Source: an uncultured Acidobacteriota bacterium
GTDB taxonomy: Bacteria; Acidobacteriota; Thermoanaerobaculia; UBA5066; Gp7-AA6
DNA: 64,000 nt
Direction of reading: 5' to 3'
NCBI GenBank assembly: GCA_963733955.1
Contig: CAVTEW010000002.1
Coordinates: 5,863-69,862 of the forward strand
Part shown: positions 1 through 64,000 of the stretch, piece after piece
How positions within the stretch are numbered: the first letter of the stretch is position 1
How the letters are laid out: every line of letters starts with the position of its first letter
Made by a program: the position numbers and the translations under genes
The notes under the pieces: model-generated
Seen by the model: only the letters and a program-made list of their open reading frames with translations
Told to the model about the DNA's origin: nothing
Database searches by the model: none

Positions 1-335
1 CGGATTACGCCAAGTTCGTGCTCTCGAATCCGGAGATCCATCTGGCTTTGCAGCCGGGCCGGATCGACGGCTCGGGCGCGCTGTCGCACCTGGGCATCCG
101 CGTCGAGTCGCCGGCGGCGGTGGCGCAATGGAAGAGCAGCCTGGAGGCGCGCGGTCTCGCCGCCGGCGAGGAGCGGCGGGAGGCCTGCTGCTACGCCCTT
201 CAGGAGAAGTTCTGGGTCGCCGATCCCGACGGCAACCGCTGGGAGGTCTACACCGTTCTCGAGGACCTCGAGAACAAGGACGAAGCCGCGATGGCCTGCT
301 GCGCGCCGGCGGCCGCGGAAGGCTCGTGCTGCTGA
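1..335 (+). CDS. ArsI/CadI-type glyoxalase-fold protein (5' end cut by window edge)
   Basis: The reading frame is open back to position 1. The sequence is VOC/glyoxalase-like, with a vicinal Cys pair (EACCYALQEKFWV) and a Cys-rich tail (MACCAP..GSCC). It lies directly upstream of acr3-arsC. Confidence 0.7.
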   Translation, partial: DYAKFVLSNPEIHLALQPGRIDGSGALSHLGIRVESPAAVAQWKSSLEARGLAAGEERREACCYALQEKFWVADPDGNRWEVYTVLEDLENKDEAAMACCAPAAAEGSCC

Positions 336-363
336 CCAACGGCGCTCGGCGCAAAAGGGGAAG

Positions 364-1470
<1,107 letters not shown>

Positions 1471-1500
1471 GGCGCGGTTTGAGTCCAGGAAGGAGTTTCG

Positions 1501-1995
1501 ATGGCCGGAGAACAAGAGCACAAGAGATTCAAGATCCTTTTCCTCTGCACCGGCAATTCCGCTCGCAGCATCCTGGCGGAGTTCTTCCTGAAGCGGCTCG
1601 ACCCCGACCGCTTCGAGGTGTCCAGCGCGGGGGCCAGCCCGCGAGGCCGGGTCAATCCCTATGTTCTCGAGCTTCTGCGCGAGGGGTACCACATCGACGC
1701 GAGCTCGGCGCGCAGCAAGTCGTGGGAAGAGTTCCGGGACGTAGAGTTCGACTTCGTCATCACCGTCTGCGACAGGGCCCGGGAGTCCTGTCCGATCTGG
1801 CCGGGACAGCCGATCGTCGCCCACTGGGGCTCCGAGGATCCCGACGCCGCGGCGAGCGAGCAGGAGCAGCGCCAGATCGTCAAGAAGGCCGCCGTCGAGA
1901 TCTACCGCCGCCTGGGGCTCTTCACCGCCCTTCCGCTGGCGAGCCTCGACCGCCTGCGCCTGGAGGAGATGACCCGCGGAATCGGGAAGGCATGA
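1501..1995 (+). CDS. arsC: Arsenate reductase, LMW-PTPase (thioredoxin-coupled) type
   Basis: KILFLCTGNSARS CX5R P-loop. SD GGAAGGAG lies upstream. The gene follows acr3. Confidence 0.9.
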   Translation: MAGEQEHKRFKILFLCTGNSARSILAEFFLKRLDPDRFEVSSAGASPRGRVNPYVLELLREGYHIDASSARSKSWEEFRDVEFDFVITVCDRARESCPIWPGQPIVAHWGSEDPDAAASEQEQRQIVKKAAVEIYRRLGLFTALPLASLDRLRLEEMTRGIGKA

Positions 1996-2056
1996 TCCGA
2001 AGGCCCTGGCGCCGGCCACGGGGAGGCGGTCCTTCTGCTAGGCTCGCGCGCCAACG

Positions 2057-2341
2057 ATGACAACGACGACCGGAGGCGACGCCCCTTCGACCTGCCTGCT
2101 CTGCGGCGGGACGGCCGCGATCGCGGTGGAGTGCGCGGCGGGGAAGATGAAAGGCTTCTCCCGCGTCGAGTGCCTGCGGTGCGGCTCGAACGAGGGCTCG
2201 CCCTTGACCTACTGGGTTGATCCCGCGGTCGCGTTCGACGCCCTGCGCGCGCTGCCGGAGAGGGCGAGGCGGCACCTGGCCCGGAACGCGCGGGTGATCA
2301 CAAGCGCCGCGATCACCGTTGCCCGCATTCGGACGGCCTGA
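2057..2341 (+). CDS. Hypothetical small protein with CxxC..CxxC zinc-ribbon-like motif
   Basis: 94-codon ORF with high third-position GC. Cys pairs CLLCGG and CLRCGS. I recognise no family. Confidence 0.45.
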   Translation: MTTTTGGDAPSTCLLCGGTAAIAVECAAGKMKGFSRVECLRCGSNEGSPLTYWVDPAVAFDALRALPERARRHLARNARVITSAAITVARIRTA

Positions 2342-2403
2342 GCGAATCACACATCGCGTCCGCGGCTCAGCCCTCAGGACGGCGGCGGCATGAGGCGAGA
2401 GCA

Positions 2404-2501
2404 TGGCGGAAGCGTGTGGGAGTCGAACCCACCTGTCCCGGCGAAGCCGCGACACCGACGGATTTGAAGTCCGCGAGGGCCACCGGGCCCCGTGCGCTTC
2501 C
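2404..2501 (-). tRNA. selC: tRNA-Sec (anticodon TCA)
   Basis: The reverse complement reads GGAAGCGC..GGGGCC-CGGT-GGCCCT (6-bp D stem, 4-nt loop)..GCGGA-CTTCAAA-TCCGT (anticodon loop), a long variable arm, GTGGG-TTCGACT-CCCAC, then CGCTTCC-G-CCA. It is 98 nt, and the CGGT D-loop and TCA anticodon match E. coli selC. A CATAAT -10-like hexamer (plus-strand attatg, 2510-2515) sits 8 nt upstream. Confidence 0.85.
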
Positions 2502-2754
2502 GGGCGGGGATTATGACGGATCGCCTGCCAGCGCCGGGAACGCACGGGATCGCGAACCGAAGCGGAGGCGACGTTCGATGGTCCATGAATTGCTTTGCGA
2601 GAACGTTCAGAATGCCTGGGAGTCGATTGGGCGAGGGGAAGAGGGTGAGATCCGGAGAGCCCCTCCGTGCGGCAGGAGGCCCGCTTTCGACCCCGGAAGA
2701 CGTCGAAGGCATGGAGGGCCCGCGACTCAATCTGCCCTCGGGAAAGGCAGCCCG

Positions 2755-3648
2755 ATGACATCGAAACAGAGCATCGCTGCTCCCCGCAGAGGTCACGCGG
2801 CGCTGGTCGGCCTAGCCCTGCTCCTGGCCGCGATCCCATGCTCGGCGCAAGGCCAGCGGGTTGGCGCGACCGACGTGGACGAGACCGGCCCCCTCACGAC
2901 GCCCTCCCTGCCGGGCGCGCTGAAGGCGGAGGCGAGGCGCTATGTCGAGGACGGCGGCGGCATTCTCTTCGCGCCGCTGCACTGGGACGGGAAGAGCTGG
3001 GCGGAGGCGGCCGGCGCGGTCGCGACCGTCTTCCTGCTGTCCCAGGAGGACTCCTCGATCGACAGCGTCTTTCAACGGAACCGCAACGCCCACACGAATT
3101 CTTTTTCGACGGCGATCCGCCCTCTGGGGACCTACGGAGCGATCGGCCTGTCCGTCGCGTCCCTGGGAGCGGGCCTCGTTTTCAAGAACGCACAGCTGCG
3201 CGATACGGGCCGCGACGCGATCGAGGCCGAGCTCTTCGCGGCCGGAATCGCCTCACCCGCTCTCAAGCAGATCGCCGGCCGCCTGCGTCCCAGTCAGGGG
3301 AGCGACGCCGACGAGTTCCGGCCGCTCTCCGGAAAGCAGTCCTTTCCCTCGGGCGAGTCGACCGAAGCCTTCGCCCTGGCGTCGGTCATCGCCGCCCGAT
3401 CGCGGGGCTGGGTCGTCCCGACGGTCGCGTACACGCTGGCCAGCGGGGTCGCCCTGGCGCGGATGAATTCCCACGCTCATTTCGCGTCCGACGTCGTCGC
3501 CGGCGCGTTCCTCGGCACGGCGATCGGCCACAGCATCGTCCGCCGGCACCGGGCCGATCAGGAAGCCTCGGTCGACTGGACTCTCGTGCCCGTCGCGGCG
3601 CAGCGGGGCGGGGTGGGCCTGGGCGTGAGCCTCGAGGTCGGCAGGTAG
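2755..3648 (+). CDS. PAP2-superfamily (acid phosphatase / phospholipid phosphatase) protein, secreted
   Basis: Signal peptide ALVGLALLLAAIPCSAQ. PAP2 motifs RLRPSQG, PSGES and ARMNSHAHFASD. The upstream part of ORF 2416.. overlaps the tRNA and was discarded. Confidence 0.8.
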   Translation: MTSKQSIAAPRRGHAALVGLALLLAAIPCSAQGQRVGATDVDETGPLTTPSLPGALKAEARRYVEDGGGILFAPLHWDGKSWAEAAGAVATVFLLSQEDSSIDSVFQRNRNAHTNSFSTAIRPLGTYGAIGLSVASLGAGLVFKNAQLRDTGRDAIEAELFAAGIASPALKQIAGRLRPSQGSDADEFRPLSGKQSFPSGESTEAFALASVIAARSRGWVVPTVAYTLASGVALARMNSHAHFASDVVAGAFLGTAIGHSIVRRHRADQEASVDWTLVPVAAQRGGVGLGVSLEVGR

Positions 3649-3656
3649 CTTCGGCT

Positions 3657-3678
3657 CCAACAATATATAAGTTGTTGG
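3657..3678. terminator. AT-rich hairpin between convergent genes (CCAACAA-N8-TTGTTGG)
   Basis: 7-bp inverted repeat around TATATAAG in otherwise GC-rich DNA. It lies between the stop of the PAP2 gene (3648) and the stop of the minus-strand small ORF (3693). Confidence 0.4.
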
Positions 3679-3692
3679 ATGCCGCTCGGCCG

Positions 3693-3905
3693 TCAGAGGC
3701 CCGCGGCGCGGCAGATGTCGAGGAAGTCGTCGGTCCGCCGGGCCTGCCGCTGGGCCCGCTCGAGGCTTCGGCGGATCCGTTCCTCGCCGCTCTCGCCCCA
3801 GAGCCGCTCCACCAGGCCGGATCGCCAGGCCAGGACCGCTGCCGCGACCGAGATCAGGAGGGCGCCGGTACCGAGCCCGCCGGCGAAGTTGTCGATTCGT
3901 GTCAT
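3693..3905 (-). CDS. Hypothetical small membrane protein (70 aa)
   Basis: MTRIDNFAGGLGTGALLISVAAAVLAW.. has one TM helix followed by a charged tail. It is the C-terminal part of a longer artefactual ORF. Confidence 0.4.
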   Translation of the reverse strand: MTRIDNFAGGLGTGALLISVAAAVLAWRSGLVERLWGESGEERIRRSLERAQRQARRTDDFLDICRAAGL

Positions 3906-4117
3906 GTCGGGCTCCCTTCGACCGACGCCGTCCGGCACTTCCGGCGGCCTTTCGGCTTCTGGCAGCCCAAATTGCAAGGGTTGTACCCGAAAGCGAGGAT
4001 CGAGGTGCGAACCGGTTTCGGCGCGCGTTTCTTCGGCGCGCTCGATCGGACAGCCCGGCGGCCGATGCAGTCGAACCGGTCTCTCGGGTTCGCTTCGCCG
4101 CACGGTAAGATGGCGGG

Positions 4118-4789
4118 ATGCGCCTCCGCTCTGTCCGGCTGCTGGCCGTGGTTTTTCTGGCTGCGGCCGGAGCGAAGGGAGTCTCGGCCGGTCAGATTCC
4201 GGCCATGGCCGCGCCCGTGTCCGGCCCGGCTCTCCGGGCCGGATCGACCGCCGGCTTCTCCTGGAATGCCGAGGCGCTTTCGGGCTTCGACGAGATGGAG
4301 CTCGTTCTCTCCCTCGACGGAGGCCGGACGTTCCCGCTGCGCGTGACCGGGCGGCTGGCTCCGGAGTCCGGGAACATCGCCTGGCGCGTTCCGGCCCTCC
4401 CCACGGAGCACGCCCGGCTGGCCTTGCGCGCGGGCGACGGAGAGGACGAGGCGCAGGAGGCGATCGTCTTTCTCGGCGAAGAGTTCTCGATCCGCGCGGA
4501 GCCCAACGGTTCCCTGGAAGAGCTGTTCCGCGTCGGCGGCGAGTGGCGCACGCGGGAGGCCCTGGCCTCGCCGCCGGATCCGATGACTCAGGCCGGACTG
4601 GCCGGCGCGCCGTCGGAGCGGCTGCGCGCGATCCCATTCTGGGCGCCGGCCACCGAGCCGTCCCGGTCCGCGCTCTCGACGGTCGCCTCCGGCCCGAGCT
4701 TTCTTCCGCGCCGTCGCGGCGTCCCGCCCCGCGTTGCGCGCTCCGATTCGGACGCGACCCGGCCTCTTTCGATCCCTCTGCGGACGTAG
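4118..4789 (+). CDS. Hypothetical secreted protein
   Basis: Signal peptide MRLRSVRLLAVVFLAAAGAKG. Coding-like GC3. Lies upstream of the TonB-dependent receptor. Confidence 0.6.
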   Translation: MRLRSVRLLAVVFLAAAGAKGVSAGQIPAMAAPVSGPALRAGSTAGFSWNAEALSGFDEMELVLSLDGGRTFPLRVTGRLAPESGNIAWRVPALPTEHARLALRAGDGEDEAQEAIVFLGEEFSIRAEPNGSLEELFRVGGEWRTREALASPPDPMTQAGLAGAPSERLRAIPFWAPATEPSRSALSTVASGPSFLPRRRGVPPRVARSDSDATRPLSIPLRT

Positions 4790-4840
4790 TCCTCCTCCTT
4801 CCTTCTCTCGTCTCGTCTCCAAAATCAGGAAGGAGGAATC

Positions 4841-7027
4841 ATGGTCTCGAGGGCCGTTGGTTTTTGGGCGTCCGCCGGTGTCATTGGAATGGCGGCCGCC
4901 GGTTTGCTTCTCCCGGCGGGAGCCGCGGCGCAGGACGCCGGCGCGGCCAAGACGCCGGATGCGTCGACCCAATCGCAGCAGCAGCAGCCCCAGGTCAAGG
5001 AAGACGTCGTCGTCTCGGCCGCGCGCGGTCCGGAGATCGAGACGGAGATCCCCGGCCAGGCCACGGTCGTCACCGGCGAGGAGCTGCGCAAACGCAACGT
5101 CCATACCCTCGCGCAAGCGCTGCAGGACGTCGTGGGTCTGGATACCGGGGAGGGAAGCGACAACGGGGCGCGCCTCCCCAACATCGGCATGTGGGGCTTG
5201 AAGGAGTTCGACGCCCTTCTGGTGATGGTGGACGGGGTCCCCGTCGGCGGGCCCTTCAACCCGTCGCTCTCGCAAATCGACGTCGCCGACATCGACCGCA
5301 TCGAGATCGTCAAGGGTCCCCAGGGCACGCTCTACGGCGTCGCCGCCTTCGCCGGAATGATCCAGATCTTCACCCGACCGGCTTCGGAGGGAACCGAGGT
5401 CCGGTTCTCGGGCGGATCGTTCTCCGAGGGCCGCCTCTCGGCCTCCCACAACTTCGCCTTCGGCGACACCAGGCTTCGTGTCTTCGGAAGCTTCGACCGC
5501 TCCAAGGGATGGCAGGACCGCACCGACTACAAGGATGACCGCGGCGGCCTGCGCCTGGACCTGCCGGTGGGCAAGGGCGGCACGTTCACCTTCACGTTCG
5601 ACACGTTTCGCAACACGCAGTTCTTCGGGTCGCCGCTTCCGGTCGATCCGCCGTCGGGCGAGACGATTCCCGGCTTCCGCATCGACCGCAACTACGAGGT
5701 CGACGGCGCGCGCCTCGACCACCGCGTCTACAACGCCAACACGCGGCTCACGCTGCCCCTGACCTCGAGCCTGGTGCTGGAAAACGTCCTCGCCTATACC
5801 CGCGACGAACAGATTTCGATCCGCTCCTTCATCGACGGCGTGGAGGACAACACCGCCACCGCCGCCGGCGTGGCCTTGAAGCCCCGCGAAACCGACGTCT
5901 ACGAGGATCTCCATCTCGTCGCCAACTTCGAGGGCGCGGGCAAGCACCGCCTGGTGGGCGGCGCGGCCCTGACCTGGGGCCGCACCACGGCCGTCGGCAC
6001 CGGGTTCGACATCGAGCTCCAGATCGATCCGGTCGAAGTGCCCCGTTTCTCCGAAACGCCCACCGGCGACAACCGTTCGTTCCGCGACCGGCGAACGTTC
6101 TTCGGCGTCTATGTCAACGACGAGTGGACCCCGTTGGATCGTCTGACCATCACCGGGGGCGCGCGGTACGACCGCGTTTCCGAGACCCTCTTCGCGCAAG
6201 GGCAGGAGGTCGGCGCGCCGGAGCCCGATGTGACCAACGACTCGAAATCCGACGGGCAATGGTCCGGAGGGCTCTCCGCGCTCGGCCGCCTGGTGCAGAA
6301 CGGCTCGGGCCCGATGACCGATTTCAATCTTTACGTCGCCGCCAAGTCCGCGTTCAAGCCGGCGGCCCCCAACCTGACCGAGGCCGAGAGCGCCCGGATC
6401 CTCGATCCGGAGCGGACGCGGAGCCTGGAGACGGGGATCAAGACGCGCTGGCTCGACGGCCAGATCTCCTTCGACCTGTCGCTCTTCCACATGATCTTCG
6501 AGAATCTCGTCGTCTCGATCGTCGACCAGAACGGGGAGCCCGAGCTCGTCAACGCCGGAAGCGAGCGCTTTCAGGGCATGGAGATCGAGACCGGGTACCG
6601 GCCCAAGGCGCTGCCCAACCTGCGCATCGGCGCGGGCTACGCCCATCACGACGCGCGGTACGTCCGATTCAGCTTCATCGATCCGGACGAGGGGCTGACC
6701 GTGGCCGACGGACAGAGGCTGGAGCTGACGCCCCGGGACATCTGGAATGTGAACGCGTCCTACCTTCCCAACGCGGGCCTGGGCGCCTGGACCGCGCTGC
6801 GGCACCAGGGCCGGCGTCCCTTCGACAAGATCAACGAGGCCTACATGGATCCGTACTACGAGTGGGACGCCGGCGTCTCCTGGGCCTTCGCCAACGCCCG
6901 GCTCTCGGTCACCGGCCGCAACCTCTCCAACAACCGCCACTTCGTGGCCGAGAGCGAGATCGGCGACGCGCAGCTCTACGTCGCGCCGCCCCGAAGGTTC
7001 ACCGCGGAGGTCTCCCTCAAGTTCTAA
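4841..7027 (+). CDS. TonB-dependent outer-membrane receptor
   Basis: Signal peptide. Plug domain (VVVSAARGPE..TVVTGEEL..TLAQALQDVVGLD). C-terminal beta-barrel ending in ..EVSLKF. SD GGAAGGAGG. Confidence 0.9.
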   Translation: MVSRAVGFWASAGVIGMAAAGLLLPAGAAAQDAGAAKTPDASTQSQQQQPQVKEDVVVSAARGPEIETEIPGQATVVTGEELRKRNVHTLAQALQDVVGLDTGEGSDNGARLPNIGMWGLKEFDALLVMVDGVPVGGPFNPSLSQIDVADIDRIEIVKGPQGTLYGVAAFAGMIQIFTRPASEGTEVRFSGGSFSEGRLSASHNFAFGDTRLRVFGSFDRSKGWQDRTDYKDDRGGLRLDLPVGKGGTFTFTFDTFRNTQFFGSPLPVDPPSGETIPGFRIDRNYEVDGARLDHRVYNANTRLTLPLTSSLVLENVLAYTRDEQISIRSFIDGVEDNTATAAGVALKPRETDVYEDLHLVANFEGAGKHRLVGGAALTWGRTTAVGTGFDIELQIDPVEVPRFSETPTGDNRSFRDRRTFFGVYVNDEWTPLDRLTITGGARYDRVSETLFAQGQEVGAPEPDVTNDSKSDGQWSGGLSALGRLVQNGSGPMTDFNLYVAAKSAFKPAAPNLTEAESARILDPERTRSLETGIKTRWLDGQISFDLSLFHMIFENLVVSIVDQNGEPELVNAGSERFQGMEIETGYRPKALPNLRIGAGYAHHDARYVRFSFIDPDEGLTVADGQRLELTPRDIWNVNASYLPNAGLGAWTALRHQGRRPFDKINEAYMDPYYEWDAGVSWAFANARLSVTGRNLSNNRHFVAESEIGDAQLYVAPPRRFTAEVSLKF

Positions 7028-7099
7028 ACTTTGGCCGGGCGTGCCGGTCCGCGGCAAGGAACACGTCCTGATGGAGCTCATCCTGACGCGCAAGGGAGC

Positions 7100-9679
7100 T
7101 TAGGCCGGGAGCCGGGCTCCGTCGCGTCGCCGGCGGACGGCCGCGGACGCCAACTTCCAAAGCTCGAACCAGAGAACGCTCGCCGCGCCGGCGCCCAGAC
7201 ACAGAAGCGCATCGCCGGCGCGGAGGCGCTCGAACTGGAACAGGTCGCGCAGGGCCGGGACCTCCAGGACCAGGACCAGGGCCGCCGCGGCCCCGCCGAC
7301 GACCCACCATAGCGTCGGGTTTCGCCTCCCCAGCGAAGACAGGATGGTCCGCGAGCGGGATCGCTCCACCAGGATGAGCCCGAGGTTGGCGACGAGGAGC
7401 GTGGAGAAGGCCAGGGCACGCGCGGCGCGCTCGCCGTCGCCGCGCGACAGCGCGAGACCGTACACGACACCGACGGCGGCGAGGATGACCGCTCCCTGCA
7501 GAAGCGCGAGGGCCACCGTCCAGAAGGAAAAGAGCCGCTCGCCGGGGGGCCGCGGGCGGCGCCGCATGACGTCGTCGTCCTCGGGCTCCGCCTCGTAGAC
7601 GATCGAGCACGCCGGGTCGATGATGAGCTCGAGAAAGACGATGTGGACGGGCAGGAGCAGCAGCGGCCATCGAAACAAGAACGGCAGGAGCGACATGCCG
7701 GCGATCGGGACATGCACCGCGAGCAGATAGGCCATGGCCTTCTTGAGGTTGTTGAAGATGCGGCGGCCGAGCCGGATGGCGCCGACGATGGACGAAAACG
7801 CGTCGTCGAGGAGGACGAGCGAGGCCGCCTCGCGCGCCACGTCGGTGCCGCGCTCGCCCATGGCGATCCCGATCTGCGCGGCCGCGAGGGCGGGAGCGTC
7901 ATTGACTCCGTCGCCGGTCATGGCGACGATCTCTCCCTGGGCCTGGAACGCCCGGACGATGCGCAGTTTCTGCTCGGGGACGACGCGCGCGAACACTTGC
8001 GCGTCCCGGGAGCGCCGGGCCAGCTCGGCGTCGGCCATCGCCTCCAGCTCCGGCCCGGTGATCAGCGCCCCGTTCGCGTCGAGGCCGATTTCGCCGGCGA
8101 TGGCCAGCGCCGTGGCCGGCGAGTCGCCGGTGATCATCACGACGCGAATACCGGCGCGGCGGCACTCGGCGATCGCCTCGGGCACGCCTGCCCGCACGGG
8201 ATCGACCAGCCCCACCAGTCCGACCAGCTTGAATTCGAAGTCGTGCTGCTCGCGGGGAAGCGACGGGGGAGCGAACAGCGCGCGCGCGACGCCCAGGACG
8301 CGCAGTCCTCGGGCTGCCATCGCCTCGACCCGGGCGGAAACCTCGCGCGCCCGCTCCGGCCCGAGGTGGCACAGGTCCACGATCGCTTCCGGCGCCCCCT
8401 TGGCCGCGACGACGAACGCGCTCCCTTCGGGCGAGCGCCACACGTGCGACACGGCCAGAAGCGTCGGCGAGAGCGGGTATTCGCGGACGATGGTCCAGTC
8501 GCGGTGGAGGTGGTCGCGCGCGAACACCGCGTCCCGCGCCATGCGCAGGATGGCCCGCTCCATCGGGTCGGCGGGATCGCGCTGGCTGGCCAGGATCGCG
8601 TACTCGAGGACTTCGTGGACGGGCTCGTCCAAGGGAACCGCTCCTTGCGCGGGGATCTCCTGCTCGTGGTTCCCCTCGGACAGGACGCGCAGGGTCATTC
8701 GGTTCTCGGTCAGAGTGCCGGTCTTGTCGACGCAGAGAACCGTCGCCGATCCCAGGCTCTCGATGGCGGCGACGCGGCGGGTCAGGACGCGGCTCTTGGA
8801 AATCCTCCACGCGCCCAACGCGAGGAAGACCGTCAGGACGATCGGAAATTCCTCCGGAAGGATCGCCATCGCCAGCGTGAGGCCGGCCAGGAGACCGTGC
8901 AGCCAGTCGTGGCGGGTGACCGCGTAGAGGACGAAGATCGCGAGGCACAGGGTGATGCCGATCGCCGCGAGGACACGGACGACTCGGCGCGTCTCGCCTT
9001 CCAGGCGGGTCGGCTGCTGCGCGATCGCGTGGAGCGTCTTGCCGATCCGGCCCACCTCGGTGCGCGGACCCGTGGCCGTGGCGCGTGCGATCCCCTGGCC
9101 GCGGACGACGAGCGTGCTCGCGTAGAGATGAGGCTCGTCGTCCCCGCCCGGCCGCGCGGCGGAAACCGCTCCCGACGCGGGGACCTTCCGCACGGGTACG
9201 GACTCCCCGGTCAGCAGCGATTCGTCCACCAGAAGGCTCATGCCTCCGATGAGCAGGGCGTCGGCCGGAACACGGTCGCCTTCCGAGAGGAGGATCAGGT
9301 CTTCGCGGACGACCTCGCGGCCCGGAATGCGCACAGGGGCGCCGTCCCGGATCACCAGGGCCCGCGGGCTGGCGAGATCGCGCAGCGCCTCGAGGGCGCG
9401 TTCGGTTTTGCGGCCCTGGGAGAGCGAGATCGCGATGACCACGCCGATCGAGCCGAGCAGGACGGACGCCTCGCGCGGGTCGCCCAGAAAGAAGTAGAGC
9501 GTCGAGGCCGCGAGCAGCAGGAGAATCATCGGCTCCCGCAGGATCTCCAGGGCGAGGCGGCCGATCCCCCGGCGGCGCGGCGCGGGAAGCTCGTTCCATC
9601 CCTCTTGCGCCAGGCGCCGGGCGGCTTCGACCTGCGTCAAACCGGTGAAGGCCGAGAGGTCGATCGCGGCGCCGCTCAT
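7100..9679 (-). CDS. Cation-translocating P-type ATPase (type II, SERCA/CtpF-like)
   Basis: CVDKTGTLTENRM phosphorylation motif, MTGDGVNDAPAL hinge, and an N-terminal Cation_ATPase_N-like LTQVEAARRLAQEGWNELP. Confidence 0.92.
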   Translation of the reverse strand: MSGAAIDLSAFTGLTQVEAARRLAQEGWNELPAPRRRGIGRLALEILREPMILLLLAASTLYFFLGDPREASVLLGSIGVVIAISLSQGRKTERALEALRDLASPRALVIRDGAPVRIPGREVVREDLILLSEGDRVPADALLIGGMSLLVDESLLTGESVPVRKVPASGAVSAARPGGDDEPHLYASTLVVRGQGIARATATGPRTEVGRIGKTLHAIAQQPTRLEGETRRVVRVLAAIGITLCLAIFVLYAVTRHDWLHGLLAGLTLAMAILPEEFPIVLTVFLALGAWRISKSRVLTRRVAAIESLGSATVLCVDKTGTLTENRMTLRVLSEGNHEQEIPAQGAVPLDEPVHEVLEYAILASQRDPADPMERAILRMARDAVFARDHLHRDWTIVREYPLSPTLLAVSHVWRSPEGSAFVVAAKGAPEAIVDLCHLGPERAREVSARVEAMAARGLRVLGVARALFAPPSLPREQHDFEFKLVGLVGLVDPVRAGVPEAIAECRRAGIRVVMITGDSPATALAIAGEIGLDANGALITGPELEAMADAELARRSRDAQVFARVVPEQKLRIVRAFQAQGEIVAMTGDGVNDAPALAAAQIGIAMGERGTDVAREAASLVLLDDAFSSIVGAIRLGRRIFNNLKKAMAYLLAVHVPIAGMSLLPFLFRWPLLLLPVHIVFLELIIDPACSIVYEAEPEDDDVMRRRPRPPGERLFSFWTVALALLQGAVILAAVGVVYGLALSRGDGERAARALAFSTLLVANLGLILVERSRSRTILSSLGRRNPTLWWVVGGAAAALVLVLEVPALRDLFQFERLRAGDALLCLGAGAASVLWFELWKLASAAVRRRRDGARLPA

Positions 9680-9815
9680 CCCGCGGCCGGGACGCGCGTG
9701 GCCCGCCTCCGGAAGGCCGCGGTGCGGTCGATGGGCGCGCGGAGCGCAAGCGTCTTTCTCATGGCTCGTCTCGGGCGCCGCCCGCGACCGCGCACGCGCG
9801 CGGCGCGGCGGCCGG

Positions 9816-10295
9816 CTACGCGGACTTCTTGTTGGGGCCCTTGCCGGGCTCGCAGATCGCCAGAAGCGCTTCCACGACGACGCGATGGATCTCGTCGGCG
9901 CCCCGCGCAGTCACGCGGCCCTCGGCCGCTCCCGCCGCGACGTCGTTGACCGACACGACCCCGACCAGGCGCCCGCCGCCGTCCACGACGGGAAGCCGGC
10001 GGACCCGGCGGCGTGCCATGGTCAGGAGCGCCTCCTCGATCTCGTCCGACGGCTTGCAGACGAAGGGATGCGGGCTCATGACTTCGCGCACCCGGATGTC
10101 CCCGGGAAACCGGTTCTTTCGGGCCAGCGCCATACAGATGTCGCGATCGGTGATCATGCCCGCCGGCCGGCCTTCGGCGTCGAGCACCGGCAACGTGCCG
10201 CAATCGTGATCCCAGAGCGTCTGGGCTGCGGCGACCAGCGTCGCGTCGGGCGTGCAGGAACGGGCGGGAGACGTCATCACATCCTGGACTTTCAT
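9816..10295 (-). CDS. CBS-pair domain protein
   Basis: MKVQDVMTSP..GMITDRDI..RRLPVVD..GVVSVNDV shows two CBS motifs and no other domain. Confidence 0.9.
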   Translation of the reverse strand: MKVQDVMTSPARSCTPDATLVAAAQTLWDHDCGTLPVLDAEGRPAGMITDRDICMALARKNRFPGDIRVREVMSPHPFVCKPSDEIEEALLTMARRRVRRLPVVDGGGRLVGVVSVNDVAAGAAEGRVTARGADEIHRVVVEALLAICEPGKGPNKKSA

Positions 10296-10342
10296 GTGTC
10301 ACCTCGACGCCTCCATGGTCCTCCCGCGCCGGCAACGGCGCC

Positions 10343-10358
10343 TGATGAGAACTCATCA
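10343..10358. promoter_or_regulatory. Palindromic box TGATGAGAACTCATCA (extended CCTGATGAG-AA-CTCATCAGG)
   Basis: Perfect inverted repeat 48-63 nt upstream of the CBS start at 10295. Member of the recurrent 16-bp motif family. Confidence 0.6.
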
Positions 10359-10359
10359 G

Positions 10360-10397
10360 GGATGAGCGTGAGGCGTGAGGCGTAAGGCGTAAGGCGC
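10360..10397. repeat. Tandem heptanucleotide repeat (GGATGAG GCGTGAG GCGTGAG GCGTAAG GCGTAAG GCG)
   Basis: Period-7 repeats read directly from the sequence. They start about 20 nt downstream of the stop of the minus-strand acyl-CoA synthetase gene. Confidence 0.7.
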
Positions 10398-10416
10398 AGC
10401 CCGGAATTCGACCGCC

Positions 10417-13197
10417 TCAATACGCGATCCGGCGCGACGGCGGAAGAATCGGCCGCCGTCCCACGCGGATGCGGGCATCGACCACGCGAGCGCCGCTCGT
10501 CAGCACCTTGACCGGGTTCAGGTCCATCTCCCGAACCTCCGGGCAGTGCTCGACCAGGGCGGAGACGCGCAGGAGCAGATCCTTCAGAGCCGCTTCGTCC
10601 GCCGGCGCGGCGCCCCGGTAACCGCGCAGGAGCGCCGTTCCCTTGACCTCCTCGAGCATGGCCGTGACGTCGGCGTCGGTCAGGGGGTGCAGCCGGAAAG
10701 CCACGTCGGCGACGAGCTCGACCAAGATTCCGCCGCTGCCGTACAGGACCAGCGGGCCGAAGGTCGAGTCCTGCGTGACGCCGACGATCACCTCGACGCC
10801 CCCGGGCACCATGGCCTGGACCAGGAAATCGGTCAGACCGGGCCCCAGGCGCTCGCTCAGATCGCGGCAGGCGGCCAGGACCGCGGCGTCGTCGGCGAGG
10901 CCGAGACGCACGCCCCCGACCTCGGTCTTGTGGAGAATGGCCGGGCCCACCGCCTTGATGGCCACGGGAAATCCGATCTTCCGGGCCGCCGCCAGCGCGG
11001 CGGTCTCGTCGCGGGCGACCGCCATCTCGGCGACCGGAATTCGAAACGACGTCAGGAGTCCCTGGACGTCGGCCGGCCCCAGCCAGCCGCCGCCCGTTGC
11101 GAGAGCGCGATCGACGATGGCGCGCCCCCCGGCGACGTCGAGGTCGTCGTAGGGAGGGATCTCGCCCGGCGCCTCGGAGCGCCACTCGCCGTAGGCCGCG
11201 GCGCGGGCGAGCGCGAGCGCGGCGGACTCGGGAAAGGGATAGCAGGGGATGGTGGAGAGCGCCGAAGGCGTTCCCTTCGCGCTCATGAACGTGCCCAGGA
11301 CCGGCTTGCGCGCGCCCTTGGCGCCTTCCACGATGGCCGTGGCCACGGCGTCCGGATTGGTCGCGATGGGCGGGATGAAGATGACCAGGACGCTGTCGAG
11401 CTTTTCCTCCGCCAGGAGGATCTTGAGGGACTTGCGGTAGTGCTCGGGCGGGGCCGAGGCCAGCATGTCGACGGGATTGCCGACGCTCGCCGCGGCGGGC
11501 AGGAAGGCCCGGAGCTTCGCGGCGGTCGCCGGCGAGAGCGGCGGCAGGTTCAGGCCCTGCGCCTCGCAGACGTCGGCCGCCAGGATGCCCGGGCCGCCGG
11601 CGTTGGTCAGGATTCCGACGCGCCGCCCGCGGGGCACCGGCTGGTGCGCCAGGAGCGTCGCGACGTCGAAGAGCTCCTCCAGCGTCTGCGTCCGGATCAC
11701 GCCGGCCTGCCGGAAGAGAGCGTCGACCACCGGATCCGCTTCGGCCAGCGCTCCGGTGTGCGAGGTGGCGGCGCGGGACCCGGCCCGGGAGCGCCCGGAC
11801 TTGACCGCGATGATCGGCTTCTTGCGCGCCACGCGCCGGGCGATCCGGGAGAAGCGCACCGGATTGCCGAAGCTCTCCAGGTACAGGAGGATCACGTCCG
11901 TGCGCGGGTCTTCGGCCCAGTACTGGATCAGGTCGTTGCCCGACACGTCGGCCTTGTTGCCGACCGACACGAACGTCGAGATCCCCAGGTTGAGCTTGGA
12001 CGCGTAGTCGAGCAGCGCCAGCCCGAGGGCGCCGCTCTGCGAGGAGAGCGCCACGCGGCCGGCGGGAGGGTAGACCGGAGCGAAGGTGGCGTCGAGGCAG
12101 ACGTCCGGGTCGGTGTTGACCAGGCCCATGCAGTTGGGCCCGACCATGCGGATCCCGGCGGCGCGGATCTTCTCGACCAGGGCGGCCTCGCGGCGCCGCC
12201 CCTCGTCGCCGGTCTCGGAGAAGCCGGCGGTGATGACGATGATGGCCTTCACGCCCTTGGCCACGCAGTCGTCGACCGCGCCGCTGACGAGCTCGGCCGG
12301 GACGGAGAGGACCGCGAGATCGACCGGCCCGGGGACGTCGGTCAGACGGGCGAAGCTCGGGATGCCCAGGATCTCCTTGGCTTTCGGGTTGATCGGCACG
12401 ACCTTTCCCCGGAACCCGTTGGAGACGAGGTTATAGAAGATCTCGGCGCCGATCTTGCCGCGCTCGCGGCTGGCCCCGATGACCGCGACGACCTCGGGCT
12501 CGAAGAGCAGTTTCATCGAAGCCGTGGCGGCCCGCTCGGACCGCTCGGCGGACTGTTCCTCGTAGTGGGCGGTCGGCGTGAGGTCGAGGACGATCCGCTC
12601 GACGCCTTCCTCGATCCGCCGCCGGGTCGTGTCGAATCCGCAGTTGTGGAAGACGTCGATCATGCGCCGGTTGTGGCCCAGGACCTCGGCTTCGAACGTG
12701 GTGATTCCGTGCTGGCGGGCGATGTCGGCCAGGCGCTCGAGCAGCCGCGTCCCGACGCCTTGTCCCTGCAGCGCGTCTTCGACCGTGAAGGCGACCTCGG
12801 CGCGCTCGGGCCGTTTCGGATCGCGGAAGTAATGGGCCACGGCGACGATGCGTCCGGCCGCCTCGCCGACTAAGGCGAAGAGACTGTCGTAGTCGACCCG
12901 GCAGAAGCCCTCGGCCCGCTCGGCGTCGATCCTGGGGACCGAGAAGAAGCGAAAGTACAGGCTGTCCGGCGAGAGCCGCTTGTAGAAGGCCAGGAGGGCC
13001 GGCGCGTCCGACGGCCGGATCGGCCGCAGCCGCAGGGTCGATCCCGAGCGCAGGACGACGTCGCGCTCCTCGTGGGCCGGATACGCGGCCTCGGCAACGA
13101 CGGGGGTCGGGAAATCGGCGATCTTGATCGACAGGGCGGTACCTCCGACGCCACCTTCTCGCGGCCCGACGCGGGGTCCCTGATACGGATGCATCAT
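10417..13197 (-). CDS. Pat-like fusion: N-terminal GNAT acetyltransferase + ADP-forming acyl-CoA synthetase (CoA-binding, ligase, ATP-grasp)
   Basis: GNAT region (LRLRPIRPSD..QGQGVGTRLLE). CoA-binding/succinyl-CoA-synthetase-like region (VAVIGASRERGKIG, GPNCMG). ATP-grasp-type C-terminus. Confidence 0.88.
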   Translation of the reverse strand: MMHPYQGPRVGPREGGVGGTALSIKIADFPTPVVAEAAYPAHEERDVVLRSGSTLRLRPIRPSDAPALLAFYKRLSPDSLYFRFFSVPRIDAERAEGFCRVDYDSLFALVGEAAGRIVAVAHYFRDPKRPERAEVAFTVEDALQGQGVGTRLLERLADIARQHGITTFEAEVLGHNRRMIDVFHNCGFDTTRRRIEEGVERIVLDLTPTAHYEEQSAERSERAATASMKLLFEPEVVAVIGASRERGKIGAEIFYNLVSNGFRGKVVPINPKAKEILGIPSFARLTDVPGPVDLAVLSVPAELVSGAVDDCVAKGVKAIIVITAGFSETGDEGRRREAALVEKIRAAGIRMVGPNCMGLVNTDPDVCLDATFAPVYPPAGRVALSSQSGALGLALLDYASKLNLGISTFVSVGNKADVSGNDLIQYWAEDPRTDVILLYLESFGNPVRFSRIARRVARKKPIIAVKSGRSRAGSRAATSHTGALAEADPVVDALFRQAGVIRTQTLEELFDVATLLAHQPVPRGRRVGILTNAGGPGILAADVCEAQGLNLPPLSPATAAKLRAFLPAAASVGNPVDMLASAPPEHYRKSLKILLAEEKLDSVLVIFIPPIATNPDAVATAIVEGAKGARKPVLGTFMSAKGTPSALSTIPCYPFPESAALALARAAAYGEWRSEAPGEIPPYDDLDVAGGRAIVDRALATGGGWLGPADVQGLLTSFRIPVAEMAVARDETAALAAARKIGFPVAIKAVGPAILHKTEVGGVRLGLADDAAVLAACRDLSERLGPGLTDFLVQAMVPGGVEVIVGVTQDSTFGPLVLYGSGGILVELVADVAFRLHPLTDADVTAMLEEVKGTALLRGYRGAAPADEAALKDLLLRVSALVEHCPEVREMDLNPVKVLTSGARVVDARIRVGRRPILPPSRRIAY

Positions 13198-13270
13198 ACC
13201 CGCGGGCGGACCCGCGGGCGGGTTCTTCCCTGTGGCGAACGCGTCGCCGCCAGTCGAGGCCTTCGGCGGC

Positions 13271-13768
13271 CTACAGCGCGCGGATCAGCTCGGTCACGTC
13301 CGGGAGAGCCGGCGCGCTCGCGGGATAGCGCCGCTCGCCGATCTTCTGGAGCGTATGGACGACGTCGGAATGGGACACGCCGGTCGCTTCCCCGCCGGCG
13401 TCTGCCTGGCGGATCGCGTCGTTCAACGAGAGGATCCCCGAGAGGTTCCCCTCCGCGTCGACCACCGGAAGCCGCCGGACTCGCTTTTCCCGCATCATGG
13501 CCAGGGCGCGCCGGACGTGCGCCTCCGGCCGGCATGCCGCGACCGAGCGGCTCATCGCCTCGCCCACCGTCATCTCCGAGGGGCGGCGGTCGTTCTCGGT
13601 CAGGGCGATGCAGATGTCGCGGTCGGTGATGACGCCGACGACCCTGCCTTCGGAAACCACCGGCAGGACGCCCGAGTCGATCGACCGCAGGGTCCGGCCG
13701 GCCTCGGCCAGAGTGCGCTCGGGAGCGCAGCTGGTAACGCCGCGGGTCATCAGGCTTTCGATTCTCAT
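13271..13768 (-). CDS. CBS-pair domain protein
   Basis: MRIESLMTRGV..GVITDRDI..RRLPVVDAEGNLSGILSLND. Confidence 0.9.
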   Translation of the reverse strand: MRIESLMTRGVTSCAPERTLAEAGRTLRSIDSGVLPVVSEGRVVGVITDRDICIALTENDRRPSEMTVGEAMSRSVAACRPEAHVRRALAMMREKRVRRLPVVDAEGNLSGILSLNDAIRQADAGGEATGVSHSDVVHTLQKIGERRYPASAPALPDVTELIRAL

Positions 13769-13771
13769 GGC

Positions 13772-14227
13772 TCACCCCCCGGTGTTTTCCCCGTCTGTCC
13801 GCCCGCAGATCGTCCGGTAGGCCTCGACGATCTCGCGGTCGGGCAGGGCTTCCATCGCGCCGGCCCGTCCCAGGACGTCATCGATGGACAGGATCCCGAC
13901 GAGCGCTCCGGAATCGTCCAGGACCGGCAGGCGGCGGACGCGTTCGCGCTGCATGGTCGTCAGCGCGGCGCCCAGGTTGTCGTTCTCGCGGCAGACGTGG
14001 ATCGGCCGGCTCATGACGTCCGCGACGGGCAGCTCGTTGGGGAGGCACTGGGCCGCTCCCAGGCCCATGCAGATGTCCCGATCGGTGATCATGCCGACGG
14101 TCTGTCCGCGCGAGACCACCGGGAGCGTGCCGCAGGCGCTCTCGGCCATGAGGACGGCCGCCGCGCCGAGCGTGGTCTGGGGCGTGCAGCAGACGGGATG
14201 ACGCGTCATCACCTGGCGCACTCGCAT
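13772..14227 (-). CDS. CBS-pair domain protein
   Basis: MRVRQVMTRHP..GMITDRDI..RRLPVLDDSGALVGILSIDD. Only 3 nt separate it from the next CBS gene. Confidence 0.9.
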   Translation of the reverse strand: MRVRQVMTRHPVCCTPQTTLGAAAVLMAESACGTLPVVSRGQTVGMITDRDICMGLGAAQCLPNELPVADVMSRPIHVCRENDNLGAALTTMQRERVRRLPVLDDSGALVGILSIDDVLGRAGAMEALPDREIVEAYRTICGRTDGENTGG

Positions 14228-14262
14228 ACCCGAATCTTGGCCGCCGCGGACGGAATCCGCCC

Positions 14263-14278
14263 TGATGCCGACGCATCA
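14263..14278. promoter_or_regulatory. Palindromic box TGATGCCGACGCATCA
   Basis: Perfect 6+6 inverted repeat in the divergent intergenic region, 36-51 nt from the CBS start at 14227. Confidence 0.6.
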
Positions 14279-14298
14279 AATCGAGATTCCCGTCCAAC

Positions 14299-14314
14299 TG
14301 ATGCATTCGCCTCA
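14299..14314. promoter_or_regulatory. Palindromic box TGATGCATTCGCCTCA (one core mismatch)
   Basis: Second box in the same divergent region. Its centre is 36 bp from the first, and it lies 66-81 nt upstream of the USP start at 14380. Confidence 0.5.
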
Positions 14315-14379
14315 TTTCCGGCGGGGCGGTGTTCGGAGAGCATCGAAATCGGAGGCGGGCAACAACGCCTGAAACGACG

Positions 14380-15360
14380 ATGGTCAACGCAAACCAACCC
14401 CGGTTGAGAGTTCTCCTTCCGCTCAAGCCGAAGGACGACGTGGCGGACCTGGCGCGGCTGCTTCCCGCGCTGCTGCCCCCGGAGGCGACGCAACTGCGGC
14501 GCCTTTACGTCCATCGCCCGGTGGAAGCCGACGTCTTCATTCCGGAGACCTACGCCCGCCTGCCGGAAATCGCCCAGATCGAATTCGACGCGGAGAACGC
14601 CACCCGCGTGGAGACCGAGCGCGAGATGGCGCCGCTGGGGTCGGAGGGGTACGGCGTGACCTCGGAGGTCGTGCGCGGCAATCCCACCGAGGAGGTCCTG
14701 CGGGAGGCGAGCTTCTGGCGCGCCGACCTGGTCGCCGCGCGCACCCGCAGCGCGTCGGCCCAGGACCGCAAGATCGGCGGAATGGCCGCCGCGCTCCTCC
14801 ACCACGCGACCTGCGCCGTGCTGCTTCACCGGGAGATCCCGGAGGGGTACCGCATTCGGCGGGTCCTGATCCCGACGGACTTCTCCCGGGCGGCCCGTCA
14901 GAGCGCGGACTGGGGCCTGGCCCTGGCCGATTTGACCGGCGCCCAGCCGCACCTGCTACACGTGATCGCGCGCTGGAACAACCGCCACGGCATTCACCAG
15001 GACGAGCTGCTGCGCCTGGCCACCGACGAGCTCGAGCGCTGGCGCGCCCGCGGACATGCGCTCCTGCGCCGCCCCGTCGAGCAGGGCCAGGTCATCGAAG
15101 CGGCCACGCCGGCGGAGGGGATCCTTTCCTACGCGCAGCAGAAGCAGGTCGATCTGATCGTGGTCGCGGCCACCGGAATGTCGGCCGTCCGCGCGGCCCT
15201 GCTGGGATCCAACACGCGAAAGGTCGTGCGCGCCGCCGGCTGCCCGGTCGTCGTGATCCCCACGGCCAACCGGGTCAGCGCGCGGACGCTTCTGGATCGC
15301 GCGCGTGCCTTCGCGGCGAGGCCGGTCGAAGCCGGGACAGCCGTCGAGAGCGCGCGATGA
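14380..15360 (+). CDS. Tandem-domain universal stress protein
   Basis: Two USP domains (..LRVLLPL.., RRVLIPTDFSRAARQS..VVAATGMSAVRAALLGSNTRKVVRAAGCPVVVIP). ATG 14380 is preferred over GTG 14329, which would sit on the operator. Confidence 0.85.
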   Translation: MVNANQPRLRVLLPLKPKDDVADLARLLPALLPPEATQLRRLYVHRPVEADVFIPETYARLPEIAQIEFDAENATRVETEREMAPLGSEGYGVTSEVVRGNPTEEVLREASFWRADLVAARTRSASAQDRKIGGMAAALLHHATCAVLLHREIPEGYRIRRVLIPTDFSRAARQSADWGLALADLTGAQPHLLHVIARWNNRHGIHQDELLRLATDELERWRARGHALLRRPVEQGQVIEAATPAEGILSYAQQKQVDLIVVAATGMSAVRAALLGSNTRKVVRAAGCPVVVIPTANRVSARTLLDRARAFAARPVEAGTAVESAR

Positions 15361-15391
15361 GTGAACGAACCAACCGAGGAGGAGATTGACC

Positions 15392-15901
15392 ATGGCGACT
15401 TCGGAGACAGTGACCGGCAACTCCCCAAAGAAGCCCGCGGGCCCGCCCTCCGGGACTCCCAGGACCGTCCCCGCCGCCGGGAAAGTCCGGGTGCGGCTGG
15501 TGCGCGACCTGATGACCGAAACCGTCTTCACCCTGAGGGCGAAAGACGATCTGGCCACGCTCTACGACCTCATGGACTCCCGCCACGTCCGACACGTTCC
15601 GATCGTGGACGCGGAGGGCGAGATCGTCGGCCTGGTCACCCACCGCGACCTGTCGCGCTCGGCGCTCGGGGCGCTGGACGACCTGCCTCTGTCGGCCGAG
15701 CGCGACGAGCTGCGGCGCCGGAAGGTGCGCGACATCATGGCCACCGAGCCGGACACGATCGAGCCGGACGCGAGGCTCCAGGAAGCGGCGCAGATGCTCC
15801 TGGAGAACAAGATCGGCTGCGTCCCGGTCGTGGAGGGCCTGCACCTGGTGGGCATCCTGACCGAAGCCGACTTCGTCCGCGACTTCCTGGAGCGGGGCTG
15901 A
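15392..15901 (+). CDS. CBS-pair domain protein
   Basis: VRDLMTETV..HVPIVDAEGEIVGLVTHRDL..GCVPVVEGLHLVGILTEADF. SD GAGGAGGAG lies 7 nt before ATG 15392 (the track starts at TTG 15386). Confidence 0.88.
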   Translation: MATSETVTGNSPKKPAGPPSGTPRTVPAAGKVRVRLVRDLMTETVFTLRAKDDLATLYDLMDSRHVRHVPIVDAEGEIVGLVTHRDLSRSALGALDDLPLSAERDELRRRKVRDIMATEPDTIEPDARLQEAAQMLLENKIGCVPVVEGLHLVGILTEADFVRDFLERG

Positions 15902-15903
15902 CC

Positions 15904-16428
15904 GTGCGCGCGCGCCGGCTGGGCGTCGCGCTGATCAGCCTCCTCGCGCCGGTCCTGGCCGCGGTGACCTTCGCCGCGGTCGAGATCGAGAAGTTTCATC
16001 GCGTCGACGACCGCGTCTCCACCGGCGCGCAGCCGACCATCCCGCAGATCGCCTCCCTGGCTCAGGAAGGGTTCCGTACGGTGATCAACCTGCGGGAACC
16101 CATCGAGCACGAGGGCGCCGCGGAAGAAGCCGCGGTGAGGGACCTGGGAATGGACTACATCAACATCCCTGTCCGGACCACCGATCCCAGGGACGCGCAG
16201 GCCGACGCCTTTTTGAGGATCACGGCGGACGCCCGGATCTATCCCGTCTTCATTCACTGCGGAACCGCCAACCGCGTCGCGGCCTTCTGGATGATCCGGC
16301 GAATCGTCGTGGACGGCTGGGGCGCCGACGACGCCGAGAAGGAAGCTCGGGAGATCGGTCTGAAGAGCGCGGTGATGAGGGACTTCGCCCTCGACTACGC
16401 GCGTCGGCACGCCCGGAAAGAAGGCTGA
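15904..16428 (+). CDS. Cys-based phosphatase-like protein (CX5R: HCGTANR) with N-terminal signal/anchor
   Basis: VFIHCGTANRVAAFW P-loop typical of PTP/DSP-like (DUF442-type) domains. GTG start 2 nt after the CBS stop (junction GCTGACCGTG). Confidence 0.7.
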   Translation: MRARRLGVALISLLAPVLAAVTFAAVEIEKFHRVDDRVSTGAQPTIPQIASLAQEGFRTVINLREPIEHEGAAEEAAVRDLGMDYINIPVRTTDPRDAQADAFLRITADARIYPVFIHCGTANRVAAFWMIRRIVVDGWGADDAEKEAREIGLKSAVMRDFALDYARRHARKEG

Positions 16429-16430
16429 CC

Positions 16431-16847
16431 GTGTTCGCGCGGATCCTGGTGCCCGTCGATTTCTCGCCCCGCAGCCTCCGGGCGGCGCGCTCCGCGGCCC
16501 GCGTGGCCGCGAACGGAAAAGCGCAGGTCACGCTCCTGCACGTGATCGAGAAGATCGAGGACGCCGACATGCGCTCGCTCAAGACGTTCTATCGGAAGCT
16601 CGAACGGGCCGCCCGCGACCGGATGCGGCGATTCCTCGAGATCTTCCAGCGTCGGGGAGTCTCCGTGCGGGCGATGACGCTGTACGGCAAGCCGGTCAAC
16701 GACATCCTCCGCTTCGCCGAGGAAAACCGCTCCGACCTGATCGTCCTCTCCTCGCACAAGCTTCCCCTTCGGCACGGACAGAGCTGGGGCACGGTGAGCT
16801 ACAAGGTCGGAATCCTGGCCCGCTGCCCGGTCCTTCTGGTCAAGTAG
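16431..16847 (+). CDS. Universal stress protein
   Basis: FARILVPVDFSPRS..DLIVLSSHK..SVSYKVGILARCPVLLVK. GTG start with the same GCTGACCGTG stop-start junction as the previous gene pair. Confidence 0.88.
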   Translation: MFARILVPVDFSPRSLRAARSAARVAANGKAQVTLLHVIEKIEDADMRSLKTFYRKLERAARDRMRRFLEIFQRRGVSVRAMTLYGKPVNDILRFAEENRSDLIVLSSHKLPLRHGQSWGTVSYKVGILARCPVLLVK

Positions 16848-16880
16848 GCAGCCCGCGCGGCCGCGCCCCGGGCTATCGTA

Positions 16881-16901
16881 GGATCGGCTTTTCGCCGATC
16901 C
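16881..16901. terminator. Hairpin GGATCGGC-N5-GCCGATCC
   Basis: 8-bp perfect stem 34 nt after the USP stop. It abuts the next start codon and has no T-tract, so its function is uncertain. Confidence 0.35.
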
Positions 16902-16902
16902 C

Positions 16903-18771
16903 ATGAAGTCCTTTTTGGCGCATCGAAGGCTCGGCCTGGCCTGGCTCGTGGCGGCGTCGCTCACCGCGCGCCCCGGAGCGGGCGCCGCCCTTCCCGACCG
17001 GAAGGACGCCTGGAACCGCGTCGACACAGCGCATTTCACGCTCTTCGCCGACGCCGCCACCGCGCGGGCCCGCGAGATCGGCCTCGAGCTGGAGAAGCTG
17101 CGGGCGGTCCTCGCCACGTTTCTGCCCTCGGCCTCTCAGAACGCGCCGGTCCCGACGCAGGTCTTCGTCTTCAAGAGCGACGCCGCCCTGGATCCCTACA
17201 AGCCGCTCTACAAGGGCAAGCCCACCGGGGCGACCGGATTCTTCCAGGGCACGCCGGAGGGGAACTTCATCGCTCTGACGGCCTCCTGGAACGCCGATCC
17301 GCGTCCGGTCGTTTTCCACGAGTTCCTCCACTATTTTCTCCACAGCAACTTTCCGCCGCAGCCGCTCTGGTACGACGAGGGCCTGGCCGACTTCTACAGC
17401 ACCTTCCGGGCGACGTCCAGGCAGGCCAAGATCGGCCTCCCGGTGGAACACCACATCTGGCGGCTGCGGGGCGAGGCCATGCTCCCGCTGGCGACCCTCT
17501 TCGCGGTGAGCCGCGAATCGCCCGAGTACAACGAGCAATCCCGCCAGGGCATCTTCTACGCCGAGTCGTGGGCGCTGGTGCACTACCTGATGCGGGGATC
17601 CCCCCGCCGCGCGACGCAGCTCCCCCGCTTTCTGACGCTCCTGCAGGAAGGAAAGCCGCAGGACGAGGCCTTCCGGGAGGCGTTCGGCGTGGACTACGCC
17701 GGCCTGCAGGGCGAGCTGTCCCGATACGTCCAGCAGGCGAGCTTCCCCTACCGGCGCGTCGCCTACGAGGAGCTCAAGCTGCCCTCGGAGACGAAGACCG
17801 CACCGATCTCCTACGGGGAGGCGCTCTGCCATCTGGGCGACCTCCTCGTGCACGGCTCGCCGGATCACCTCGCGGACGCGCGGGCGCATTTCGAGGCCGC
17901 CCTGGCGCTGGAGCCGGGCAATCCCGACGCCCTGGGCGGCCTGGGACTCATCCGGCTGCGCGAGGACCGGACCGCGGAGGCGCGGGATCTTCTCGGCCGC
18001 GCGCTCGCCGCGGGCTCGACGGACTTCCGCGTCCCCTTTCATCTCGGGCAGCTCGCCATGCGGTCGCTCTCCGGCAAGCCCTTCAGCCCCGGCCACCTGG
18101 AACCGGCCCTGCGCGCGCAGGTCGATCTCGCCCGCGGCGCGTTCCGCAAGGCCGTCGAAGAGAACCCGGACTTCGCGCAGGGGCGCGCGGAGCTCGGACG
18201 GACCTTTCTCTTCGAGACCGGCCCGGACGTTTCCGAGGGCATCTCCGAGCTCGAGGCCGCCGTCGCCCGGCTCCCGGGCCGCCGGGACCTGTTGCTCGAT
18301 CTGGCCAGTCTCTACGACCAGGGAGGCAATCGGGCCAGGCACGAGGAGCTGTTGCGCAAGGCGCTCGGACCCGAGGCGGAGGCGCTTCTGGAGCGGCGGA
18401 GGAAACAGGAGGATCTCGAGGCGTCCCTCGCCCGCGTGCACGCGCTGCTCGCCGACAGCCAGGACGACGCCGCGATCGACCTGATCGAGCGGATGGCCGC
18501 CGCGATCGATCCGGATTCCCCCGCGAGGCTCCCCGAGGAGCTCCAGACGCTGCGGCGGCAGTCCGCGCGCAACCGCGCGATCCACCGGTACAACGACGCG
18601 GTGGCGCGGTACGGCCGCCGCGAGCTCGCCGCGGCGCTCTCCGGTTTCGAGGCCGTCGCCGCGACCGCGGAGGACCCCGAGCTGGCCGGGACGGCGCGGG
18701 AGCAGGCCCGGTGGGTCCGGCACCTGATCGCGCAGGCGAGAACCAAGAAGAGCGCGCCGGCGCGAAAGTGA
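16903..18771 (+). CDS. Secreted HExxH (peptidase-MA-like) + TPR repeat protein
   Basis: Signal peptide. HEFLHYFLH metalloprotease-like motif. The C-terminal half has TPR-like repeats (ALALEPGNPDALGGLG..). Confidence 0.7.
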   Translation: MKSFLAHRRLGLAWLVAASLTARPGAGAALPDRKDAWNRVDTAHFTLFADAATARAREIGLELEKLRAVLATFLPSASQNAPVPTQVFVFKSDAALDPYKPLYKGKPTGATGFFQGTPEGNFIALTASWNADPRPVVFHEFLHYFLHSNFPPQPLWYDEGLADFYSTFRATSRQAKIGLPVEHHIWRLRGEAMLPLATLFAVSRESPEYNEQSRQGIFYAESWALVHYLMRGSPRRATQLPRFLTLLQEGKPQDEAFREAFGVDYAGLQGELSRYVQQASFPYRRVAYEELKLPSETKTAPISYGEALCHLGDLLVHGSPDHLADARAHFEAALALEPGNPDALGGLGLIRLREDRTAEARDLLGRALAAGSTDFRVPFHLGQLAMRSLSGKPFSPGHLEPALRAQVDLARGAFRKAVEENPDFAQGRAELGRTFLFETGPDVSEGISELEAAVARLPGRRDLLLDLASLYDQGGNRARHEELLRKALGPEAEALLERRRKQEDLEASLARVHALLADSQDDAAIDLIERMAAAIDPDSPARLPEELQTLRRQSARNRAIHRYNDAVARYGRRELAAALSGFEAVAATAEDPELAGTAREQARWVRHLIAQARTKKSAPARK

Positions 18772-18792
18772 GCCCCGCCGAAAAGAAGCCGG

Positions 18793-18823
18793 CGAGGAAA
18801 CTGGAGGAGAAGACGTTTCCTCG
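18793..18823. terminator. Hairpin CGAGGAAAC-N13-GTTTCCTCG
   Basis: 9-bp perfect stem 22 nt downstream of the stop at 18771. Confidence 0.4.
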
Positions 18824-19057
18824 CTGATCCGCTCCCGGCGGGGAAGCCAGCCTACTACCCCGGCGCCGCGGCCGGCCGGGCGGCTCCGCCTGGCGCGGGG
18901 TGCGCGATGCCGCGCACACCAAGGGTCCTTTCCGCGAAAAGGAGCCGCGATGCCGGCCGGCCGCGCCGGGTCCGGCGAAGGGCTCTCCTGGACCGGGAGG
19001 ACCCTCTGGCCCCGAGTTTGCTTCGAGCTGCGCCAGGGGAAGCTGGGAAGGGGAGGC

Positions 19058-20560
19058 ATGACCGGCCGGAACGGGGCCACCGCGCGAACGGGGATTGCCG
19101 GGCTCGACGACGTCCTGGGGGGAGGCTTCCCCCGCAACCACGTCTATGTCGTCCAGGGCAGTCCCGGAGCCGGCAAGACGACGGTCGGCCTGCAGTTCCT
19201 CCTGTCCGGCAGGGCCGACGGAGAAACAGGGCTCTATGTCTCCCTGTCCGAGACCGAGCGGGAGCTCTCCGACGTCGCCGCCTCCCATGGGTGGTCGCTG
19301 GACGGGATCGCCGTGCAGGAAATCCTGTCCCCCGGCGACTCCGAGGGAGAGCGGGACAACACCCTGTTCCATCCCGCGGAGGTCGAGCTGGGGGAGACGA
19401 CGCGATCGATCTTCCAGCAGGTCGAGCGCCTGCGGCCGTCCCGCGTCGTCATCGACTCCCTCTCCGAGGTGCGCCTGCTCTCGGAGAATCCGCTGCGCTA
19501 CCGCCGGCAGATCGTGGCCCTCAAACAGTTCTTCGCCGGCCTGCGGTGCACCGCGCTCCTCCTGGACGACGCGGGCTCGAGCGGCGCGGACATCCACCTG
19601 CAGACGGTCTCGCACGGGGTCCTGCAGCTCGATCAGATCACCCCGCTCTACGGCGCGGAGCGCCGCCGCCTCTGGATCATCAAGCTGCGCGGCGTGAAGT
19701 TCCGCGGCGGCTATCACGATTTCAAGATCCAGACCGGCGGTCTCACCGTCTATCCCCGGCTGGTGGCCGCGGAGCACGGCGCGGAGGCGGCCGGCGAAGC
19801 CACGTCGAGCGGCCTGGCGGGCCTCGACATGCTCCTGGGCGGCGGCATCCAGCGGGGGACGACCGTTCTCATCATGGGGCCGGCCGGCACCGGGAAGTCC
19901 GCGATCGCGGCGCAATACGCGGCGGCCGCCGCGGGCCGCGGCGAGAACGTCGCGCTGTTTACGTTCGACGAGGGCCTGGGAACGCTCTTCGCGCGCACCG
20001 ACGCCCTGGGAATCTCCCTGCGTCGACACGTGGAGGGCGGGGCCGTCCGCGTGCAGCAGATCAATCCCGCGGAGCTCTCGCCCGGCGAGTTCGCCCATCT
20101 GGTCCGGACGAGCGTGGACGAGGCCGGCGCGCGCATGGTCATCATCGACAGCCTGAGCGGCTATTACAGCTCCATGCCCGAGGAGCATCTGCTCTCGGTC
20201 CAGCTCCACGAGCTCTTCACGTTTCTGCGCAAGCAGGGGGTGATCGTCATCCTGACGCTGCCCCAGCACGGGTTCGTGGGGGCGCACGTCGACGCGTCGT
20301 TCGACGTCAGCTATCTCGCCGACACGGTCATCCTGATGCGGTACTTCGAGACGTTGGGGGAGATCCGCAAGGCGATCTCGGTCGTCAAGAAGCGCAGCGG
20401 CCGCCACGAATCGACCATCCGCGAGCTGGCCATGGACGACAAGGGCCTGCGGATCGGGCAGCCCCTCAGGGACTTCCAGGGCGTTCTCACGGGTATCCCG
20501 GCCTTCGCCGGGGCCTCCGGATCCTTGCTCCAGGACAGGGATGGCCGCTCCGATCGCTGA
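19058..20560 (+). CDS. kaiC: KaiC-family double RecA-like ATPase
   Basis: Two KaiC/RecA domains with Walker A motifs GSPGAGKT and GPAGTGKS. TGIAGLDDVLGGGFP and SGLAGLDMLLGGGI. SD GGAAGGGGAGG before ATG 19058. Confidence 0.85.
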   Translation: MTGRNGATARTGIAGLDDVLGGGFPRNHVYVVQGSPGAGKTTVGLQFLLSGRADGETGLYVSLSETERELSDVAASHGWSLDGIAVQEILSPGDSEGERDNTLFHPAEVELGETTRSIFQQVERLRPSRVVIDSLSEVRLLSENPLRYRRQIVALKQFFAGLRCTALLLDDAGSSGADIHLQTVSHGVLQLDQITPLYGAERRRLWIIKLRGVKFRGGYHDFKIQTGGLTVYPRLVAAEHGAEAAGEATSSGLAGLDMLLGGGIQRGTTVLIMGPAGTGKSAIAAQYAAAAAGRGENVALFTFDEGLGTLFARTDALGISLRRHVEGGAVRVQQINPAELSPGEFAHLVRTSVDEAGARMVIIDSLSGYYSSMPEEHLLSVQLHELFTFLRKQGVIVILTLPQHGFVGAHVDASFDVSYLADTVILMRYFETLGEIRKAISVVKKRSGRHESTIRELAMDDKGLRIGQPLRDFQGVLTGIPAFAGASGSLLQDRDGRSDR

Positions 20561-22151
20561 CGGCGCCGAGTCGCGCGTTCTCGTCTTCGCTCCGACCGGG
20601 CGGGACGCGGCCCTGGCCGCCAGAGTGCTCCGCACCGCCGGCATCCGCTCGCAGCCCTGCGAAGATCTCGAGGACCTGCGGATCGAGATGAGGCAGGGAG
20701 CGGGGGCCGTGCTCCTCACCGAAGAGGCCTTGACCGCCGGCACGATGGATCAGCTCGTGGAGATCTTCTCCAGTCAGCTGCCGTGGTCGGACCTTCCGGT
20801 CCTCGTCTTCTCCAGCCGCGGCTCGCAGGGAGAAACGCTTCCGCTGGCCACGCGCCGGCTGGGCGCCGCCGCCAACGTCATTCTCCTCGACCGTCCCACG
20901 CGGAAAGTGACCCTGGTCAGCGCGGTGCGTTCGGCCCTGCGCGCGCGCGGCCGCCAATACGAAGTCCGGGACCTTCTGCTCCAGCTCGAGCGGGGCGTGC
21001 GGGACCGCGACCGGTTTCTGGCCATGCTCGGACACGAGCTGCGCAACCCGCTCGGAGCGATCCTGTCGTCGGTCCAGCTCATCGAGCGCCAGGGCGCCCG
21101 GGCGCTGGCCCGCGAGTCGGCCGTGATCCACCGGCAGACGTGCCTGCTTTCGCGGCTGGTCGACGACCTGCTGGACGTCTCGCGCGTGACCTCGGGGAAG
21201 ATCGCGCTGGAGCGCGTCGCGGTCGACTTGAGGACGCTGGTGGCGCGCTGCGTTCAGGCCCAGGCCGTGACGGCGTCCGCGCGGCGGATCGAGCTCGCCG
21301 TCGAGCCCGGGGACGATCCGGTCGCCCGGGGAGATCCCGTCCGGCTAGAGCAGGTCCTCAACAATCTCCTGACCAACGCGATCAAGTACACGCCGGCGGG
21401 GGGGCGCGTGCGGGTGAGCCTGGCGCGCAAGGATTCCCAGGCGGAGATTCGCGTGCAGGACACCGGCGTGGGGATCGCCCCGGAGGTGCTGCCCCGCGTT
21501 TTCGACATGTTCACGCAGGCGGACGACACGCTGGACCGCGCTCAGGGCGGGCTGGGAATCGGCTTGACCCTGGTACGCAGCCTGGTCGAGCTTCACGGCG
21601 GGAGCGTGCACGCGGAAAGCGCCGGGCGTGGCGAGGGAAGCACGTTCGTGGTGCGTCTTCCCGGCGGCGGCGGCGGGTCCGGCCGCTCGCCGCGCCCCCA
21701 ACGGCCGGCGCAGCCGGCGCCGCGGGCGATCCTCCTCGTCGAGGACAACGCCGATGTCCGCGACGGCCTGCGGCTTTTGCTCGAGGAGGTGGGACACCGG
21801 GTCGAGACCGCGGGGGACGGGGTCGAGGGTGTGCAGATCGCCCTGGCGCGCCGGCCGGCGGCGGCGCTGGTGGACATCGGTCTTCCCGGGCTCGACGGCT
21901 ACGCGGTGGCCCGGCGCATCCGGGAGGCTCTGGGCGGCTCGATATTCCTGGTCGCCCTGACCGGTTACGGGCTGCCGGACGACCGGCGCCGCGCCCTGGA
22001 GGCGGGTTTCGACGCGCACCTGACCAAGCCGATCACGCTCGACGCCATCCTGGAGGCCCTGGCCCGGCTGCCCGACAGGCCGGAGTCCGCGCCGCCCGCG
22101 CAATCGGAGGAGCCGGCCCGGCTTCGCCGCTCGGCGAGCAACAATTTCTAG
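20541..22151 (+). CDS. Hybrid sensor histidine kinase (pseudo-receiver - HisKA - HATPase - receiver)
   Basis: H-box HELRNPL, N/G boxes (NLLTNAIKYT, DTGVGI, GGLGIGL), and a C-terminal receiver ILLVEDNADVRD..DIGLPGLDG. The start overlaps the kaiC end by 20 nt. Confidence 0.88.
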   Translation: MAAPIADGAESRVLVFAPTGRDAALAARVLRTAGIRSQPCEDLEDLRIEMRQGAGAVLLTEEALTAGTMDQLVEIFSSQLPWSDLPVLVFSSRGSQGETLPLATRRLGAAANVILLDRPTRKVTLVSAVRSALRARGRQYEVRDLLLQLERGVRDRDRFLAMLGHELRNPLGAILSSVQLIERQGARALARESAVIHRQTCLLSRLVDDLLDVSRVTSGKIALERVAVDLRTLVARCVQAQAVTASARRIELAVEPGDDPVARGDPVRLEQVLNNLLTNAIKYTPAGGRVRVSLARKDSQAEIRVQDTGVGIAPEVLPRVFDMFTQADDTLDRAQGGLGIGLTLVRSLVELHGGSVHAESAGRGEGSTFVVRLPGGGGGSGRSPRPQRPAQPAPRAILLVEDNADVRDGLRLLLEEVGHRVETAGDGVEGVQIALARRPAAALVDIGLPGLDGYAVARRIREALGGSIFLVALTGYGLPDDRRRALEAGFDAHLTKPITLDAILEALARLPDRPESAPPAQSEEPARLRRSASNNF

Positions 22152-22171
22152 ATTGTCTCTGCCTCGAGCCG

Positions 22172-22840
22172 CTACGCGCGCTTGACGTAGATCTCCGCGG
22201 CAATGGCCGGATCCACCGCCAGCGTCGTCTCGGCGATCCGCAGGACCGCGGCGGGACTCTTCTGCTGCAGATGGATCATCGCGCCCGGAACGATCCCCAG
22301 GTTGGAAAGCTTGACCAGGCGCTGGGGCTCCCGCGGGACGATGTAGACGATGCGGCCTCGGAAGCCGACCGGCAGGCGATCGAGGGGCTGGACCAGCGGT
22401 TCGACCGTGCGGGTCAAAGCGCGGCAGCAGGGCCCGGCCGGGATCGCCTTTCCGTGCGGACAGAACTTCGGGTGCCCCAGGAAGGCGCAGATCGAGTCGG
22501 TCATTCCGTCGCCCAGCACATGCTCCATGACGCAGGCGGTCTGCTCGACGGCGCCTTCGTCGGCGACCTCGAGCACCGTGGTGAAGAGGGTCTCCCCCAG
22601 GCGGTGGCGGCGGACCTGCAGCTCGGCGAGCTCGCGGCCGGGCGGCGTCAGGACGACGCGGTCTCCGTAGATCTGGGCCAGGTTGCGCGCGGTCAGCTGC
22701 GCCAGGGCCGCGTCGACGGCGTCGATCTTCGTGGCTTCCTTGAGGTCGGCGATCCGGTCGCTGCCCTCTTCGGCCAGGTTCCACAGCTCCTCGGCGATCT
22801 CTTCGACGTCCTGGTCGGCCAAATCCCGGTCGTGGCTCAT
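22172..22840 (-). CDS. DtxR/MntR-family metal-dependent regulator with C-terminal FeoA/SH3-like domain
   Basis: RRHRLGETLF..HVLG.. metal-binding/dimerisation region, then a FeoA-like LVKLSNLGIVPGAMIHLQQ. ATGA overlap with the upstream gene. Confidence 0.8.
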   Translation of the reverse strand: MSHDRDLADQDVEEIAEELWNLAEEGSDRIADLKEATKIDAVDAALAQLTARNLAQIYGDRVVLTPPGRELAELQVRRHRLGETLFTTVLEVADEGAVEQTACVMEHVLGDGMTDSICAFLGHPKFCPHGKAIPAGPCCRALTRTVEPLVQPLDRLPVGFRGRIVYIVPREPQRLVKLSNLGIVPGAMIHLQQKSPAAVLRIAETTLAVDPAIAAEIYVKRA

Positions 22841-23088
22841 GCCGTCCTCCTGATCCGCTTCCACAGCCGCCCAAGGCTCTCGGCCAGCCGCGACGAGCGG
22901 GGAAACTGAAATCCGCAGCGCGGGCAGGCCACCACGTCGCAGCCCGAGGACATCGGGCAGGCCCGGCAGGCCTGCGCGCCATGCGTGAAGCGGAACCCGC
23001 AGAGAGAGCACTGAAGAAGACCGCAGCGTGATCGCGGCGCGGTCGCGGCGGGATCGGGTGATCGGGAGACGCCGACCGACAGGCTCAT
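22837..23088 (-). CDS. Small Cys-rich (8 Cys) zinc-ribbon-like protein, feo operon
   Basis: CGLLQCSLCGF..CRACP..CDVVACPRCGF. ATGA overlaps with the feoB stop and with the regulator start. Confidence 0.6.
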   Translation of the reverse strand: MSLSVGVSRSPDPAATAPRSRCGLLQCSLCGFRFTHGAQACRACPMSSGCDVVACPRCGFQFPRSSRLAESLGRLWKRIRRTA

Positions 23089-25109
23089 TGGAGTTTCACC
23101 GGGAAGGTGGTCAGCGCCCAGCGGACCGCGGCCCCGGCGGCGAGCGCAAGGGGCGTGATGAACGCGGCGATGGCCAGGGCGATCTTCCAGCCGCGCTCCT
23201 TGACGATCATGAAGAAGTTCGCGATGCAGGGGATGAAGAGGGTGATCGTCACCATCGACACGACGATCTGGACCGGGTTGAGCCGGCCCTGCCGGGCCAG
23301 CTCGAAGAGGCCGGCGGCGCCGAAATCGCGCCGCAGGAATCCGATCACGAACACTTCCGCGGTCTGGGGCGGGAGGCCGAGCCAGCCGGTGACCACCGGA
23401 CGGGCCAGCCGCTCCAGGGCCCCCAGCAGGCGCAGGCGGTCCGCCGTGAAGAGGATGAGCGTTCCCAGGACGAACAGCGGGACGGCCTCCTTGAGGTACC
23501 ACTCGATGCGCGCGAGCGTCTTGAGGGCGATGTTGCCCGGGCGGGGGAGGCGCAGCGGCGGAAGCTCCAGGACGAAGTCGCTTCCGCGCCCCGGCAGGAT
23601 CGTGGCCGCGAGCCGACCGACCAGGACGATGATCCCGAGGACGACGGCGGCCCAGATCAGCACGGCCCAGATCGAGAGGCCCGAGAGCATGGCCATGACG
23701 ACGCTGAGCTGCGCCGAGCAGGGCACGCCGAGCGCCAGGAGCAGGATCACGATCAGCCTCTCCTTGGGCGTCTCCAGGATCCGGGTCGTGAGAGTGGCCA
23801 TGGTGTCGCAGCCCAGGCCCAGGACCATCGGGAGGACGGCCTTGCCGTTCAGTCCCATCTTCTTGAAGACGCGATTGACCATGACCGCCAGGCGCGGCAG
23901 GTAACCGGAGTCTTCCAGGGCGCCGAAGGCCAGGAAGAACGTCCCCACGATCGGAAGGACCAGCGCGAGGGAATAGGCCAGCGCCATCGTGATGATTCCG
24001 TAGGGACCGACGAAGAGATCGCGGACGATGGCCCACGGAATCCAGCGCTGCGCCGCGGCGGTCGCGGCCGGCGAGAGGATCTTGCCGAAGAGGCCGTTCT
24101 CCAGCAGATCGACCAGGATCTTGGCACCGAAGACGCCGACGAAGAGGTAGCACGCGGCGAGCACGCCCGCGAGCACCGGCAGGCCCCAGAACCAGTGCGT
24201 CGCGGCCCGATCGAGCCACCGTGCCGTCCGCGATGGCTCGATCCGGTCCGACTCCGGCGCCCGGGACGCCTCCCGGACGATGCGCCTGGCTTCGGCCAGC
24301 CGCGCGCGCGCCACCACGCAGGCCAGGTGATCGGGAAAGAGCCGGCGCAGGCGCTGGCGTTCCTCGTCGAGGAAGCGCAGATCGTCGTCGTCGAGGCGCC
24401 GGGAGAGCCAGGGCGAGAGCGTCTCGTCCCCGCACAACGTCAGGATCGCCAGGGCCCGCGCGGAGAGGTGCGAGGCGGGCATCCTCGGAGCGACGCGGGC
24501 GATGGCGTCCTCGACCGGCGCGGGATAGCGGACGTGCACGGCCCCGGTCCGCGGGTCGCCGAGCGCGTCGGTCAGCCTGCCCATCCCTTCGCGCCGCACC
24601 GCCACCGTCGGCACCGCGGCCACGCCCAGGCGGCGGCCCAGAACGTCCTCGTCGAAGTCGAGCCCGCGCGCCCGCGCCTCGTCCATCATGTTGAGGCAGA
24701 GCACGAACGAGAGCTCCATCTCGGCGACCTGGATGGCCAGCAGGAGGGTCCGTTCCAGGTTCTTGGCGTCTCCCACGACGATCACGGCGCGCGGCGGAGA
24801 GTCCAGGAGGATGTCCCGCGTGACCCGCTCGTCCTCGGAGGAGGGAATGAACGAGGCCGCGCCCGGCGTGTCGACGACGAGCACGCGCCGCCCCAGGATG
24901 TGCGCGTGGCCCCTGGAGACCTCCACGGTCGTGCCCGGATAATTCGACACGGTGACGTACTTGCCGGTGAGCGCTCCGAAGAGGACGCTCTTGCCGACGT
25001 TGGGGTTTCCGACCAGAACGATCGCGTCGGCGACCGCGGGAGCGGGAGCGGCGGTCTCCGCCTCCGGGGCCGGGGCGTCGGGATCTCGGCGATTGAGACT
25101 CGATCTCAC
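23085..25109 (-). CDS. feoB: Ferrous iron transporter FeoB
   Basis: N-terminal G domain VLVGNPNVGKSVLFGALTG..NYPGTTVE, followed by a polytopic membrane domain. Confidence 0.93.
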   Translation of the reverse strand: MRSSLNRRDPDAPAPEAETAAPAPAVADAIVLVGNPNVGKSVLFGALTGKYVTVSNYPGTTVEVSRGHAHILGRRVLVVDTPGAASFIPSSEDERVTRDILLDSPPRAVIVVGDAKNLERTLLLAIQVAEMELSFVLCLNMMDEARARGLDFDEDVLGRRLGVAAVPTVAVRREGMGRLTDALGDPRTGAVHVRYPAPVEDAIARVAPRMPASHLSARALAILTLCGDETLSPWLSRRLDDDDLRFLDEERQRLRRLFPDHLACVVARARLAEARRIVREASRAPESDRIEPSRTARWLDRAATHWFWGLPVLAGVLAACYLFVGVFGAKILVDLLENGLFGKILSPAATAAAQRWIPWAIVRDLFVGPYGIITMALAYSLALVLPIVGTFFLAFGALEDSGYLPRLAVMVNRVFKKMGLNGKAVLPMVLGLGCDTMATLTTRILETPKERLIVILLLALGVPCSAQLSVVMAMLSGLSIWAVLIWAAVVLGIIVLVGRLAATILPGRGSDFVLELPPLRLPRPGNIALKTLARIEWYLKEAVPLFVLGTLILFTADRLRLLGALERLARPVVTGWLGLPPQTAEVFVIGFLRRDFGAAGLFELARQGRLNPVQIVVSMVTITLFIPCIANFFMIVKERGWKIALAIAAFITPLALAAGAAVRWALTTFPVKLQ

Positions 25110-25143
25110 ACGGACAGCCTAGAGACTCCGGACCGCCGGGGCC

Positions 25144-25159
25144 TGATGTAAACGCATTA
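25144..25159. promoter_or_regulatory. Palindromic box TGATGTAAACGCATTA (one core mismatch)
   Basis: Lies in the divergent feoB / hypothetical-gene intergenic region. Confidence 0.4.
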
Positions 25160-25209
25160 CGCGCGGTCGCCGGGGGCGGATAATGCTCCGAGACCGAGAG
25201 GGAGGCACG

Positions 25210-25584
25210 ATGCGCAGCCGGCAGGTTCCCCGGGCGGAGTGGTACCGGTTCTTTCGCGACTTCAGCCGGCGGCACCAGGGAAAGCCCTTGTCCGTCCGGG
25301 TGATCCACCCCCGCATGGGCTCGCAGCTGGAGGCCCGCGATCTGGCCCTGGAGGGCGTCGTCGCCGATTCGGAGGGGCTGGGTCCGATCTCGATCCACCT
25401 CGGCCAGGAGGCGACCGACCACGTCGAGCACGACATCCGGAATCCAACTCAGGTCTGGGTCGAGATGAACGACGACGGGGCCGAGGAGGCGCTCAGCATC
25501 GAGGCGTCCGACGGCACCAAGACGATCCTCGAGCTCGCTTCCCCTCGGCCGACGGCCGGCGCCGGCGGGGCGCGCGGACGCTAG
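25210..25584 (+). CDS. Conserved hypothetical protein
   Basis: MRSRQVPRAEWYRFFRDFSRRH.. with SD GAGGGAGG 5 nt before ATG 25210 (the track starts at 25183). I cannot assign a function. Confidence 0.6.
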   Translation: MRSRQVPRAEWYRFFRDFSRRHQGKPLSVRVIHPRMGSQLEARDLALEGVVADSEGLGPISIHLGQEATDHVEHDIRNPTQVWVEMNDDGAEEALSIEASDGTKTILELASPRPTAGAGGARGR

Positions 25585-25610
25585 CGAGGCCCGGCCGCGC
25601 GGACAGGCGC

Positions 25611-26267
25611 ATGACCGTACGCGCCGATCGGCCCTACGCCGACCGCGCCGAGGCGGGCCGGATCCTGGCCCGCGCGCTGGAACGCTTTGCCGGGCGTTCC
25701 GACGTCCAGGTGCTCGCTCTCCCTCGCGGAGGCGTGCCGGTGGCGTTCGAGATCGCCCGCGCGCTGCCCGCGCCGCTGGACGTTTTCCTGGTGCGCAAGC
25801 TCGGCGCGCCGGAGGACGAGGAATTGGCGATCGGCGCCGTTGCCAGCGCAGGCGTCCGGGTGTTGAACGCGGACATCGTCCGGCATCTGGGTGTTTCGGA
25901 CGAGTGGATCGAACGGGTCACTCGCAGAGAGACCGAGGAGCTGGATCGCCGGGAGCGCCTCTACCGGCGGGGCCGCGGGCCGCTCGACCTCGGAGGCCGA
26001 GTCGTCATACTCGTCGACGACGGTCTGGCCACCGGAGCGACGATGAAGGCGGCGATCGCTTCGCTGCGGCAGCTCCATCCCGCGGCGGTCGTCGTCGCCG
26101 TGCCGGTCGCGGCGCCTTCCACCGCGCGGGAGATCGCCGCGCTCGCCGACGACTTCATTTGTCCTCTTCAGCCGGAGACGTTCCGCGCGGTCGGGGAGTG
26201 GTACGACGAGTTTTCGCAGACGAGCGACGACGAGGTGCGGGAGCTGTTCGCCCGGGGGCAGCGATGA
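25611..26267 (+). CDS. Phosphoribosyltransferase-family protein
   Basis: VLALPRGGVPVA and VVILVDDGLATGATMKAA PRPP-binding motif. Confidence 0.85.
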   Translation: MTVRADRPYADRAEAGRILARALERFAGRSDVQVLALPRGGVPVAFEIARALPAPLDVFLVRKLGAPEDEELAIGAVASAGVRVLNADIVRHLGVSDEWIERVTRRETEELDRRERLYRRGRGPLDLGGRVVILVDDGLATGATMKAAIASLRQLHPAAVVVAVPVAAPSTAREIAALADDFICPLQPETFRAVGEWYDEFSQTSDDEVRELFARGQR

Positions 26268-26274
26268 CCTCGAG

Positions 26275-27366
26275 TCAGGTTCCCAGCCGCCGCTCGGTCC
26301 GAGGATCGAAGAGGTGCAGGCGGTCGAGGTCCACGGAAAGGTCCACCTTCTCCCCGGCCCGCGGCATCCTGCGCGGCTCCACCTTGAAGACGATCCGATC
26401 CTCCCCGGAGCGGGCGTGCACGATGGCCTCGTCGCCGAGCAGCTCGACGACGTCCACCTCGACGGCGATCGTCGCGCCGGAGGCTCTCGACCCCGGGGAA
26501 GGCGCCAGGCTCTCCGGCCGGACTCCCACGACGACGTCCTGACCGTCTCGACCCACGGTCAGCGGCCGCAGGCCGGGCGGCGTCGGGAGCGTGAAGCGCG
26601 TCCCGACGAGCTCGGCCCCCGCGCCCCGGACCGTGGCGGGGAGGACGTTCATCGGCGGCGTCCCGATGAAGTTGGCCACGAAGAGGTTCTCCGGCCGGTC
26701 GTAGATTTCCAGCGGCGTCCCGACCTGCTGGATCCTCCCGTCTTTCATGACCGCGATCCGGCTGCCCATGGTCATGGCCTCGGTCTGGTCGTGCGTCACG
26801 TACACCGTGGTCGTCCCCAGGCGCTGCTGCAGCCGCTTGATCTCCGCCCGCATCTGCACGCGCAGCTTGGCGTCGAGGTTGGAGAGGGGCTCGTCGAACA
26901 GGAACACCGCCGGCTTGCGGACGATCGCACGGCCGAGGGCGACGCGCTGCCTCTGGCCTCCGGAAAGCTGCTTGGGCCGCCGATCGAGAAACGCGGAGAG
27001 CTCCAGGACCGCGGCGGCCTCGTCGACCAGTTTCTCGATCTCCGCGGCCGGCAGCTTGCGGATGCGGAGGCCGAACTCGAGGTTTTCCCGGACGGTCATG
27101 TGGGGATAGAGCGCGTAGCTTTGAAAGACCATCGCGATGTCGCGGCTCTTGGGCGGCAGATCGTTCACCACGCGCCCGGCGATCTCGATCGAGCCCGCGG
27201 AGACCTCCTCCAGGCCGGCGATCATCCGCAGCGCGGTCGATTTTCCGCACCCCGACGGACCGACCAGGACCATGAACTCCTGGTCGGCAACGTCGAGATT
27301 CAGGTCCTCGATGACCGAGACCGTGTCGAATCTCTTGGAGACGTGTTCGAAACGGACGCGCGCCAT
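26275..27366 (-). CDS. ABC transporter ATP-binding protein (MalK/UgpC type), no permease adjacent
   Basis: Walker A GPSGCGKST, signature LSGGQRQR, Walker B VFLFDEPLS, and a C-terminal regulatory domain. Confidence 0.9.
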   Translation of the reverse strand: MARVRFEHVSKRFDTVSVIEDLNLDVADQEFMVLVGPSGCGKSTALRMIAGLEEVSAGSIEIAGRVVNDLPPKSRDIAMVFQSYALYPHMTVRENLEFGLRIRKLPAAEIEKLVDEAAAVLELSAFLDRRPKQLSGGQRQRVALGRAIVRKPAVFLFDEPLSNLDAKLRVQMRAEIKRLQQRLGTTTVYVTHDQTEAMTMGSRIAVMKDGRIQQVGTPLEIYDRPENLFVANFIGTPPMNVLPATVRGAGAELVGTRFTLPTPPGLRPLTVGRDGQDVVVGVRPESLAPSPGSRASGATIAVEVDVVELLGDEAIVHARSGEDRIVFKVEPRRMPRAGEKVDLSVDLDRLHLFDPRTERRLGT

Positions 27367-27476
27367 GGTCCTCCCGGACGGGCCTCCAACGGGGATCGCC
27401 GGGAGGGATCGTACTCCGACCGCGCCTCCTCCTCTCCGGGCCCGGCCGCCGCGGGCCGCCGCGCCCGCTCCCGATT

Positions 27477-27492
27477 TGATGCGTCCACATCA
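27477..27492. promoter_or_regulatory. Palindromic box TGATGCGTCCACATCA
   Basis: Exact TGAT-N8-ATCA core, 70-85 nt upstream of the nitroreductase start. The ABC ATPase gene is divergent from it. Confidence 0.55.
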
Positions 27493-27561
27493 AGCCGCCG
27501 GAGGCCTCTCGGATTTACTTTGGCGATCGATTCCCGGGCCGGTCCCCGGAAGGAGTCGGAC

Positions 27562-28191
27562 ATGGGCCAGACGTCGATCGCGGCGGCGCCACACGATCCG
27601 CCGGAACAACTCGCCCCGGCCGTTCCGGGACGTTCGCCGATGGACGTCCGGACGGCCATCGCGCAGCGCCGGGCCGTGCGGTCCTATGCGGACCGGCCGG
27701 TCGGCCGCAAGACGATCGAGGGCCTCCTGGACGCCGCGGTGGAGGCCCCGAGCGCGATGGGGCTGGAGCCGTGGGCCTTCGTCGTCCTGGAAGGCCGGGA
27801 GCGGCTGCGTCAGCTCTCCGACGACGTCAAGCGCGAGCTGGCCCGGGGGGCCGGCGAGGTCTCGCCGCATCTGCGCGCGCTCTTGGAAGACCCGGCCGCC
27901 AGCGTCTTCCATGGAGCGCCGGCGCTGGTGGTCGTCTGCGCGACGTCGCCGCAGACCCAGGCCGCCGAGGACTGCTGCCTGGCCGCGCAGAATTTCATGC
28001 TCGCCGCGCACGCCGGCGGCCTGGCGACCTGCCCGATCGGCCTGGCCCGAGCCTGGCTCAACCTGCCCTCGACCAAGTACCGGCTCGGAATTCCGCGCGA
28101 GTACGTTCCGGTGTTCCCGGTGGTCCTCGGCCATCCCGCCGAGCGGCCGGCGTCCCACGGCCGCCTCGCGCCGGCGATCCTCTGGCGCTAG
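27562..28191 (+). CDS. Nitroreductase-family protein
   Basis: AIAQRRAVRSY..LLDAAVEAPSAMGLEPWAFVV..AAQNFMLAAHAGGLATCP. SD GGAAGGAG. Confidence 0.85.
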   Translation: MGQTSIAAAPHDPPEQLAPAVPGRSPMDVRTAIAQRRAVRSYADRPVGRKTIEGLLDAAVEAPSAMGLEPWAFVVLEGRERLRQLSDDVKRELARGAGEVSPHLRALLEDPAASVFHGAPALVVVCATSPQTQAAEDCCLAAQNFMLAAHAGGLATCPIGLARAWLNLPSTKYRLGIPREYVPVFPVVLGHPAERPASHGRLAPAILWR

Positions 28192-28333
28192 CCCGAATCG
28201 TCCCGGCCTGGTTCGACTGAATCTGGCGCCCCGCCCCTTCCGCCGTCACACTGTCCGGGACGTCATGATCCGGCAGCGGATCGGCTCAGGCAACGGGCGC
28301 GGGACGAGCGGATCGGCGCGAGGAGGAGAAAAC

Positions 28334-28834
28334 ATGGTCAGCAAATCGACGACCTTGGCCGTCTTGGGTGGAGCAGGCCTGGGTGCCGCTCTCATGTATC
28401 TGTTCGATCCGGAGAAGGGACGGCGCCGCCGCGCGCTCTTGCGCGACAAGGCGGTGCACGCAGCCCGCAAGGGAAGCGGCGCGGTGGAGTTCGCGGCCCG
28501 CGGCCTTTCGCAGCGCGTCCAGGGACTGACGGCCCGCATGACCTCGTGGTGTACAGCGGAGCTCGTTTCGGACGACGTGCTCACCGAGCGCGTGCGGTCT
28601 CGCGTCGGCCACGTTGTTTCTCATCCGGGATCGATTCACGTTTCGACCTGCGACGGCCGGGTCACCCTGACCGGCCCGATTCTGTCCCGCGAAGTCGAAG
28701 CGCTCCTGGAGCGGGTCGGTCGGGTCCGCGGCATCGGAGAGGTGGTGAACCAGCTCGAGGTCCACGAGGGGTCCGGTCACGTTCCGGGACTGCAGGGCGG
28801 GGCCGATGTGCCCGGCCCAGGCGCTGTTCAGTAG
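28334..28834 (+). CDS. BON-domain protein with N-terminal membrane anchor
   Basis: TM segment LAVLGGAGLGAALMYLF, then BON-like DDVLTERVRSRVG..VSTCDGRVTLTGPILSREVEALLERVGRVRGIGEVVNQL. SD AGGAGGAG. Confidence 0.8.
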   Translation: MVSKSTTLAVLGGAGLGAALMYLFDPEKGRRRRALLRDKAVHAARKGSGAVEFAARGLSQRVQGLTARMTSWCTAELVSDDVLTERVRSRVGHVVSHPGSIHVSTCDGRVTLTGPILSREVEALLERVGRVRGIGEVVNQLEVHEGSGHVPGLQGGADVPGPGAVQ

Positions 28835-28853
28835 CCGCGCCACGGCGTGTCGG

Positions 28854-29309
28854 TTACACCGAATTACGGGGGCCGGGCCGGACCTGACCGCGATGATGGA
28901 CGATGGCGGAAAGCGTCGCCACCGCCTCCTGGCGCAGGGGGCGCGAATCGAACGCCTCGGCCCACAGGATCAGGTCGCTGACGGAAACGATCCCCCGCAG
29001 GAGTCCTTCCTGATCAACGACGGGCAGATCTCGAACACGGCGCTCCCGCATCAATCGGAGAGCGGCCCGGGCATCCTCGTTCTCCCGGCAGGTGACCGGA
29101 CCGCCGCTCATGGCGTCACGGACCAGGATCTCGCGCAGGCCCCGCGCTTCGCGGAACCCGAGGGCGCGCAGGTCGGAGTCCGTGACGGCGCCGATGGGAT
29201 GGCCGATCCGGTCGACGACCGGAAGGTAATGGCACCCGGATTCGAACATGGACCGGGCCGCCGCCGCGAGGGTCTCGTCGGGGCGGCAGGTGCGAACGAG
29301 TCGGGTCAT
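28854..29309 (-). CDS. CBS-pair domain protein
   Basis: MTRLVRTC..YLPVVDRIGHPIGAVTDSDL..RDLPVVDQEGLLRGIVSVSDL. The start is uncertain because the ORF is open up to 29666. Confidence 0.8.
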   Translation of the reverse strand: MTRLVRTCRPDETLAAAARSMFESGCHYLPVVDRIGHPIGAVTDSDLRALGFREARGLREILVRDAMSGGPVTCRENEDARAALRLMRERRVRDLPVVDQEGLLRGIVSVSDLILWAEAFDSRPLRQEAVATLSAIVHHRGQVRPGPRNSV

Positions 29310-29511
29310 CAGCGCGCTGACCGGTGTCGACGGGCGTTGACCGGTCGCGGGCAGCGGGACGAGGGTCGGCCGGAAATGCTCCCCGGGATCGAAAGGAGCA
29401 GGATGAGAAACGGAAATCCACCCTTCGTCGCGTTGCCCTCGATCCCTGTCTGTGCTTCGATACTCCATGGGCCCCACCCCACGCCTCCATGCTCCTCCCG
29501 CGCGCCCTCGC

Positions 29512-30444
29512 ATGCATGATCTGAACGCACCATTTGCCCGGGCCCTCGCCCCTCGCCGGCGCATCTCCCGGGTTGCAGCGTCTTTCTGCCTGCTGCTCTT
29601 CGAGGGTTCCTCTGCCCTCCGCGCGTTTGGGCCGGGCGGCGATCGAATCGTGGGGAGCGAGCTCATCTATACCGTCCAGAAAAGTGACTCTCTGGCGCGC
29701 ATCGGCGCGCGCTTCGCCGTCGACCCAGCCCTCCTCGCCCGCTCCAACGGGCTCTCGGCGAGGGCGAGGCTTTCCGTCGGCCAGAGCCTTCGGATCGACA
29801 ACCAACACATCGTCCCGCCCGCGCTGGATGAAGGAATCCTGGTCAACGTTCCACAGCGGATTCTCTACTTGTTCCACGAAGGGGCTCTGGTCGCCTGGTA
29901 CCCCGTCGGCCTGGGACGCGCGGACTGGCAGACGGCGCTCGGCCGCTTCCGCGTCGTCCAAAAGGAACGGGAGCCGACCTGGCACGTCCCCGTCTCGATC
30001 CAGAAGGAAATGCTTCAACACCGCGAGCCCGTTCGTACGAGTGTTCCCCCCGGCCCGGAAAACCCTCTGGGACACTACTTCCTGCGGTTGTCCGAGTCCG
30101 CCTGCGGAATCCACGGAACGATCGCGTCGGCCAGCATCTACACCTTCCAGACCCACGGCTGCATCCGCCTGCATCCCGACGACGTCGCCGAGCTGTTTCC
30201 GCGGGTCGCGGTCGGCACGCCCGTCTGGATCGACTACGAGCCGATCCTCCTCGCGCAGGGGCCGGACGGATCGGTCTTCCTGGAAGCCAATCCTGACGTC
30301 TACCGCCGCTCAGGCGATCCTGCCGCCGCGGTCGCGGCGATGGTGTCCCAGGAAGGATTCACGGTGAGGCTGGATCCCGTTCGCGTCGACGCCGTGCTCG
30401 CCGCGCGGGACGGGATCGCGCGCCGCGTCGACGCCTCTCCCTGA
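29512..30444 (+). CDS. LysM + L,D-transpeptidase (YkuD) protein
   Basis: LysM (YTVQKSDSLARIGARFAVDPALLARSNGL) and the YkuD catalytic motif HGT..THGCIRLHPDDV. The start is ATG 29512 or 29452. Confidence 0.85.
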   Translation: MHDLNAPFARALAPRRRISRVAASFCLLLFEGSSALRAFGPGGDRIVGSELIYTVQKSDSLARIGARFAVDPALLARSNGLSARARLSVGQSLRIDNQHIVPPALDEGILVNVPQRILYLFHEGALVAWYPVGLGRADWQTALGRFRVVQKEREPTWHVPVSIQKEMLQHREPVRTSVPPGPENPLGHYFLRLSESACGIHGTIASASIYTFQTHGCIRLHPDDVAELFPRVAVGTPVWIDYEPILLAQGPDGSVFLEANPDVYRRSGDPAAAVAAMVSQEGFTVRLDPVRVDAVLAARDGIARRVDASP

Positions 30445-30516
30445 GGGCGCGGCGGAGGAGGCCCATGCGCGCCGGGTCGCGGATGATTCGAACGGATCAT
30501 GCGCCGGGCGGCCTCT

Positions 30517-31188
30517 TCACGTAGTCTCTTGCTCGACCGTTCCAGGCGACACGCCCGACGAGGCGAACGCCGCCGGACGGCAGGAGGCGCCTACAGCGCC
30601 TCCTTTCTTTGGCGGGCGGACCCAGCGCACCGGAACGTCCGGGGGCTGCGAGGTCGGAAGCGGGGCAAGAAGAGCACGGATCTCGTCGTCGGCGGCGCCG
30701 AGCTCCCGGTCGTAGGCTCTGCGCCGGGAGGCCAGATCGGCGGCGCGGTCCGGAAAGAGAAGCGCGAGGCGCGCCGCGACCGTCGCCGCGATCTGCTTCG
30801 CGTTGGCGCAGGAGAGCCAGTAGTGGGGATCGGCGGAGGAGGCGCCGCCTGGCCCGCCCCCGAGTCGGCGAAGGGCGATGCCGCCGTCGACCACCGTGAC
30901 CGGCCCGGCGCCGGCCGCGCCGCCCATGGACGCCGCCCAATCGTCCAGGCCGTGGCCGATCGCAAAGATCGTCTTCACGCCGGCCAGCCTGCGCACCACG
31001 CTCGCGGTGGGCTCGAACGTGTGCGGGCTCGCGCCCGGAGGGAGGATCAGAACCACGTCGACGCCTTCGCCGGCGACCTGCCGAACGATGTCGGCCAGCG
31101 GGGGGATGGTCGCCCCGACCCGCGGAGACGGACGGACCTGCGGCGAAGCCGCGACCGCCGTGGCCAGGGCGCAGGTCAGCAGGATCAT
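30517..31188 (-). pseudogene. ZnuA/TroA-family metal-binding protein remnant (N-lobe + linker helix only)
   Basis: The signal peptide, IPPLADIVRQVAGEGVDVVLILPPGASPHTFEP and DPHYWLS match cluster-9 solute-binding proteins. After ..IRALLAPL the sequence stops resembling the family, and the roughly 120-aa C-lobe is absent. Confidence 0.45.
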
Positions 31189-31222
31189 CGAGGGAGTGTA
31201 AGTCGGGGCGCGGCGTTCCAAA

Positions 31223-31238
31223 TGATCCACTTGGATCA
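31223..31238. promoter_or_regulatory. Palindromic box TGATCCACTTGGATCA
   Basis: Perfect 6+6 inverted repeat 68-83 nt upstream of the archease start. Confidence 0.55.
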
Positions 31239-31305
31239 GGGGGCCTTCGGCGCGATCGGAGATAGGTTGTTCCGGAGGCCGGGGAACCCGGAAAGGACGC
31301 GAGCG

Positions 31306-31731
31306 ATGAGCGCGGAGCAGTTCGAGCATGGGGCCGACGTTGGCGTGCGCGGCCGCGGCCGCACGGTCGAGGAAGCCTTCGAAGGCGCGGCGCAGGCCCT
31401 GTTCTTGCTCCTTTGCGAGGACCTCTCCGGCCTCGGTTCCGAAGCCGAGCAGCCGGTCACCTGCCAGGCGGCGACGCTCGAAGAGCTGCTGGTGGCCTAC
31501 CTCAACGAGCTCATCTTCTACTCCGAGAGCCGCAGCCTGGTGTTCGGGCGTTTCGGCGTGAAGATCGATCGGGCTGGAGAGGTCTTTCGACTGTCGGGCC
31601 GCGCCTGGGGAGAGGCCTTCGATCCCGCGCGCCACGCGTTCACGGTGCAGCCGAAGGGGGCGACGTTCACGGCGCTGGAAGTCGCCCGGCGCGGCGAGGA
31701 GTGGGTGGCGCAATGCGTGGTCGACGTGTAG
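31306..31731 (+). CDS. Archease (RtcB activator)
   Basis: FEHGADVGVRGRGRTVEEAFEGAA..LLVAYLNELIF..VKGATFTALEV is typical of archease. It lies directly upstream of rtcB. Confidence 0.85.
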   Translation: MSAEQFEHGADVGVRGRGRTVEEAFEGAAQALFLLLCEDLSGLGSEAEQPVTCQAATLEELLVAYLNELIFYSESRSLVFGRFGVKIDRAGEVFRLSGRAWGEAFDPARHAFTVQPKGATFTALEVARRGEEWVAQCVVDV

Positions 31732-31736
31732 AGAGA

Positions 31737-31763
31737 GCGACGAGTGGCAAGTGACGCGTGAGA
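31737..31763. repeat. Period-7 GTGA repeat (GCGACGA GTGGCAA GTGACGC GTGAGAG) after the archease stop
   Basis: GTGG/GTGA recur at 31744, 31751 and 31758, exactly 7 nt apart. The repeat starts 6 nt after the TAG stop. Confidence 0.45.
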
Positions 31764-31784
31764 GAGGGCTGCGACGGTGACAAT

Positions 31785-33212
31785 ATGAACATTGTGTGGC
31801 GGGAAGTCGAGCCGAACGTCTGGGAGCTTCCGGCGACGGGGGCGATGCGGGTCACCGGCCGCCTCTACGCCAGCGCGGAGCTCGTCGACGCCCTGGACGA
31901 CAAGGTCCGCGAGCAGGTGTCCAACGTCGCGGCGCTGCCCGGCATCGTCGGCGCGTCCTTCGCCATGCCCGACACCCACTGGGGATACGGCTTCCCGATC
32001 GGCGGCGTGGCCGCCTTCGATCCCGATCGGGGCGGCGTCGTTTCCGCCGGCGGCGTGGGCTTCGACATCTCCTGCGGCGTGCGGACCTTCACCACCGGGA
32101 TCCAGGCCGCCGACCTCGGAGAGCGGCTGGAGACGGTCGCGCATGATCTCTACCGCACGGTGCCGGCCGGCGTCGGGTCGGGCGGCGCGGTCAAGCTGAC
32201 CATTTCGCAGCTCGACGAGGTGCTTTCCGGCGGCGCGGTCTGGGCGGTGGAGCGGGGATGGGGAGAGCCCGAGGATCTCGCGCGCATCGAGGAGCACGGC
32301 CGCGCGGAAGGCGCGGACCCCTCGAAGGTGAGCCGGCGGGCCAAGGAGCGGCAGCTGGACGCGGTGGGAAGCCTGGGCTCGGGGAACCACTATCTGGAGC
32401 TGCAGGCGGTGGAGAGGATCTTCGACGCCGAGGCCGCCGCGGCCTTCCGCCTCGCGCAGGGAGATCTCCTGGTCAGCATCCATTGCGGATCGCGGGGCCT
32501 GGGGCATCAGATCGGAACGGAATTCCTGCAGCGCTTCGTGCCGGTCGCGCCGCGGTACGGGATCGCCCTGCCCGACCGGGAGCTGGCATGCGCGCCGATC
32601 CGCTCGCCCGAGGGCGAGGACTACCTGGGCGCGATGCGCGCGGCCATCAACTGCGCGCTGGCGAACCGGCAGGTCATTGGCGCCCTGGTCCGAAGGGTCT
32701 TCGCCCGGCACGTTCCTCGGGCAGAGCTGCGGCTCCTCTACGACGTCTCCCACAACACCTGCAAGGCCGAACGGCACGAGGTGGACGGGCGCGAACGCCT
32801 CCTCTTCGTCCACCGCAAGGGAGCCACCCGCGCCTTCGGGCCCGGCCATCCCGAGCTGCCGCAGGACTATCGCGCGATCGGCCAGCCGGTCCTGGTCGGC
32901 GGCACGATGGGGACCGCCTCCTACATCCTGGCCGGCACGCGCGAGTCCGCTTCGCGCGCGTTCGCGTCGTCCTGCCACGGGGCCGGTCGAACCATGAGCC
33001 GCACGAAGGCCAAGGCTCGCTGGCAGGGACCGGCGCTTCTGCGCGAGCTCGCGCAGCAGGGGATCCTCATCAAGGCGCACACCGCCAAGGGCGCCGCCGA
33101 AGAGGCCCCCGGCGCCTACAAGGACGTGGACGAGGTGGCGCGCGTGGCGGAATCGACCGGTTTGTCGCGGCGCGTGGCCCGGGTCCGGCCCGTCGCCTGC
33201 GTCAAGGGCTGA
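31785..33212 (+). CDS. rtcB: RNA 3'-phosphate ligase RtcB
   Basis: MPDTHWGYGFPIGGV, GGVGFDISCGV, GSGNHYLE, HCGSRGLGH and CHGAGR motifs. Confidence 0.93.
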   Translation: MNIVWREVEPNVWELPATGAMRVTGRLYASAELVDALDDKVREQVSNVAALPGIVGASFAMPDTHWGYGFPIGGVAAFDPDRGGVVSAGGVGFDISCGVRTFTTGIQAADLGERLETVAHDLYRTVPAGVGSGGAVKLTISQLDEVLSGGAVWAVERGWGEPEDLARIEEHGRAEGADPSKVSRRAKERQLDAVGSLGSGNHYLELQAVERIFDAEAAAAFRLAQGDLLVSIHCGSRGLGHQIGTEFLQRFVPVAPRYGIALPDRELACAPIRSPEGEDYLGAMRAAINCALANRQVIGALVRRVFARHVPRAELRLLYDVSHNTCKAERHEVDGRERLLFVHRKGATRAFGPGHPELPQDYRAIGQPVLVGGTMGTASYILAGTRESASRAFASSCHGAGRTMSRTKAKARWQGPALLRELAQQGILIKAHTAKGAAEEAPGAYKDVDEVARVAESTGLSRRVARVRPVACVKG

Positions 33213-33225
33213 GGCATTTGCATCA
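33210..33225. promoter_or_regulatory. Palindromic box TGAGGCATTTGCATCA (one core mismatch)
   Basis: Overlaps the rtcB stop codon and lies 87-102 nt upstream of the pfkB start. Confidence 0.4.
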
Positions 33226-33311
33226 GGCATCCGGGCGCGCCCCCGGGTTTCATGGAGCTGCGGACGGCCGGAAAACCGACGCCGACCGCGGAGAGGCCCC
33301 GAAGAAGCCCG

Positions 33312-34250
33312 ATGTCCTACGTTGTGACGCTCACGATGAATCCGGCGATCGACGAGAGCTCCGAGGTGGATCACGTCGTTGCCGAGCGCAAGCTCCGCTG
33401 CATCCAACCGCGATATGAGCCCGGAGGAGGCGGAATCAACGTCTCGCGCGCGCTTGCGCGGCTGGGCGAGGAGTCCCTGGCCATCTATCCCGCAGGGGGC
33501 CTGGCCGCGGATCTGCTCCGCGGGCTGTTGACGCGGGAGGGACTCTCCCTCCTTCCCCTCCCGATTGCCGGGCAGACTCGGATCAATCTCAACGTGTTCG
33601 AGAGGACCTCGGGCCATCAATACCGTTTTGTCTTTCCCGGTCCGACCCTGTCCGAGTCCGAATGGAGCCCGTGTCTGCAAACGCTCCGGGACATGGATCC
33701 GCCTCCGCGGTACGTGGTCGGGAGCGGCAGTCTGCCGCCCGGAGTCCCGGAAGACTTCTGGGCTCGCGTAGCCGCCTACTGCCGGAGGTCCGGAGCGCGG
33801 CTGGTTCTGGACGCGTCCGGCGAGCCGCTGCGGGCCGCTCTGGCCGAGGGCATCTATCTCCTCAAGCCGAGTCTCAGGGAATTCAGCGAGCTGGTCGGGA
33901 CTGCGCTCTCCGACGAGCTGCGGCTGCGAGAGCAAGCCAGAGATTTCGTGCGTCGAACCGACTGCCAGTCTCTGGTGGTCTCGCTGGGCGCGGCCGGAGC
34001 GCTCTGGGCGACCTCTTCGGACGAAGGCAAGGTGTCTTCTCCCGCCGTGCTGGCGGCGGGCAGCGTGGGCGCCGGCGACAGCCTGCTGGCCGGCGTTCTG
34101 TTCTTTCTCGTCCGCGGCCATCCCCTGGGAGAGGCCGTGCGTTTCGGAGTCGCGGTCGCTTCGGCGGCGGTCCTGAACCCGGGGACGGAGCTCTTCCGGG
34201 CCGAAGACGCCTGGAGGCTCTACGAGCAGCTGAGCGAGGTCTACGCGTAG
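33312..34250 (+). CDS. pfkB: PfkB-family sugar/phosphosugar kinase (1-phosphofructokinase / PFK-2 type)
   Basis: VVTLTMNPAIDES N-terminus, LKPSLREFSEL, and C-terminal GAGDSLLAGV. Confidence 0.85.
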   Translation: MSYVVTLTMNPAIDESSEVDHVVAERKLRCIQPRYEPGGGGINVSRALARLGEESLAIYPAGGLAADLLRGLLTREGLSLLPLPIAGQTRINLNVFERTSGHQYRFVFPGPTLSESEWSPCLQTLRDMDPPPRYVVGSGSLPPGVPEDFWARVAAYCRRSGARLVLDASGEPLRAALAEGIYLLKPSLREFSELVGTALSDELRLREQARDFVRRTDCQSLVVSLGAAGALWATSSDEGKVSSPAVLAAGSVGAGDSLLAGVLFFLVRGHPLGEAVRFGVAVASAAVLNPGTELFRAEDAWRLYEQLSEVYA

Positions 34251-34305
34251 CCACATCGCGCACGTGGATCGAAGCCGACGAGGATCTGTCCCAAAGGAGG
34301 CGCGC

Positions 34306-34710
34306 ATGAACATCCCGCTCGACATCGCCATCCGGGGAATCCGTCCGTCCGAGGCCGTCGAGGCGAAGGTGCGGCGCAGGGCGTCGGGTCTGGAGAGGTA
34401 CTCGAAACGAATCTCGCGATGTGAGGTCTGGATCGAGGCGGATCGGGCCCATCACCGCAAGGGTCCGGTCTACGGCGCGCGCATCCGGCTGACCGTTCCG
34501 GAAGAGGAGATCGTCGTGGATCTGCAGCCCGAGGAGGAGGACGTCTTCGCGGCGATCCGGCTGGCCTTCGACGCCGCCCGGCGGCGGCTCCAGGACTACG
34601 AGCGGCGCTGGCCCGGGCGCCTCCGGGGACGCCCGCAATCGCGCCGCCGCCCGAGGCCCGCGGCGAATTCGGCCGGGTCGGCCTCCGGGGCGGGGGACGC
34701 CGGCGCGTAA
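34306..34710 (+). CDS. hpf: Ribosome hibernation factor (HPF/RaiA family) with basic C-terminal tail
   Basis: MNIPLDIAIRGIRPSEAVEAKVRRRASGLERYSKRISRCEVWIE.. shows the sigma54-modulation/HPF fold pattern. SD AAAGGAGG. Confidence 0.75.
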   Translation: MNIPLDIAIRGIRPSEAVEAKVRRRASGLERYSKRISRCEVWIEADRAHHRKGPVYGARIRLTVPEEEIVVDLQPEEEDVFAAIRLAFDAARRRLQDYERRWPGRLRGRPQSRRRPRPAANSAGSASGAGDAGA

Positions 34711-34741
34711 GCGCCCTGCCCCTTTTCCGCCGCCGCCGCGG

Positions 34742-35224
34742 TCAGGACGCGGCGAGCGCCCGTTTCCGCGCGCTCGAGCGCTTGAAGATCGCCTGGAGAA
34801 TCGGAATCAGCTTGTCCGGCGGCAGCTCCGGCGCCTGCCGCGTTCCCGCCGACCGGACGCGCAGGACGACGTCGTCGATGCTCAGGATTCCGCGGAGCTT
34901 GCCGTCGGCGTCGACGACGGGAAGACGCCGCACCCGCTCCGATTGCATCGTCTGCAGCGCCGCCATCAAGTCGTCGGCGGGGCCGCACAGGCGGGGCGTC
35001 TTGCTCATGACGTGATCGACGGGGATCTCCGCAGGCAGGCGCCGCGCGTTGGCCATGGCCAGGCAGACGTCGCGGTCGGTCACGATGCCGACCACGCGCC
35101 GGTCGTCGTCGACGATCGGAACGGCCCCGCAGTCGTTGTCGGCCATGATTCGAGCCACGTCGGCCACGGTCGCGTCGAGGCCGGTGAATCTCACGCTGCG
35201 CGTCATCACCGCTTGAACGTCCAT
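34742..35224 (-). CDS. CBS-pair domain protein
   Basis: MDVQAVMTRSV..GAVPIVDDDRRVVGIVTDRDV..RRLPVVDADGKLRGILSIDD. Confidence 0.9.
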   Translation of the reverse strand: MDVQAVMTRSVRFTGLDATVADVARIMADNDCGAVPIVDDDRRVVGIVTDRDVCLAMANARRLPAEIPVDHVMSKTPRLCGPADDLMAALQTMQSERVRRLPVVDADGKLRGILSIDDVVLRVRSAGTRQAPELPPDKLIPILQAIFKRSSARKRALAAS

Positions 35225-35278
35225 GACTGCCTCCCCACGGTGCCGACTCGAGCTTGGGCCTCCGCCGGACCGGAGGCC

Positions 35279-35294
35279 AGATCCAGCTGCATCA
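35279..35294. promoter_or_regulatory. Palindromic box AGATCCAGCTGCATCA (one core mismatch)
   Basis: Lies 55-70 nt upstream of the CBS start at 35224, adjacent to the GGCCTCCG-N6-CGGAGGCC hairpin (35257-35278). Confidence 0.45.
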
Positions 35295-35314
35295 AAGGGT
35301 CGCGCTCTCGCGGT

Positions 35315-35330
35315 TGATGCAATCGGACCA
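35315..35330. promoter_or_regulatory. Palindromic box TGATGCAATCGGACCA (one core mismatch)
   Basis: Lies 48-63 nt upstream of the radical SAM start. Its centre is 36 bp from the neighbouring box. Confidence 0.45.
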
Positions 35331-35377
35331 TGCGCGAATCCGGCGAGTGCGAGACCCTGACATTCGGACGAAGCACC

Positions 35378-36466
35378 ATGAACACAACGTCTTCGACGGT
35401 CCCGACCAGATACTGGCGCCGGCTCGAGGACGGCCGCGTGCAGTGTGACGTCTGCCCGCATCTCTGCACCCTGCGCGAGGGGCAGCGTGGGCTCTGCTTC
35501 GTGCGGGCCCGCCAGGAGGACCAGATCGTCCTGACGACCTACGGGCGCTCCAGCGGCTTCTGCGTCGATCCGATCGAAAAGAAGCCGCTCCACCATTTCC
35601 TTCCTGGAACGGCGGTCCTCTCCTTCGGAACGGCCGGCTGCAACCTCTCCTGCAAGTACTGCCAGAACTGGGACATCAGCAAGTCGCGCGAAACGCGGAC
35701 GCTCTCCGAGGAGGCCTCTCCGCAAGCCATCGCGCGCGCCGCCCGGGAGCTCGGGTGCCGCAGCGTCGCGTTCACGTACAACGATCCGACGATTTTTCTC
35801 GAGTACGCGGCGGACGTGGCCGCGGCTTGCCGCGAAACCGGCATCGCCACGGTCGCCGTCACCGCCGGCTACATCCGCGAGGAGCCGCGCAAGGAGTTCT
35901 ATCGGTCGATCGACGCCGCCAACGTGGACCTCAAGGCGTTCACCGACAAGTTCTACCGGGAGATCACCGGAGCGCGCCTGCAGCCGGTTCTCGACACGCT
36001 CGTCTATCTCAAGAAGGAAACGGACGTCTGGCTGGAGATCACCAATCTCGTAATCCCCGGCCACAACGACGCGAGCGACGAGATCGCGCGCATGTGCGGC
36101 TGGATCGTGGAGAACCTCGGTCCGGACGTGCCCTTGCATTTCTCGGCCTTCCATCCCGACTGGAAGATGCGGGACGCGCCGCCGACCCCGCCGGAAACGC
36201 TGCGGCGGGCGCGGCGGATCGCGCTCTCTCAGGGCGTCCGCTACGCCTACGTCGGGAACGTCCGCGAGCCGGAGGCGGGGAGCACGCACTGCTACGCCTG
36301 CTCCGCGCTTCTGATCGGGCGCGACGGCTACGAGATCACCGACTGGAACCTGGAGAACGGCCGCTGCCCCGGCTGCGGCGAAGCTTGCCCCGGCGTGTTC
36401 GAGCGGCGCCCCGGCCAATGGGGCGCTCGCCGCCTGCCGGTCGAGCTGTCGCGCTTCGCCGCCTGA
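35378..36466 (+). CDS. AmmeMemoRadiSam-system radical SAM enzyme (PFL-activase-like)
   Basis: RYWRRLEDGRVQCDVCPHLCTLREGQRGLCFVR and the CNLSCKYCQNW radical SAM cluster motif. C-terminal CYACSALL..CPGCGEACPG. Confidence 0.85.
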   Translation: MNTTSSTVPTRYWRRLEDGRVQCDVCPHLCTLREGQRGLCFVRARQEDQIVLTTYGRSSGFCVDPIEKKPLHHFLPGTAVLSFGTAGCNLSCKYCQNWDISKSRETRTLSEEASPQAIARAARELGCRSVAFTYNDPTIFLEYAADVAAACRETGIATVAVTAGYIREEPRKEFYRSIDAANVDLKAFTDKFYREITGARLQPVLDTLVYLKKETDVWLEITNLVIPGHNDASDEIARMCGWIVENLGPDVPLHFSAFHPDWKMRDAPPTPPETLRRARRIALSQGVRYAYVGNVREPEAGSTHCYACSALLIGRDGYEITDWNLENGRCPGCGEACPGVFERRPGQWGARRLPVELSRFAA

Positions 36467-36496
36467 CCGCTTCACGTCCCCGAGAGGAGAAGGCAA

Positions 36497-36907
36497 ATGG
36501 AAACCGAGACCGCCACCGAGACATTCGGCATTCGAAAGGTCCTTCGTGAGGGATACCAGGAAGCCCTGGCCAGTCTTCCCGAGGCCTTGAAGAGCGAGGG
36601 ATTCGGCGTCCTGACGCAGATCGACGTCCGCGAAACCCTCAACGAGAAGCTCGGAGTGGACTTCCGCCGCTACAAGATCCTGGGCGCCTGCAACCCTCCG
36701 CTGGCGCACCGCGCTCTGGAAGCCGAGCTCGAGATCGGCCTCCTTCTGCCCTGCAACGTCATCGTCTACGAGGGGGACGACGGCCACGCCGTCGTGGTCG
36801 CGGTGGACCCGATGCAGACGATCGCGGCGCAAAGCCGGCCGGAGCTTCGCGAAATCGCCGGGATCGTCCGCGAGAAGCTCCAGCGGGTCCTGGAGCTGCT
36901 CGAGTAG
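36497..36907 (+). CDS. DUF302-family protein
   Basis: GFGVLTQIDVRETLNEKLGVDFRRYKILGACNPPLAHRAL..LPCNVIVYE. SD GAGAGGAGAAGG. Confidence 0.8.
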   Translation: METETATETFGIRKVLREGYQEALASLPEALKSEGFGVLTQIDVRETLNEKLGVDFRRYKILGACNPPLAHRALEAELEIGLLLPCNVIVYEGDDGHAVVVAVDPMQTIAAQSRPELREIAGIVREKLQRVLELLE

Positions 36908-36948
36908 CCGACCAGCCTCGCCTCTTCTTCCGTTCCTTCGCGGTTCCA

Positions 36949-37566
36949 ATGATGAGTTCGGATCATGCGCCGCGCGGCGAAAAGGAAGAGGATTTGATTG
37001 CGGGGGTGGAAGTGAAGAATCCCGCGGGAATTCTCTTCGCGACCGATTTTTCCGGGGCATCGTCTCCCGCGTTTCGGGAGGCGATCCGTCTGGCGGCCGG
37101 CCGGGGCGCGCCGCTCTTCATCGCTCACGTGCTGCGGATTGCCGCTCCCCTGTCGCCGGACGGCTTCCCATTCCCGCGGACCGCGGATGAGCTCGCGGCG
37201 GCGGCGCGGCGCGAAGCCGGCCGCGCGATCGCGTCCCTCCTGAAGACCGCGGGCCGGGCCCGGGTGCGGGCGACCGGCCTGCTGCTGACGGGAAATCCGG
37301 AGCGGGCCATCGCCCGCGCCGCGAAGAAACACGGCGTGGATCTCGTGGTCGTCGGGACCCACGGGCGCAGCGGCCTGCCGCGCCTGATCCTGGGCAGCGT
37401 CGCCGCGAGAGTCATCGCCGCCGCGCCGTGCCCGGTTCTGGCCGTTCCGCAGCGTCGCGGGGCGCGAGGGTCTCGGTGGACGGAGAGGATCACGCATCGA
37501 TTCGCCGCGGGAAGAGAGGCCGATGTCGGCCGAGCCCGCGACCAGGTGAGGAGGAGCGCACCATGA
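36949..37566 (+). CDS. Universal stress protein
   Basis: ILFATDFSGAS..DLVVVGTHGRSGLPRLILGSVAARVIAAAPCPVLAV. The first ATG overlaps the palindromic box, so the true start is probably TTG 36994, GTG 37006 or GTG 37012. Confidence 0.85.
   Translation: MMSSDHAPRGEKEEDLIAGVEVKNPAGILFATDFSGASSPAFREAIRLAAGRGAPLFIAHVLRIAAPLSPDGFPFPRTADELAAAARREAGRAIASLLKTAGRARVRATGLLLTGNPERAIARAAKKHGVDLVVVGTHGRSGLPRLILGSVAARVIAAAPCPVLAVPQRRGARGSRWTERITHRFAAGREADVGRARDQVRRSAP
36950..36965. promoter_or_regulatory. Palindromic box TGATGAGTTCGGATCA
   Basis: Exact TGAT-N8-ATCA core just upstream of the conserved part of the USP gene. Confidence 0.5.
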
Positions 37567-38006
37567 ATCCCTTTCGTCGCATTCTGGTGGCCACGGATTT
37601 CGGCGAGGCGTCCGAGCCGGCGCTGCACGAAGCCATCGATCTGGCCAAGGAGAGCGCCGCGGAGCTGCTGATCGCCCATGCCTACCAGCACCCCAGCGTG
37701 ATCGAGGCGCAATCGGTGGCCGCCGGCGTGTACGAGGAGTGGGACCGGGTTCTCCGCAATCAGGTCGAAGAAAGGCTGCGTCCGATCGTGGCCCAGGCCC
37801 AGAAGGAAGGAGTCCGGGCCGGAGCGTTGATCCTGGCCGGCGCGCCGGATCAGGCCATCACCGCGGCCGCGAAGGAAAACAATGCGGATCTTGTGGTGAT
37901 GGGCACCCATGCGCGCAAGGGCGTCTCCCGATTCCTCCTGGGAAGCGTCGCCGCGCGGGTCGTCGCGACGGCGCCTTGCCCGGTCCTGACGGTGCGGGCG
38001 GCCTAG
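37563..38006 (+). CDS. Universal stress protein
   Basis: MNPFRRILVATDFGEAS..DLVVMGTHARKGVSRFLLGSVAARVVATAPCPVLTV. ATGA overlap with the previous USP. Confidence 0.9.
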   Translation: MNPFRRILVATDFGEASEPALHEAIDLAKESAAELLIAHAYQHPSVIEAQSVAAGVYEEWDRVLRNQVEERLRPIVAQAQKEGVRAGALILAGAPDQAITAAAKENNADLVVMGTHARKGVSRFLLGSVAARVVATAPCPVLTVRAA

Positions 38007-38070
38007 CAGCCCGTGGAAAAATCGATGCGGGTGTCGCGTCAGGGCTTTTGCATTTCTCAGCAAGCAAACA

Positions 38071-38104
38071 TCCGTGCCGGTTCAACGGAGTTCGTCCCGG
38101 CACG
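38071..38104. terminator. Hairpin CCGTGCCGG-N16-CCGGCACGG
   Basis: 9-bp perfect stem 65 nt after the USP stop. Confidence 0.35.
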
Positions 38105-38132
38105 GATCCGCGGTGCACGGCAGGCAAAAGCC

Positions 38133-38158
38133 CCGCCGCCGCAAGCGGTTGCGGCGGC
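38133..38158. terminator. Hairpin CGCCGCCGCAA-GCGG-TTGCGGCGGCG
   Basis: 11-bp perfect GC-rich stem with a 4-nt loop and no T-tract. Confidence 0.4.
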
Positions 38159-38314
38159 GCGAAGCCGTCTGCGTCGTTGCCGCTCCTCCCCGATGCGTTC
38201 CACATCGCCTTCGTCGCGTCGCCTCGCATCCGGCTCCGCGGCGCTCGCAACGCCACCGCACACCCTTCTTCCACGAGCCGCTAGGAGGCGAGGTTCCGGT
38301 GTCCCGGAAAGGCG

Positions 38315-38758
38315 GTGATGGCGATGCGCGTTGAGGACCTCATGACTTCGCGGGTCTTGACCGTCTCCGCGGGGGAGTCCGCGGAGCACGCCTTCGCTCT
38401 CATGCGCGAGCGGCGGATCCATCACCTGGTCGTGCTTCGGAACCAGGAAGTGGTGGGCATCGCCTCGGCTCGGGATCTGGAGGCCGCCGGCACCTTCCGG
38501 CAGGTCCAGGTCGTCGAGGACGTGATGACTTCCCCCGCCGTCACCGCCGTTCCGGAGATGACGTTGCGCCAGGCGGCGAACCTGCTGCGCGGCCGCAGCA
38601 TCGGATGCCTGCCTGTGATGGACGGCGGCGACCTGGTCGGCATCGTGACGACGACCGATCTCCTGGAGGCGCTGGGACGGGGCGTGGCCCGGCCGCTCTC
38701 CCAGACCAAAGGGTGGGTCGTCAAGAGCCGCGGGCCGCGGCGCAAGGCCGCCGGTTAG
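38315..38758 (+). CDS. CBS-pair domain protein
   Basis: MRVEDLMTSRV..HHLVVLRNQEVVGIASARDL..GCLPVMDGGDLVGIVTTTDL. Confidence 0.9.
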   Translation: MMAMRVEDLMTSRVLTVSAGESAEHAFALMRERRIHHLVVLRNQEVVGIASARDLEAAGTFRQVQVVEDVMTSPAVTAVPEMTLRQAANLLRGRSIGCLPVMDGGDLVGIVTTTDLLEALGRGVARPLSQTKGWVVKSRGPRRKAAG

Positions 38759-38807
38759 GACCGAAACAGCCGGATGGGCGAGAGGTCGGCTCCCGACGCC
38801 CGCTCAC

Positions 38808-38823
38808 TGATTCGAACGCATCA
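38808..38823. promoter_or_regulatory. Palindromic box TGATTCGAACGCATCA
   Basis: Exact core, 79-94 nt upstream of the USP start at 38902. Confidence 0.5.
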
Positions 38824-38901
38824 TGGCTGCCGCTGAGGGCGGCGAGATGCTGCAGGGGGCTCGCGGCCATCGGTTGGTCGCCCTCCCCTGGAGGAGACGG
38901 C

Positions 38902-39345
38902 ATGGCCTCTTTCCGACGCATCTTTTACGCCACGGATTTTTCCGAAGCCTCGGCCGGGGCCTTCCAGAAGGCGCTCGAGATCGCCGGAAAGGAAGGCGCC
39001 GAGCTGGTGATCGCGCACGCCTACCTGCCGCCGAGCCTGTGGGCCGACGGATTCGTGGCCCCGGCGGTGTACCAACAGGTGGATACCGGCATGCGGGAAG
39101 AATCGGAGAAGAGGCTCGCGGCGCTCCAGGAGCAAGCCCGCAAGGCCGGTGTGAACGCCCGGACGCTGGTGCTCCTGGGCGCCGCCAACGAGGCCATCAC
39201 CGCCGCCGCCGCCGAGAACAATGCGGATCTTGTGATCCTGGGGACCCACGGGCGCACCGGCGCCGCGCGTTTCTTTCTGGGAAGCGTGGCCGCGCGCGTG
39301 ATCTCCACGGCATCCTGCCCGGTGCTGACCGTTCGGGCAAGTTAG
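38902..39345 (+). CDS. Universal stress protein
   Basis: MASFRRIFYATDFSEAS..DLVILGTHGRTGAARFFLGSVAARVISTASCPVLTV. SD GGAGGAG. Confidence 0.9.
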   Translation: MASFRRIFYATDFSEASAGAFQKALEIAGKEGAELVIAHAYLPPSLWADGFVAPAVYQQVDTGMREESEKRLAALQEQARKAGVNARTLVLLGAANEAITAAAAENNADLVILGTHGRTGAARFFLGSVAARVISTASCPVLTVRAS

Positions 39346-39508
39346 AGGGCCTGCCGGTGTTCTCGACGGACGAGCCGAGCCGCCCGGCCGCGCCGGTGCG
39401 CCGAAGGCGCAGACTCCAAGCGCAGCGTAGGCGACGGTCATGCCAACGCCTCACGAGCAAACCAGCACCGCGCGATCCTGATTTTGCGGACGGAGAAAGG
39501 AGCAGGCC

Positions 39509-39955
39509 ATGGAATCCTTCCGGCGCATTCTCTTCGCGACGGATTTCTCTCCCGCGTCGGGCAAGGCCTTCAACGAGGCGATCGAGCTGGCCAGGACCGC
39601 CGGGGCGCAGCTGCTGATCGTCCACGCGTACCAGCCGCCCTCGCTGCTCCCGACCGACGTGTCCCTGAGTCCGGCGGTCTACGACGAGCTGGACGCCAAG
39701 CTCCGCGAGGGCGCGGAAATCGGACTCCGGAAGCTCGTCGAGGACGCCGGCCGCCGGGGACTTCGGGCGGAATCCTTCCTCCTGGCGGGCCTCGCGGACG
39801 AGGCCATCGCCGAGGCGGCGCGCGAGAAGCGGGCCGACCTCGTGGTCGTGGGGACGCACGGGAGGACCGGCGTGGCCCGGTTTCTCATGGGAAGCGTGGC
39901 CTCCCGCGTCATCACGTCGGCTCCCTGCCCGGTGATGACGGTCCCGGCGAACTGA
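39509..39955 (+). CDS. Universal stress protein
   Basis: MESFRRILFATDFSPAS..DLVVVGTHGRTGVARFLMGSVASRVITSAPCPVMTV. SD AAAGGAG. Confidence 0.9.
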   Translation: MESFRRILFATDFSPASGKAFNEAIELARTAGAQLLIVHAYQPPSLLPTDVSLSPAVYDELDAKLREGAEIGLRKLVEDAGRRGLRAESFLLAGLADEAIAEAAREKRADLVVVGTHGRTGVARFLMGSVASRVITSAPCPVMTVPAN

Positions 39956-40118
39956 GCGCCGGAGGACTGTTGGAGCGGGGCGGCCGCCCGCCCGGATCGG
40001 CGATGCCTTGGGCGCTGTCTTCTTGATACGCTCGGGGAGACCCGTTCCTCGCGGCGCAACCGTTTGAGAAGAGCCATGCCATCCGCCCTCGACGCATCGT
40101 CCGCCGCGCGCGCCGCGC

Positions 40119-41834
40119 ATGGATAGCCGCGCGAAGCGGCGGATCCGGCCCGCCGGAGTAAGTCCGACGATCGGAAGCATCCTGGAGCGAGCCTGGGCCC
40201 TGTGGGCCGCCGCCTGGCGGCACCTGATCGTTCCCTGGCTTCTCCGGCGCGATCCCGCGGGGCGCGCCGAGCGGATGCAGGAGGCCCTCGAGGACCTCGG
40301 CGGCACCTGGGTCAAGCTCGGCCAGGCTCTGGCCCTGCGTTTCGACATCCTCCCCGAGGACTATTGCCTGCAGTTCTTTCAACTCTTGAATCAGGTGCGG
40401 CCGTTCCCGGCGGACCAGGTGCGGCCGATCGTCGAGAGCGAGCTCGGGCGCCCGGTCGAAGAGCTCTTCCGGTCGTTTAGCTGGGAGCCGCTGGCCGCGG
40501 CGTCGATCGGGCAGGTGCACCGGGCCGAGCTTCCGGACGGCACCCCCGTCGCGGTCAAGGTCCAGCGTCCGGGGATCCGGCGGCGCGTGCTGGCCGACCT
40601 GCGCCTGATGGGCTGGCTGGCCGCCTGGATCGACGCGATCCCGCTCTTCGGTCCCACCCGGGCGCGCGACCTGGTCGACGAGTTCGCGCGCTGGACCGTG
40701 GAAGAGCTCGACTACCGCATCGAGGCCCGGCACGCCTCGGTCCTGCGCAACAACGCCCAGGGCGACCCCTTCGAGCGCAATCCCCGCGTCTACCCCGAGC
40801 ACACCACGGCGCGGGTCCTGACCCTGGACTATCTGGAAGGAATCCCGGTTCTCGACGTCGTGGCGGCCATCCGCAATCAGGACGCCGCGCTGCTGCAGGT
40901 TCTGGCCGCGCAGGGGCACGACCCGCGCCGCATCGCCAGCCACATCGTCTGGAACGCCCTGAACCAGATCTATCGGTTCGGCTACTTCCACGCCGATCCT
41001 CATCCGGCGAACCTGATCGTGCTGCCCGGCGACGCGATCGGCTACGTCGATTTCGGGATCGTGGGGAAGCTCGACGACAAGACGACCCAGTCGCTGCGGT
41101 ACTTCGCGCAGAGCCTGTTTGCCGGACACACCGGGAAGGCCGTGGACGAGTTCTTCCGGTTCCTCACGCCCTCGCACGGGACCGACGCGGCCGCGGCCCG
41201 CCGGGACCTGATCGAGTCCATGAAGAACTACGTCGAGAGCGCCCGCGTGGGCCCGGAGGGATTCGCGCTCTCCGAGGACATCTTCGAGATCGAGATGCTC
41301 GCGGTCGTGCGCAAGCACGCCATGGCCCTCTCGCCCGACGCGGTCCGATACCTCAAGGCGGTGCTGACCGCGGAGGCCATGGTCAAGGAGCTCGATCCGG
41401 AGTTCGACCTGCGGACGCACGAGAACCGGTTCTTCGGCCGCCTGATGCGCCTGGAGGCGGGCGAGGGCCTGCGCCTGCGCAACGTCGGGCAGTGGATGCT
41501 CGACGCGCGGTTCCGCCTGGACCGCGTCCTGGAATCGGTGGAGAGCATGCGCGAGGCGCCGGGCCGCCTGGCCGCCATCGCCCACAACGTGCGGCGCCGC
41601 GTGCAGGTCCTGTCCGTGCTGACCCTGTTCGGATGGGCCGCCGTGCTGGCGGCGATGTGGATGACCCGCGCCAGCGGCTCGGCGCTGCTGTTCGGACTCC
41701 CGTTCCGGACCATCGCGCTGCTCGGCGGCGCGGTCAGCGTGCTGCTCGTGCTCGTCTCGATCCTGCAGGTGCGCCGGCTTCCCTCCGACGCGGAGGCCGG
41801 CCACCTGGCGCGATATCCGAGACGATTGCGATAG
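40119..41834 (+). CDS. ABC1/UbiB-family atypical kinase with C-terminal TM helices
   Basis: LGGTWVKLGQALALRFDILP, AAASIGQVHRAELPDGTPVAVKVQRPG and HADPHPANL. Confidence 0.88.
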   Translation: MDSRAKRRIRPAGVSPTIGSILERAWALWAAAWRHLIVPWLLRRDPAGRAERMQEALEDLGGTWVKLGQALALRFDILPEDYCLQFFQLLNQVRPFPADQVRPIVESELGRPVEELFRSFSWEPLAAASIGQVHRAELPDGTPVAVKVQRPGIRRRVLADLRLMGWLAAWIDAIPLFGPTRARDLVDEFARWTVEELDYRIEARHASVLRNNAQGDPFERNPRVYPEHTTARVLTLDYLEGIPVLDVVAAIRNQDAALLQVLAAQGHDPRRIASHIVWNALNQIYRFGYFHADPHPANLIVLPGDAIGYVDFGIVGKLDDKTTQSLRYFAQSLFAGHTGKAVDEFFRFLTPSHGTDAAAARRDLIESMKNYVESARVGPEGFALSEDIFEIEMLAVVRKHAMALSPDAVRYLKAVLTAEAMVKELDPEFDLRTHENRFFGRLMRLEAGEGLRLRNVGQWMLDARFRLDRVLESVESMREAPGRLAAIAHNVRRRVQVLSVLTLFGWAAVLAAMWMTRASGSALLFGLPFRTIALLGGAVSVLLVLVSILQVRRLPSDAEAGHLARYPRRLR

Positions 41835-41838
41835 GAAG

Positions 41839-41859
41839 TGGCGAGTGACGAGTGACGAG
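41839..41859. repeat. Tandem heptamers GTGGCGA GTGACGA GTGACGA after the stop codon
   Basis: Three period-7 units starting 5 nt after the TAG stop at 41834. Confidence 0.5.
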
Positions 41860-41899
41860 AAAGGCCCGCGGTGCCAGCCCCGGTCCGCGGCGCGACGAA

Positions 41900-41924
41900 G
41901 TTTCGCGAACTGGATTCGCGAAAC
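41900..41924. terminator. Hairpin GTTTCGCGAA-CTGGA-TTCGCGAAAC between convergent genes
   Basis: 10-bp perfect stem with a 5-nt loop. Confidence 0.5.
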
Positions 41925-42047
41925 GACTCGCGCTGCGGGAGCCGGAGCGGATGCAAGGAGGCCAGGCGAGCGGTCGAGGCCGCATCCGGCCGAGCCGATC
42001 GCCGGTGAGCCGAAGGCGCAGGCCTCCTTCCGCAGCTCCGGCGACGG

Positions 42048-42722
42048 TTAAAACGGGACGCGGCCGCGGCGCGGCTGCTGGTACAGCTCCTGTTCGAAGG
42101 CGCGGCCGGCGCGGACGAAGTACGACCACATGATCGCGGGGGCGTGGGACAGGGCGTAGAACGAGCCTTTGCCGGCGAGCTCCATCTCGCGCAGGAAGCG
42201 CTGCGCGACCTCGGGGAGCACGAGCTCGGCGGCGCCCTCTTCCATCCACTGGCCCCAGGGGCCGGCCGATTCGCGGCGGGCCCACCGTTGCTTTTCCTCG
42301 GACGAAGGTCCCTCGGCCCACTGGCGGCGGCGGCTGTTCTCCGCCTTGGCCCAGGCTTCGACCTCGTCCGCCGCGGGAGCCGAGGGCGGCGCCCCGAGCT
42401 CGGGTCCGGATCGGCCAAGGTTTCGGCGGGCCCAGTCCCGTTTCTCGTCCTCCGTCGGTCCCTCCAGCCAGGCCTTGCGGCGCGCCCGCTCCTGCTCGAC
42501 CCACCGTTTCACGTCCTGCGGAGACGCCGGCAGGCGCGATTCCGCGAGGCCGACACGGGCCTTGAGCCGCCAGCGCAGTGCCCATTCCCTCTGCTCGTCC
42601 TCCGTCGGTCCCTCCAGCCAGGCCTTGCGGCGCGCGCTCTCACGCTGCGCCCAGTCCTCCACTTCCTGCGCCGTCGGACCGGGGACCTGGAATCGCGGGT
42701 CGAGGGGGGATTCGGAAAACAT
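42048..42722 (-). CDS. Hypothetical protein with three ~50-aa internal repeats (W-x-E..RR(K/R)(A/Q)W(L/A)EGP(T/S)..E(K/Q)R.WA)
   Basis: The repeats are visible in translation, and a 42-nt perfect DNA repeat occurs at 42444-42485 and 42594-42635. SD GGAAGGAG lies 6 nt before ATG 42722. Confidence 0.7.
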   Translation of the reverse strand: MFSESPLDPRFQVPGPTAQEVEDWAQRESARRKAWLEGPTEDEQREWALRWRLKARVGLAESRLPASPQDVKRWVEQERARRKAWLEGPTEDEKRDWARRNLGRSGPELGAPPSAPAADEVEAWAKAENSRRRQWAEGPSSEEKQRWARRESAGPWGQWMEEGAAELVLPEVAQRFLREMELAGKGSFYALSHAPAIMWSYFVRAGRAFEQELYQQPRRGRVPF

Positions 42723-42856
42723 CGTGCGCTCCTTCCGGTTGCGCGGGCCAGACCGGATTGTAGTCACGAATGGTGCGGGCGGACAAGGCGGCGCCCGATC
42801 GGTAAGATGGGCCGATCGCGCGGGACCCCGCTCCTCTCGCGCAGAAGGGAATCGCG

Positions 42857-43294
42857 ATGACCTACATCAAGGCGTTCCTGGCGGGATTCCTTTCCACCCT
42901 GATCTTCCATCAGGGCCTTCTGGCGCTCCTTCACGCCGCCGGCAAGACCGACCGGGCCGCCTACGCCCTGACGCCGACCAGGCCGCTGCAGGTCCCCGCG
43001 GTAATCTCCCTGGCGTTCTGGGGCGGCGTGTGGGGGATCCTGCTGTGGCTGGCGATTCGAGGCTTCGGGGGCGCGGCGCACTGGGCTTTGGCGGCGGTGA
43101 TCGGCGCGATCGCTCCGAGCCTCGTCGCCTTCTTCGTGGTGTTTCCGCTCAAGGGACAGCCGGTGGCCGGGGGGTGGCGCTCGGAGATGCTGATCGGCGC
43201 CCTGATCTTGAACGGCGCGTGGGGCCTGGGGGTCGCGCTCCTGATGCGGCTGTTCGGCGCGGCCGGCGCCGCCGGAGCCGCGCGCGCGAGCTGA
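42857..43294 (+). CDS. Hypothetical integral membrane protein (4 TM)
   Basis: Hydrophobic segments FLAGFLSTLIF, VISLAFWGGVWGILLWLAI, ALAAVIGAIAPSLVAFFVVF and LIGALILNGAWGLGVALLM. Confidence 0.65.
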   Translation: MTYIKAFLAGFLSTLIFHQGLLALLHAAGKTDRAAYALTPTRPLQVPAVISLAFWGGVWGILLWLAIRGFGGAAHWALAAVIGAIAPSLVAFFVVFPLKGQPVAGGWRSEMLIGALILNGAWGLGVALLMRLFGAAGAAGAARAS

Positions 43295-43313
43295 CGTCCC
43301 CGCGGCCGGTTCG

Positions 43314-43532
43314 CTAGAGTTTTCGAAGGAGGGTCCAGCCGAGCCAGACCCATGGTGCCCCGTGCAGGAGCAGGTCGAAGACGTCCACCGGAGCGAACCG
43401 CCGGCCGGACAGGAGCCATCGCAACTTCTCGAGCAGGTGCGGCTGAGGAACGAAGGGGGCCAGGCCGAGCGTCAGAGAGGCGATCGCGGGGACGATCCAG
43501 TCGATTCGGACGATCCCGTCGATGCGCTCCAT
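43314..43532 (-). CDS. Hypothetical small membrane protein (72 aa)
   Basis: IVPAIASLTLGLAPFVP..HGAPWVWLGWTLL. Coding-like GC3. Confidence 0.5.
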   Translation of the reverse strand: MERIDGIVRIDWIVPAIASLTLGLAPFVPQPHLLEKLRWLLSGRRFAPVDVFDLLLHGAPWVWLGWTLLRKL

Positions 43533-43557
43533 GACCGGCAGGCGCGATCGGCGCGCG

Positions 43558-43770
43558 TCAGTTCTGGAGAAGGGCGCAGCGGTCGAGCGGCTCGACGAGC
43601 ATCCCGTCCCCGCGCACGTCGATGGCCTGGCGGTGGAGGAAGAACGGGCCTCCGCACGCCGGATGCTCCTCGACCCCGTTGCGGCCGCAGCGCGGGCAGA
43701 CGTCCACGCGGCCTTCCTGCGGGACGACGAATCCGTTCGGCAGTGACGTGAAGTCTTCGACGCTCAGCAT
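43558..43770 (-). CDS. Hypothetical small Cys protein (CPRCG..HPACGG)
   Basis: SD AAGGAGG lies 5 nt before ATG 43770 (MLSVEDF..). The track ORF starts 8 codons earlier. Confidence 0.55.
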   Translation of the reverse strand: MLSVEDFTSLPNGFVVPQEGRVDVCPRCGRNGVEEHPACGGPFFLHRQAIDVRGDGMLVEPLDRCALLQN

Positions 43771-43870
43771 GGAGTCCTCCTTGGCCTGCTTCAAACTACC
43801 GGGACTCCGGCCGGCGCGCCTGATGCGAACGAACCAGAAGCGGTTTCCCCCCGTCCCCCCGTCGGATCCC

Positions 43871-44863
43871 TTATGGCATCCTCCAGCTCTGCAGCACGCG
43901 CATGTAGTTGGCGCGCTCGAGCGCGGCGGGGTTGCCGCTCTTGACCATGCTCATGCTTCCCTGCATCTGGCGCAGCGACTCGTAGCCGTGCTCCTCCATC
44001 CACGCTTCCATCTCTTCGCGCACCGTGCGCAGGTGCTGGGGCCCGCGCTTCAAGAGGGCGCAGACCATCTGCACCGCGTGGGCGCCGGCCATGACCGCCT
44101 TGATCGCGTCGGTCGCGGTGTGGACGCCCCCGGTGACCGCGAGCGAGGCGTCGATGCGGCCGGAGAGGATGGCCAGCCAGCGCAGGCGCAGGAGCAGCTC
44201 GGCCGAAGTCGAGAAGCGCATGGTGGGCAGGACGTCCAGGGCCTCGACGTCGATGTCGGGCTGGTAGAAGCGGTTGAAGATCACCAGGCCGTCCGCGCCG
44301 GCCTCGTCCAGGCGCCGGGCGAAGTTGGCGAAGGAGGAGAAGAAGGGGGAGAGCTTGACCGCGACGGGAATCGAGACCGATCCCTTGACCGCCTCGACGG
44401 TTTCCAGGGTCCGCCGCTCCACGTCCTCGCCGGTCTCCAGGATGTCGGAGGCCAGGTAGTACACGTTCAACTCCAGCGCGTGAGCGCCGGCCTGTTCGAT
44501 CAGCCGCGCGTACTCGATCCAGGAATGGGGCGTCGTCCCGTTCAGCGACGCGATCACCGGCACGGCGACGGCGGCCCGGATGCGCTGGACCTGCTCGAGG
44601 TACTCGTCGGGACCGAGCGCGAAGAGGCCGGGCTCGGGCAAGTACGAGACGGCCTCGGCGTGCGACTCCGCGTTGGTCTCGAAGAGCAAGGCCTCGCGCT
44701 GCTCCACGAGGATCTGCTCCTCGAAGAGGGAGTGCATGACGATGGCCGCGGCCCCGGCGTCCTCCAGGCGGCGGACCATTCCCAGATCGTCGACCAGCGG
44801 CGAGGCCCCGGGCATGAAGGGGTGCGGCAGCTCGAGGCCGAGGTAGCTCGTGGTCAGGTCCAT
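43871..44863 (-). CDS. Dihydroorotate-dehydrogenase-like (class 1 DHOD/DHPD fold) flavoprotein
   Basis: MDLTTSYLGLELPHPFMPGASPL.., LNGTTP, LELNVY and VAVKLSP are TIM-barrel FMN motifs. Its start lies 4 nt after the PFOR stop. Confidence 0.8.
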   Translation of the reverse strand: MDLTTSYLGLELPHPFMPGASPLVDDLGMVRRLEDAGAAAIVMHSLFEEQILVEQREALLFETNAESHAEAVSYLPEPGLFALGPDEYLEQVQRIRAAVAVPVIASLNGTTPHSWIEYARLIEQAGAHALELNVYYLASDILETGEDVERRTLETVEAVKGSVSIPVAVKLSPFFSSFANFARRLDEAGADGLVIFNRFYQPDIDVEALDVLPTMRFSTSAELLLRLRWLAILSGRIDASLAVTGGVHTATDAIKAVMAGAHAVQMVCALLKRGPQHLRTVREEMEAWMEEHGYESLRQMQGSMSMVKSGNPAALERANYMRVLQSWRMP

Positions 44864-44867
44864 GGCG

Positions 44868-48467
<3,600 letters not shown>

Positions 48468-48494
48468 GTTAGGTCGCGCCCGGGAAGGCCGTAA

Positions 48495-48510
48495 TGATGT
48501 ATCTGCATCA
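48495..48510. promoter_or_regulatory. Palindromic box TGATGTATCTGCATCA
   Basis: Exact core only 28-43 nt upstream of the PFOR ATG. Confidence 0.55.
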
Positions 48511-48595
48511 ATCGGCCGGGCGGCCGCCGGCGGGGCGGCGGGGAGGCCCCGGCCGTGCCGGAAAGACTACCGGAGAAGGACGCGCCCGGACGGGT

Positions 48596-49396
48596 TCAGA
48601 CCGGCCCGGGATCGCCCAAGCGGCTCGAAGCCGCCGCGCGCCCGTCGAGACGGCCGAGAAGCCGCAGGAGGCCGTCGAGAATCGTCAACGGGTGGGGAGG
48701 GCAGCCCGGTATGGACAGATCGACAGGGATGTCCGCGGGGACGCCGTCGCGCGAGGACTGCGCCCCGGCGAACGGGCCGCCGGTCAAAGCGCACGCGCCC
48801 ACCGCGATCACGATCTTCGGCGCGGGAACCGCCGCGTAGGTCTCGCGCAGCGCGAGCTCCATGTTGGTGGTCACCGGGCCGGTCACGACGATCCCGTCGG
48901 CGTGCCGTGGAGAGGCCACGAACTGGATTCCAAAACGCCCGAGATCGAAGACCACGTTGCCCGTCGCGGTGAGCTCGGCTTCGCAGCCGCTGCAGCCGCC
49001 GGCGGAGACTTGACGCAACTTGAGCGAACGGCCGAAGAGCGCGCGCATGCCCCGGTCGAGCGCCGCCATCCGCGGCGCCTCGGCGCCCGAGACGATGAGG
49101 CCCGCTCGCGACCGCGCGGCCAGGCGATGGTCCTGCGTGTAGACGATTGCGCCCTCGGGGCACGACTCCTCGCAAATCGGGCAGAACAGGCATGCCCCCA
49201 GATCGACGCGCAAGGGCTCGGTCCCGATCGCCTGGGTCGGGCAAGCCTCGGCGCAGGCGCGGCACCCGTCCCGGCACTTGGAGGCGTCGACGATCGGGCG
49301 GCCTCGAAATCGCGACGGGAGCCGGACGCCCTCCGGAGGAAAGGCCATCGTCCGATGCCCCTGGCGCAGCCGGGCCCTCCACAGCTCGAAGATCAC
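48596..49396 (-). CDS. Ehr/Hyc-type small subunit: N-terminal 2x[4Fe-4S] ferredoxin (HycF-like) fused to a NuoB/HycG-like domain
   Basis: CRDGCRACAEACP and CLFCPICEESCP, then NuoB-like Cys (GGCSGCEAEL, VGACALTGGPF, IPGCPPHP). GTGA overlap with the large-subunit stop. Confidence 0.85.
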   Translation of the reverse strand: MIFELWRARLRQGHRTMAFPPEGVRLPSRFRGRPIVDASKCRDGCRACAEACPTQAIGTEPLRVDLGACLFCPICEESCPEGAIVYTQDHRLAARSRAGLIVSGAEAPRMAALDRGMRALFGRSLKLRQVSAGGCSGCEAELTATGNVVFDLGRFGIQFVASPRHADGIVVTGPVTTNMELALRETYAAVPAPKIVIAVGACALTGGPFAGAQSSRDGVPADIPVDLSIPGCPPHPLTILDGLLRLLGRLDGRAAASSRLGDPGPV

Positions 49397-50979
49397 AGAT
49401 CGTGTCCCGCGTAGGAGAGATTGAAGCTCTTGTTGCAGAGCGGAAAGTCGGAGATCTGGCCGCCCCGCAGGGCCATCGCCAGGCCGAACCAGTTGTGAAA
49501 GGACGGGTCGACGACTTGATAGCCCACGAGCCGTCCATCCGAGGATGTGGCGGCCACGTGCGCGATCTCGCCGCGCCAGCCCTCGACGATCGCGACGGCG
49601 AGACTGTCGGGGGAGAGACGGTCAACGGAGCGATCGGGCCCGACAGAGAGCGTTTCCGGCGGCAGCTCGTGGATCTGCTCTCGGAGGAAGGTCAGCGACC
49701 GCTGCGTCTCGAGCCAGCGGACGAGGGCACGCGCCATGACGTCTCCGGACTCGACGCGGGCGACCGGAATATGGGCGAACCGGTAGATGCCGAACGGGTG
49801 ATCGCGGCGCGCGTCCCGATCGCAGCCGCTGGCCCGCGAGACCGGACCGACCAGGCCGAGCGCTTGCGCGGTCTCCTGAGTGACGACGCCAGTGTGCTCG
49901 AAGCGCGAGCCGACCGACGGGGAGTCGAAGGTCGCCTGCGCCGTGTCCTTCAAATCCCTCTCGGCCGCGGCCAGACGGGGGAGAAAATCTCTTCGCTGCT
50001 CGGCAGACAGTCCGAACCGCACGCCTCCCGGCCTGAGGAGGCCTCTGCCGAAGCGGTTTCCGGAAAGGTCCAGAAGGAGGTTCAGGAACTCGCCCCGGAG
50101 GCGCCCGAACCAGGACGCGCCCGGCAGAAAGCCGATGTCGTTGCAGAGCGAACCCAGGTCTCCGGCGTGGTTGGAGAGGCGTTCGAGCTCCAGCGCGATC
50201 CCGCGCACGGCGTGGGCGTAGAGCGGTGGCTCGAGGCCGGCCAGCGATTCCACCGCCATGCAGTAGGCGAGGGCGTGGCCCACGGCGGTGTCTCCGGCGA
50301 TCGATTCCGCGACCGCCAGTCGCCGCGCGGGAGAAGATCGGAGAAGGAGCTCCTGCGCGCCGCGATGCTGGTAACCGAGCTGGATCTCGAGGTGGTGGAC
50401 GATCTCGCCCTGGCACTGAAACCGGAAGTGGCCGGGCTCGATGATGCCCGCGTGCACGGGCCCGACCGCGACCTCGTGGATCCCCGATCCTTCCACGCGA
50501 AAGAATGGATGGGGCTCGGCGCTCTTTGCGCCGTCGGTCCGGGTCTCAAGGTCCGCATGACGGCGCAAGGGCTTCAACCAGGGATGCCCGTCGGGGTGGA
50601 TCCCGTGATCCTCGGCGATCTCGCGCTCGAATGCCTGCGCCTGGGGGATCTCGGTCGAGAGGGCCGGATAGCTCCGGCTCTTGGGGACGGGCGTCTTCAG
50701 CAGGCCGAGGGTTCCTCGGGCGTCGTCCGCCAGCACCGCGAGGATTTCGTGCCTTTGCTCCGAATCTCGCTTCTCCGCCGGAAGGATGCACAGGGCAACG
50801 AGTCGACCACCCCGCGAGCAGATGTCGACGCAAGATCTCCGAAAGGAGCCAAGGGGAAACTCCGGAACGTCCACTCGCCGAATGGCCGAGCCGCTCCTGG
50901 TCCAGAGCGGCGAAACAATCGTGGGCGCCATCGCTCCCGGCGAGGCTCCTTTCTCGTTGGGCGTCTCTGCCACGGTCAT
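49393..50979 (-). CDS. NuoC+NuoD / HycE-like large subunit lacking NiFe-binding cysteines (Ehr-type)
   Basis: Clear homology (GPVHAGIIEPGHFRF, HLEIQLGYQHRG). AESIAGDTAVGHALAY replaces RxCGxCxxxH, and the C-terminus ISDFPLCNKSFNLSYAGHDL replaces DPCxxCxxR. SD GGGAGG and an ATGA overlap upstream. Confidence 0.85.
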   Translation of the reverse strand: MTVAETPNEKGASPGAMAPTIVSPLWTRSGSAIRRVDVPEFPLGSFRRSCVDICSRGGRLVALCILPAEKRDSEQRHEILAVLADDARGTLGLLKTPVPKSRSYPALSTEIPQAQAFEREIAEDHGIHPDGHPWLKPLRRHADLETRTDGAKSAEPHPFFRVEGSGIHEVAVGPVHAGIIEPGHFRFQCQGEIVHHLEIQLGYQHRGAQELLLRSSPARRLAVAESIAGDTAVGHALAYCMAVESLAGLEPPLYAHAVRGIALELERLSNHAGDLGSLCNDIGFLPGASWFGRLRGEFLNLLLDLSGNRFGRGLLRPGGVRFGLSAEQRRDFLPRLAAAERDLKDTAQATFDSPSVGSRFEHTGVVTQETAQALGLVGPVSRASGCDRDARRDHPFGIYRFAHIPVARVESGDVMARALVRWLETQRSLTFLREQIHELPPETLSVGPDRSVDRLSPDSLAVAIVEGWRGEIAHVAATSSDGRLVGYQVVDPSFHNWFGLAMALRGGQISDFPLCNKSFNLSYAGHDL

Positions 50980-52418
50980 CCTCCCAGCATGCCGGCGGCC
51001 CGGCGCAAGGCGTCCGCCAGGATTGGAGGAAGATAGATTCCCACCGCGAGCGCTCCGGCCGCGAGAGCGAGCGGCGGCAAGATCGAAAGCCGCGGCTCGC
51101 GAGACCGCGGCGCGCCTTCGTCGGGCGCTCCCTGGAGCATCGGGAGAAGAGTCCCGGCCATGCCCAGAAAGGCCACCGTCAAGAAAGCGACGAAGAGAAC
51201 GCCGATCCAGGCGTGGGGCCCTCTCAACGCCTCCTGAAAGATCAGGAACTCGCTCCAGAATGGTCCGAACGGCGGCAGGCCACCGATCGCGAGGAAGAGC
51301 GCCGCCATCAGGGCGCCGGTCGTTGGAATCCTTGCGAGCACTCCACGCGCCTCGCGAGCGGTCGTCGTCCGGAAGACTCGAAGGACGTTGCCCGCCAGGA
51401 GGAAGAGACCCGCCTTGCAAAGCGAGTGGTTCACCGAATGAAAGATCGCGCCGTACGCCGCGGTGCCCCCGAGCCCGACGCCGGCGGCCATGATTCCCAT
51501 GTTCTCGATGCTGGAATAGGCGAAGAGACGCTTGTAGTCGCTCTGGCCCACCAGGAAAGCGCACGCGACACCCATCGACACGAAGCCGAGGACAACGAGC
51601 AACGTTCGCGCGAACGCCGCGTCACCGGAAGCCAGGCAAACCTGGAAGAAACGCAGGATCGCCAGGAAGGCGCAGTTCAAGAGTGCTCCCGAGAGAAGCG
51701 CCGAGACGGGCGACGGAGCCTGACTGTGCGTGTCCGGGAGCCAGGTGTGGAGAGGCGCGAGGCCCATCTTGGTTCCGTATCCCACCAACGCGAGAATAAA
51801 GGCCGCCTTGAGCCATGGCCGCGCCATCCCGGGGGCTGCGGCTTCAAGCGTCCTGAGCATGAGACCGGCTTTCCCGCCGGAGACCGCCGACGCCGCGACC
51901 CCAAGGCAAAAAGTTCCGAGTAGCGCCAGGGCAATTCCCACCGAGCAGAGAAGCAGGTACTTCCAGGCCGCCTCGAGAGCTCCCCGCCGGCGATAGAAAT
52001 AGACGAGCGGCGCGCTGGCGAGCGTCGTTCCTTCGACGGCCGCCCACATCAGGGCAAGGTTCTGGGTGACCGACACCAGGCTCATGGCCGCCAGAAACGC
52101 AAGCAGGCAAGGCACGAATCGGTGCGGCGCCGCCTGCGTGTCGTGAGTGCCCTGAAGAATGTAGGGGACCGTGTAGACCGCGACGAGCAGGAAGAGAGCG
52201 CTGGTGATCGACAGGAAAATCAAGCCGATCACATCGAGCTGCAGGAGCGTTCCGAAGGTCTTCGACGGAGCGCCGGCCCAAAGAACCGCTGTCGCCGCGA
52301 AATGAAGCAGCGCTCCTCCCAGGAGGATGCCGAGGCCGACGCGAAGATCTTTGACCGCGAGCGCCAGGAGCCCCAGAGCGGCCGGCGCAAGAACGAGGAA
52401 AGCCAGGAGCCACGTCAT
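50976..52418 (-). CDS. Antiporter-like membrane subunit (NuoN/HyfF/MrpD family)
   Basis: GYGTKMGLAPLHTWLPDTHSQAPSPVSALLSG and LFAYSSIENMG are typical of proton-conducting subunits. Confidence 0.88.
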   Translation of the reverse strand: MTWLLAFLVLAPAALGLLALAVKDLRVGLGILLGGALLHFAATAVLWAGAPSKTFGTLLQLDVIGLIFLSITSALFLLVAVYTVPYILQGTHDTQAAPHRFVPCLLAFLAAMSLVSVTQNLALMWAAVEGTTLASAPLVYFYRRRGALEAAWKYLLLCSVGIALALLGTFCLGVAASAVSGGKAGLMLRTLEAAAPGMARPWLKAAFILALVGYGTKMGLAPLHTWLPDTHSQAPSPVSALLSGALLNCAFLAILRFFQVCLASGDAAFARTLLVVLGFVSMGVACAFLVGQSDYKRLFAYSSIENMGIMAAGVGLGGTAAYGAIFHSVNHSLCKAGLFLLAGNVLRVFRTTTAREARGVLARIPTTGALMAALFLAIGGLPPFGPFWSEFLIFQEALRGPHAWIGVLFVAFLTVAFLGMAGTLLPMLQGAPDEGAPRSREPRLSILPPLALAAGALAVGIYLPPILADALRRAAGMLGG

Positions 52419-52423
52419 CCCCG

Positions 52424-53077
52424 TCAGCCCCTGAGAGTCGAGAGCAGTTCGGTGTCGATATGCTCGAACTCGCGGCTGATGTGATTGATCGCGATCCCCA
52501 TCACGAAGACGCCCACGAGCAAGTCCAGAAGGATCCCCAGCTCGACCGCAAACGGGACCTGCTCGACCAGTGTCTGGCCGAATATGAAGATGCCGTTTTC
52601 CAGCATCAGGTAACCCACGACCTGAGTGACCGCCTTCCGACGGCTGACGAGGACCAGGAATCCCACGAGCACCGTCGCGAAGGCCATGGGAACGAGCAGG
52701 GGCGTCGGCGCAGGCCTGGGCAGAACGAGAACCGTGCCGAGCCAGAACGAGAACCCCACCAGCGCTGCCGCGATGAGGAGGGAGAAGTGCAGGCTGATGA
52801 AAGGCTCGGCCTCGCGGCGCACATTGGCCTCGCGAATCGCACGGGAAAGCAAGAGCGGAATGACGATGGCCTTGACGGCCAGCGCTCCCAGGCTCATCAA
52901 CGCGACGGGTACCAGATGCCGGTCGAGCGACGGGCCCCAGAGCGCGAGAGGCAAGAGCGAGAGCGCCACGCCCTGCAGCGCCGAGGCCCGCACACAGCTC
53001 GTCAGGCGGCTGGTGGCGACGATGGAGACGGAAAGCGTGGTCACGACCAGGAGCAGAAGATCCGCGTAACCGCTCAT
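52424..53077 (-). CDS. HyfE-like small membrane subunit
   Basis: 217-aa polytopic protein with GYLMLENGIFIFG, characteristic of HyfE/EhrC-type subunits. ATGA overlap with the upstream gene. Confidence 0.75.
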   Translation of the reverse strand: MSGYADLLLLVVTTLSVSIVATSRLTSCVRASALQGVALSLLPLALWGPSLDRHLVPVALMSLGALAVKAIVIPLLLSRAIREANVRREAEPFISLHFSLLIAAALVGFSFWLGTVLVLPRPAPTPLLVPMAFATVLVGFLVLVSRRKAVTQVVGYLMLENGIFIFGQTLVEQVPFAVELGILLDLLVGVFVMGIAINHISREFEHIDTELLSTLRG

Positions 53078-53997
53078 GGCGCGCCCCGGTAGAAGAGAGC
53101 GGCCAGGCCGATGGCGGCGAGCACGGCCGCCCCGACCAGGAACTGGGGCACTCGAGGAAGCCGCAGCCGAGCCACCACCGACTCGACCACGCCCACGAGC
53201 ACCGCCAGTGCGATCTCGCCGACGCAGAGCAAGGCGGCGCCCTGCCATCCGCCCCCAGCAGGGATCGGCAAGAGAATATGGGTGAGCAGCGCTCCGATCA
53301 CGAAGAGCTTGACGGCGCTGCCGTAAGACACGAACGCGAGATCCGGGCCCCCGTGATCGAGCACCATGACCTCGTGGACCATCGTCAGCTCGAGGTGGGT
53401 GTTGGGGTCGTCCACGGGGATGCGGGAATTTTCCGCAAGGAGGACGGCGAACAGCGAGAGCGCCGCGGCCAGATAGGTCGGATGCTCGAATCCCCATGTC
53501 GCCCACGGCAGCTGCCGGAACGCATCCCCGAAGGTCGCGCTCCGGGCGGGGACGCAGAGGATCGCGACCGAGAGAAAGAGAGCCGGCTCCGCCAGGGCCG
53601 CAAAAGCGGCTTCGCGACTGGCTCCCATTCCTTCGAAGCTCGAACCGGTGTCGAGGGCGGCGGCCATGGTGAAGAACCGACCGAGGCCGAGCAGATAGGC
53701 AAAGAGGACGACGTCTCCGGGAAAGCCGAGAGGCGAAGCGTTGGCCGCTAGAGGCAGCACGAGACCGGCGCACAGCACGGCGGCGAGTGAGACGATCGGT
53801 CCGGCACGAAAAATCCAGGTCGCGGTGCGGCTGTAGACGGCGCCTTTCCGAAGCAATTTCCAGAGATCGCGATAGGGCTGGAGAAGGGGCGGGCCAAGCC
53901 TTCCCGCGAACCAGGCCTTCGTCTTGTTGATCATGCCCGGGAGCAGCGGCGGCACGAGCAGAAGAAGTGCCAGGTGAATCCCGAGGTCCAACATCAT
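53074..53997 (-). CDS. NuoH/HycD-like membrane subunit
   Basis: INKTKAWFAGRLGPPLLQPYRDLWKLLRK.. and ENSRIPVDDPNTHLELTMVHE, typical of HycD/HyfC. Confidence 0.85.
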   Translation of the reverse strand: MMLDLGIHLALLLLVPPLLPGMINKTKAWFAGRLGPPLLQPYRDLWKLLRKGAVYSRTATWIFRAGPIVSLAAVLCAGLVLPLAANASPLGFPGDVVLFAYLLGLGRFFTMAAALDTGSSFEGMGASREAAFAALAEPALFLSVAILCVPARSATFGDAFRQLPWATWGFEHPTYLAAALSLFAVLLAENSRIPVDDPNTHLELTMVHEVMVLDHGGPDLAFVSYGSAVKLFVIGALLTHILLPIPAGGGWQGAALLCVGEIALAVLVGVVESVVARLRLPRVPQFLVGAAVLAAIGLAALFYRGAP

Positions 53998-53998
53998 G

Positions 53999-55987
53999 TC
54001 ACTGTCCCATTCCCGTGAGCTGCCAGACCAGGAGCGCGACGAGGGTCACCGCGATGTAGACGAGATAGAGCTGGAGGCGGCCCTGCTGGATCGCATGGAG
54101 CCGGGAAAGCGCCCGAACCACGCGCCGGACCGCGGGCAAGAGAATCCGCTCGCCGGCCATGTCGCCCAGGTGTTCTTCATAGTGGGCCGCGCCTGGAAAA
54201 TATCCATCGGGGCCCTGTTGGTCGACGCGCGTGGAAATCACCGGCGTGAACAGCGCGAGAATCGGCTGTGCGAAGGAGGCTGCAGTGTACTGCATTCGAG
54301 AGGTTCCCGCCGCGTAGCCGCAGCCCCAGGTCGCCCCCCGCGACACCGAACGGCCGCGAAGGAGGGCCAGGCGGACCAGTCCGAGCAGCAGAACGAGAAC
54401 GAGGAGCACGACGCTCACTCGCGTGATTGCGGAAAGCGCTGCGGCGTTGGGAAACGCGTCCGCCTTCTTTCCGAGAAACGCAGCCGTCGGCGCCACGACC
54501 CGCATCGCTCCCGCCGGCCAGAGTCCAATCGCGAAGCACAGGAGCGCCCCCAAAAGCATCGGCGCTCGCATCAGGGGCCCGGCTTCGTGGGCCTTCGAAG
54601 CGGCCTCCGTGCGGGGCTGACCCAGGAAAACGACGCCGAACGCCTTCACGAAGCACGTCGCGGCCAACCCCCCGACGAGCGCCAGCGCCGGAACCACGGC
54701 GAGCGCCCAAACAGCCCATGTGGTTGGGAAGAAGGCGCCGCCCCGGAACGCGCCGATGTAGATCAGCCACTCACTGACGAAGCCATTGAGAGGCGGCAGA
54801 CCGCAGATGGCGACGGAACCGACGAGAAACGTCGCGGCTGTCGTTGGCATGCGGCGGGAGAGGCCTCCGAGTTTGTCGATGTCCCGCGTACCGGTGCCGT
54901 GAGCGACGCTGCCGGCTCCCTGAAAAAGAAGACCCTTGAAGAGCCCGTGATTGAGAACATGGAGCAGAGCTCCCGCGAAGCCCAGGAAGGCGACGGAAGG
55001 GTTTCCCTGGCTCTGCCCCAGAAGACCAAGGCCAATTCCCAGCGCAATGATTCCGATGTTCTCGACGCTGTGGTAGGCCAGGAGACGCTTGAGGTCGTGC
55101 TGAGCCAGGGCATGGAGCACGCCGGCCACCCCGGAAACGGCTCCGATGGCGATCAGGAGAGCGCCCCACCACACCGGCGGCGGCCCGAGGAACGAAAGAA
55201 TTCGGAGCAGCCCGTAGATCCCCATCTTGATCATCACGCCCGACATCACGGCGGAGACGTGACTCGGCGCGGCCGGGTGCGCGTCGGGGAGCCAGATGTG
55301 CATCGGCCAGAAGCCGGCCTTGGTCCCGAAACCGACGACGGCGAGCAGGAACGCAACACCCGCGAGCGCCGGAGTCGTGGCGCCGGCCGCCGCCAGAGCG
55401 TCGAAATCGTAGGTGCCCGACTCCTTGCCCAGAACGGCGATCAGGACGAACAGGAAGACGACGCCGAGCTGGGAGGCGATCAGGTACGTCATCCCGGCCC
55501 GGCGAACCTCCTCGCGCTCGCTCTCGAAAGTCACAAGGAAGAACGAAGCCAGCGTCATGATCTCCCAGGCCAGGAGAAAGAGAATGCCGTCCCGAGCGAT
55601 CGCCACCACGGCCATGGCGGCGACGAGCAGGTTGAAGAAGAAAACGGCCGGCGCCAGGCGCCGCTTCCCGAGGTCGGCACGCAGGTATCCTCCCCCGTAA
55701 ATCGCCGAGAGGCCCGACACCAGGAAGACGCAGACCAGGAAGAACGAGGAGAGCGGGTCGAGCGCGACGTGGAGCTCTCCCACCGGCAGCGGCCAGGCCG
55801 CGCGCAGCCCGCTCCGCGAGCCTGAGATCAGCGCGGAAAAGGCCGCCGAAAGACCCGTGGCGCAAGCGAGCCCGGCTCCGACCGTGCCGATCCACAGCGC
55901 GGCTCGGTTGGAACGGCCCGACAGGGCCGCGGCGAGGGCGCTGGCGCACAGGAGAGCGATCGAAAGCAGGACGATCTCGAGCTGCAC
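53999..55987 (-). CDS. NuoL/HycC/HyfB-like antiporter-type membrane subunit
   Basis: GFGTKAGFWPMHIWLPDAHPAAPSHVSAVMSGVMIKMG and LLAYHSVENIG. GTG 55987 is chosen as the start because the longer ORF overlaps the upstream regulator. Confidence 0.85.
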   Translation of the reverse strand: MQLEIVLLSIALLCASALAAALSGRSNRAALWIGTVGAGLACATGLSAAFSALISGSRSGLRAAWPLPVGELHVALDPLSSFFLVCVFLVSGLSAIYGGGYLRADLGKRRLAPAVFFFNLLVAAMAVVAIARDGILFLLAWEIMTLASFFLVTFESEREEVRRAGMTYLIASQLGVVFLFVLIAVLGKESGTYDFDALAAAGATTPALAGVAFLLAVVGFGTKAGFWPMHIWLPDAHPAAPSHVSAVMSGVMIKMGIYGLLRILSFLGPPPVWWGALLIAIGAVSGVAGVLHALAQHDLKRLLAYHSVENIGIIALGIGLGLLGQSQGNPSVAFLGFAGALLHVLNHGLFKGLLFQGAGSVAHGTGTRDIDKLGGLSRRMPTTAATFLVGSVAICGLPPLNGFVSEWLIYIGAFRGGAFFPTTWAVWALAVVPALALVGGLAATCFVKAFGVVFLGQPRTEAASKAHEAGPLMRAPMLLGALLCFAIGLWPAGAMRVVAPTAAFLGKKADAFPNAAALSAITRVSVVLLVLVLLLGLVRLALLRGRSVSRGATWGCGYAAGTSRMQYTAASFAQPILALFTPVISTRVDQQGPDGYFPGAAHYEEHLGDMAGERILLPAVRRVVRALSRLHAIQQGRLQLYLVYIAVTLVALLVWQLTGMGQ

Positions 55988-55992
55988 CGGAC

Positions 55993-56685
55993 TTACTCGG
56001 AGCGCGCCGCGGCGGCGCGGGCCTCTTCTTCGATGGCGCGGAGACGGTCCAGGATCTCTTCCCGCGGCGCGGTTCTCTCCAGGAGGCTCTGGAGCGCGTC
56101 GTCGTGCAAGGCGAAGGCGAGGCGGGCGAACATCTGGAGGTGGACCCGCACCGACGGCGACAGCAGCACGAACAGGACGCGCACGGGCCGGCCGTCCAGG
56201 GCATGAAAATCGATCGGCCGGCGGAGGAAACAAACCAGGACCACAGGCTCATCGGTGTGAACCACGACGGGATCGCGCGGGTGCGGAATCGCGATGCCGT
56301 TGCCGATGCCGGTCGACGCGAGCGCCTCCCGCGCGGCCAGGAGCTGGTGGAGGAGCTGCCGGTCGACGCGCGGCGGGATCCCCGGCAACCGGGAAACCGC
56401 CTGCAGAACGTCCTCGCGCCGCTCGCCCGGGATGTCGTAGAAGATGCCGCCCCGGCCGATCGCCGCGGAAAGGCTCGAGACCTCTTCGGACGCGCCGTTG
56501 CCGGCGAGCAGCTCGGGCGAGACCCGATGCTCGTGCAGCGCGGCCCACTCCTGCAGCTCGACGCGGTGGAACATGTACTGGTCATGAATCCGGTGAGCCG
56601 GCAGGGAGCCGCTGCGGATCCAGCGGTAGATGGTCTGCTCCGAAACGTTGAGCAGGCGAGCGACGTCTCGAACTCTCAGTTCCAT
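55993..56685 (-). CDS. HTH (excisionase/MerR-like) + PTS EIIA(Ntr/Fru)-type domain regulator
   Basis: MELRVRDVARLLNVSEQTIYRWIRSGSLPAHRI, and an EIIA-2 core with the TGIGNGIAIPH histidine loop. Confidence 0.8.
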   Translation of the reverse strand: MELRVRDVARLLNVSEQTIYRWIRSGSLPAHRIHDQYMFHRVELQEWAALHEHRVSPELLAGNGASEEVSSLSAAIGRGGIFYDIPGERREDVLQAVSRLPGIPPRVDRQLLHQLLAAREALASTGIGNGIAIPHPRDPVVVHTDEPVVLVCFLRRPIDFHALDGRPVRVLFVLLSPSVRVHLQMFARLAFALHDDALQSLLERTAPREEILDRLRAIEEEARAAAARSE

Positions 56686-56734
56686 CGGCGCAAGCTCCTC
56701 GCGAGTCTCGAAAGTGGGACGGCCATGACCCTGG

Positions 56735-57475
56735 CTAGCGCTTGGCCGGCTTGGTCCCGGCGGCTGTCCGGGGCCCATCGTCCAAGGCGACCTTGCGCTC
56801 CGTCGCGGCAACGGCCCGAAAGATCGACTGGGCGTCGGACGCGTCGAGGACGGCCCGGACGGCCTCCGCGCGCGCGAACATGTGCGCGAGCTTGTTGAGC
56901 CACGGAAGGTAGAGCTCCTCGAACTTGAGGCCGAGCGCGAAGAAGAGATGGGTCGGCCCGCCGTCCAGAGCGTCGAAGTCCACTCCCGGCCGCGAGCGGC
57001 CGAGGAGCATGAACGGACGGGAGACCTGCTCGGGATTTCGGCGCAGGGTGTGGAGAAAGGCGACGCCGTTGCCCATGGCGCTGGGCATCACATTCTCGCG
57101 CTCGATCAACGCCCCGACGAACCAGGTCTTGTCCCGCACGAGGCCTAATCGGGCGGCCAGACCCGCGAGCTCCTCGATGACCGTGTTCTTCGTCGCGGCT
57201 TCCAGATCGGGCACGATGTGGTCCGGCTGAAAGCAGGTGGCCAGCGCGAGCATGCGCCGTGGGGAGCCTTCCAGGCGCGGCGCGTCCACGTACCGCGGCA
57301 TCACGCCGAGCATCTGGTCGTCGAGCCACGTGTCGATCATGGCCTTCCGAAAGCGCCACTGGTTCCCCACCTTGACTCCGGGGAGGGCGCCGTCCGAGAC
57401 GAGCTTGGCCACGGTCCGGTCGTTCACGCTCAGGTACTCCGCCAGCTGCTTGATCGTCATCAAACGATCTTCCAT
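56735..57475 (-). CDS. HTH (excisionase/MerR-like) + PTS EIIA-type domain regulator (paralogue)
   Basis: LMTIKQLAEYLSVNDRTVAKLVSDGALPGVKVGNQWRF, and EIIA-like SAMGNGVAFLH. SD GGAGAA lies 9 nt before the ATG. Confidence 0.8.
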   Translation of the reverse strand: MEDRLMTIKQLAEYLSVNDRTVAKLVSDGALPGVKVGNQWRFRKAMIDTWLDDQMLGVMPRYVDAPRLEGSPRRMLALATCFQPDHIVPDLEAATKNTVIEELAGLAARLGLVRDKTWFVGALIERENVMPSAMGNGVAFLHTLRRNPEQVSRPFMLLGRSRPGVDFDALDGGPTHLFFALGLKFEELYLPWLNKLAHMFARAEAVRAVLDASDAQSIFRAVAATERKVALDDGPRTAAGTKPAKR

Positions 57476-57528
57476 CGCGCTTTTCTCCGGTGTTTTGGGG
57501 ATCAGCCAGTCAGTTTTCCGGGCGCGCC

Positions 57529-57558
57529 ACTGTAGGGTAGAAATACGTCTGTTGTCAA
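57529..57558 (-). promoter_or_regulatory. Sigma70-like promoter TTGACA-N18-TACAGT
   Basis: Read on the minus strand in an AT-richer patch. The -10 lies about 55 nt upstream of the HTH-EIIA start codon. Confidence 0.4.
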
Positions 57559-57627
57559 CGAAAGGCGTTATTTGACTCAAAACAACCTCAAAATGCGCCG
57601 GACGCGGATCTTTCCAGCCCTGTTCTT

Positions 57628-58740
57628 CTAGGACTGGAGAATCATTCTTGCGTCACGAGCGACGGCGAGCTCCTCGCGCGTCCGGATGACCAGAATCCTC
57701 GCGCGGGCGGATGGCGCGGCCACGTCGGCGTCGGGGACGCACGCGGCGTTGGCGGCGGAGTCCAGGGACGCGCCCAGGAACCCGAGGGTCTCGCAGACCG
57801 CTTCGCGCAGCGAGGCGGAATGCTCGCCGACTCCGGCCGTGAAAACGAGTGCGTCGAGTCCGCCCAGGCCGGCCGCGAGCGCGCCGATCGCGCTCCGCAC
57901 GCGGTCGGCGTAGATCGCCAGGGCCAGCCGGGCCCGTTCATGACCTCCGGCGGCCGCCTTCTCGACGTCCCGATAATCCCAAGAGAGTCCCGAAACGCCC
58001 AGGAGCCCCGACCGGTGGTTGAGCAGGTCGTCCAGCGTCTCCGGGGAGAGCCCGCGCCGGCGCGCGGCCCACAGCAGAATTCCCGGATCGAGCGATCCCG
58101 ACCGCCGCCCCATCATCAGGCCCTCCATGGGCGTGAAGCCCATCGTGGTCGCGACGGGAGATCCGTCCAGGACGGCCGCCGCCGAGCAGCCGTTGCCGAG
58201 GTGGCAGACCACCAGGCGCCGGGGCCGCGCCGGCAGGATCTGCGCGGCGCGCCCGGCGCAATAGGAGTGGCTCAACCCGTGGAAGCCGAACCGGCGGATT
58301 CCCCAGTCGGCCGTCCATTCCCAGGGCACCGGGTAGACGCGCGCGCGGGCGGGAAGGGCGGCGAAGAAGGCGGTGTCGAAGGCGGCGAACTGCGGAATTT
58401 CCGGCAGCGCCTCCCCGACCGCCTCGATGACCGCCAGCGCCGGCGGATTGTGGAGCGGGGCGAGCTCGGAAAGGGCCCGGAGGGACGCCAGGACGGTTTC
58501 GCCGATCCGCACGGTCTGCCCGAACGCGTCCCCCCCATGGACGACGCGGTGGCCGACGGCACGGATCGAGTTTGACCCGGCTGCTGGAGCGACGGAGCGG
58601 AGAACCCGCTGCGCCGCCGCCCGGTGGCCGTCCGGCTCGGGAGACACGTCTTCGGCGCCCGAAGAGATCTCGTCGCGCGCCTCGTCGTCGAAGAGGGCGT
58701 GCTTCAGCGTGCTCGAGCCGGCGTTGAAGACGAGGATCAT
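57628..58740 (-). CDS. ackA: Acetate kinase
   Basis: MILVFNAGSSTLKHALF, HRVVHGG, GFHGLSH and FTAGVGEHS. Confidence 0.92.
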   Translation of the reverse strand: MILVFNAGSSTLKHALFDDEARDEISSGAEDVSPEPDGHRAAAQRVLRSVAPAAGSNSIRAVGHRVVHGGDAFGQTVRIGETVLASLRALSELAPLHNPPALAVIEAVGEALPEIPQFAAFDTAFFAALPARARVYPVPWEWTADWGIRRFGFHGLSHSYCAGRAAQILPARPRRLVVCHLGNGCSAAAVLDGSPVATTMGFTPMEGLMMGRRSGSLDPGILLWAARRRGLSPETLDDLLNHRSGLLGVSGLSWDYRDVEKAAAGGHERARLALAIYADRVRSAIGALAAGLGGLDALVFTAGVGEHSASLREAVCETLGFLGASLDSAANAACVPDADVAAPSARARILVIRTREELAVARDARMILQS

Positions 58741-58745
58741 GGCGG

Positions 58746-58808
58746 GGCGTGAGGCGTGAGGCGGGAGGCGTGAGGCGTGTGGCGAGAGGCGTGAGGCGTG
58801 AGGCGGAA
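58746..58808. repeat. Nine tandem heptamers GGCGTGA (variants GGCGGGA, GGCGTGT, GGCGAGA, GGCGGAA) abutting the ackA start codon
   Basis: Read directly from the sequence. On the coding (minus) strand they read TCACGCC x9 and end 5 nt before the ackA ATG. Confidence 0.8.
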
Positions 58809-58840
58809 CGCCAAAGGTTTCATGGACCGGGTCTCGGCTT

Positions 58841-58868
58841 CGCCTAACGCCTAACGCCTAACGCCTTA
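58841..58868. repeat. Four tandem heptamers CGCCTAA x3 + CGCCTTA (the last contains the xfp stop codon)
   Basis: Read directly from the sequence. They are the near reverse complement of the GGCGTGA array 33 nt away. Confidence 0.8.
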
Positions 58869-61274
58869 CGACTTGGAGGTCCCAGTCGGCCACTTCCAGT
58901 TTGCGACTTCCGGCGGGTCGACGCCGTGGTCGGAGACGTAGGGCCGATGCCTGCGCACCTTCTCTTCGTACGCGCGGACGATCTCCTCGGCCCGCGCCGC
59001 CGAGGACGGCGTCCGCGCGGCGATCTTCTCGGCCGCCTGGATCACGATGTGGTAGCGGCTGGTGCGGTTGCGCACGTGCATGTCGAACGGAGTGGTGGTC
59101 GAACCCTCCTCCCGGTAGCCGTTGACGTCGAATCGCTCGTTGCCGGGCCGCTCCCAGCACAGCTGCTTGATGGCGGCGGTGTAGCCGTGGAAGTTGAAGA
59201 CGACCGGAACGGCGAGGGGGAAGAGGCGCTGAAAGCGGTCTTCGGTCAGACCGTGCGCGTATTTCTGGGGAATGCCGAGCGCCACCAGGTCCGTGACGTT
59301 GACGACGCGCACGCGCCAGTCCGGCGCCTCCGAGCGCAGGAGGGAAGCGGCGGCAAGGACCTCGATGGTCATGTTGTCCCCGCAGGCGGCCAGGACGACC
59401 TGGGGATCCTCCCCGCCGTTGGTGGAGGCCCAGCGCCAGATCGACGCTCCCAGCCGGCAATGCTCGACGGCCTCCGGGAGCGAGAGCCACTGGGCCATGG
59501 GCTGCTTGCCCGCGATGACGAGGTTGATGTAGTTGACGGACCGGAGACAGTGGTCGATCGTGGAGAGGAGGCTGTTGGCGTCGGGGGGCAGGTAGATCCG
59601 ATAGGTGTGCCCCTTCTTGGTCAGGAGATTGTTGATGAAGCCCGGCCCCTGGTGGGAAAACCCGTTGTGGTCCTGCCTCCAGGCCTCCGACGTCAGCAGA
59701 TAGTTGAGCGACGAGACCGGCTTCCTCCAGGACACCTCGCCGGAAGCCTTCAGGAACTTGGCGTACTGATTCATCATCCCGTCGATGATCGGGATGAACG
59801 CCTCGTAGCACGGAAAGAGCCCGTGCCGCCCGGTCAGCAGATACCCCTCGAGCCAACCCTGGCAGAGATGCTCGGAGAGGACCTCGAGCACCCGGCCGTC
59901 CCGCGCGGTCTTCTCCGTCCCCTCGGGCAGCGGCCAGTCGTACTGCCGCCGCGTCACGTCGAGGAGGCCGCCCAAGCGGTTGGACTCGAGCTCGTCGGGG
60001 CAGACGATCCGGAAGTTGCGGGCGCGCTCGTTGTCCGTCAGGACGTCGGAGAGGTAGCCGGTCAGGGCCTGCATGTGGCTCACCACAGTGCCGCCCCGCG
60101 CGCCCGGATCGACGGCGACGGCGTGCTTGGCCAGGGGCGGAAGCTCCAGGGCCACGCGGCGGTCCCCGCCGAACGTCGCGGGGTTCATGGCGATGCGCTG
60201 CGCGCGGGGCGGGCACAGCTCGAGCAGATCGGGCGACGGATGGCCGTCCCCGTCGAAGAGCTCCTCGGGCCGATAGGATCGGAGCCAGCGCTCCAGGATG
60301 GCCAGGTGCTCCGGATTCGTCTTGGGATCCTTGACCGGGACCTGGTGCGCCCGGAAGCTCCCTTCGATCCGCTCGCCGTCGATCTCGCGCGGGGCGCCCA
60401 TGCCCTTGGGCGTTTCCAGGATCAGGAGCGGCCAGCGCGGCCGGGGGTCGGGGGCGCCGGCGCGCGCCCGCCGCTGGATCTCCAGGATCTGCGCGTGCGC
60501 CCAGGACAGCGCCTGGTCGAGATCCGCGTCGAGCCGGTCGAGCTGCGAGACGAAACGGACCGCGTAGCCGTGGCCGGTGTACAGCGCCTCGAGCTCCTCG
60601 CGGCTCATCGACGCGGAGATCGTGGGGTTGGAGATCTTGAAGCCGTTCAAGTGCAGGATGGGCAGGACCGCTCCGTCCGCGGCGGGGTTGACGAACTTGA
60701 TGCCGGTCCACGCCCCCGCGGTGGGGGCCGTCTCGGCTTCTCCGTCGCCCACGATGCAGACCACCAGCAGCTCGGGGTTGTCCAGGGCCGCGCCGAACGA
60801 GGTCGACAGCGCGTAACCCAGCTCGCCCCCCTCGTGGATGACGCCGGGCAGCGCCGGGGAGAGGTGGCTGGGAAAGCCGTAGGGCCAGGAGAAACGGGTC
60901 ATGAGGCGCTCGAGTCCGGCCGCGTCGCGGGTGATATCCGGGTAGAACTCGGTCATCGTGCCCTCGATCCACATGTTGGCCATGTTCGCGGCGGCCCCGT
61001 GGCCCGGCCCGGTGACCAGCATCACCGACGCGCCGGTTCGGAGGATCAATCGGTTCAGGTGGGCGTAGACGAGGTTGATGCCGGGCGCCGTGCCCCAGTG
61101 CCCCAGGAGGCGATCCTTGATGTGCGCGGCCTCGAGCGGGCGCGCGAGCAGCGGATTGGACTTGAGATAGATCTGTCCCGCCGCGATGTAGTCGACGGCG
61201 CGGCGATAGCGGGCCAGGCTGGAATCGGGGCCCGGTCGCTCGGACGACGCGGGGCGTTGGAGAGCGGTGGCCAT
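58866..61274 (-). CDS. xfp: Xylulose-5-P/fructose-6-P phosphoketolase
   Basis: 802 aa. YRRAVDYIAAGQIYLKSNPL, GHWGTAPG, EGGELGY and the GDGEAETAPTA TPP motif. Confidence 0.95.
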   Translation of the reverse strand: MATALQRPASSERPGPDSSLARYRRAVDYIAAGQIYLKSNPLLARPLEAAHIKDRLLGHWGTAPGINLVYAHLNRLILRTGASVMLVTGPGHGAAANMANMWIEGTMTEFYPDITRDAAGLERLMTRFSWPYGFPSHLSPALPGVIHEGGELGYALSTSFGAALDNPELLVVCIVGDGEAETAPTAGAWTGIKFVNPAADGAVLPILHLNGFKISNPTISASMSREELEALYTGHGYAVRFVSQLDRLDADLDQALSWAHAQILEIQRRARAGAPDPRPRWPLLILETPKGMGAPREIDGERIEGSFRAHQVPVKDPKTNPEHLAILERWLRSYRPEELFDGDGHPSPDLLELCPPRAQRIAMNPATFGGDRRVALELPPLAKHAVAVDPGARGGTVVSHMQALTGYLSDVLTDNERARNFRIVCPDELESNRLGGLLDVTRRQYDWPLPEGTEKTARDGRVLEVLSEHLCQGWLEGYLLTGRHGLFPCYEAFIPIIDGMMNQYAKFLKASGEVSWRKPVSSLNYLLTSEAWRQDHNGFSHQGPGFINNLLTKKGHTYRIYLPPDANSLLSTIDHCLRSVNYINLVIAGKQPMAQWLSLPEAVEHCRLGASIWRWASTNGGEDPQVVLAACGDNMTIEVLAAASLLRSEAPDWRVRVVNVTDLVALGIPQKYAHGLTEDRFQRLFPLAVPVVFNFHGYTAAIKQLCWERPGNERFDVNGYREEGSTTTPFDMHVRNRTSRYHIVIQAAEKIAARTPSSAARAEEIVRAYEEKVRRHRPYVSDHGVDPPEVANWKWPTGTSKS

Positions 61275-61321
61275 AAGAGCTCCTGGCGGCGCCCCGCCGG
61301 ATCCAGGCGCCGCGAAGAAGT

Positions 61322-61337
61322 TGATGTAATCACATCA
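61322..61337. promoter_or_regulatory. Palindromic box TGATGTAATCACATCA
   Basis: Perfect 6+6 inverted repeat in the divergent xfp / membrane-protein region, 48-63 nt from the xfp ATG. Confidence 0.6.
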
Positions 61338-61373
61338 CGCCGCGTTCGGCGCGAGGTGTTTTCCTCGTACCTT

Positions 61374-61910
61374 ATGGTGTCGAGAGAGCGGTGGACCCCG
61401 GTCTCCATGAGCCTCATGGCTCGCGCGCTGGCCGGCTTCGGGCTGGCCGCGGCCGCGGCGGCGTCCTCCCCCCGGGCGCTGCCCATGATCCTGGGCGCCT
61501 ACGCCTTTGCCGACGCGCTCGTCCTGTTGCAGCTCTCTTCCGGGCTCCCGAGCCGCGCGCTGTTCGTGTCCGGCTTCGCGGGCCTGGCTCTGGCCGCGTT
61601 GTTGCTCCTTGCCCCTCCGGCCTCCGCCTTCGGCCTGAACGCGCTCGTGGGCGTGTGGGCCATGGCCATGGGGCTGCTCGGGCTCCTGGGCGCCGGCGCC
61701 TTCGGGGCCGTCCCCGTCGAGCGGTCCCTCTTCGCGTCGGGGAGCGTGGGGGGCATCGTGGTCGGAAGCTGGCTCGGAGTTTCTCCCCATGCGGCTGCGG
61801 CGACGCTCTCCGTTCTGATCGCCGCGCTCGGGCTCGCCGTCGGCGGTTCGTCGCTCGCCGTGGCCGTCCGGCGTCGATCTGATGCAGTCGCATCATGCGG
61901 TGGGGTCTGA
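61374..61910 (+). CDS. Hypothetical integral membrane protein (Gly/Ala-rich TM repeats, HdeD/DUF308-like)
   Basis: Only the last 178 codons of track ORF 58926..61910 are taken. They contain five or six hydrophobic segments. Confidence 0.55.
   Translation: MVSRERWTPVSMSLMARALAGFGLAAAAAASSPRALPMILGAYAFADALVLLQLSSGLPSRALFVSGFAGLALAALLLLAPPASAFGLNALVGVWAMAMGLLGLLGAGAFGAVPVERSLFASGSVGGIVVGSWLGVSPHAAAATLSVLIAALGLAVGGSSLAVAVRRRSDAVASCGGV
61881..61896. promoter_or_regulatory. Palindromic box TGATGCAGTCGCATCA
   Basis: Perfect 6+6 inverted repeat 80-95 nt upstream of the USP start at 61976 (inside the 3' end of the preceding ORF). Confidence 0.6.
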
Positions 61911-61975
61911 GGATCTGTTAATTCTGCAGGCAGGCAAAGGGGCGCCGGCACGCGGGCCGGCTTCAAGGAGTTCCC

Positions 61976-62431
61976 ATGAAGATTCTCGTAGCCACAGACG
62001 GATCCAGAGGCAGCACGGCGGCCCTGAGCTTCGCTGCGAAACTCGCCGGCGGCGAGGGCGCGGAGCTGATCGTGCTGACCGTCGATCCGAGCAACGGGTC
62101 GCGGCCCGGACTCCGCGAGGTCGGCAAGGACGGTCCCGCGGCGGCCGTGCGGCCGGAAGCGCGCAAGACCCTGGACGCGGCGGCGCGCGAGATCAAGCGT
62201 CACCACGCCAAGGCCCAGTTTCAGACGATCTCGGCGAGGCGGCAGGACGAGATTCCCGACGTGATCTCCCGGGAAGCCGATCGGATCAAGGCCGATCTCG
62301 TGATCGTCGGAAGCGAAGGCCGGGACACCCTGAACGAATGGGTCGTCGGCGGCGTCGCCCTGCGCCTGATCTACGTGGCGCGCCGGCCGGTCACGGTCGT
62401 GCGTCCGCCCCGGCGCCGGCAGGCGAGCTAG
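61976..62431 (+). CDS. Universal stress protein
   Basis: MKILVATDGSRGS..DLVIVGSEGRDTLNEWVVGGVALRLIYVARRPVTVV. SD AAGGAG. Confidence 0.88.
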   Translation: MKILVATDGSRGSTAALSFAAKLAGGEGAELIVLTVDPSNGSRPGLREVGKDGPAAAVRPEARKTLDAAAREIKRHHAKAQFQTISARRQDEIPDVISREADRIKADLVIVGSEGRDTLNEWVVGGVALRLIYVARRPVTVVRPPRRRQAS

Positions 62432-62461
62432 ATTGATCCGGGCCGAAGCCTAGATGTCAGG

Positions 62462-63136
62462 TTGAAGCCGGAGCAGACCTTGTTCCAGAATTCCGAAGCC
62501 CTGGACCGCATCTCCCGCAGCGGCGAGGCCGTGTTCGCGATCGACTCCGCGGATCGCATCGTTCTCTGGAACAAGCGGTGCGAGGAGCTGCTCGGCCGTC
62601 CGGCCAAGAGCGTCCTCGGCAAGCGCTGCTACGAGGTGATGGGCGGGCGCGACCCCAACGGCAACGTCTACTGTTATCGCAACTGCCCGGTCGCCTTCCA
62701 GTCGCGCGAGCGGCCCAAGGAGCCGGTCAAGCGCTTCGAGCTGTCCGTGGAGGGGCCCCGGGGAGGGCGCCGCTGGATCGAGGTCTCCATGTTCGCGATT
62801 CCGTCCTACCACCCCGCGCTGGCCACGGTGGTGCACGTGCTGCGCGAAGGGAAGGACAAAGAGACGCCGCTCGAGCACGCCCTGAGCCGCGAGGCCGAGG
62901 CCCGCGAGCCGCTCTGGCCAATGATGACCAACGACGGCAAGCCGGTCGACCTGACCAACCGCGAGAAGGAGATCCTGCGGTCGATGGCCGGGGGGCTCTC
63001 CACCGCCGCGATTTCCAGGCGGCTCTTCATCTCGCCGGTGACGGTCCGAAACCACATCCAGAACATCCTGCACAAGTTGAACGTCCACACCAAGCTCGCC
63101 GCCGTGGTCTTCGCCTACCAGCACGAGTTGATTTAG
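62462..63136 (+). CDS. PAS (4-Cys) + LuxR/GerE-type HTH one-component regulator
   Basis: PAS-like RIVLWNKRCEELLG.. with Cys spacing C-X15-C-X14-C-X3-C. C-terminal LTNREKEILRSMAGGLSTAAISRRLFISPVTVRNHIQNILHKL. The start is TTG 62462 or, better aligned with the paralogue, TTG 62480. Confidence 0.85.
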   Translation: MKPEQTLFQNSEALDRISRSGEAVFAIDSADRIVLWNKRCEELLGRPAKSVLGKRCYEVMGGRDPNGNVYCYRNCPVAFQSRERPKEPVKRFELSVEGPRGGRRWIEVSMFAIPSYHPALATVVHVLREGKDKETPLEHALSREAEAREPLWPMMTNDGKPVDLTNREKEILRSMAGGLSTAAISRRLFISPVTVRNHIQNILHKLNVHTKLAAVVFAYQHELI

Positions 63137-63276
63137 GCGGGACTCGGGATCGACGGAAGACTGAGGACTTCATCGGGCCGCGCCCGAATCTGTCTTTCCC
63201 CGAATCTCCGCCTGCAGGGCCACACGGAACTCATTCATCGCGAGCCCTTTAGCCTGGTGAAAACGCCTCATCGGCC

Positions 63277-63292
63277 TGATGTGGATTCATCA
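63277..63292. promoter_or_regulatory. Palindromic box TGATGTGGATTCATCA
   Basis: Exact core. First of two boxes upstream of the second PAS-LuxR gene. Confidence 0.55.
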
Positions 63293-63297
63293 GGAAT

Positions 63298-63313
63298 TGA
63301 TGCATTCGCATCA
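63298..63313. promoter_or_regulatory. Palindromic box TGATGCATTCGCATCA
   Basis: Perfect 6+6 inverted repeat. Its centre is 21 bp from the previous box, and it lies 47-62 nt upstream of ATG 63360. Confidence 0.6.
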
Positions 63314-63359
63314 TCACGGCGTTTCCGGGGCTGGGCAACGATAGGCCTCGGAGGACGCC

Positions 63360-64000
63360 ATGAGAGTTTTCGACGAGACGCTGGAACGGATCTCCCGCAG
63401 CGGCGAGGCGGTCTTCGCGATCGACGGAGCGGACCGGATCATCCTGTGGAACAAGGCCTGCGAAACGCTGGTCGGAAAGTCCGCCAAGAGCGTTCTCGGC
63501 AAGCCCTGTTACGACGCCATGTGCGGAAGGGATCCCAACGGCAACCTGTACTGCCATCGCAGCTGTCCGGTGGCCTACCAGGCCCGCGAAAAGACGGAAG
63601 ACCCCGTACACCGGTTCGAGCTCACGGTGAAGGCCGGAGACGGGAAGCTCCGCCAGTTCTCCACCTCCCTCTTCGCGATCCCGTCCTATCACCCGGCCCT
63701 GACGACGGTGGTGCACGTGCTGCGCCCGGTGACGGACGCCTCTCCGGCCGCCGCGCCGGCGATCGTTTCCGAGCCGCTCACGCCCCTGACCAACGGGGAC
63801 GGAGAAACGATCGCCCTGACGCCGCGCGAAAAGGAAGTCCTGCGCTGCCTGGCCCAGGGCCTGGCCACTCCGGCCATCTCGAAGAAGCTCTTCATCTCGG
63901 CGGTGACCGTGCGCAATCACATCCAGAACGTCCTGCAGAAGCTCGGCGTGCACTCCAAGCTCGAAGCGGTCGTGCTCGCGCACAAGCACCAGCTGATCTA
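63360..64000 (+). CDS. PAS (4-Cys) + LuxR/GerE-type HTH regulator, paralogue (stop codon cut by window end)
   Basis: My own translation is MRVFDETLERISRSGEAVFAIDGADRIILWNKACETLVG..CYDAMCGRDPNGNLYCHRSCPV..LTPREKEVLRCLAQGLATPAISKKLFISAVTVRNHIQNVLQKL..HKHQLI, followed by 'ta' at the window edge. SD GGAGGA. This ORF is not in the supplied ORF track. Confidence 0.85.
   Translation, partial: MRVFDETLERISRSGEAVFAIDGADRIILWNKACETLVGKSAKSVLGKPCYDAMCGRDPNGNLYCHRSCPVAYQAREKTEDPVHRFELTVKAGDGKLRQFSTSLFAIPSYHPALTTVVHVLRPVTDASPAAAPAIVSEPLTPLTNGDGETIALTPREKEVLRCLAQGLATPAISKKLFISAVTVRNHIQNVLQKLGVHSKLEAVVLAHKHQLI

Follow-up and report, generated by a model that had tools for sequence, protein, structure and literature searches.

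The window, by which we mean the whole 64,000-nucleotide stretch of DNA analysed here, comes from a MAG of the Thermoanaerobaculia (Acidobacteriota). Its genes were called by codon usage and annotated with Pfam and NCBIfam; the assignments below are from Pfam unless another model is named. We found in it an island of about 57 kb, in which stress, ribosome-hibernation and fermentation genes accompany a repeated 16-base promoter element. The GC content is even across the window, no mobile elements were seen among its annotated genes, and a gene for a TonB-dependent receptor adjoins the island. The lineage is indeed diderm, as the first-pass annotation had it, being acidobacterial and having this receptor gene as a neighbour. 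The seven USP genes (one of them tandem) and seven stand-alone CBS-pair genes listed there were recovered in exactly these numbers, and the nitroreductase, PfkB, PRTase, P-type ATPase, HPF and archease with RtcB were all found by Pfam or NCBIfam.

The 16-bp box is a palindrome, TGATGC-N4-GCATCA, or in its fuller form TGATGC-RWWY-GCATCA. Its core, TGATG-N6-CATCA, has 8 exact matches in the window against 0.01 expected, all of them at promoters, and 32 matches with up to two mismatches against 12.7 +/- 3.5 expected. All 14 PWM matches scoring at least 20 lie within intergenic regions or at their borders, while a search of the window for the DosR box gave nothing above chance. It had been proposed that this box, and not a DosR box, ties the genes together, which agrees with these counts. 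As a statement about the entire island it holds only in part: operons with a strong box contain about 27 of the 52 genes of 7100-64000, but boxes are missing or weak for archease-RtcB, the membrane complex, KaiC-HK, DtxR, the ABC1 kinase, ZnuA and YkuD.

Beginning with the stress and maintenance genes and their neighbours, a P2-type (Ca/PMR1/SERCA-like) P-type ATPase (7100..9679, minus strand; Pfam E1-E2_ATPase, Cation_ATPase_N and Cation_ATPase_C; top NCBIfam match TIGR01522, under its cut-off) shares an operon with a CBS-pair gene (9816..10295, minus; start re-read from the sequence), 5' of which lies an exact box (10343..10358, PWM 27.2). Two boxes (14263-14278 and 14299-14314, PWM 23.9 and 24.5) occupy the divergent promoter between two further CBS-pair genes (13271-13750 and 13772-14227, minus) and a plus-strand operon (14440..16847) encoding the tandem USP (14440-15360), a CBS-pair protein (15491-15901), a DUF442/DSP-PTPase-like, sulfur-transferase-like protein (15904-16428, NCBIfam TIGR01244) and a USP (16431-16847). 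Divergent promoters also separate the ferrous-iron transporter FeoB (23085..25109, minus) from the DUF5335 (25210-25584) and PRTase (25611-26267) genes on the plus strand (box 25144..25159, PWM 24.0), and an ABC ATPase gene (minus) from that of a short classical nitroreductase of 183 aa (27640..28191, plus; exact box 27477..27492, PWM 26.1). Archease (31306-31731) and RtcB RNA ligase (31785-33212), both on the plus strand (Pfam E=7.6e-36 and E=3.3e-165), are inside the island without a strong box of their own. The RtcB stop codon is overlapped by the box (33210..33225, PWM 23.4) of the next operon, consisting of a PfkB-family hexose kinase (33252/33312-34250, plus; TIGR03168 with 270.8 bits against a cut-off of 216.4) and a short HPF (34306-34710, plus; Pfam Ribosomal_S30AE, E=8e-11). 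The CBS-pair gene at 28854..29309 (minus) has a single weak box at 29517 (PWM 14.5), and the one at 34742..35209 (minus) has weak boxes at 35279 and 35315. Two USP genes (37012-37566, start re-read from the sequence, and 37587-38006, plus) follow a box at 36950..36965 (PWM 21.7); a CBS-pair gene (38315-38758) and two USP genes (38902-39345 and 39509-39955) come next on the plus strand, with a box (38808..38823, PWM 24.9) 5' of the USP gene at 38902. The USP paralogues of the island are 43-56% identical to each other, and the USP and CBS copies are, judged by their sequences, local paralogue expansions.

Genes of energy metabolism are present too. A GNAT domain fused to an ADP-forming acyl-CoA synthetase (GNAT-ACS, 926 aa; 10417..13197, minus), matched by NCBIfam AcCoA-syn-alpha and related models, has a box overlapping its annotated start (13181..13196, PWM 20.3). 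PFOR (44868-48407) and a dihydroorotate-dehydrogenase-like protein (43871-44863), both minus, lie behind a box at 48495..48510 (PWM 28.6); NCBIfam NF005741 is matched above its cut-off in this pair of genes. Phosphoketolase (58866-61274) and acetate kinase (57628-58740), also minus, are divergent from a membrane protein gene at 61356 (plus), with an exact box between them (61322..61337, PWM 25.7); both the gene order and a counterpart of this box (at 8761) were seen in one related locus, L001. Two tandem proteins combining HTH_17 (excisionase-type) and PTS-EIIA(Ntr)-like parts (55993..57460, minus; Pfam, NCBIfam) head the operon of the membrane complex (48596..55987, minus), which has no strong box. 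The six Hyf/Hyc-like subunit genes (HyfB/E/F-like subunits among them) bear out the earlier description as hyc-like, but in the catalytic, NuoD/HycE-like large subunit the CxxC motifs that would bind Ni-Fe are missing (Ehr-type), so it is not a hydrogenase.

Across 205 site-orientations, a TAnnnT-type A/T signal occurs at +39..+45 from box position 1. In the aligned promoters of seven PFOR orthologues the invariant columns cluster in the box, and TAnnnT stands 23 nt 3' of it in most of them. By its spacing, TAnnnT is the predicted -10 element, at a fixed distance from the box, which would put the centre of the box close to -42.5, where class II activators bind.

Comparison with 79 related PAS-LuxR loci (1.23 Mb in total) reveals a conserved regulon. 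They contain 252 boxes with a PWM score of at least 18, none inside a gene; as the loci were chosen for encoding a PAS-LuxR protein, the co-occurrence of box and PAS-LuxR is partly built in. The box is absent from 12 loci, about 202 kb in total, that surround PAS-LuxR paralogues of, for the most part, greater divergence; ten of these loci span about 13-21 kb and two about 3 kb, and the majority belong to MAGs that also supplied box-rich loci. The commonest box-linked gene in the relatives is a USP of the type encoded at 61976 (26 cases). The families that are repeatedly linked to a box there are USP (41), PAS-LuxR (21), DUF5335 (13), ECH (12), GNAT-ACS (11, each time as the first gene after the box), PFOR (8), FeoB (7), HSP20 (5), multihaem cytochromes (5) and CBS (4, with 12 more as operon followers). 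RtcB/archease and nitroreductase occur in none of the 79 loci, and genes of the membrane complex in just a few. The conserved targets are predicted to be USP, CBS, DUF5335, PfkB, PRTase, the ATPase, GNAT-ACS, PFOR, FeoB, HPF, HSP20 and the regulators; RtcB/archease, nitroreductase and the membrane complex are, on this comparison, not conserved members.

Receiver-less PAS-LuxR proteins had been named as candidate regulators, and we did find two PAS+GerE genes without a receiver domain; these are the sole plausible local regulators. The first (218 aa; 62480..63136, plus) is probably co-transcribed with the USP gene directly 5' of it (61976..62431, plus), whose exact box (61880..61895, PWM 26.3) has a counterpart in L001/L003. 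The second (213 aa; 63360..63998, plus) is 62% identical to the first and preceded by tandem exact boxes 21 bp apart (63277-63292 and 63298-63313, PWM 26.8 and 27.7), with a weak third box at 63255. The three boxes suggest that it is autoregulated, and the double box is kept in L003 and L005. Invariant in the alignment of the first protein are C34, C50, C65, C69, H111 and H119; down to about 30% identity, C50, C65 and C69 remain invariant and H119 nearly so. The fold matches VqmA, EL222 and 3clo, and so resembles the one-component PAS-LuxR regulators VqmA and EL222, the AlphaFold model being only moderate (pLDDT 69). A phmmer search of the structure library with the PAS domain returned no related solved PAS domain at E<=0.01, and by sequence it thus could not be connected to any of them.

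Our preferred reading, which as a whole we regard as reasonably probable, is that the window holds the greater part of a regulon island in the chromosome of a Thermoanaerobaculia bacterium, a box-tied low-oxygen survival regulon driven by PAS-LuxR proteins and assembled independently of DosR. The box is probably read by the two cysteine-rich PAS-LuxR proteins. We infer that these paralogous one-component regulators (PAS plus LuxR/GerE HTH) would bind it as dimers, with the palindrome centre about 42.5 bp 5' of the transcription start; since the box would take the place of the -35 element, we propose that they act as class II activators, their own genes being activated too. One part of the regulon would serve maintenance or quiescence (USP, CBS-pair proteins, HPF, P2-type ATPase, PfkB, PRTase, DUF5335 and, in relatives, HSP20), and the other low-oxygen energy supply (PFOR, phosphoketolase-acetate kinase, ADP-forming acyl-CoA synthetase and FeoB, joined in relatives by multihaem cytochromes and an operon led by enoyl-CoA hydratase). 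Loss of O2 or a change in redox state is the likely signal, and a metal or Fe-S centre on the three invariant PAS cysteines and histidine might be its sensor; PAS domains that hold an Fe-S centre on three Cys ligands are known, as in NreB (PMC13478379). Hypoxia as the trigger is suggested by these residues together with O2-sensitive targets: PFOR, a radical-SAM enzyme and the 2-hydroxyacyl-CoA dehydratase (HGD-D) genes in the enoyl-CoA hydratase-led box operon of L001, the one locus inspected, are O2-labile and fit induction under anoxia.

One may ask whether another factor, for example one of the CRP/FNR family encoded elsewhere, reads a real box, the PAS-LuxR proteins being members of the regulon and not its masters. 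The CRP-like 5-N6-5 geometry and class II position are typical of CRP/FNR, the locus sample was selected by PAS-LuxR presence, and a box lies directly 5' of only 21 among 98 PAS-LuxR genes. However, no CRP/FNR-family gene is found in the window or among the commonest box-linked families, the core is TGA-N10-TCA here and TGA-N6-TCA in CRP/FNR, and the conserved double boxes 5' of a PAS-LuxR gene indicate autoregulation. Moreover, characterised PAS-LuxR regulators of Streptomyces bind 16-bp palindromes in the -35 region (PMC9774167), and we thus consider another reader quite unlikely. A signal other than oxygen limitation (energy or carbon starvation, sulfide/persulfide, NO, or an anaerobe's encounter with O2) is still improbable, though to be taken seriously, and it would make the label "hypoxia/dormancy" wrong even with the right regulator. 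USP, CBS and HPF are modules of general use in responses to starvation and energy charge, and the genes linked to a box include those for DUF442 sulfur-transferase-like and rhodanese proteins. The class Thermoanaerobaculia has an anaerobe as its type species. The PAS cysteines could instead have a structural role as Zn ligands, or respond to sulfide, NO or the thiol redox state; the PAS domain of NreB, whose Fe-S centre is bound by three Cys ligands, senses sulfide (PMC13478379). On the other hand, PFOR, FeoB, multihaem cytochromes, 2-hydroxyacyl-CoA dehydratase operons and fermentative enzymes that yield ATP, all of them box-linked, are what FNR/Anr-type regulators turn on when O2 disappears, and O2-labile enzymes would be a poor answer to O2 stress.

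[quoted passage not shown] Closest matches, as had been supposed, the Mtb proteins are not: among PDB matches, Rv2623 ranks 9-10 of 23 for an island USP and Rv2626c 15 of 80 for a CBS protein at 13271..14227, the latter match being near full length (residues 10-125 of 133, E=1e-10). Acg proteins have about 330 aa, and the nitroreductase, with its 183 aa and classical nitroreductases of 172-210 aa as top PDB matches, does not look Acg-type. The island USPs are mostly single-domain, in contrast to the tandem-domain USPs of Mtb. [quoted passage not shown] Against it stand, besides these comparisons, the even GC content, the lack of mobile elements among the annotated genes, and the absence from the window of a DosR box, of a GAF-domain kinase and of any receiver-domain regulator that bears a LuxR-type HTH. 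We therefore find it very improbable, and the epithet "ancestral" is unlikely to suit an island whose USP and CBS copies are local expansions and whose regulator has another architecture. Clustered DosR-like low-oxygen loci are already known, both in Streptomyces (OsdR) and, under a different regulator and in a diderm, in Burkholderia cenocepacia (lxa; PMC3721108). Within the independent-assembly reading, to which we give fairly good credence, the island would have been put together from the same widespread protein families as the DosR, OsdR and Anr-lxa low-oxygen survival regulons, and would be their functional analogue.

The genes of the window, whose G+C content is 70%, were called by codon-usage scoring and annotated with Pfam and NCBIfam, and the inventory that the first-pass annotation had given for the island (the stress, hibernation and fermentation genes at window positions 7100-64000) proved to be correct. 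Pfam recognized seven genes for universal stress proteins (USPs), a tandem-domain one at 14440-15360 and others at 16431, 37012, 37587, 38902, 39509 and 61976, as well as seven stand-alone CBS-pair genes at 9816, 13271, 13772, 15491, 28854, 34742 and 38315. Besides these, there are a P2-type P-ATPase (7100-9679), a phosphoribosyltransferase (PRTase, 25611-26267), a nitroreductase of 183 aa (27640-28191), archease (31306) and RtcB (31785), a short HPF (34306-34710), a PfkB kinase passing the TIGR03168 cut-off, a Hyf/Hyc-like membrane complex of six genes (48596-55987) and two PAS+GerE proteins lacking a receiver domain (62480-63136 and 63360-63998). The island also encodes, beyond what the first-pass annotation had stressed, PFOR with a DHO-dehydrogenase-like protein, phosphoketolase with acetate kinase (AckA), FeoB/DtxR, DUF5335, a DUF442 sulfur-transferase-like protein, an ABC1/UbiB kinase, KaiC with a hybrid kinase, and two HTH_17-EIIA(Ntr)-like proteins. 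A tRNA-Sec gene (anticodon TCA) lies directly to the left of the island, at 2404-2501 (-), implying that the organism uses selenoproteins.

Several of the encoded proteins may be noted separately. GNAT-ACS, a 926-aa fusion encoded at 10417-13197 (-), begins with a GNAT acetyltransferase domain and continues with a complete ADP-forming acyl-CoA synthetase, which is the reverse of the domain order found in Pat/YfiQ-type protein acetyltransferases. At 35501-36907, a radical SAM enzyme of the AmmeMemoRadiSam system (TIGR04337, 555 bits) is followed by DUF302, and no match to the AMMECR1 or Memo family was found among the called genes of the window. The protein encoded at 42048-42722 (-) has no Pfam match and contains a repeat of about 35 aa present three times (..RRKAWLEGPTEDEKR.WA..); its neighbors, a membrane protein (42857-43294) and a small Cys-rich protein (43558-43794), are likewise unannotated. 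For the CBS proteins encoded at 38315-38758 and 13772-14227, the best PDB matches include 9zni, 9znf, 9zng, 9l96 and 9e6q, which are named merely “CBS domain-containing protein” and bear numeric chain ids, suggesting that they are subunits of large assemblies. The identity of such assemblies could hint at binding partners of the seven CBS proteins of the window.

A large part of the island appears to be wired together by the box, the 16-bp palindrome TGATGC-N4-GCATCA. It emerged from a dyad search in the form TGATG-N6-CATCA, which was then refined to TGATGC-RWWY-GCATCA; counting k-mers in the intergenic DNA missed it, giving only GC-rich words and a heptad repeat. The exact core occurs 8 times in the window (0.01 expected), and matches with up to two mismatches number 32, against 12.7 ± 3.5 expected. 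When a position weight matrix (PWM) was applied, 14 sites scored at least 20, and all 14 were located in intergenic regions or at their edge. Strong boxes precede the CBS-ATPase, CBS-CBS(-ACS), USP-CBS-DUF442-USP, PfkB-HPF, PFOR-DHOdh and USP-PAS-LuxR 1 operons, a USP-USP pair and one single USP gene. They are also found before FeoB (divergent with DUF5335-PRTase), an ABC ATPase gene (divergent with the nitroreductase) and phosphoketolase-AckA (divergent with a membrane protein gene), and two strong boxes and a weak one lie upstream of PAS-LuxR 2. The box overlaps the annotated start codon of GNAT-ACS, and there is a weak box at 43821 by the gene for the small Cys-rich protein. By our own operon assignment, box-headed operons cover about 27 of the 52 genes between 7100 and 64000. 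The box is absent or weak at archease-RtcB, the membrane complex, the KaiC-kinase pair, DtxR, the ABC1 kinase, ZnuA and YkuD. The idea that the island genes are tied together by the box thus holds for those behind a strong box, but does not extend to archease-RtcB and the membrane complex.

The heptad repeat deserves mention on its own. The phosphoketolase-acetate kinase spacer contains about eight tandem GGCGTGA heptads (58745-58806), followed at 58842-58870 by about four CGCCTAA heptads, which are roughly complementary. Pairing of these blocks could give the operon mRNA a long imperfect hairpin. A comparable run (GGCGTRA) is present at 10366-10395, directly upstream of the box at 10343, and the repeat recurs at about 39446.

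We also searched the window for other operators. A scan with the DosR box (TTSGGGACTWWAGTCCCSAA) returned one match with three mismatches, located within a gene, while 2.2 were expected by chance; the proposal that the operator is a different one from that of DosR is therefore borne out. Canonical FNR boxes (TTGAT-N4-ATCAA) are represented in the window by a single site, the perfect palindrome TTGATCGTCATCAA at 57450-57463, which overlaps the ATG of the first HTH_17-EIIA gene, at the head of the membrane-complex operon. This site is probably a coincidence of coding sequence, or else it may provide a second, FNR-like input to a box-less operon. No cNMP-binding (Crp-type) protein was found among the called genes of the window.

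The position of the box relative to the promoter was assessed in an alignment of 205 box-plus-downstream orientations. An A/T-rich signal of the TAnnnT type was found at +39 to +45 from box position 1, and nowhere else. Similarly, in seven aligned promoters of PFOR orthologues the invariant columns were concentrated in the box, and most of the seven had a TA(A/C/T)(C/G)nT hexamer 23 nt downstream. Such fixed spacing would place the box center at about -42.5/-43.5, overlapping the -35 region, the position typical of a class II activator. The start codon often comes within 40-70 bp after the box center, so the leaders would be short.

Both the box and the gene families behind it recur in related genomes. 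Homologues of PAS-LuxR with more than 70% identity number in the hundreds and come from Thermoanaerobaculia wherever a taxon is named. Our scan of GTDB species representatives yielded 79 loci, all of Thermoanaerobaculia or Acidobacteriota MAGs, a taxonomic restriction which is partly built in, as the search patterns were the conserved peptides of the family itself. In the closest relative (89% identity) synteny is kept, in the order membrane complex, EIIA regulators, AckA, phosphoketolase, USP, PAS-LuxR, PAS-LuxR. In a relative with 77% identity the order is reshuffled and the families are kept (USP, HPF, CBS, DUF442, ACS, DUF5335, PfkB, USP and two PAS-LuxR). The 79 loci (1.23 Mb) contain 252 boxes with a PWM score of at least 18, none of them inside a called gene. 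Twelve loci (about 202 kb; ten of about 13-21 kb and two of about 3 kb) are box-free and almost devoid of stress genes; they lie around PAS-LuxR paralogues that are mostly more divergent, and come mostly from the same MAGs as the box-rich loci, and thus serve as an internal control for box density.

When the first gene after each box in the related loci was counted by family, USP was the most frequent (41 loci), followed by PAS-LuxR itself (21), DUF5335 (13), enoyl-CoA hydratase (12), GNAT-ACS (11), PFOR (8), FeoB (7), HSP20 and multihaem cytochromes (5 each), BON, PNPOx-like, hemerythrin and CBS (4 each, CBS appearing 12 more times as an operon follower), and HPF and Zn-ADH (3 each). RtcB, archease and nitroreductase were found in none of the 79 loci, and membrane-complex genes in only a few. 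In the related loci L001 and L003, boxes (13485 and 14613) precede a rhodanese/DoxX pair and the enoyl-CoA hydratase-led operon; such linkage extends to 12 related loci. This operon comprises enoyl-CoA hydratase, SDR, Zn-ADH, a second enoyl-CoA hydratase and 2-hydroxyacyl-CoA dehydratase (HGD-D), the HGD-D genes having been seen in L001, the single locus inspected. As these box-linked operons would lie directly beyond the window end, the island probably continues to the right of 64000.

Which protein reads the box? The two regulators at the right end of the island, PAS-LuxR 1 (62480-63136 (+), 218 aa) and PAS-LuxR 2 (63360-63998 (+), 213 aa), are 62% identical. A 224-aa version of the former, starting at TTG, gave no match in an exact look-up and was rejected in favor of the 218-aa product. 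Both proteins have an N-terminal PAS domain and a C-terminal LuxR/GerE HTH within the length of about 200-230 aa typical of PAS-LuxR regulators, and Pfam detects no Response_reg domain in either, in agreement with their description as receiver-less candidate regulators. The predicted fold, of moderate quality (pLDDT 69), matches VqmA, the Bacteroides protein 3clo and EL222 over the full length in Foldseek. Among PDB matches, the HTH is closest to LiaR/VraR/NarL, the C-terminal domain of DosR being a weaker match (E=1.5e-5). Streptomyces PAS-LuxR proteins of the PimM family are activators whose operator, a palindrome of 16 bp, lies in the -35 region (PMC9774167). Given that this geometry matches the one predicted for the box, and that a double box is conserved before the second regulator, the two PAS-LuxR proteins are the best candidates for the activator that would bind the box. 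Regulator-operator co-variation was uninformative in the divergent PAS-LuxR paralogues, where the recognition-helix core VTVRNH is invariant and only half-box-like elements occur. Four box-free loci with paralogues that are 54-56% identical (L067, L068, L071 and L072) share an upstream element, TATGATGC-N4/5-GAACCGTTCCAGACC, whose left half-box is perfect and whose right half is different, suggesting that this group has a related but distinct operator.

The PAS domain of these proteins shows no detectable sequence similarity to any solved PAS domain. In the close clade, C34, C50, C65 and C69 (C-x3-C-P motif) and H111/H119 are invariant, and in 26 sequences down to 27% identity C50, C65 and C69 remain invariant and H119 nearly so. 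Because this Cys3(+His) site falls in the cofactor-binding part of the PAS domain, it suggests an Fe-S or metal center, and PAS-LuxR may be viewed as a putative sensor of that kind; the PAS domain of NreB holds a [2Fe-2S] cluster by three cysteines (PMC13478379). A bolder and, in our opinion, rather doubtful possibility is that the Cys3/His PAS-LuxR proteins constitute a new type of one-component sensor, with an Fe-S or metal-thiolate center responding to O2, redox state or sulfide. They would then do the work of FNR on a PAS-LuxR scaffold and directly turn on a programme of quiescence plus fermentation. At 50% identity (E ≤ 1e-10) the wider family falls into 428 clusters, mostly of about 220 aa, and such breadth could mean that the sensor type is widespread.

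As for the signal, the box-linked genes fall into a quiescence and maintenance set (USP, CBS, HPF, HSP20, P2-ATPase, PfkB, PRTase) and an O2-sensitive or anaerobic energy set (PFOR, phosphoketolase/AckA, ADP-forming ACS, FeoB, multihaem cytochromes and the enoyl-CoA hydratase-led operon). FNR/Anr-type regulators switch on such sets when O2 disappears. On the strength of this resemblance, we favor a scenario in which O2 loss or a reductive shift would lead PAS-LuxR to activate the box-linked genes. On the other hand, starvation, sulfide or NO might be the trigger instead, a less favored but quite conceivable reading with which the box linkage of DUF442 and rhodanese genes is in line. Marine Thermoanaerobaculia are reported to encode terminal oxidases (PMC10564751), which makes an oxic/anoxic lifestyle plausible. 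The box-less pair of KaiC homologue and hybrid histidine kinase (HisKA-HATPase-REC), whose genes at 19058-22151 overlap by 20 nt, lies within the island and may supply a timing or energy-state input of its own.

The membrane complex had been described as hyc-like, and its membrane subunits do resemble HyfB/E/F, with NCBIfam scores below the cut-offs. The NuoD/HycE-like subunit (49393-50736, 447 aa) has five cysteines and no CxxC motif, and the stretches corresponding to the Ni-Fe ligand motifs read AGDT and PLCNKS. A real formate hydrogenlyase or Hyc [NiFe] hydrogenase was therefore rejected, as the large subunit lacks the N- and C-terminal CxxC ligands, and for the same reason the complex is better regarded as hydrogenase-related (Ehr-type). 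Given PFOR next door, it may be a ferredoxin-oxidizing ion pump. At 55993-57460 there are two tandem paralogues in which an excisionase-type HTH_17 is fused to a PTS EIIA(Ntr)/PtsN-like domain, an unusual architecture; this pair is upstream of the membrane complex also in L001.

The gene content of the island was originally said to mirror the DosR dormancy regulon of Mycobacterium tuberculosis (Mtb), with an origin that was either convergent or ancestral. The Mtb regulon includes the CBS-pair protein Hrp1, PfkB and CtpF, a P2-type ATPase. A review confirms the Mtb annotations on which the comparison was based: RtcB (Rv2631), a PRTase (Rv0571c), a ribosome-associated factor (Rv0079), nitroreductases (Rv2032 and Rv3131), a formate-hydrogenlyase-like locus (Rv0081-88) and several USPs (PMC5309233). 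The mirroring holds at the level of about nine families. Both sets share USPs, CBS-pair and nitroreductase-fold proteins, PfkB, a P2-type ATPase, PRTase, HPF, RtcB and a hyc-like locus, to which relatives of the island add HSP20 and PNPOx-like proteins. However, with PDB entries of Rv2623, Rv1636, Rv2626c and DosR standing in for the Mtb proteins, solved homologues closer than these were found. Rv2623 ranks 9-10 of 23 PDB hits (E about 5e-9) for the single-domain USP at 38902, outscored by USPs of Thermus, Methanocaldococcus and others; with the tandem USP as query it does not appear at E ≤ 1e-5. Rv2626c takes rank 15 among 80 hits with one CBS protein and is missing at the same threshold with a second. 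The nitroreductase does not look like the Acg type: its best PDB matches are classical enzymes of 172-210 aa, and at 183 aa it is shorter than Acg-type proteins, which have about 330 aa. The island proteins are thus family-level homologues of DosR-regulon proteins rather than orthologues, and their paralogues (43-56% identity among USPs, about 43-48% among CBS proteins) are local expansions.

The regulatory side differs as well. DosR and the PAS-LuxR pair both have a LuxR/GerE-type HTH and a palindromic operator (for PAS-LuxR, DNA binding is a prediction), but DosR is a NarL-family response regulator with a receiver, whereas the island candidates have PAS and GerE only. Mtb employs the haem-GAF kinases DosS/DosT, while the island has no GAF kinase, the sole kinase of the window (20541-22151; HisKA-HATPase-REC) being KaiC-paired and box-less. 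The TGATGC-N4-GCATCA operator is unlike the DosR box; the Mtb regulon is dispersed in nine blocks, in contrast to the single concentration seen here; the fermentation genes PFOR, phosphoketolase/AckA, ACS and FeoB are additions of the island, and narK2/narX, tgs1, fdxA, nrdZ and hspX of Mtb are absent from the window. With regulator architecture, sensor and operator all different, paralogues of local origin and Mtb proteins not the closest, it is much more likely that widespread stress families were recruited convergently than that the two sets share ancestry, which favors the convergent half of the original alternative.

The mix of poorly understood proteins known from hypoxic dormancy in Mtb (USP, CBS-pair, HPF, PfkB, PRTase, P2-type ATPase) is wired together in a distant, diderm, uncultured soil/sediment lineage, with a different operator and a candidate regulator of another build, in which PAS takes the place of a receiver. 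That the mix recurs independently speaks for a functional module by which cells survive when energy or oxygen is limiting, a view helpful for the many DosR-regulon proteins of unknown role. On the rather doubtful reading of PAS-LuxR as a new sensor class, the conserved co-regulated families USP, CBS, HPF, PfkB, PRTase, P2-ATPase, DUF5335 and GNAT-ACS would make up a phylum-independent “dormancy toolkit”, which could help to assign functions to orphan DosR-regulon proteins. Moreover, the operator, the promoter geometry and the candidate Cys3/His PAS sensor are approachable in vitro without culture, and the box-linked genes offer a reading of the oxic/anoxic lifestyle of the abundant Thermoanaerobaculia from metatranscriptomes.

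A clustered DosR-like low-oxygen locus with a non-DosR regulator in a diderm has already been published, namely the lxa locus of Burkholderia cenocepacia, a low-O2-induced chromosomal cluster of about 50 genes whose authors themselves list what it has in common with the DosR regulon (Sass et al. 2013, PMC3721108). Like the island, lxa has USPs (six), a nitroreductase, a PfkB-family kinase, a cation-transporting ATPase and acetate kinase; unlike it, lxa is governed by Anr-like CRP/FNR regulators and a two-component system and contains PHA synthesis genes, alcohol dehydrogenases, a class II RNR and alpha-crystallin, and CBS proteins, of which the island has seven genes, are unmentioned in the main text (PMC3721108). 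A clustered actinobacterial precedent exists around OsdK/OsdR of Streptomyces coelicolor (SCO0167-SCO0219), an autoregulated, dormancy-like regulon with 8 of 11 USP genes, a nitroreductase, Zn-ADH and enoyl-CoA hydratase near the regulator and a 16-bp palindromic operator (PMC5069765). OsdR is, however, a true DosR orthologue, a response regulator with its kinase, and acts in a monoderm at a DosR-like GGGCC/GGCCC box.

Receiver-less two-domain regulators of this build are known, namely the PimM family, VqmA and EL222. The PimM operator (CTVGGGAWWTCCCBAG) has the length and position of the box but a different sequence, and where VqmA binds DPO and EL222 responds to light through FMN, the island family has its invariant Cys3/His signature. 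Known PAS-LuxR proteins control antibiotics, quorum sensing or light responses, whereas the island pair is predicted to control stress and energy metabolism. The proposed logic is the same as that of FNR/Anr and NreB-type Fe-S sensors of oxygen or sulfide, in which a Cys-ligated cluster reports O2 or redox state, a dimer sits at a palindrome near -41.5/-42.5, and anaerobic metabolism and USP genes are activated; still, FNR has a CRP fold and NreB is a histidine kinase, whereas the island regulators are PAS-LuxR proteins with a putative cofactor. Our literature search found no paper linking Thermoanaerobaculia, USP and LuxR. Compared with these systems, what is new is the lineage, Thermoanaerobaculia, the predicted class of Cys3/His PAS-LuxR regulators, the operator with its class II geometry, and the composition of the regulon, with many CBS proteins, HPF, PFOR, phosphoketolase and GNAT-ACS.

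Follow-up and report, generated by a model that had tools for sequence, protein, structure and literature searches.

A recurrent 16-bp palindrome as the candidate operator of a dormancy-like regulon in Thermoanaerobaculia

The window, i.e. the whole 64-kb stretch of DNA analyzed here, ends on the right with a USP gene and two genes for PAS-GerE (LuxR-type) proteins:

61976..62431, + strand: USP gene (Pfam Usp), heading the regulator operon
62480..63136, + strand: PAS-GerE protein 1, 218 aa, candidate regulator (Pfam PAS and GerE)
63360..63998, + strand: PAS-GerE protein 2 (Pfam, alignment), a paralogue sharing 62% identity with protein 1; the window ends after the second base of its stop codon

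A 16-bp palindrome, a 7-2-7 inverted repeat with the full consensus TGATGCR-WW-YGCATCA, recurs in the window. Scores from a palindromised weight matrix were bimodal, with 21 sites at 16.4 bits or more and the next best at 11.6. These sites are listed below with the genes they precede (strand as + or −) and any −10-like element found; Pfam agreed with the originally predicted gene assignments (CBS, USP, Pat, FeoB, nitroreductase, archease-RtcB, PfkB-HPF, radical SAM, PFOR, phosphoketolase and two PAS-LuxR).

10343..10358, TGATGAGAACTCATCA: exact core, intergenic; upstream of CBS (9816-10295, −; Pfam CBS) and P-type ATPase (7100-9679, −; Pfam E1-E2 ATPase); nAnnnT element GACCAT at +39 toward these − genes; scores 25.6 bits (window matrix) and 20.1 bits (clade-wide matrix)
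13181..13196, TGATACGGATGCATCA: exact core; before a Pat-like gene (GNAT plus ADP-forming acyl-CoA synthetase, 10417-~13150, −), overlapping only the first codons of its over-long ORF
14263..14278, TGATGCCGACGCATCA: exact core; serves a CBS-CBS operon (13772-14221 and 13271-13768, −); CAAGAT at +40, − side
14299..14314, TGATGCATTCGCCTCA: one core mismatch, 24.4 bits; serves a tandem-USP/CBS/dual-specificity phosphatase/USP operon (14380-16847, +; content by Pfam); GAGCAT at +40, + side
22263..22278, TGCTGCAGATGGATCA: doubtful, inside a DtxR/FeoA gene; 16.6 bits, the lowest of the upper group; lacks a correctly spaced −10 element; probably not functional
25144..25159, TGATGTAAACGCATTA: one core mismatch; between divergent FeoB (23085-25109, −) and DUF5335-PRTase (25210-26267, +); TAGGCT (− side) and AATGCT (+ side), each at +39
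27477..27492, TGATGCGTCCACATCA: exact core; upstream of nitroreductase (27640-28191, +; Pfam Nitroreductase); TACTTT at +40, + side only
29517..29532, TGATCTGAACGCACCA: weaker, scoring 21.8 bits (window matrix) and 15.5 bits (clade-wide matrix); between CBS (28854-29309, −) and YkuD (29650-30444, +); GAGCAT at +39, − side, toward the CBS gene
30484..30499, TGATTCGAACGGATCA: exact core, orphan; flanked by the 3' ends of YkuD (+) and of a ZnuA-like gene (−); TAGTCT at +39 is a good −10, directed antisense to the ZnuA-like gene; target unexplained
31223..31238, TGATCCACTTGGATCA: exact core; between the ZnuA-like gene (−) and archease-RtcB (31222/~31315-33212, +); TACACT at +39 (− side), TAGGTT at +41 (+ side)
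33210..33225, TGAGGCATTTGCATCA: one core mismatch; upstream of PfkB-HPF (33312-34710, +; Pfam PfkB, Ribosomal_S30AE); shares its TGA with the RtcB stop codon; TTTCAT at +39
35279..35294, AGATCCAGCTGCATCA: one core mismatch; serves CBS (34742-35224, −); CAAGCT at +39, − side
35315..35330, TGATGCAATCGGACCA: one core mismatch; serves radical SAM-DUF302 (35378-36907, +; Pfam); GACCCT at +39, + side
36950..36965, TGATGAGTTCGGATCA: exact core; upstream of USP-USP-CBS (~37030-38758, +; USP domain from residue 28 of the long ORF by Pfam); GAGGAT at +39
38808..38823, TGATTCGAACGCATCA: exact core; upstream of USP (38902-39345, +; Pfam), which is followed by a second USP and then an ABC1 kinase gene; GATGCT at +39
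43821..43836, TGATGCGAACGAACCA: weaker, 18.4 bits; upstream of two small genes (43558-43794 and 43314-43532, −) with no family in a Pfam search; a very good −10, TAGTTT at +39, − side
48495..48510, TGATGTATCTGCATCA: exact core; upstream of PFOR and a DHODH-like gene (~48440-43871, −)
61322..61337, TGATGTAATCACATCA: exact core; upstream of phosphoketolase-acetate kinase (61274-57628, −; Pfam XFP, Acetate_kinase); the only well-scoring window site with no recognizable −10 at +39..41 toward its gene
61880..61895, TGATGCAGTCGCATCA: perfect 12-base consensus; upstream of the USP/PAS-LuxR-1 operon; extended −10 ctgTTAATTC at +39
63277..63292, TGATGTGGATTCATCA: exact core; distal member of the tandem before PAS-LuxR-2
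63298..63313, TGATGCATTCGCATCA: proximal member of that tandem, 21 bp (two helical turns) from 63277; 28.9 bits, the window's top score; identical to the Holophagales-type autoregulatory site except for one base

The C-terminus of the ZnuA-like gene appears frameshifted.

All 11 exact sites of the original prediction were found, the one placed at 61881 lying at 61880, and its five one-mismatch sites (14299, 25144, 33210, 35279 and 35315) are as it described them. Exact sites at 13181 (5' end of the Pat ORF) and 30484 (between convergent 3' ends) were absent from that list; the copies it called weaker, 29517 and 43821, both fall in the upper score group. The exact core TGAT-N8-ATCA occurs 13 times, compared with a mean of 0.21 and a largest count of 2 in 100 dinucleotide-preserving shuffles; the expectation given with the original prediction was about 0.1 per 64 kb. 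Varying the spacer in TGAT-Nx-ATCA gave 1, 1, 0, 0, 0 and 2 matches for x = 4, 5, 6, 7, 9 and 10. Exact matches to CRP, Rex, NtcA and Dev-box patterns numbered zero in the window, and the single FNR box lies inside coding sequence, in agreement with the view that the motif is none of the FNR, CRP, Rex or DosR boxes. Literature and family-library searches returned no earlier description of the operator or the regulator family, and the PAS-LuxR family matched no curated family in the library; judged by these negative searches, operator and regulator appear to be undescribed. Metagenomes also contain the palindrome in unrelated settings, such as vapBC-like operators.

The comparison of intergenic with coding DNA that had been proposed as a check came out in favor of an operator: 18 of the 21 window sites are intergenic, while intergenic DNA makes up 13% of the window (binomial p = 1e-13). 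Sites 13181 and 31223 lie at ORF starts, with the Pfam domains beginning more than 30 residues further downstream (the archease domain at residue 32 of its long ORF), and 22263 is the only one of the 21 clearly within a gene. The 79 related loci came from other Thermoanaerobaculia (Acidobacteriota) genomes and were each picked for carrying a PAS-LuxR gene, so that co-localization of motif and PAS-LuxR gene is biased in them; there the core occurs 200 times versus 2.2 expected, and 195 of 213 sites are intergenic (p = 1e-111). The motif precedes orthologous USP, Pat, PFOR, DUF5335 and FeoB genes, being found in front of 14/20 Pat, 6/7 FeoB and 13/22 DUF5335 orthologues and 23/31 orthologues of the USP gene at 61976..62431. 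A site stands at the same distance as 61880 in 26 of 32 orthologous USP promoters. Families absent from the window but carrying a site in related loci are HSP20, PNPOx-like, BON, cytochrome c and ADH. Across the window genome and its relatives, the palindrome precedes about 20 stress, fermentation and "hibernation" operons.

Alignment of 150 oriented sites revealed a TAnnnT −10 signal at a fixed distance, with A/A at +40/41 and T/T at +44/45, mirrored upstream of the palindrome for divergent promoters. This fixed distance puts the site center near −42.5, an activator position in place of a −35 element. Many USP promoters have an extended TGn −10. In orthologous promoters the motif is kept together with TAAsgT (PFOR) or the −10 (USP), and the 22-nt spacer has diverged. 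The PFOR ATG lies 6-9 nt past the −10 (7 nt in the window), which suggests a leaderless PFOR mRNA. Two pairs of sites, 14263/14299 and 35279/35315, are 36 bp apart, a spacing that for 14263/14299 indicates back-to-back divergent promoters; at some promoters the sites stand in tandem, spaced 18-22 bp apart. In a distant clade, the Holophagales type, 12 of 13 loci have a homologue only 44-47% identical that retains the recognition helix VTVRNHIQNIL, with a single strong site in ~20 kb, ~45 nt before its ATG. This autoregulatory site is ~11 bp nearer its −10, a repressor position, so activation is not universal.

The regulator is most likely the PAS-GerE pair, as judged from sequence. Sites occupy the PAS-LuxR genes' own promoters in two clades; in the window these are 61880 and the 63277/63298 tandem. 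The same tandem precedes the second paralogue in L001, L002 and L006 and in metagenome contigs carrying it (L112, L116, L121, L136, L147). In the other genomes, a PAS-LuxR gene or the USP gene leading it is immediately preceded by a site in 48 cases. None of the window's other DNA-binding-domain proteins (DtxR/FeoA and two HTH_17-EIIA) has a promoter site. Protein 1 has more than 700 homologues, named as Thermoanaerobaculia, and Foldseek matched it to EL222 and VqmA; the C-terminal domain is NarL/LiaR/VraR/DosR-like, with a helix T-V-R-N-H conserved without exception in 130 clusters at 50% identity. NarL-type dimer sites match the 7-2-7, 16-bp geometry, and the W-W center of the palindrome is informative.

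The original prediction had allowed for a CRP/FNR-type or a GerE/LuxR-type dimer, and the former stands as an alternative to the PAS-GerE pair. A CRP/FNR-type protein encoded outside the window could be the regulator: NtcA, of the CRP family, binds TGTA-N8-TACA at −41.5 with the same 4-N8-4 geometry, so geometry is no argument against such a protein. Of the 79 related loci, 6 contain CRP-like genes, and Anr-like CRP proteins are thought to control the analogous Burkholderia lxa locus (PMC3721108). The 64-kb window contains no CRP/FNR homologue. The data would also fit PAS-LuxR genes that are regulon members and not its regulator, as a site before the gene is expected of a plain member too. A dispersed or mobile repeat is ruled out because conservation is confined to the 16 bp, the flanks of the 150 oriented sites carrying no information.

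Together, conservation before orthologous genes across the class, the fixed −10 distance and the PAS-LuxR promoter sites in two clades agree with the predicted regulon operator. We consider it reasonably probable that TGATGCR-WW-YGCATCA serves as operator for a regulon conserved in Thermoanaerobaculia, through which PAS-GerE proteins activate a dormancy-like gene set. A dimeric factor would bind the site, centered ~42-43 bp before the start of transcription in the usual −35 place, and with the TAnnnT −10 element would turn transcription on in the manner of a class II-type activator; where two operons diverge, each promoter would use its own site, the two lying 36 bp apart. The factor would be one or both of the PAS-GerE one-component proteins with their LuxR/NarL-type helix-turn-helix (62480-63136, 63360-63998), which may also activate their own expression.

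Their PAS domains contain invariant Cys50, Cys65 and Cys69, and 124 of 131 sequences have His119. In an AF2 model of moderate confidence (pLDDT 66), this Cys3-His set falls in the canonical PAS cofactor pocket, on Eα, the beginning of Fα, and Iβ. The signal is probably, if speculatively, read there by a metal or iron-sulfur center or a thiol switch. PAS domains with Cys-ligated Fe-S clusters are known from NreB (PMC13478379), whose cysteines follow a spacing unrelated to the one in this family, and OrpR (PMC8359166).

The proposed regulon comprises many USP and CBS-domain proteins, the HPF hibernation factor, RNA repair by RtcB/archease, a Pat-type protein acetyltransferase, nitroreductase, P-type ATPase, FeoB and the fermentative enzymes PFOR and phosphoketolase-acetate kinase, which look like a low-oxygen or energy-limitation "dormancy" program. 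It resembles the Burkholderia lxa locus and, as a functional analogue, the mycobacterial DosR regulon. The content in common with the latter is made up of USPs, nitroreductases, the ctpF P-type ATPase, hspX, pfkB, Rv0079 and Rv2626c (PMC3177182). The M. tuberculosis regulator operon Rv3134c-dosR-dosS begins with a USP gene (PMC3177182), and the PAS-LuxR-1 operon is likewise USP-led.

Searching the window with the core TGAT-N8-ATCA identified 13 matches; dinucleotide-preserving shuffles contained 0.21 on average and never more than 2. An AT-rich core is this unexpected because the G+C content of the window is ~70%. The spacing is specific, as TGAT-Nx-ATCA gave only 1, 1, 0, 0, 0 and 2 matches for x = 4, 5, 6, 7, 9 and 10, respectively. 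A weight matrix derived from the exact sites and made palindromic produced a bimodal score distribution in the window scan, with 21 positions scoring at least 16.4 bits and the next best reaching 11.6 bits. All 21 sites fall within 53-54 kb and precede USP, CBS and metabolic operons. With 58 genes called by third-position G+C and annotated with Pfam, 18 of the 21 sites were intergenic although genes occupy 87% of the window (binomial p = 1e-13); the alternative of a motif as frequent within genes as between them, raised in the original prediction, does not agree with this placement. At sites 13181 and 31223 the overlap with an ORF is limited to the first codons; the Pfam domains of these ORFs start after more than 30 residues, and the true starts are almost certainly downstream of both sites. 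The sole site clearly within a gene is 22263, the lowest scorer of the upper group.

The sites listed by the original prediction were all recovered, comprising eleven exact ones (with one coordinate corrected from 61881 to 61880) and five with one mismatch, and the two positions it had taken for weaker copies (29517 and 43821) both belong to the upper score group. Its list had missed two exact sites, 13181 and 30484, while its assignment of sites to genes agreed with the Pfam annotation. One high-scoring site lies apart from any gene start, next to a gene that may be frameshifted or a pseudogene judging from its sequence:

30484-30499, orphan site between the 3' ends of a YkuD gene (+) and a ZnuA-like gene (−), with a good −10 hexamer, TAGTCT, directed antisense into the latter
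30517-31200 (−), ZnuA-like gene, matching only the first 157 of 263 positions of the ZnuA profile and with a nonsense-like C-terminus

The anatomy of the site was derived from 150 non-redundant sites, each oriented toward the nearest gene. Information is confined to 16 bp and a weak A/T preference at the immediately adjoining base, beyond which the flanks are at background. A mobile repeat is thereby ruled out, including the dispersed repeat that the original prediction had considered. The consensus TGATGC-R-W-W-Y-GCATCA consists of two inverted heptamers separated by 2 bp, and positions 5-12 are all informative. The alignment revealed a second signal. With positions numbered from the initial T of the motif, A is favoured at +40/+41 and T at +44/+45, corresponding to a TAnnnT element in one of two registers that differ by one base; divergent promoters show its mirror image at −23 to −28. 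Almost every site in the window has such an nAnnnT hexamer at +39..+41 toward the flanked gene. Among the well-scoring sites, only the phosphoketolase one (61322-61337) lacks a −10-like hexamer at this distance on the side of its gene, and its promoter architecture may differ. Comparison of orthologous promoters gave two recurrent arrangements:

PFOR promoters (orthologue comparison of motif-anchored sequences), TGATGCAGATRCATCA, 22 diverged bases, TAAsgT, 6-9 bases (7 in the window), ATG
USP promoters, motif, 22-23 bases, then TG-n-TAATTC, TATCAA or TACACA, the site being present in 26 of 32 orthologues

The PFOR mRNA is probably leaderless, since in the orthologues (loci L002, L015, L021, L022 and L035 from other genomes) the ATG follows the conserved −10 hexamer by only 6-9 nt. 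The PFOR start in the window is at ~48440, and the called GTG at 48407 probably makes the gene ~30 nt too short.

If the hexamer is the −10 element, the centre of the site lies at about −42.5/−43.5 and replaces a −35 element. On this promoter geometry, the site is likely to work as a class II-type activator position. Two further arrangements were observed. Pairs of sites 36 bp apart (14263/14299 and 35279/35315) mark back-to-back divergent promoters, and tandem sites 18-22 bp apart, or about two helical turns, occur for instance at 63277/63298.

We then turned to relatives. More than 700 homologues, 70-91% identical, were found for the PAS-GerE protein encoded at 62480-63136, and those bearing names are from Thermoanaerobaculia. 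The comparison set consisted of 79 loci (1.19 Mb) from uncultured Acidobacteriota, picked through the PAS-LuxR gene by an alignment-based scan with one genome per GTDB species. In these loci the exact core occurs 200 times versus 2.2 expected from composition, and the enrichment over expectation in the window and in the related loci is 60-90 fold. Of 213 sites in the 79 loci and the window, 195 are intergenic under rough gene calls (p = 1e-111). The genes behind the sites are orthologous: a site precedes the USP of the regulator operon in 23 of 31 cases, Pat in 14 of 20, DUF5335 in 13 of 22 and FeoB in 6 of 7, and sites were also found before PAS-LuxR genes (n = 25), PFOR (n = 13) and other USPs. 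Families preceded by sites in relatives and absent from the window include HSP20, PNPOx-like, BON-domain and multihaem cytochrome c proteins, enoyl-CoA hydratase, Zn-dependent alcohol dehydrogenase and a variant radical-SAM protein. We conclude with high confidence that the palindrome is a conserved transcriptional operator.

A Cys-rich family of 136-160 aa (C.C...C.GF...CCDVETRE.C.CDGWN.FDN) adjoins the PAS-LuxR gene, directly behind a site, in 24 of the related loci. It has no Pfam or NCBIfam match and is absent from the window. Examples are:

L007:1689-2111 (−), Cys-rich protein
L053:10689-11105 (−), Cys-rich protein
L020:2021-2431 (−), Cys-rich protein

As a sampling independent of the regulator gene, metagenomes were scanned for tandem perfect sites. 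This recovered 96 contigs, 7 of which belong to the Thermoanaerobaculia system; the rest, with G+C of 0.37-0.74, represent unrelated uses of the palindrome, including eight vapBC-like PIN-toxin loci and several tandem-repeat arrays. The palindrome alone is thus not diagnostic outside the clade, and the scan gave no help in assigning the regulator. In L085, L117, L120, L128, L162 and other contigs from unrelated organisms, pairs of TGATGC-N4-GCATCA 21 bp apart lie ~270 nt upstream of PIN-domain (VapC-like) genes; these are presumably antitoxin operators that share the palindrome by coincidence. In contigs L101, L115, L148, L165 and L171 the palindrome lies within tandem-repeat arrays of 20-38 bp.

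The proteins with DNA-binding domains in the window are a DtxR/FeoA protein, two HTH_17-EIIA proteins and two PAS-GerE proteins. Only the PAS-GerE genes have sites in their own promoters:

61880, site before the USP/PAS-LuxR-1 operon
62480-63136 (+), PAS-LuxR-1
63277/63298, tandem sites before PAS-LuxR-2
63360-63998 (+), PAS-LuxR-2

The C-terminal domain of these proteins is a GerE HTH of the NarL/LiaR/VraR/DosR type. Helix residues T-V-R-N-H are essentially invariant among 130 full-length cluster representatives at 50% identity, which predicts a half-site common to the whole family. Co-localisation of sites with PAS-LuxR genes is a biased measure because the comparison loci were chosen via the regulator gene, and a site in the gene's own promoter would also be expected if PAS-LuxR were a mere member of the regulon.

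More informative are thirteen loci of a distant clade, hereafter Holophagales-type, whose PAS-LuxR homologues are 44-47% identical and have an identical recognition helix, VTVRNHIQNIL. Searching these loci for the exact core gave no matches, and a different palindrome might have been expected near homologues of such low identity. This expectation was rejected: with the weight matrix, 12 of the 13 loci each gave exactly one strong match per ~20 kb, which was the same motif with a single deviating core base, TGGTGCATTCGCATCA, ~45 nt upstream of the ATG of the homologue itself. When these upstream regions were aligned, conservation was seen in the site and in a TAGAAT hexamer, and the 10-nt spacer between them is variable:

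L065-L077, at ~9934 (e.g. L065:9934-9949), site, 10-nt spacer, −10 hexamer TAGAAT, 11 nt, ATG

The site is ~11 bp closer to the −10 than in Thermoanaerobaculia and overlaps the −35 region and spacer, a predicted geometry that fits autorepression, unlike the activator geometry of Thermoanaerobaculia. In the Holophagales-type genomes the regulator gene is not surrounded by a clustered regulon. We consider these loci the strongest argument for PAS-LuxR as the putative binder. Taken together, the sequence comparisons moderately favour the PAS-LuxR proteins as the cognate factor.

Promoter geometry would also suit a different factor. The class II position is shared with LuxR-type activators and does not discriminate between these and the CRP/FNR family, for which a site centre near −42 is canonical in FNR and CRP. 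A class II activator of that family, encoded outside the window and acting under anoxia with the PAS-LuxR genes as mere regulon members, is an unlikely alternative. The half-sites TGAT...ATCA look like the TTGAT of FNR, and PFOR, FeoB, USPs and fermentation genes are typical of Anr/FNR regulons. NtcA, a CRP-family protein, has sites with 4-N8-4 spacing located at −41.5, and the operator here shares that 4-N8-4 geometry. A precedent is the Burkholderia lxa repeat TGA-N6-TCA, found at 17 intergenic points, for which the candidate regulators are Anr-like (PMC3721108). CRP-like genes are indeed present in 6 of the 79 related loci, but all of these lack a site in their own promoter. In the window, Pfam annotation of the 58 genes and phmmer/tblastn searches with E. 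coli CRP/FNR and clade-specific CRP-like queries detected no CRP/FNR homologue, so that none lies within the 64 kb holding the 21 sites. All 16 positions of the operator are informative, including the centre R-WW-Y, whereas the centre is uninformative in CRP/FNR and NtcA sites. Moreover, the sole site in 20 kb of the Holophagales-type loci is in the promoter of the PAS-LuxR homologue, where it overlaps the −35 region and spacer, a placement more in keeping with autorepression by the homologue than with activation by another factor.

Binding by another dimeric regulator appears improbable, be it one of the two HTH_17-EIIA proteins (55993-57463) or a factor from elsewhere in the genome that is Rrf2/NsrR-like or TetR-like. 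The cluster does contain two unusual proteins combining HTH_17 with PTS-EIIA2, but their genes lack own-promoter sites, and the gene families that adjoin sites or recur in the related loci include no homologue of them; MerR-like factors, besides, bind between −35 and −10 rather than at −42. The half-site GATGCA resembles that of NsrR, whose sites have however an 11-1-11 geometry, and the Pfam annotation of the window contains neither an Rrf2 nor a TetR gene. That vapBC-like loci of other taxa use the palindrome agrees with such a factor insofar as it shows that no single protein family has sole use of the sequence. Finally, the idea that the palindrome is no operator and instead an alternative sigma-factor promoter element, a dispersed repeat (REP/MITE remnant) or a chance occurrence, suggested by its many recurrences and its fixed, −35-fashion distance to a −10-like element, is hardly credible and already largely refuted by the perfect two-fold symmetry with equally conserved halves, the use of both orientations (also at divergent promoters), the lack of conservation in the flanks and an enrichment that is kept across genomes whose intergenic DNA has diverged.

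With PAS-LuxR as the favoured regulator, we examined its sensor domain. Four Cys are invariant among the close homologues; in the wider family, Cys50, Cys65 and Cys69 are invariant and His119 is present in 124 of 131 sequences. An AlphaFold2 model (pLDDT 66; used for secondary structure and topology) placed the Cys/His set on Eα, the start of Fα and Iβ, elements that line the canonical PAS cofactor pocket. The best Foldseek matches were EL222 (8a5r/3p7n), VqmA (6ide/6kju) and 3clo; the PAS part had no sequence-level PDB match, and no LOV flavin-cysteine motif (GxNCRFLQ) was seen in the alignment of PAS-LuxR homologues. PAS domains that bind a Cys-ligated Fe-S cluster are known from NreB, which reports O2 or sulfide through a CX2CX11C(X2C) motif (PMC13478379), and from OrpR (PMC8359166). 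Homology to the NreB-like Fe-S PAS was rejected, given no sequence relation and a different Cys spacing, and NreB is kept as a precedent only. By analogy with these precedents, it is a reasonable idea that the PAS domain would hold a Cys3-His metal or Fe-S centre, or a thiol switch. Through such a centre the PAS-LuxR proteins could possibly sense redox state or O2, a suggestion we make tentatively.

The cargo of the regulon, in the window and relatives, falls into three groups. Stress and maintenance functions comprise many USP and CBS proteins, HPF, RtcB/archease, Pat-type acetyltransferase, nitroreductase, PRTase, HSP20 and PNPOx-like proteins; transport is represented by a P-type ATPase and FeoB, and fermentation by PFOR and phosphoketolase-acetate kinase. 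From the likeness of this cargo to the DosR regulon and the lxa locus, we infer that the regulon may be a persistence programme for low oxygen or energy limitation. A more speculative proposal, which we put forward as a possibility short of even odds, is that a previously unrecognised one-component family of ~220 aa, combining a PAS domain with an invariant Cys3-His metal/Fe-S site and a NarL-type HTH, would sense oxygen or redox directly and turn on a dormancy/hibernation regulon across Thermoanaerobaculia, as a convergent single-protein counterpart of DosS/DosT-DosR with its own 7-2-7 operator. The PAS-LuxR family comprises roughly 100-150 clusters at 50% identity, mostly from Acidobacteriota.

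Thermoanaerobaculia are widespread and abundant in soils and sediments yet essentially uncultured, and we know of nothing on gene regulation in this class. The analysis provides a scannable operator, a regulon of ~20 operons here and more in relatives, and a candidate sensor-regulator. If the proposal is true, metatranscriptomes could be interpreted via a dormancy or low-oxygen switch, and a new Cys3-His PAS sensor module would enter the catalogue of gas and redox sensors. The data further suggest that very distant phyla have independently brought together 'dormancy' sets of USP, CBS, HPF and nitroreductase genes under LuxR-type regulators.

Several other features of the window were noted. It encodes a TonB-dependent receptor, which fits a diderm, and a tRNA-Sec, so the organism makes selenoproteins. 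At 48000-56000 the AT skew of the + strand is strongly positive, reaching 0.31, and coincides with the minus-strand genes for membrane subunits of the complex-I-like operon. The HTH_17-EIIA genes directly upstream of that operon may represent a separate regulatory layer. A perfect consensus FNR box, TTGATCGTCATCAA, at 57450-57463 (~0.002 expected by composition) was judged to be chance, as its bases are codons for L-M-T-I-K where an HTH_17-EIIA gene begins, and as none is present in the 79 related loci. The features are:

2404-2501 (−), tRNA-Sec gene, anticodon TCA, Rfam 68 bits
19058-22151 (+), KaiC homologue then hybrid histidine kinase/response regulator, in the middle of the regulon cluster and without a site
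48596-55987, complex-I-like/group-4 hydrogenase-type membrane operon
55993-56685 and 56735-57463 (−), adjacent paralogues with HTH_17 (excisionase/MerR-like) fused to PTS EIIA-2, an unusual pairing, with no site in the promoter

How the operator relates to known systems was addressed by box-pattern scans of the window, in which it was not an FNR, CRP, Rex, NtcA or Dev box; the original prediction had denied the same for FNR, CRP, Rex and DosR and was right to do so. The CRP box TGTGA-N6-TCACA had 0 matches in the window even with one mismatch. TGAT-N4-ATCA matched once versus 13 times for the N8 form, and the full FNR box TTGAT-N4-ATCAA had one match in the window, at 57450, and none in the 1.19 Mb of related loci. 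The Dev-box core GGGAC-N4-GTCCC had 0 exact matches in the window, and its three one-mismatch matches there are unrelated to promoters. Neither the motif nor the regulon nor the protein family was described in anything retrieved by full-text literature searches, and the full-length regulator has no curated Pfam or NCBIfam family, in support of the predicted operator of an undescribed regulon.

One close resemblance is to DosR/DevR. The C-terminal domain of PAS-LuxR is a GerE/NarL-type HTH that matches PDB 1zlk and 3c3w, and both systems have a palindromic box with a W-W centre overlapping the −35 region and tandem boxes in helical phase. Among DosR-system proteins, Rv0080 is annotated as PNPOx-like. 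As in M. tuberculosis, where the operon is Rv3134c-dosR-dosS, the regulator operon is headed by a USP gene and putatively autoregulated (PMC3177182). The DosR regulon contains multiple USPs, the CBS protein Rv2626c, nitroreductases, pfkB, the translation/hibernation factor Rv0079, the P-type ATPase ctpF and hspX (HSP20), and the Acidobacteriota cargo largely matches it family for family (PMC3177182). In contrast, the Dev box is GGGACT-WW-AGTCCC rather than TGATGCR-WW-YGCATCA, and PAS-LuxR consists of PAS and GerE only, with a Cys3-His PAS replacing the phospho-receiver domain and without a cognate kinase. The one hybrid kinase of the window (20625-22151) has no site before it. Lacking a receiver domain, PAS-LuxR is not a DosR orthologue; its HTH is nearer to LiaR/VraR/NarL than to DosR, and its phylum, Acidobacteriota, is diderm. 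Because box, sensor domain, phylum and HTH affinity all differ, the likeness is functional analogy or convergence and not membership.

The low-oxygen-activated (lxa) locus of Burkholderia cenocepacia is a chromosomal cluster of ~50 genes, rich in USPs and also coding for a cation ATPase and metabolic functions, and is required for persistence under anoxia; its Anr/FNR-like repeat is also found at a few loci elsewhere, and candidate CRP/Anr regulators are encoded in the locus (PMC3721108). Like it, the cluster described here is USP-rich (~50 kb) with one inverted repeat at about 20 intergenic points. Here, however, the repeat is TGA-N10-TCA with an informative centre, the cluster is without a CRP protein and the resident regulators are PAS-LuxR.

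In domain order and size (N-terminal PAS and C-terminal GerE HTH, ~210-230 aa), PAS-LuxR resembles EL222, VqmA, the Bacteroides protein 3clo and Streptomyces PimM. PAS/LOV-LuxR factors bind palindromic DNA as dimers upon PAS activation. PAS-LuxR differs from EL222, VqmA and PimM in lacking the LOV flavin motif, in its unique invariant Cys50/Cys65/Cys69/His119, and in its DNA motif and regulon; the operators of those three are presumably distinct from TGATGCR-WW-YGCATCA. NreBC splits kinase and response regulator, whereas sensor and HTH are fused in one PAS-LuxR polypeptide, and the pattern C50-x14-C65-x3-C69 plus H119 departs from the NreB motif (PMC13478379). In geometry, NarL may be a counterpart, judging from the sequences of both operator and protein: the operator here has the same 7-2-7, 16-bp arrangement and the PAS-LuxR HTH is homologous (1je8, 1a04), with the heptamer TGATGCR here versus TACYYMT. 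The high-affinity NarL site is a 16-bp pair of inverted heptamers with 2-bp spacing, to which a dimer of GerE domains binds. Palindromic-operator regulons, PAS-LuxR factors and dormancy-type USP regulons are thus each of a known kind; what is new is the combination of a 7-2-7 operator, a Cys3-His PAS-LuxR family and a dormancy-like regulon in Acidobacteriota.

Follow-up and report, generated by a model that had tools for sequence, protein, structure and literature searches.

A predicted hydrogenase-4-like membrane complex of the Ehr/Hyq class with a rebuilt, cysteine-free NiFe pocket in an uncultured Acidobacteriota bacterium

What might a membrane complex do when it has the build of an energy-conserving hydrogenase and is predicted to be unable to bind a NiFe center? 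The question is raised by a locus in a 64,000-nucleotide stretch of DNA (the window) from an uncultured Acidobacteriota bacterium (GCA_963733955.1, CAVTEW010000002.1:5863–69862). Six translationally coupled genes, all with intact ORFs, occupy positions 48,596–55,987 of the minus strand, on which all window features given below lie. In gene order, they encode L, an antiporter-type subunit resembling HyfB/NuoL/HycC (53,999–55,987; 662 aa, GTG start); H, a HycD/NuoH-like subunit (53,074–53,997; 307 aa); E, a HyfE-like subunit whose C-terminal half is NuoK-like (52,424–53,077; 217 aa); N, an antiporter-type subunit resembling HyfF/NuoN (50,976–52,418; 480 aa); D, a NuoC+NuoD/HycE-like large subunit without NiFe ligands (49,393–50,979; 528 aa); and B, a small subunit in which a NuoI/HycF-like 2x[4Fe-4S] domain is fused to a NuoB/HycG/MbhJ-like domain (48,596–49,396; 266 aa, GTG start). 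The gene set and order put forward in the preliminary description agree with these coordinates and with the Pfam and NCBIfam families, and its account of the junctions also holds: 4-nt overlaps at H/E, N/D (ATGA) and D/B (GTGA), and gaps of 1 nt at L/H and 5 nt at E/N.

The family matches place the membrane arm close to hydrogenase-4. L matches NCBIfam hydrogenase-4 subunit B (637 bits), N matches hydrogenase-4 subunit F (340 bits, 3e-101), and E matches hydrogenase-4 membrane subunit HyfE (81 bits, 1.3e-22), with a weak Pfam Oxidored_q2 match over residues 131–216. H is recognized as Pfam NADHdh (2e-33), while D carries Complex1_30kDa and Complex1_49kDa, and B a Fer4 dicluster and Oxidored_q6 (Pfam/NCBIfam). 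The window thus shares subunit types HyfB, C, E, F, G, H and I with E. coli Hyf, although its HyfH-like and HyfI-like proteins are fused. Compared with E. coli Hyf and Hyc, it lacks the NiFe ligands, HyfA, HyfD, formate dehydrogenase, hyp genes and the protease. In line with the earlier statement that hyp, endopeptidase and formate dehydrogenase genes are absent, a Pfam search of ORFs with coding-like GC3 in the 64-kb window, very short ORFs excepted, found none of these and no other hydrogenase. Nor do the six genes complete a complex I core set with NuoA, J, K, M and NuoEFG, and the window has no NuoEFG input module.

The loss of the metal ligands is seen in D. When D is aligned to its best sequence match, E. 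coli HycE (7z0s_E; phmmer, E = 3e-43), the L1 motif RxCGxCxxxH is absent, HycE RVCGICGFAH pairing with SIAGDTAVGH (residues 226–235), and the C-terminal DPCYS... of HycE pairs with NLSYA. Extending that alignment by position sets DPCYSCTDR opposite NLSYAGHDL (520–528), so that the L2 motif DPCxxCxx(H/R) is absent as well. The four ligand positions are occupied by A228, T231, S522 and G525, which bears out the earlier claim that all four cysteines are missing. The former L1 region now reads AESIAGDTAVGH (residues 224–235; 50,275–50,310; aligned to HycE RVCGICGFAH and Nqo4 RMDYLHSFAH). The former L2 region reads DFPLCNKSFNLSYAGHDL (residues 511–528; 49,396–49,449), and the C-terminus of D coincides with the end of mature HycE. 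The overall fold is apparently kept, as the AlphaFold model of D (pLDDT 80.6, pTM 0.85) has HycE 7z0s_E as its best Foldseek match (TM 0.82).

Could this simply be the non-functional remnant of a decayed hydrogenase-4 operon? All catalytic cysteines are lost, as such a remnant would have it, and all four are missing from every one of 81 close homologues. The residues that replace them, however, are themselves invariant across phyla. For instance, E225, G229 and D230 are found in 81/81 sequences, T231 in 74/81 and H235 in 80/81; the two L1 ligand positions hold A/S and T/S, and those of L2 hold S522 and G525 in all 81 sequences. Similar constraint is seen in the hydrogenase-type beta1-beta2 loop GPVHAGIIEPGHFRF (50,419–50,463), where E181 (80/81) and H184 (81/81) are kept. 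Altogether, 136 of the 528 positions of D are at least 95% conserved across the 81 sequences, those of the former NiFe motifs included. The former pocket is therefore rebuilt and nearly invariant rather than decayed, a point that goes beyond the preliminary description. Decay is also at odds with the six intact, translationally coupled ORFs, with a family numbering in the thousands (868 clusters at 50% identity among matches at E<1e-30), and with the detection of Ehr subunits in Geobacter proteomes (PMC7894505). A decayed remnant is hardly credible, and conservation effectively rules it out. Instead, strong conservation across phyla of the pocket, the H loop described below, the Fe-S ligands and, in L and N, the charged residues argues for a functional complex.

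The complex is not alone. [quoted passage not shown] 2013, cited in PMC8691401, PMC7894505, PMC6728331). The Ehr assignment made earlier stands, since the locus corresponds to the published definition in its set of genes, in having none of the four NiFe ligands and in having no maturation genes within the window. The domain and family hits, the ligand alignments to HycE, MbhL and Nqo4, the HycE fold match and hallmark motifs shared with Rhizobium HyqG and HyqC further support the window complex as a member of this widespread, previously described Ehr/Hyq class. The family was detected in at least 526 stretches of GTDB species-representative genomes; 80 loci were retained, which come from several phyla and have the gene order of the window in common.

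Two described systems bear comparison. The Ehr locus of Geobacter sulfurreducens (GSU0739–0745) resembles that of the window by its published description, with a large subunit devoid of NiFe CxxC motifs; its NuoL-like EhrA-1, HyfE-like EhrC, EhrL and EhrS fit the window set (PMC8691401), and some window-related loci have two NuoL-like genes, as in EhrA-1 and EhrA-2 of Geobacter. The second is the Hyq “endo-hydrogenase” of Azorhizobium caulinodans and of Rhizobium johnstonii 3841 (plasmid pRL11), whose genes follow the same order (regulator, then B, C, E, F, G, I). HyqG of Azorhizobium is a large subunit without the cysteines (PMC2650096, PMC3357923), as is that of R. johnstonii, which carries xSGDS and DFPLCNKSFNxSYxGHDL motifs. 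Aligned to the window, R. johnstonii HyqG, HyqC and HyqI show xGD[ST], DFPLCNKSF..SYxGHDL and THLELTMVHE in common. Nevertheless, large-subunit identity is only ~35%, Rhizobium Hyq falls in another clade of an unbootstrapped NJ tree, HyqI (177 aa) lacks the 2x[4Fe-4S] domain of B, and HyqR is a 98-aa HTH protein without EIIA, whereas the window regulator has one. In addition, hyq is under NifA/sigma-54 control, and no sigma-54 site was found at the window locus. With its fused ferredoxin-like domain and HTH+EIIA regulator, the window complex thus appears to be a sub-type apart from rhizobial Hyq.

Hyq also bears on whether such complexes turn over hydrogen. The preliminary description held that no activity had been established for the class. 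This is so inasmuch as there is no cell-free H2 assay, but it overlooks in vivo phenotypes: deletion of hyqRBCEFGI in Azorhizobium alters H2 uptake and evolution, with H2 release raised ~10-fold in diazotrophic cultures and microaerobic H2 evolution lowered (PMC3357923, PMC2650096). It is conceivable, then, that the window encodes a non-canonical hydrogenase in which H+ and H2 are interconverted with ferredoxin electrons at the Cys-free pocket or by the proximal cluster itself. The Hyq hallmark motifs are present in the window, the hydrogenase-type Glu181/His184 relay and CxxC proximal cluster are kept, and true four-Cys enzymes nest within the family (PMC3569383); six such representatives (~38% identity), which share a DFPL[IV]NKSF motif, fall in the Hyq-type clade of the unbootstrapped NJ tree. 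Even so, this is quite improbable. The cysteines that hold Ni-Fe(CN)2CO are missing throughout the 81 homologues, the window has no hyp or protease genes, and, for want of maturation genes, a homologue in Mycobacterium tuberculosis is not regarded as a hydrogenase (PMC6728331). Furthermore, the evidence from Hyq is in vivo only (PMC3357923), and might in our reading reflect altered electron flux to nitrogenase.

Where, then, would electrons enter? The preliminary description had assigned to B four proximal-cluster cysteines plus two extra [4Fe-4S] motifs, and all are found. C135, C138, C202 and C232, in GGCSGCE, GAC and GCPP, align with the proximal-cluster ligands of MbhJ (the best match, 5e-29) and HycG (close behind, 1e-28), and upstream lie Cx3Cx2Cx3CP and Cx2Cx2Cx3CP ferredoxin motifs (49,127–49,297), both of which occur in 64 of 77 B homologues. 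Fusion of this 8-Cys ferredoxin-like domain to a 4-Cys NuoB-like domain argues for ferredoxin as the input, as does the lack of NuoEFG or formate dehydrogenase both in the window and among the conserved neighbors of 80 loci. A pyruvate:ferredoxin oxidoreductase (PFOR) gene (44,868–48,467; TIGR02176, 1787 bits) points the same way, since it follows 128 nt further downstream in the same orientation, with no terminator-like site in the gap. None of 80 related loci has an adjacent PFOR, however; the gene is context specific to this window and outside the conserved module, which counts against that reading.

At the other end, the membrane subunits look equipped to pump ions. L has HycC (7z0s_C, E = 5e-78) as its best match and MbhH (E = 3e-65) as a further homologue, and retains the TM5 Glu (WEIM), TM7 Lys (GTKAG), the Lys of MIKMG and LFKGL, and the TM12 Glu (VSEW). 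N likewise keeps the TM5 Glu (VEGT), TM7 Lys (GTKMG), LCKAG Lys and TM12 Glu (WSEF). The presence of these canonical residues favors ion pumping, and membrane Glu residues are conserved in E as well (LENG and AVELG). H is closest to HycD (7z0s_D, E = 3e-27), followed by MbhM (E = 1e-21), while any complex I NuoH scores only 1.7e-5. Its TM5-6 loop NSRIPVDDPNTHLELTMVHEVMVLDHGGPDL (53,338–53,430) stands in place of the canonical PFDLxEAExEL...EYSG of HycD and MbhM. The loop is near-invariant in 66 homologues and also found in Variovorax and in Rhizobium HyqC (PVDNPATHLELTMVHEAMVL), and is a family-specific, histidine-rich variant of the HycD-like loop, a second addition to what had been described.

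The reading that we favor, tentatively and at somewhat less than an even chance, is a ferredoxin-oxidizing H+/Na+ pump with menaquinone as putative acceptor, working under energy or oxygen limitation. Reduced ferredoxin, which in this genome the adjacent PFOR could provide, would dock on the 2x[4Fe-4S] domain of B. Electrons would then pass through the proximal [4Fe-4S] cluster to an acceptor at the D/B/H interface, other than H+ at a NiFe site, with protons delivered by the retained Glu181/His184 relay, and the redox reaction would power H+ or Na+ translocation via H, E, N and L. Menaquinone, bound in a mode unlike that of complex I, is the favored acceptor and would make the complex a ferredoxin:quinone ion pump. 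A quinone is suggested by the named hosts, which belong overwhelmingly to respiratory lineages (Anaeromyxobacter, Acidobacteriota, Planctomycetota, Verrucomicrobiota, rhizobia, Cupriavidus, Rhodococcus), and by the two antiporter-like modules, which imply a sizeable drop in free energy. The plausible functional analogue would be complex I and the ferredoxin-dependent NDH-1/Fpo-type enzymes, with their homologous NuoB, C, D, H, I, K and L/N modules.

The likeness to complex I has its limits. The quinone head-group ligands of T. thermophilus Nqo4 are gone in D (Tyr87 aligns with G229 and His38 with I180, in the beta1-beta2 loop), and B has a hydrogenase-type CxxC (GCSGCE) opposite the GLACCAVE type of complex I, the tandem Cys-Cys of cluster N2 being absent. 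Separate NuoA and NuoJ genes are also missing, and H, D and B resemble complex I less than they do Hyc and Mbh. Ligands, cluster and similarities alike leave a complex I-type quinone site unsupported. Further points against a quinone come from Ehr relatives, of other clades, in Riflemargulisbacteria, for which no pathway of quinone synthesis was detected (PMC6349859), as well as in CPR bacteria (PMC7304191), and Azorhizobium Hyq genetics point to H2 rather than ferredoxin:quinone chemistry (PMC3357923).

The quinone-site objections apply equally to a pump run in reverse, in which the membrane potential would push (mena)quinol electrons uphill to ferredoxin. Complex I-type machines are reversible, as is the adjacent PFOR, and the pump residues of L and N are intact. 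The hyq operon, moreover, is controlled by NifA, and good diazotrophic growth depends on it (PMC2650096). If true, this mode would supply a low-potential reductant, e.g., for pyruvate synthesis by PFOR or for rhizobial nitrogenase. It is nonetheless unlikely, as the phosphoketolase, acetate kinase and stress/hibernation neighbors suggest a catabolic, energy-limited state in which ferredoxin is made, not used.

Other acceptors dispense with quinones altogether. Distinctly unlikely is a new catalytic center in the strictly conserved Cys-free pocket, which would turn over H2 independently of NiFe, the claim made on genetic grounds for Hyq, or reduce a substrate directly at the proximal [4Fe-4S] cluster, with no quinone site. 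Such a center would comprise E225, G229, D230, T231 and H235 together with S522, Y523, G525 and D527; it would be fed by the Glu181/His184 proton relay and face the CxxC-type proximal cluster and the His-rich HycD loop.

The ferredoxin-fed, ion-translocating MBH (6CFW) and MBS/Mbx (6U8Y) of Pyrococcus furiosus suggest another option. The window shares the MbhJ-type CxxC cluster with MBH, and MBS shows that a NiFe-free member can reduce a different substrate, although both are far larger Mrp-type assemblies of 13–14 subunits, against six in the window. By analogy, a soluble acceptor (sulfane sulfur, polysulfide or a disulfide) might be reduced at or near the proximal cluster. MBS homologues are detectable (MbsL 6e-21, MbsM 3e-9, MbsJ 2e-17), and two cysteines of the D tail, C515 and C524, are conserved in most family members. 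Position 524 is Ala in the window and in 30 of 81 homologues (Cys in 49), however, MBS similarity is far below that to Hyc and Mbh (for D, 6e-21 against 3e-43 with HycE), and no sulfur-metabolism genes are linked to the locus. This too is improbable.

A last alternative does away with net redox catalysis, making the complex an Mrp-like cation/proton antiporter whose Fe-S arm senses or gates by ferredoxin redox state. L and N show strong homology to Mrp antiporters, the ligand alignments reveal no recognizable acceptor site, and no conserved redox partner accompanies the module. Nevertheless, the near-invariant pocket, proton relay and H loop are what would be expected of a catalytic and coupling site, and we know of no precedent in the superfamily for such a gate, which makes it very improbable.

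Returning to the ferredoxin-oxidizing pump, its expression would probably be set by HTH+EIIA regulation that responds to PTS/energy status, within a hypoxia- or starvation-type gene island. Two regulators precede the operon. REG1 (55,993–56,685) joins an excisionase/MerR-type HTH_17 domain (3e-15) to PTS_EIIA_2 (4e-21; both Pfam), retains the GIAIPH His motif and stops 5 nt ahead of the L start; in 48 of 61 related loci L is immediately preceded by a homologue of REG1, the sole conserved neighbor found across them. REG2 (56,735–57,475), with a sigma-70-like site upstream (57,558–57,529), is an HTH_17+EIIA-2 paralogue, and REG2-like second copies are present in some related loci.

A comparable setting is offered by the “hyc” locus of M. 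tuberculosis (Rv0081–Rv0087), which we take to be hypoxia/dormancy-regulated and presumably to differ from the window in its gene order (NuoB-like gene first) and ArsR-type regulator. It is described as an Ehr homologue without hydrogenase function, its genes being regulated by Rv0081, a transcriptional hub (PMC6728331). Around the window locus, phosphoketolase, acetate kinase and PFOR genes occur. Like the M. tuberculosis locus by its description, it also lies in a stress-type setting, among genes for universal stress and CBS proteins, a hibernation factor, pfkB and P-type ATPases.

The Ehr operon consists of six genes on the minus strand, each with matches in Pfam and NCBIfam. Gene L (53999-55987) matches hydrogenase-4 subunit B, H (53074-53997) the NuoH/HycD family, E (52424-53077) HyfE, and N (50976-52418) hydrogenase-4 subunit F. 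The large subunit, D (49393-50979), matches NuoC plus NuoD/49-kDa, and the small subunit, B (48596-49396), carries a 4Fe-4S dicluster domain followed by NuoB/20-kDa. These matches and the gene coordinates agree with the gene set and subunit types of the preliminary description, and the coordinates also reproduce the 4-nt ATGA/GTGA overlaps (H/E, N/D and D/B) and the gaps of 1 nt (L/H) and 5 nt (E/N) reported there. With ~70% G+C in the window, raw ORF lists contain many spurious frames, and the true reading frames were chosen by GC3. Very long antisense ORFs occur at 44850-48455 (+) and elsewhere, such as one of 1201 aa opposite the pyruvate:ferredoxin oxidoreductase (PFOR) gene; these were rejected as genes, being artefacts of the 70% G+C. 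With gene boundaries corrected, GC3 is 0.78-0.87 in the Ehr genes versus 0.87-0.96 in their neighbours, and overall G+C is ~0.66 versus 0.70 in the flanks. The shift is modest, and is compatible with, but not decisive for, acquisition as a cassette.

Among solved structures, D is closest to E. coli HycE (7z0s_E, E=3e-43), with MbhL (4e-38), Nqo4 (3e-26) and MbsL (6e-21) next in order. SIAGDTAVGH of D aligns opposite RVCGICGFAH of HycE, and the C-terminal NLSYAGHDL opposite DPCYSCTDR, where the printed alignment spans DPCYS/NLSYA and the rest is matched by position. D thus has none of the four NiFe cysteines, as had been claimed from the sequence. In the same alignment, Gly229 and Ile180 stand opposite Tyr87 and His38 of Nqo4, and thus the complex-I quinone ligands are missing as well. 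The beta1-beta2 loop, GPVHAGIIEPGHFRF, retains the Glu/His pair typical of group 4 hydrogenases (SDEPGHFRL in HycE). An AlphaFold monomer of D (pLDDT 80.6, pTM 0.85) has HycE as its top structural match (TM 0.82) and E. coli NuoCD as its second. Confidence drops in two segments, the beta1-beta2 loop and the C-terminal tail, so that the monomer model cannot tell the shape of the pocket; these are the segments that would form it in the assembled complex.

Relatives are widespread. At least 526 stretches encoding them were found in a scan of GTDB species-representative genomes, and the best 80 of these loci were used for neighbourhood comparison. They belong to Thermoanaerobaculia/Acidobacteriota (identity up to 75%), Planctomycetota, Verrucomicrobiota, Eisenbacteria, Omnitrophota and Myxococcota, the last with cultured Anaeromyxobacter among them, and to further groups. 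The large subunits of Anaeromyxobacter terrae and PSR-1, cultured carriers from the window's clade, are 55-58% identical. In an alignment of 81 large subunits, little or no variation is seen at the residues now standing in for the NiFe site (E225, G229, D230, T/S231 and H235) or in the tail DFPLCNKSFNLSY[C/A]GHDL, and 136 of 528 positions in D are at least 95% conserved. Subunit H carries a family-specific loop, PVDDPNTHLELTMVHEVMVLDHGG, in place of the PFDLxEAExEL...EYSG of Hyc, Mbh and complex I, and this loop is almost invariant among homologues. Conservation of the D residues and of the H loop led us to reject a decayed pseudogene. In some genomes the Ehr genes adjoin a second Ehr-like set, or L is preceded by an additional NuoL-like gene: a Variovorax plasmid (L082; 2908-10192 and 13604-17431) and the related loci L068 (12340-17174), L008 (13367-15562), L028, L035, L040, L073 and L077. 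The extra NuoL-like gene recalls EhrA-1/EhrA-2 of Geobacter.

Subunit B contains the four proximal-cluster cysteines, in the hydrogenase-type CxxC arrangement rather than the CC pair of NuoB, and, N-terminal to them, two ferredoxin-type motifs; the cysteines and extra [4Fe-4S] motifs originally described are thus all present. Both antiporter-like subunits, L and N, retain the canonical membrane Glu and Lys residues. The sequence data establish the subunit make-up, the lost ligands, the conserved positions, and Fe-S and pump residues that remain intact; the Ehr complex of the window is not a decayed enzyme. In the working model, ferredoxin would feed the fused 2x[4Fe-4S] domain, electrons would pass through the proximal cluster to an acceptor at the D/B/H interface, and the chemistry at the acceptor would be coupled to ion translocation. 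The same machine might alternatively operate in reverse, or the pump modules might serve as a redox-gated antiporter. The weak point of the model is the acceptor. Menaquinone would suit both the respiratory lifestyle of the hosts and the presence of two pump modules, yet no diagnostic feature of a complex-I quinone site is present, and all three interface subunits are hydrogenase-like. An MBS-like reduction of a soluble acceptor is a further alternative.

A few relatives do have the metal ligands. An exhaustive profile-free search returned 868 clusters (50% identity) at E<1e-30, and complete RxCGxC ... CYSCxDR motifs occur in 6 of the best 150 (representatives P0208, P0227, P0231, P0236, P0260 and P0268), which share DFPL[IV]NKSF and the loop sequence. 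In a rough neighbour-joining tree, these four-Cys proteins form one group within the clade that holds rhizobial HyqG, and D of the window falls in a second, wholly Cys-less clade. Because the tree is midpoint-rooted and without bootstrap, these placements are only indicative. The nesting of the four-Cys enzymes may reflect repeated loss of the metal site, or else a very recent divergence. Four-Cys relatives near a Cys-less family agree with the reported closeness of Ehr to group 4f (PMC10284858) and with the EhrL of Desulfotomaculum ruminis, which retains four Cys (PMC3569383).

The gene set and the ligand losses support the reading of this operon as a member of the Ehr class. The name derives from GSU0739-0745 of Geobacter sulfurreducens, which include NuoL-like EhrA, HyfE-like EhrC, EhrL and EhrS (PMC8691401, PMC7894505). 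The class has repeatedly been described as of "function unknown" (PMC4378227, PMC6349859, PMC7304191, PMC10284858, PMC6728331). The earlier statement that no activity is established for it holds for a biochemically established reaction; it does not extend to in vivo phenotypes, since deletion of hyqRBCEFGI in Azorhizobium caulinodans altered both H2 uptake and evolution (PMC2650096, PMC3357923). Azorhizobium HyqG is likewise without both CxxC motifs, and the Hyq authors note that no cell-free assay exists and call a NiFe site "uncertain, if not unlikely" (PMC2650096, PMC3357923). NiFe-independent H2 chemistry, as claimed for Hyq, is an alternative for the window complex. Gene order in Azorhizobium is identical to that of the window, and the orthologous operon on plasmid pRL11 of Rhizobium johnstonii shares the window's hallmark motifs in HyqG and HyqC. 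In contrast, R. johnstonii HyqI (177 aa) has no ferredoxin domain, and HyqR there is an HTH protein of only 98 aa, whereas the window regulators combine HTH_17 with EIIA. The Variovorax plasmid has a fused small subunit, as in the window. The window complex thus belongs to a ferredoxin-domain-fused sub-type within an already described class.

Upstream of L lie two tandem paralogues (55993-57475, minus strand), REG1 and REG2, each with an excisionase/MerR-type HTH_17 and a PTS EIIA-2 (PtsN/FruA-like) domain; REG1 retains the GIAIPH histidine. The order regulator-L-H-E-N-D-B is kept in the 80 related loci, and an HTH_17 + PTS-EIIA-2 homologue lies directly upstream in 48 of the 61 with enough upstream sequence (median gap 33 nt). 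The regulator gene spans several phyla and is divergent in a few loci, and some Verrucomicrobiota loci have an additional EIIA-only protein. No mention of this link was found in the Ehr/Hyq literature cited here. A NifA/sigma-54 promoter, as in hyq, was rejected: TGGCAC-N5-TTGC was matched no more often than expected by chance, with no match upstream of the operon. Scans for promoters and terminators yielded little else; the exceptions were a single sigma-70-like site upstream of REG2 and, in the 128-nt gap between the operon and PFOR, the absence of a terminator-like site.

Downstream of the operon, the region 43871-48467 (-) encodes PFOR (1199 aa) and, after 4 nt, a "dihydroorotate dehydrogenase-like protein" (NF005741, 439 bits, above cutoff), a tight pairing that suggests a functional couple. 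Phosphoketolase (XFP) and acetate kinase genes (57628-61274, minus strand) lie immediately upstream of the regulators; with PFOR they would place an acetyl-phosphate/acetate ATP-yielding route beside the complex. In tblastn searches of the 80 related loci, PFOR was adjacent in none, so it was rejected as a conserved partner and its link is window-specific; phosphoketolase, acetate kinase and the dihydroorotate dehydrogenase-like protein were not adjacent either. Two all-against-all clusterings of flanking ORFs from related loci yielded no conserved neighbour besides the regulator. A formate dehydrogenase-Ehr partnership (PMC6349859) was rejected, as neither formate dehydrogenase nor NuoE/F occurs in the window and no such neighbour is conserved. 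As initially noted, the 64-kb window holds no hyp gene, protease or formate dehydrogenase, nor any other hydrogenase.

Few members of the complex I/group 4 hydrogenase superfamily without a biochemically established reaction are as widespread as the Ehr/Hyq complexes, whose hosts include soil and sediment Acidobacteriota, Myxococcota, Planctomycetota, Verrucomicrobiota, Nitrospira, rhizobia and M. tuberculosis. Knowledge of the acceptor would close a gap in models of how such hosts sustain a membrane potential and discard low-potential electrons under shortage of oxygen or energy, and would also be relevant to the replacement of H2 chemistry by quinone chemistry as complex I evolved. The interest of this locus lies not in novelty of kind but in the function of the class and in testable handles: a built-in ferredoxin-type input domain, a conserved PTS-EIIA-type regulator, PFOR as a direct neighbour making reduced ferredoxin, and cultured Anaeromyxobacter in the same clade.

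Beyond the operon, the window resembles a starvation/hypoxia island. Stress- and dormancy-type genes (7100-15901, 28854-29666, 33213-34710, 38285-39955 and 61922-63998) encode six CBS-pair proteins, three universal stress proteins (one tandem), an HPF/YfiA-like hibernation factor, a pfkB kinase, a P-type cation ATPase and two PAS-LuxR regulators. A similar list of gene families makes up the mycobacterial DosR regulon, to which an Ehr-like locus, Rv0081-87, likewise belongs. Flanked by CBS-domain genes, 10417-13284 (-) encodes a 955-aa fusion of a Pat-like GNAT acetyltransferase to an ADP-forming acyl-CoA synthetase (CoA-binding, Succ_CoA_lig and ATP-grasp_5 domains). At 18728-22151 (+), a KaiC-like double-domain ATPase precedes a hybrid histidine kinase with a receiver domain, the two overlapping in the stop-to-stop frame. 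Finally, 30487-33212 (+) encodes an archease and RtcB RNA ligase pair, in which the archease ORF (414 aa stop-to-stop, Archease domain 277-414) has a long N-terminal extension.
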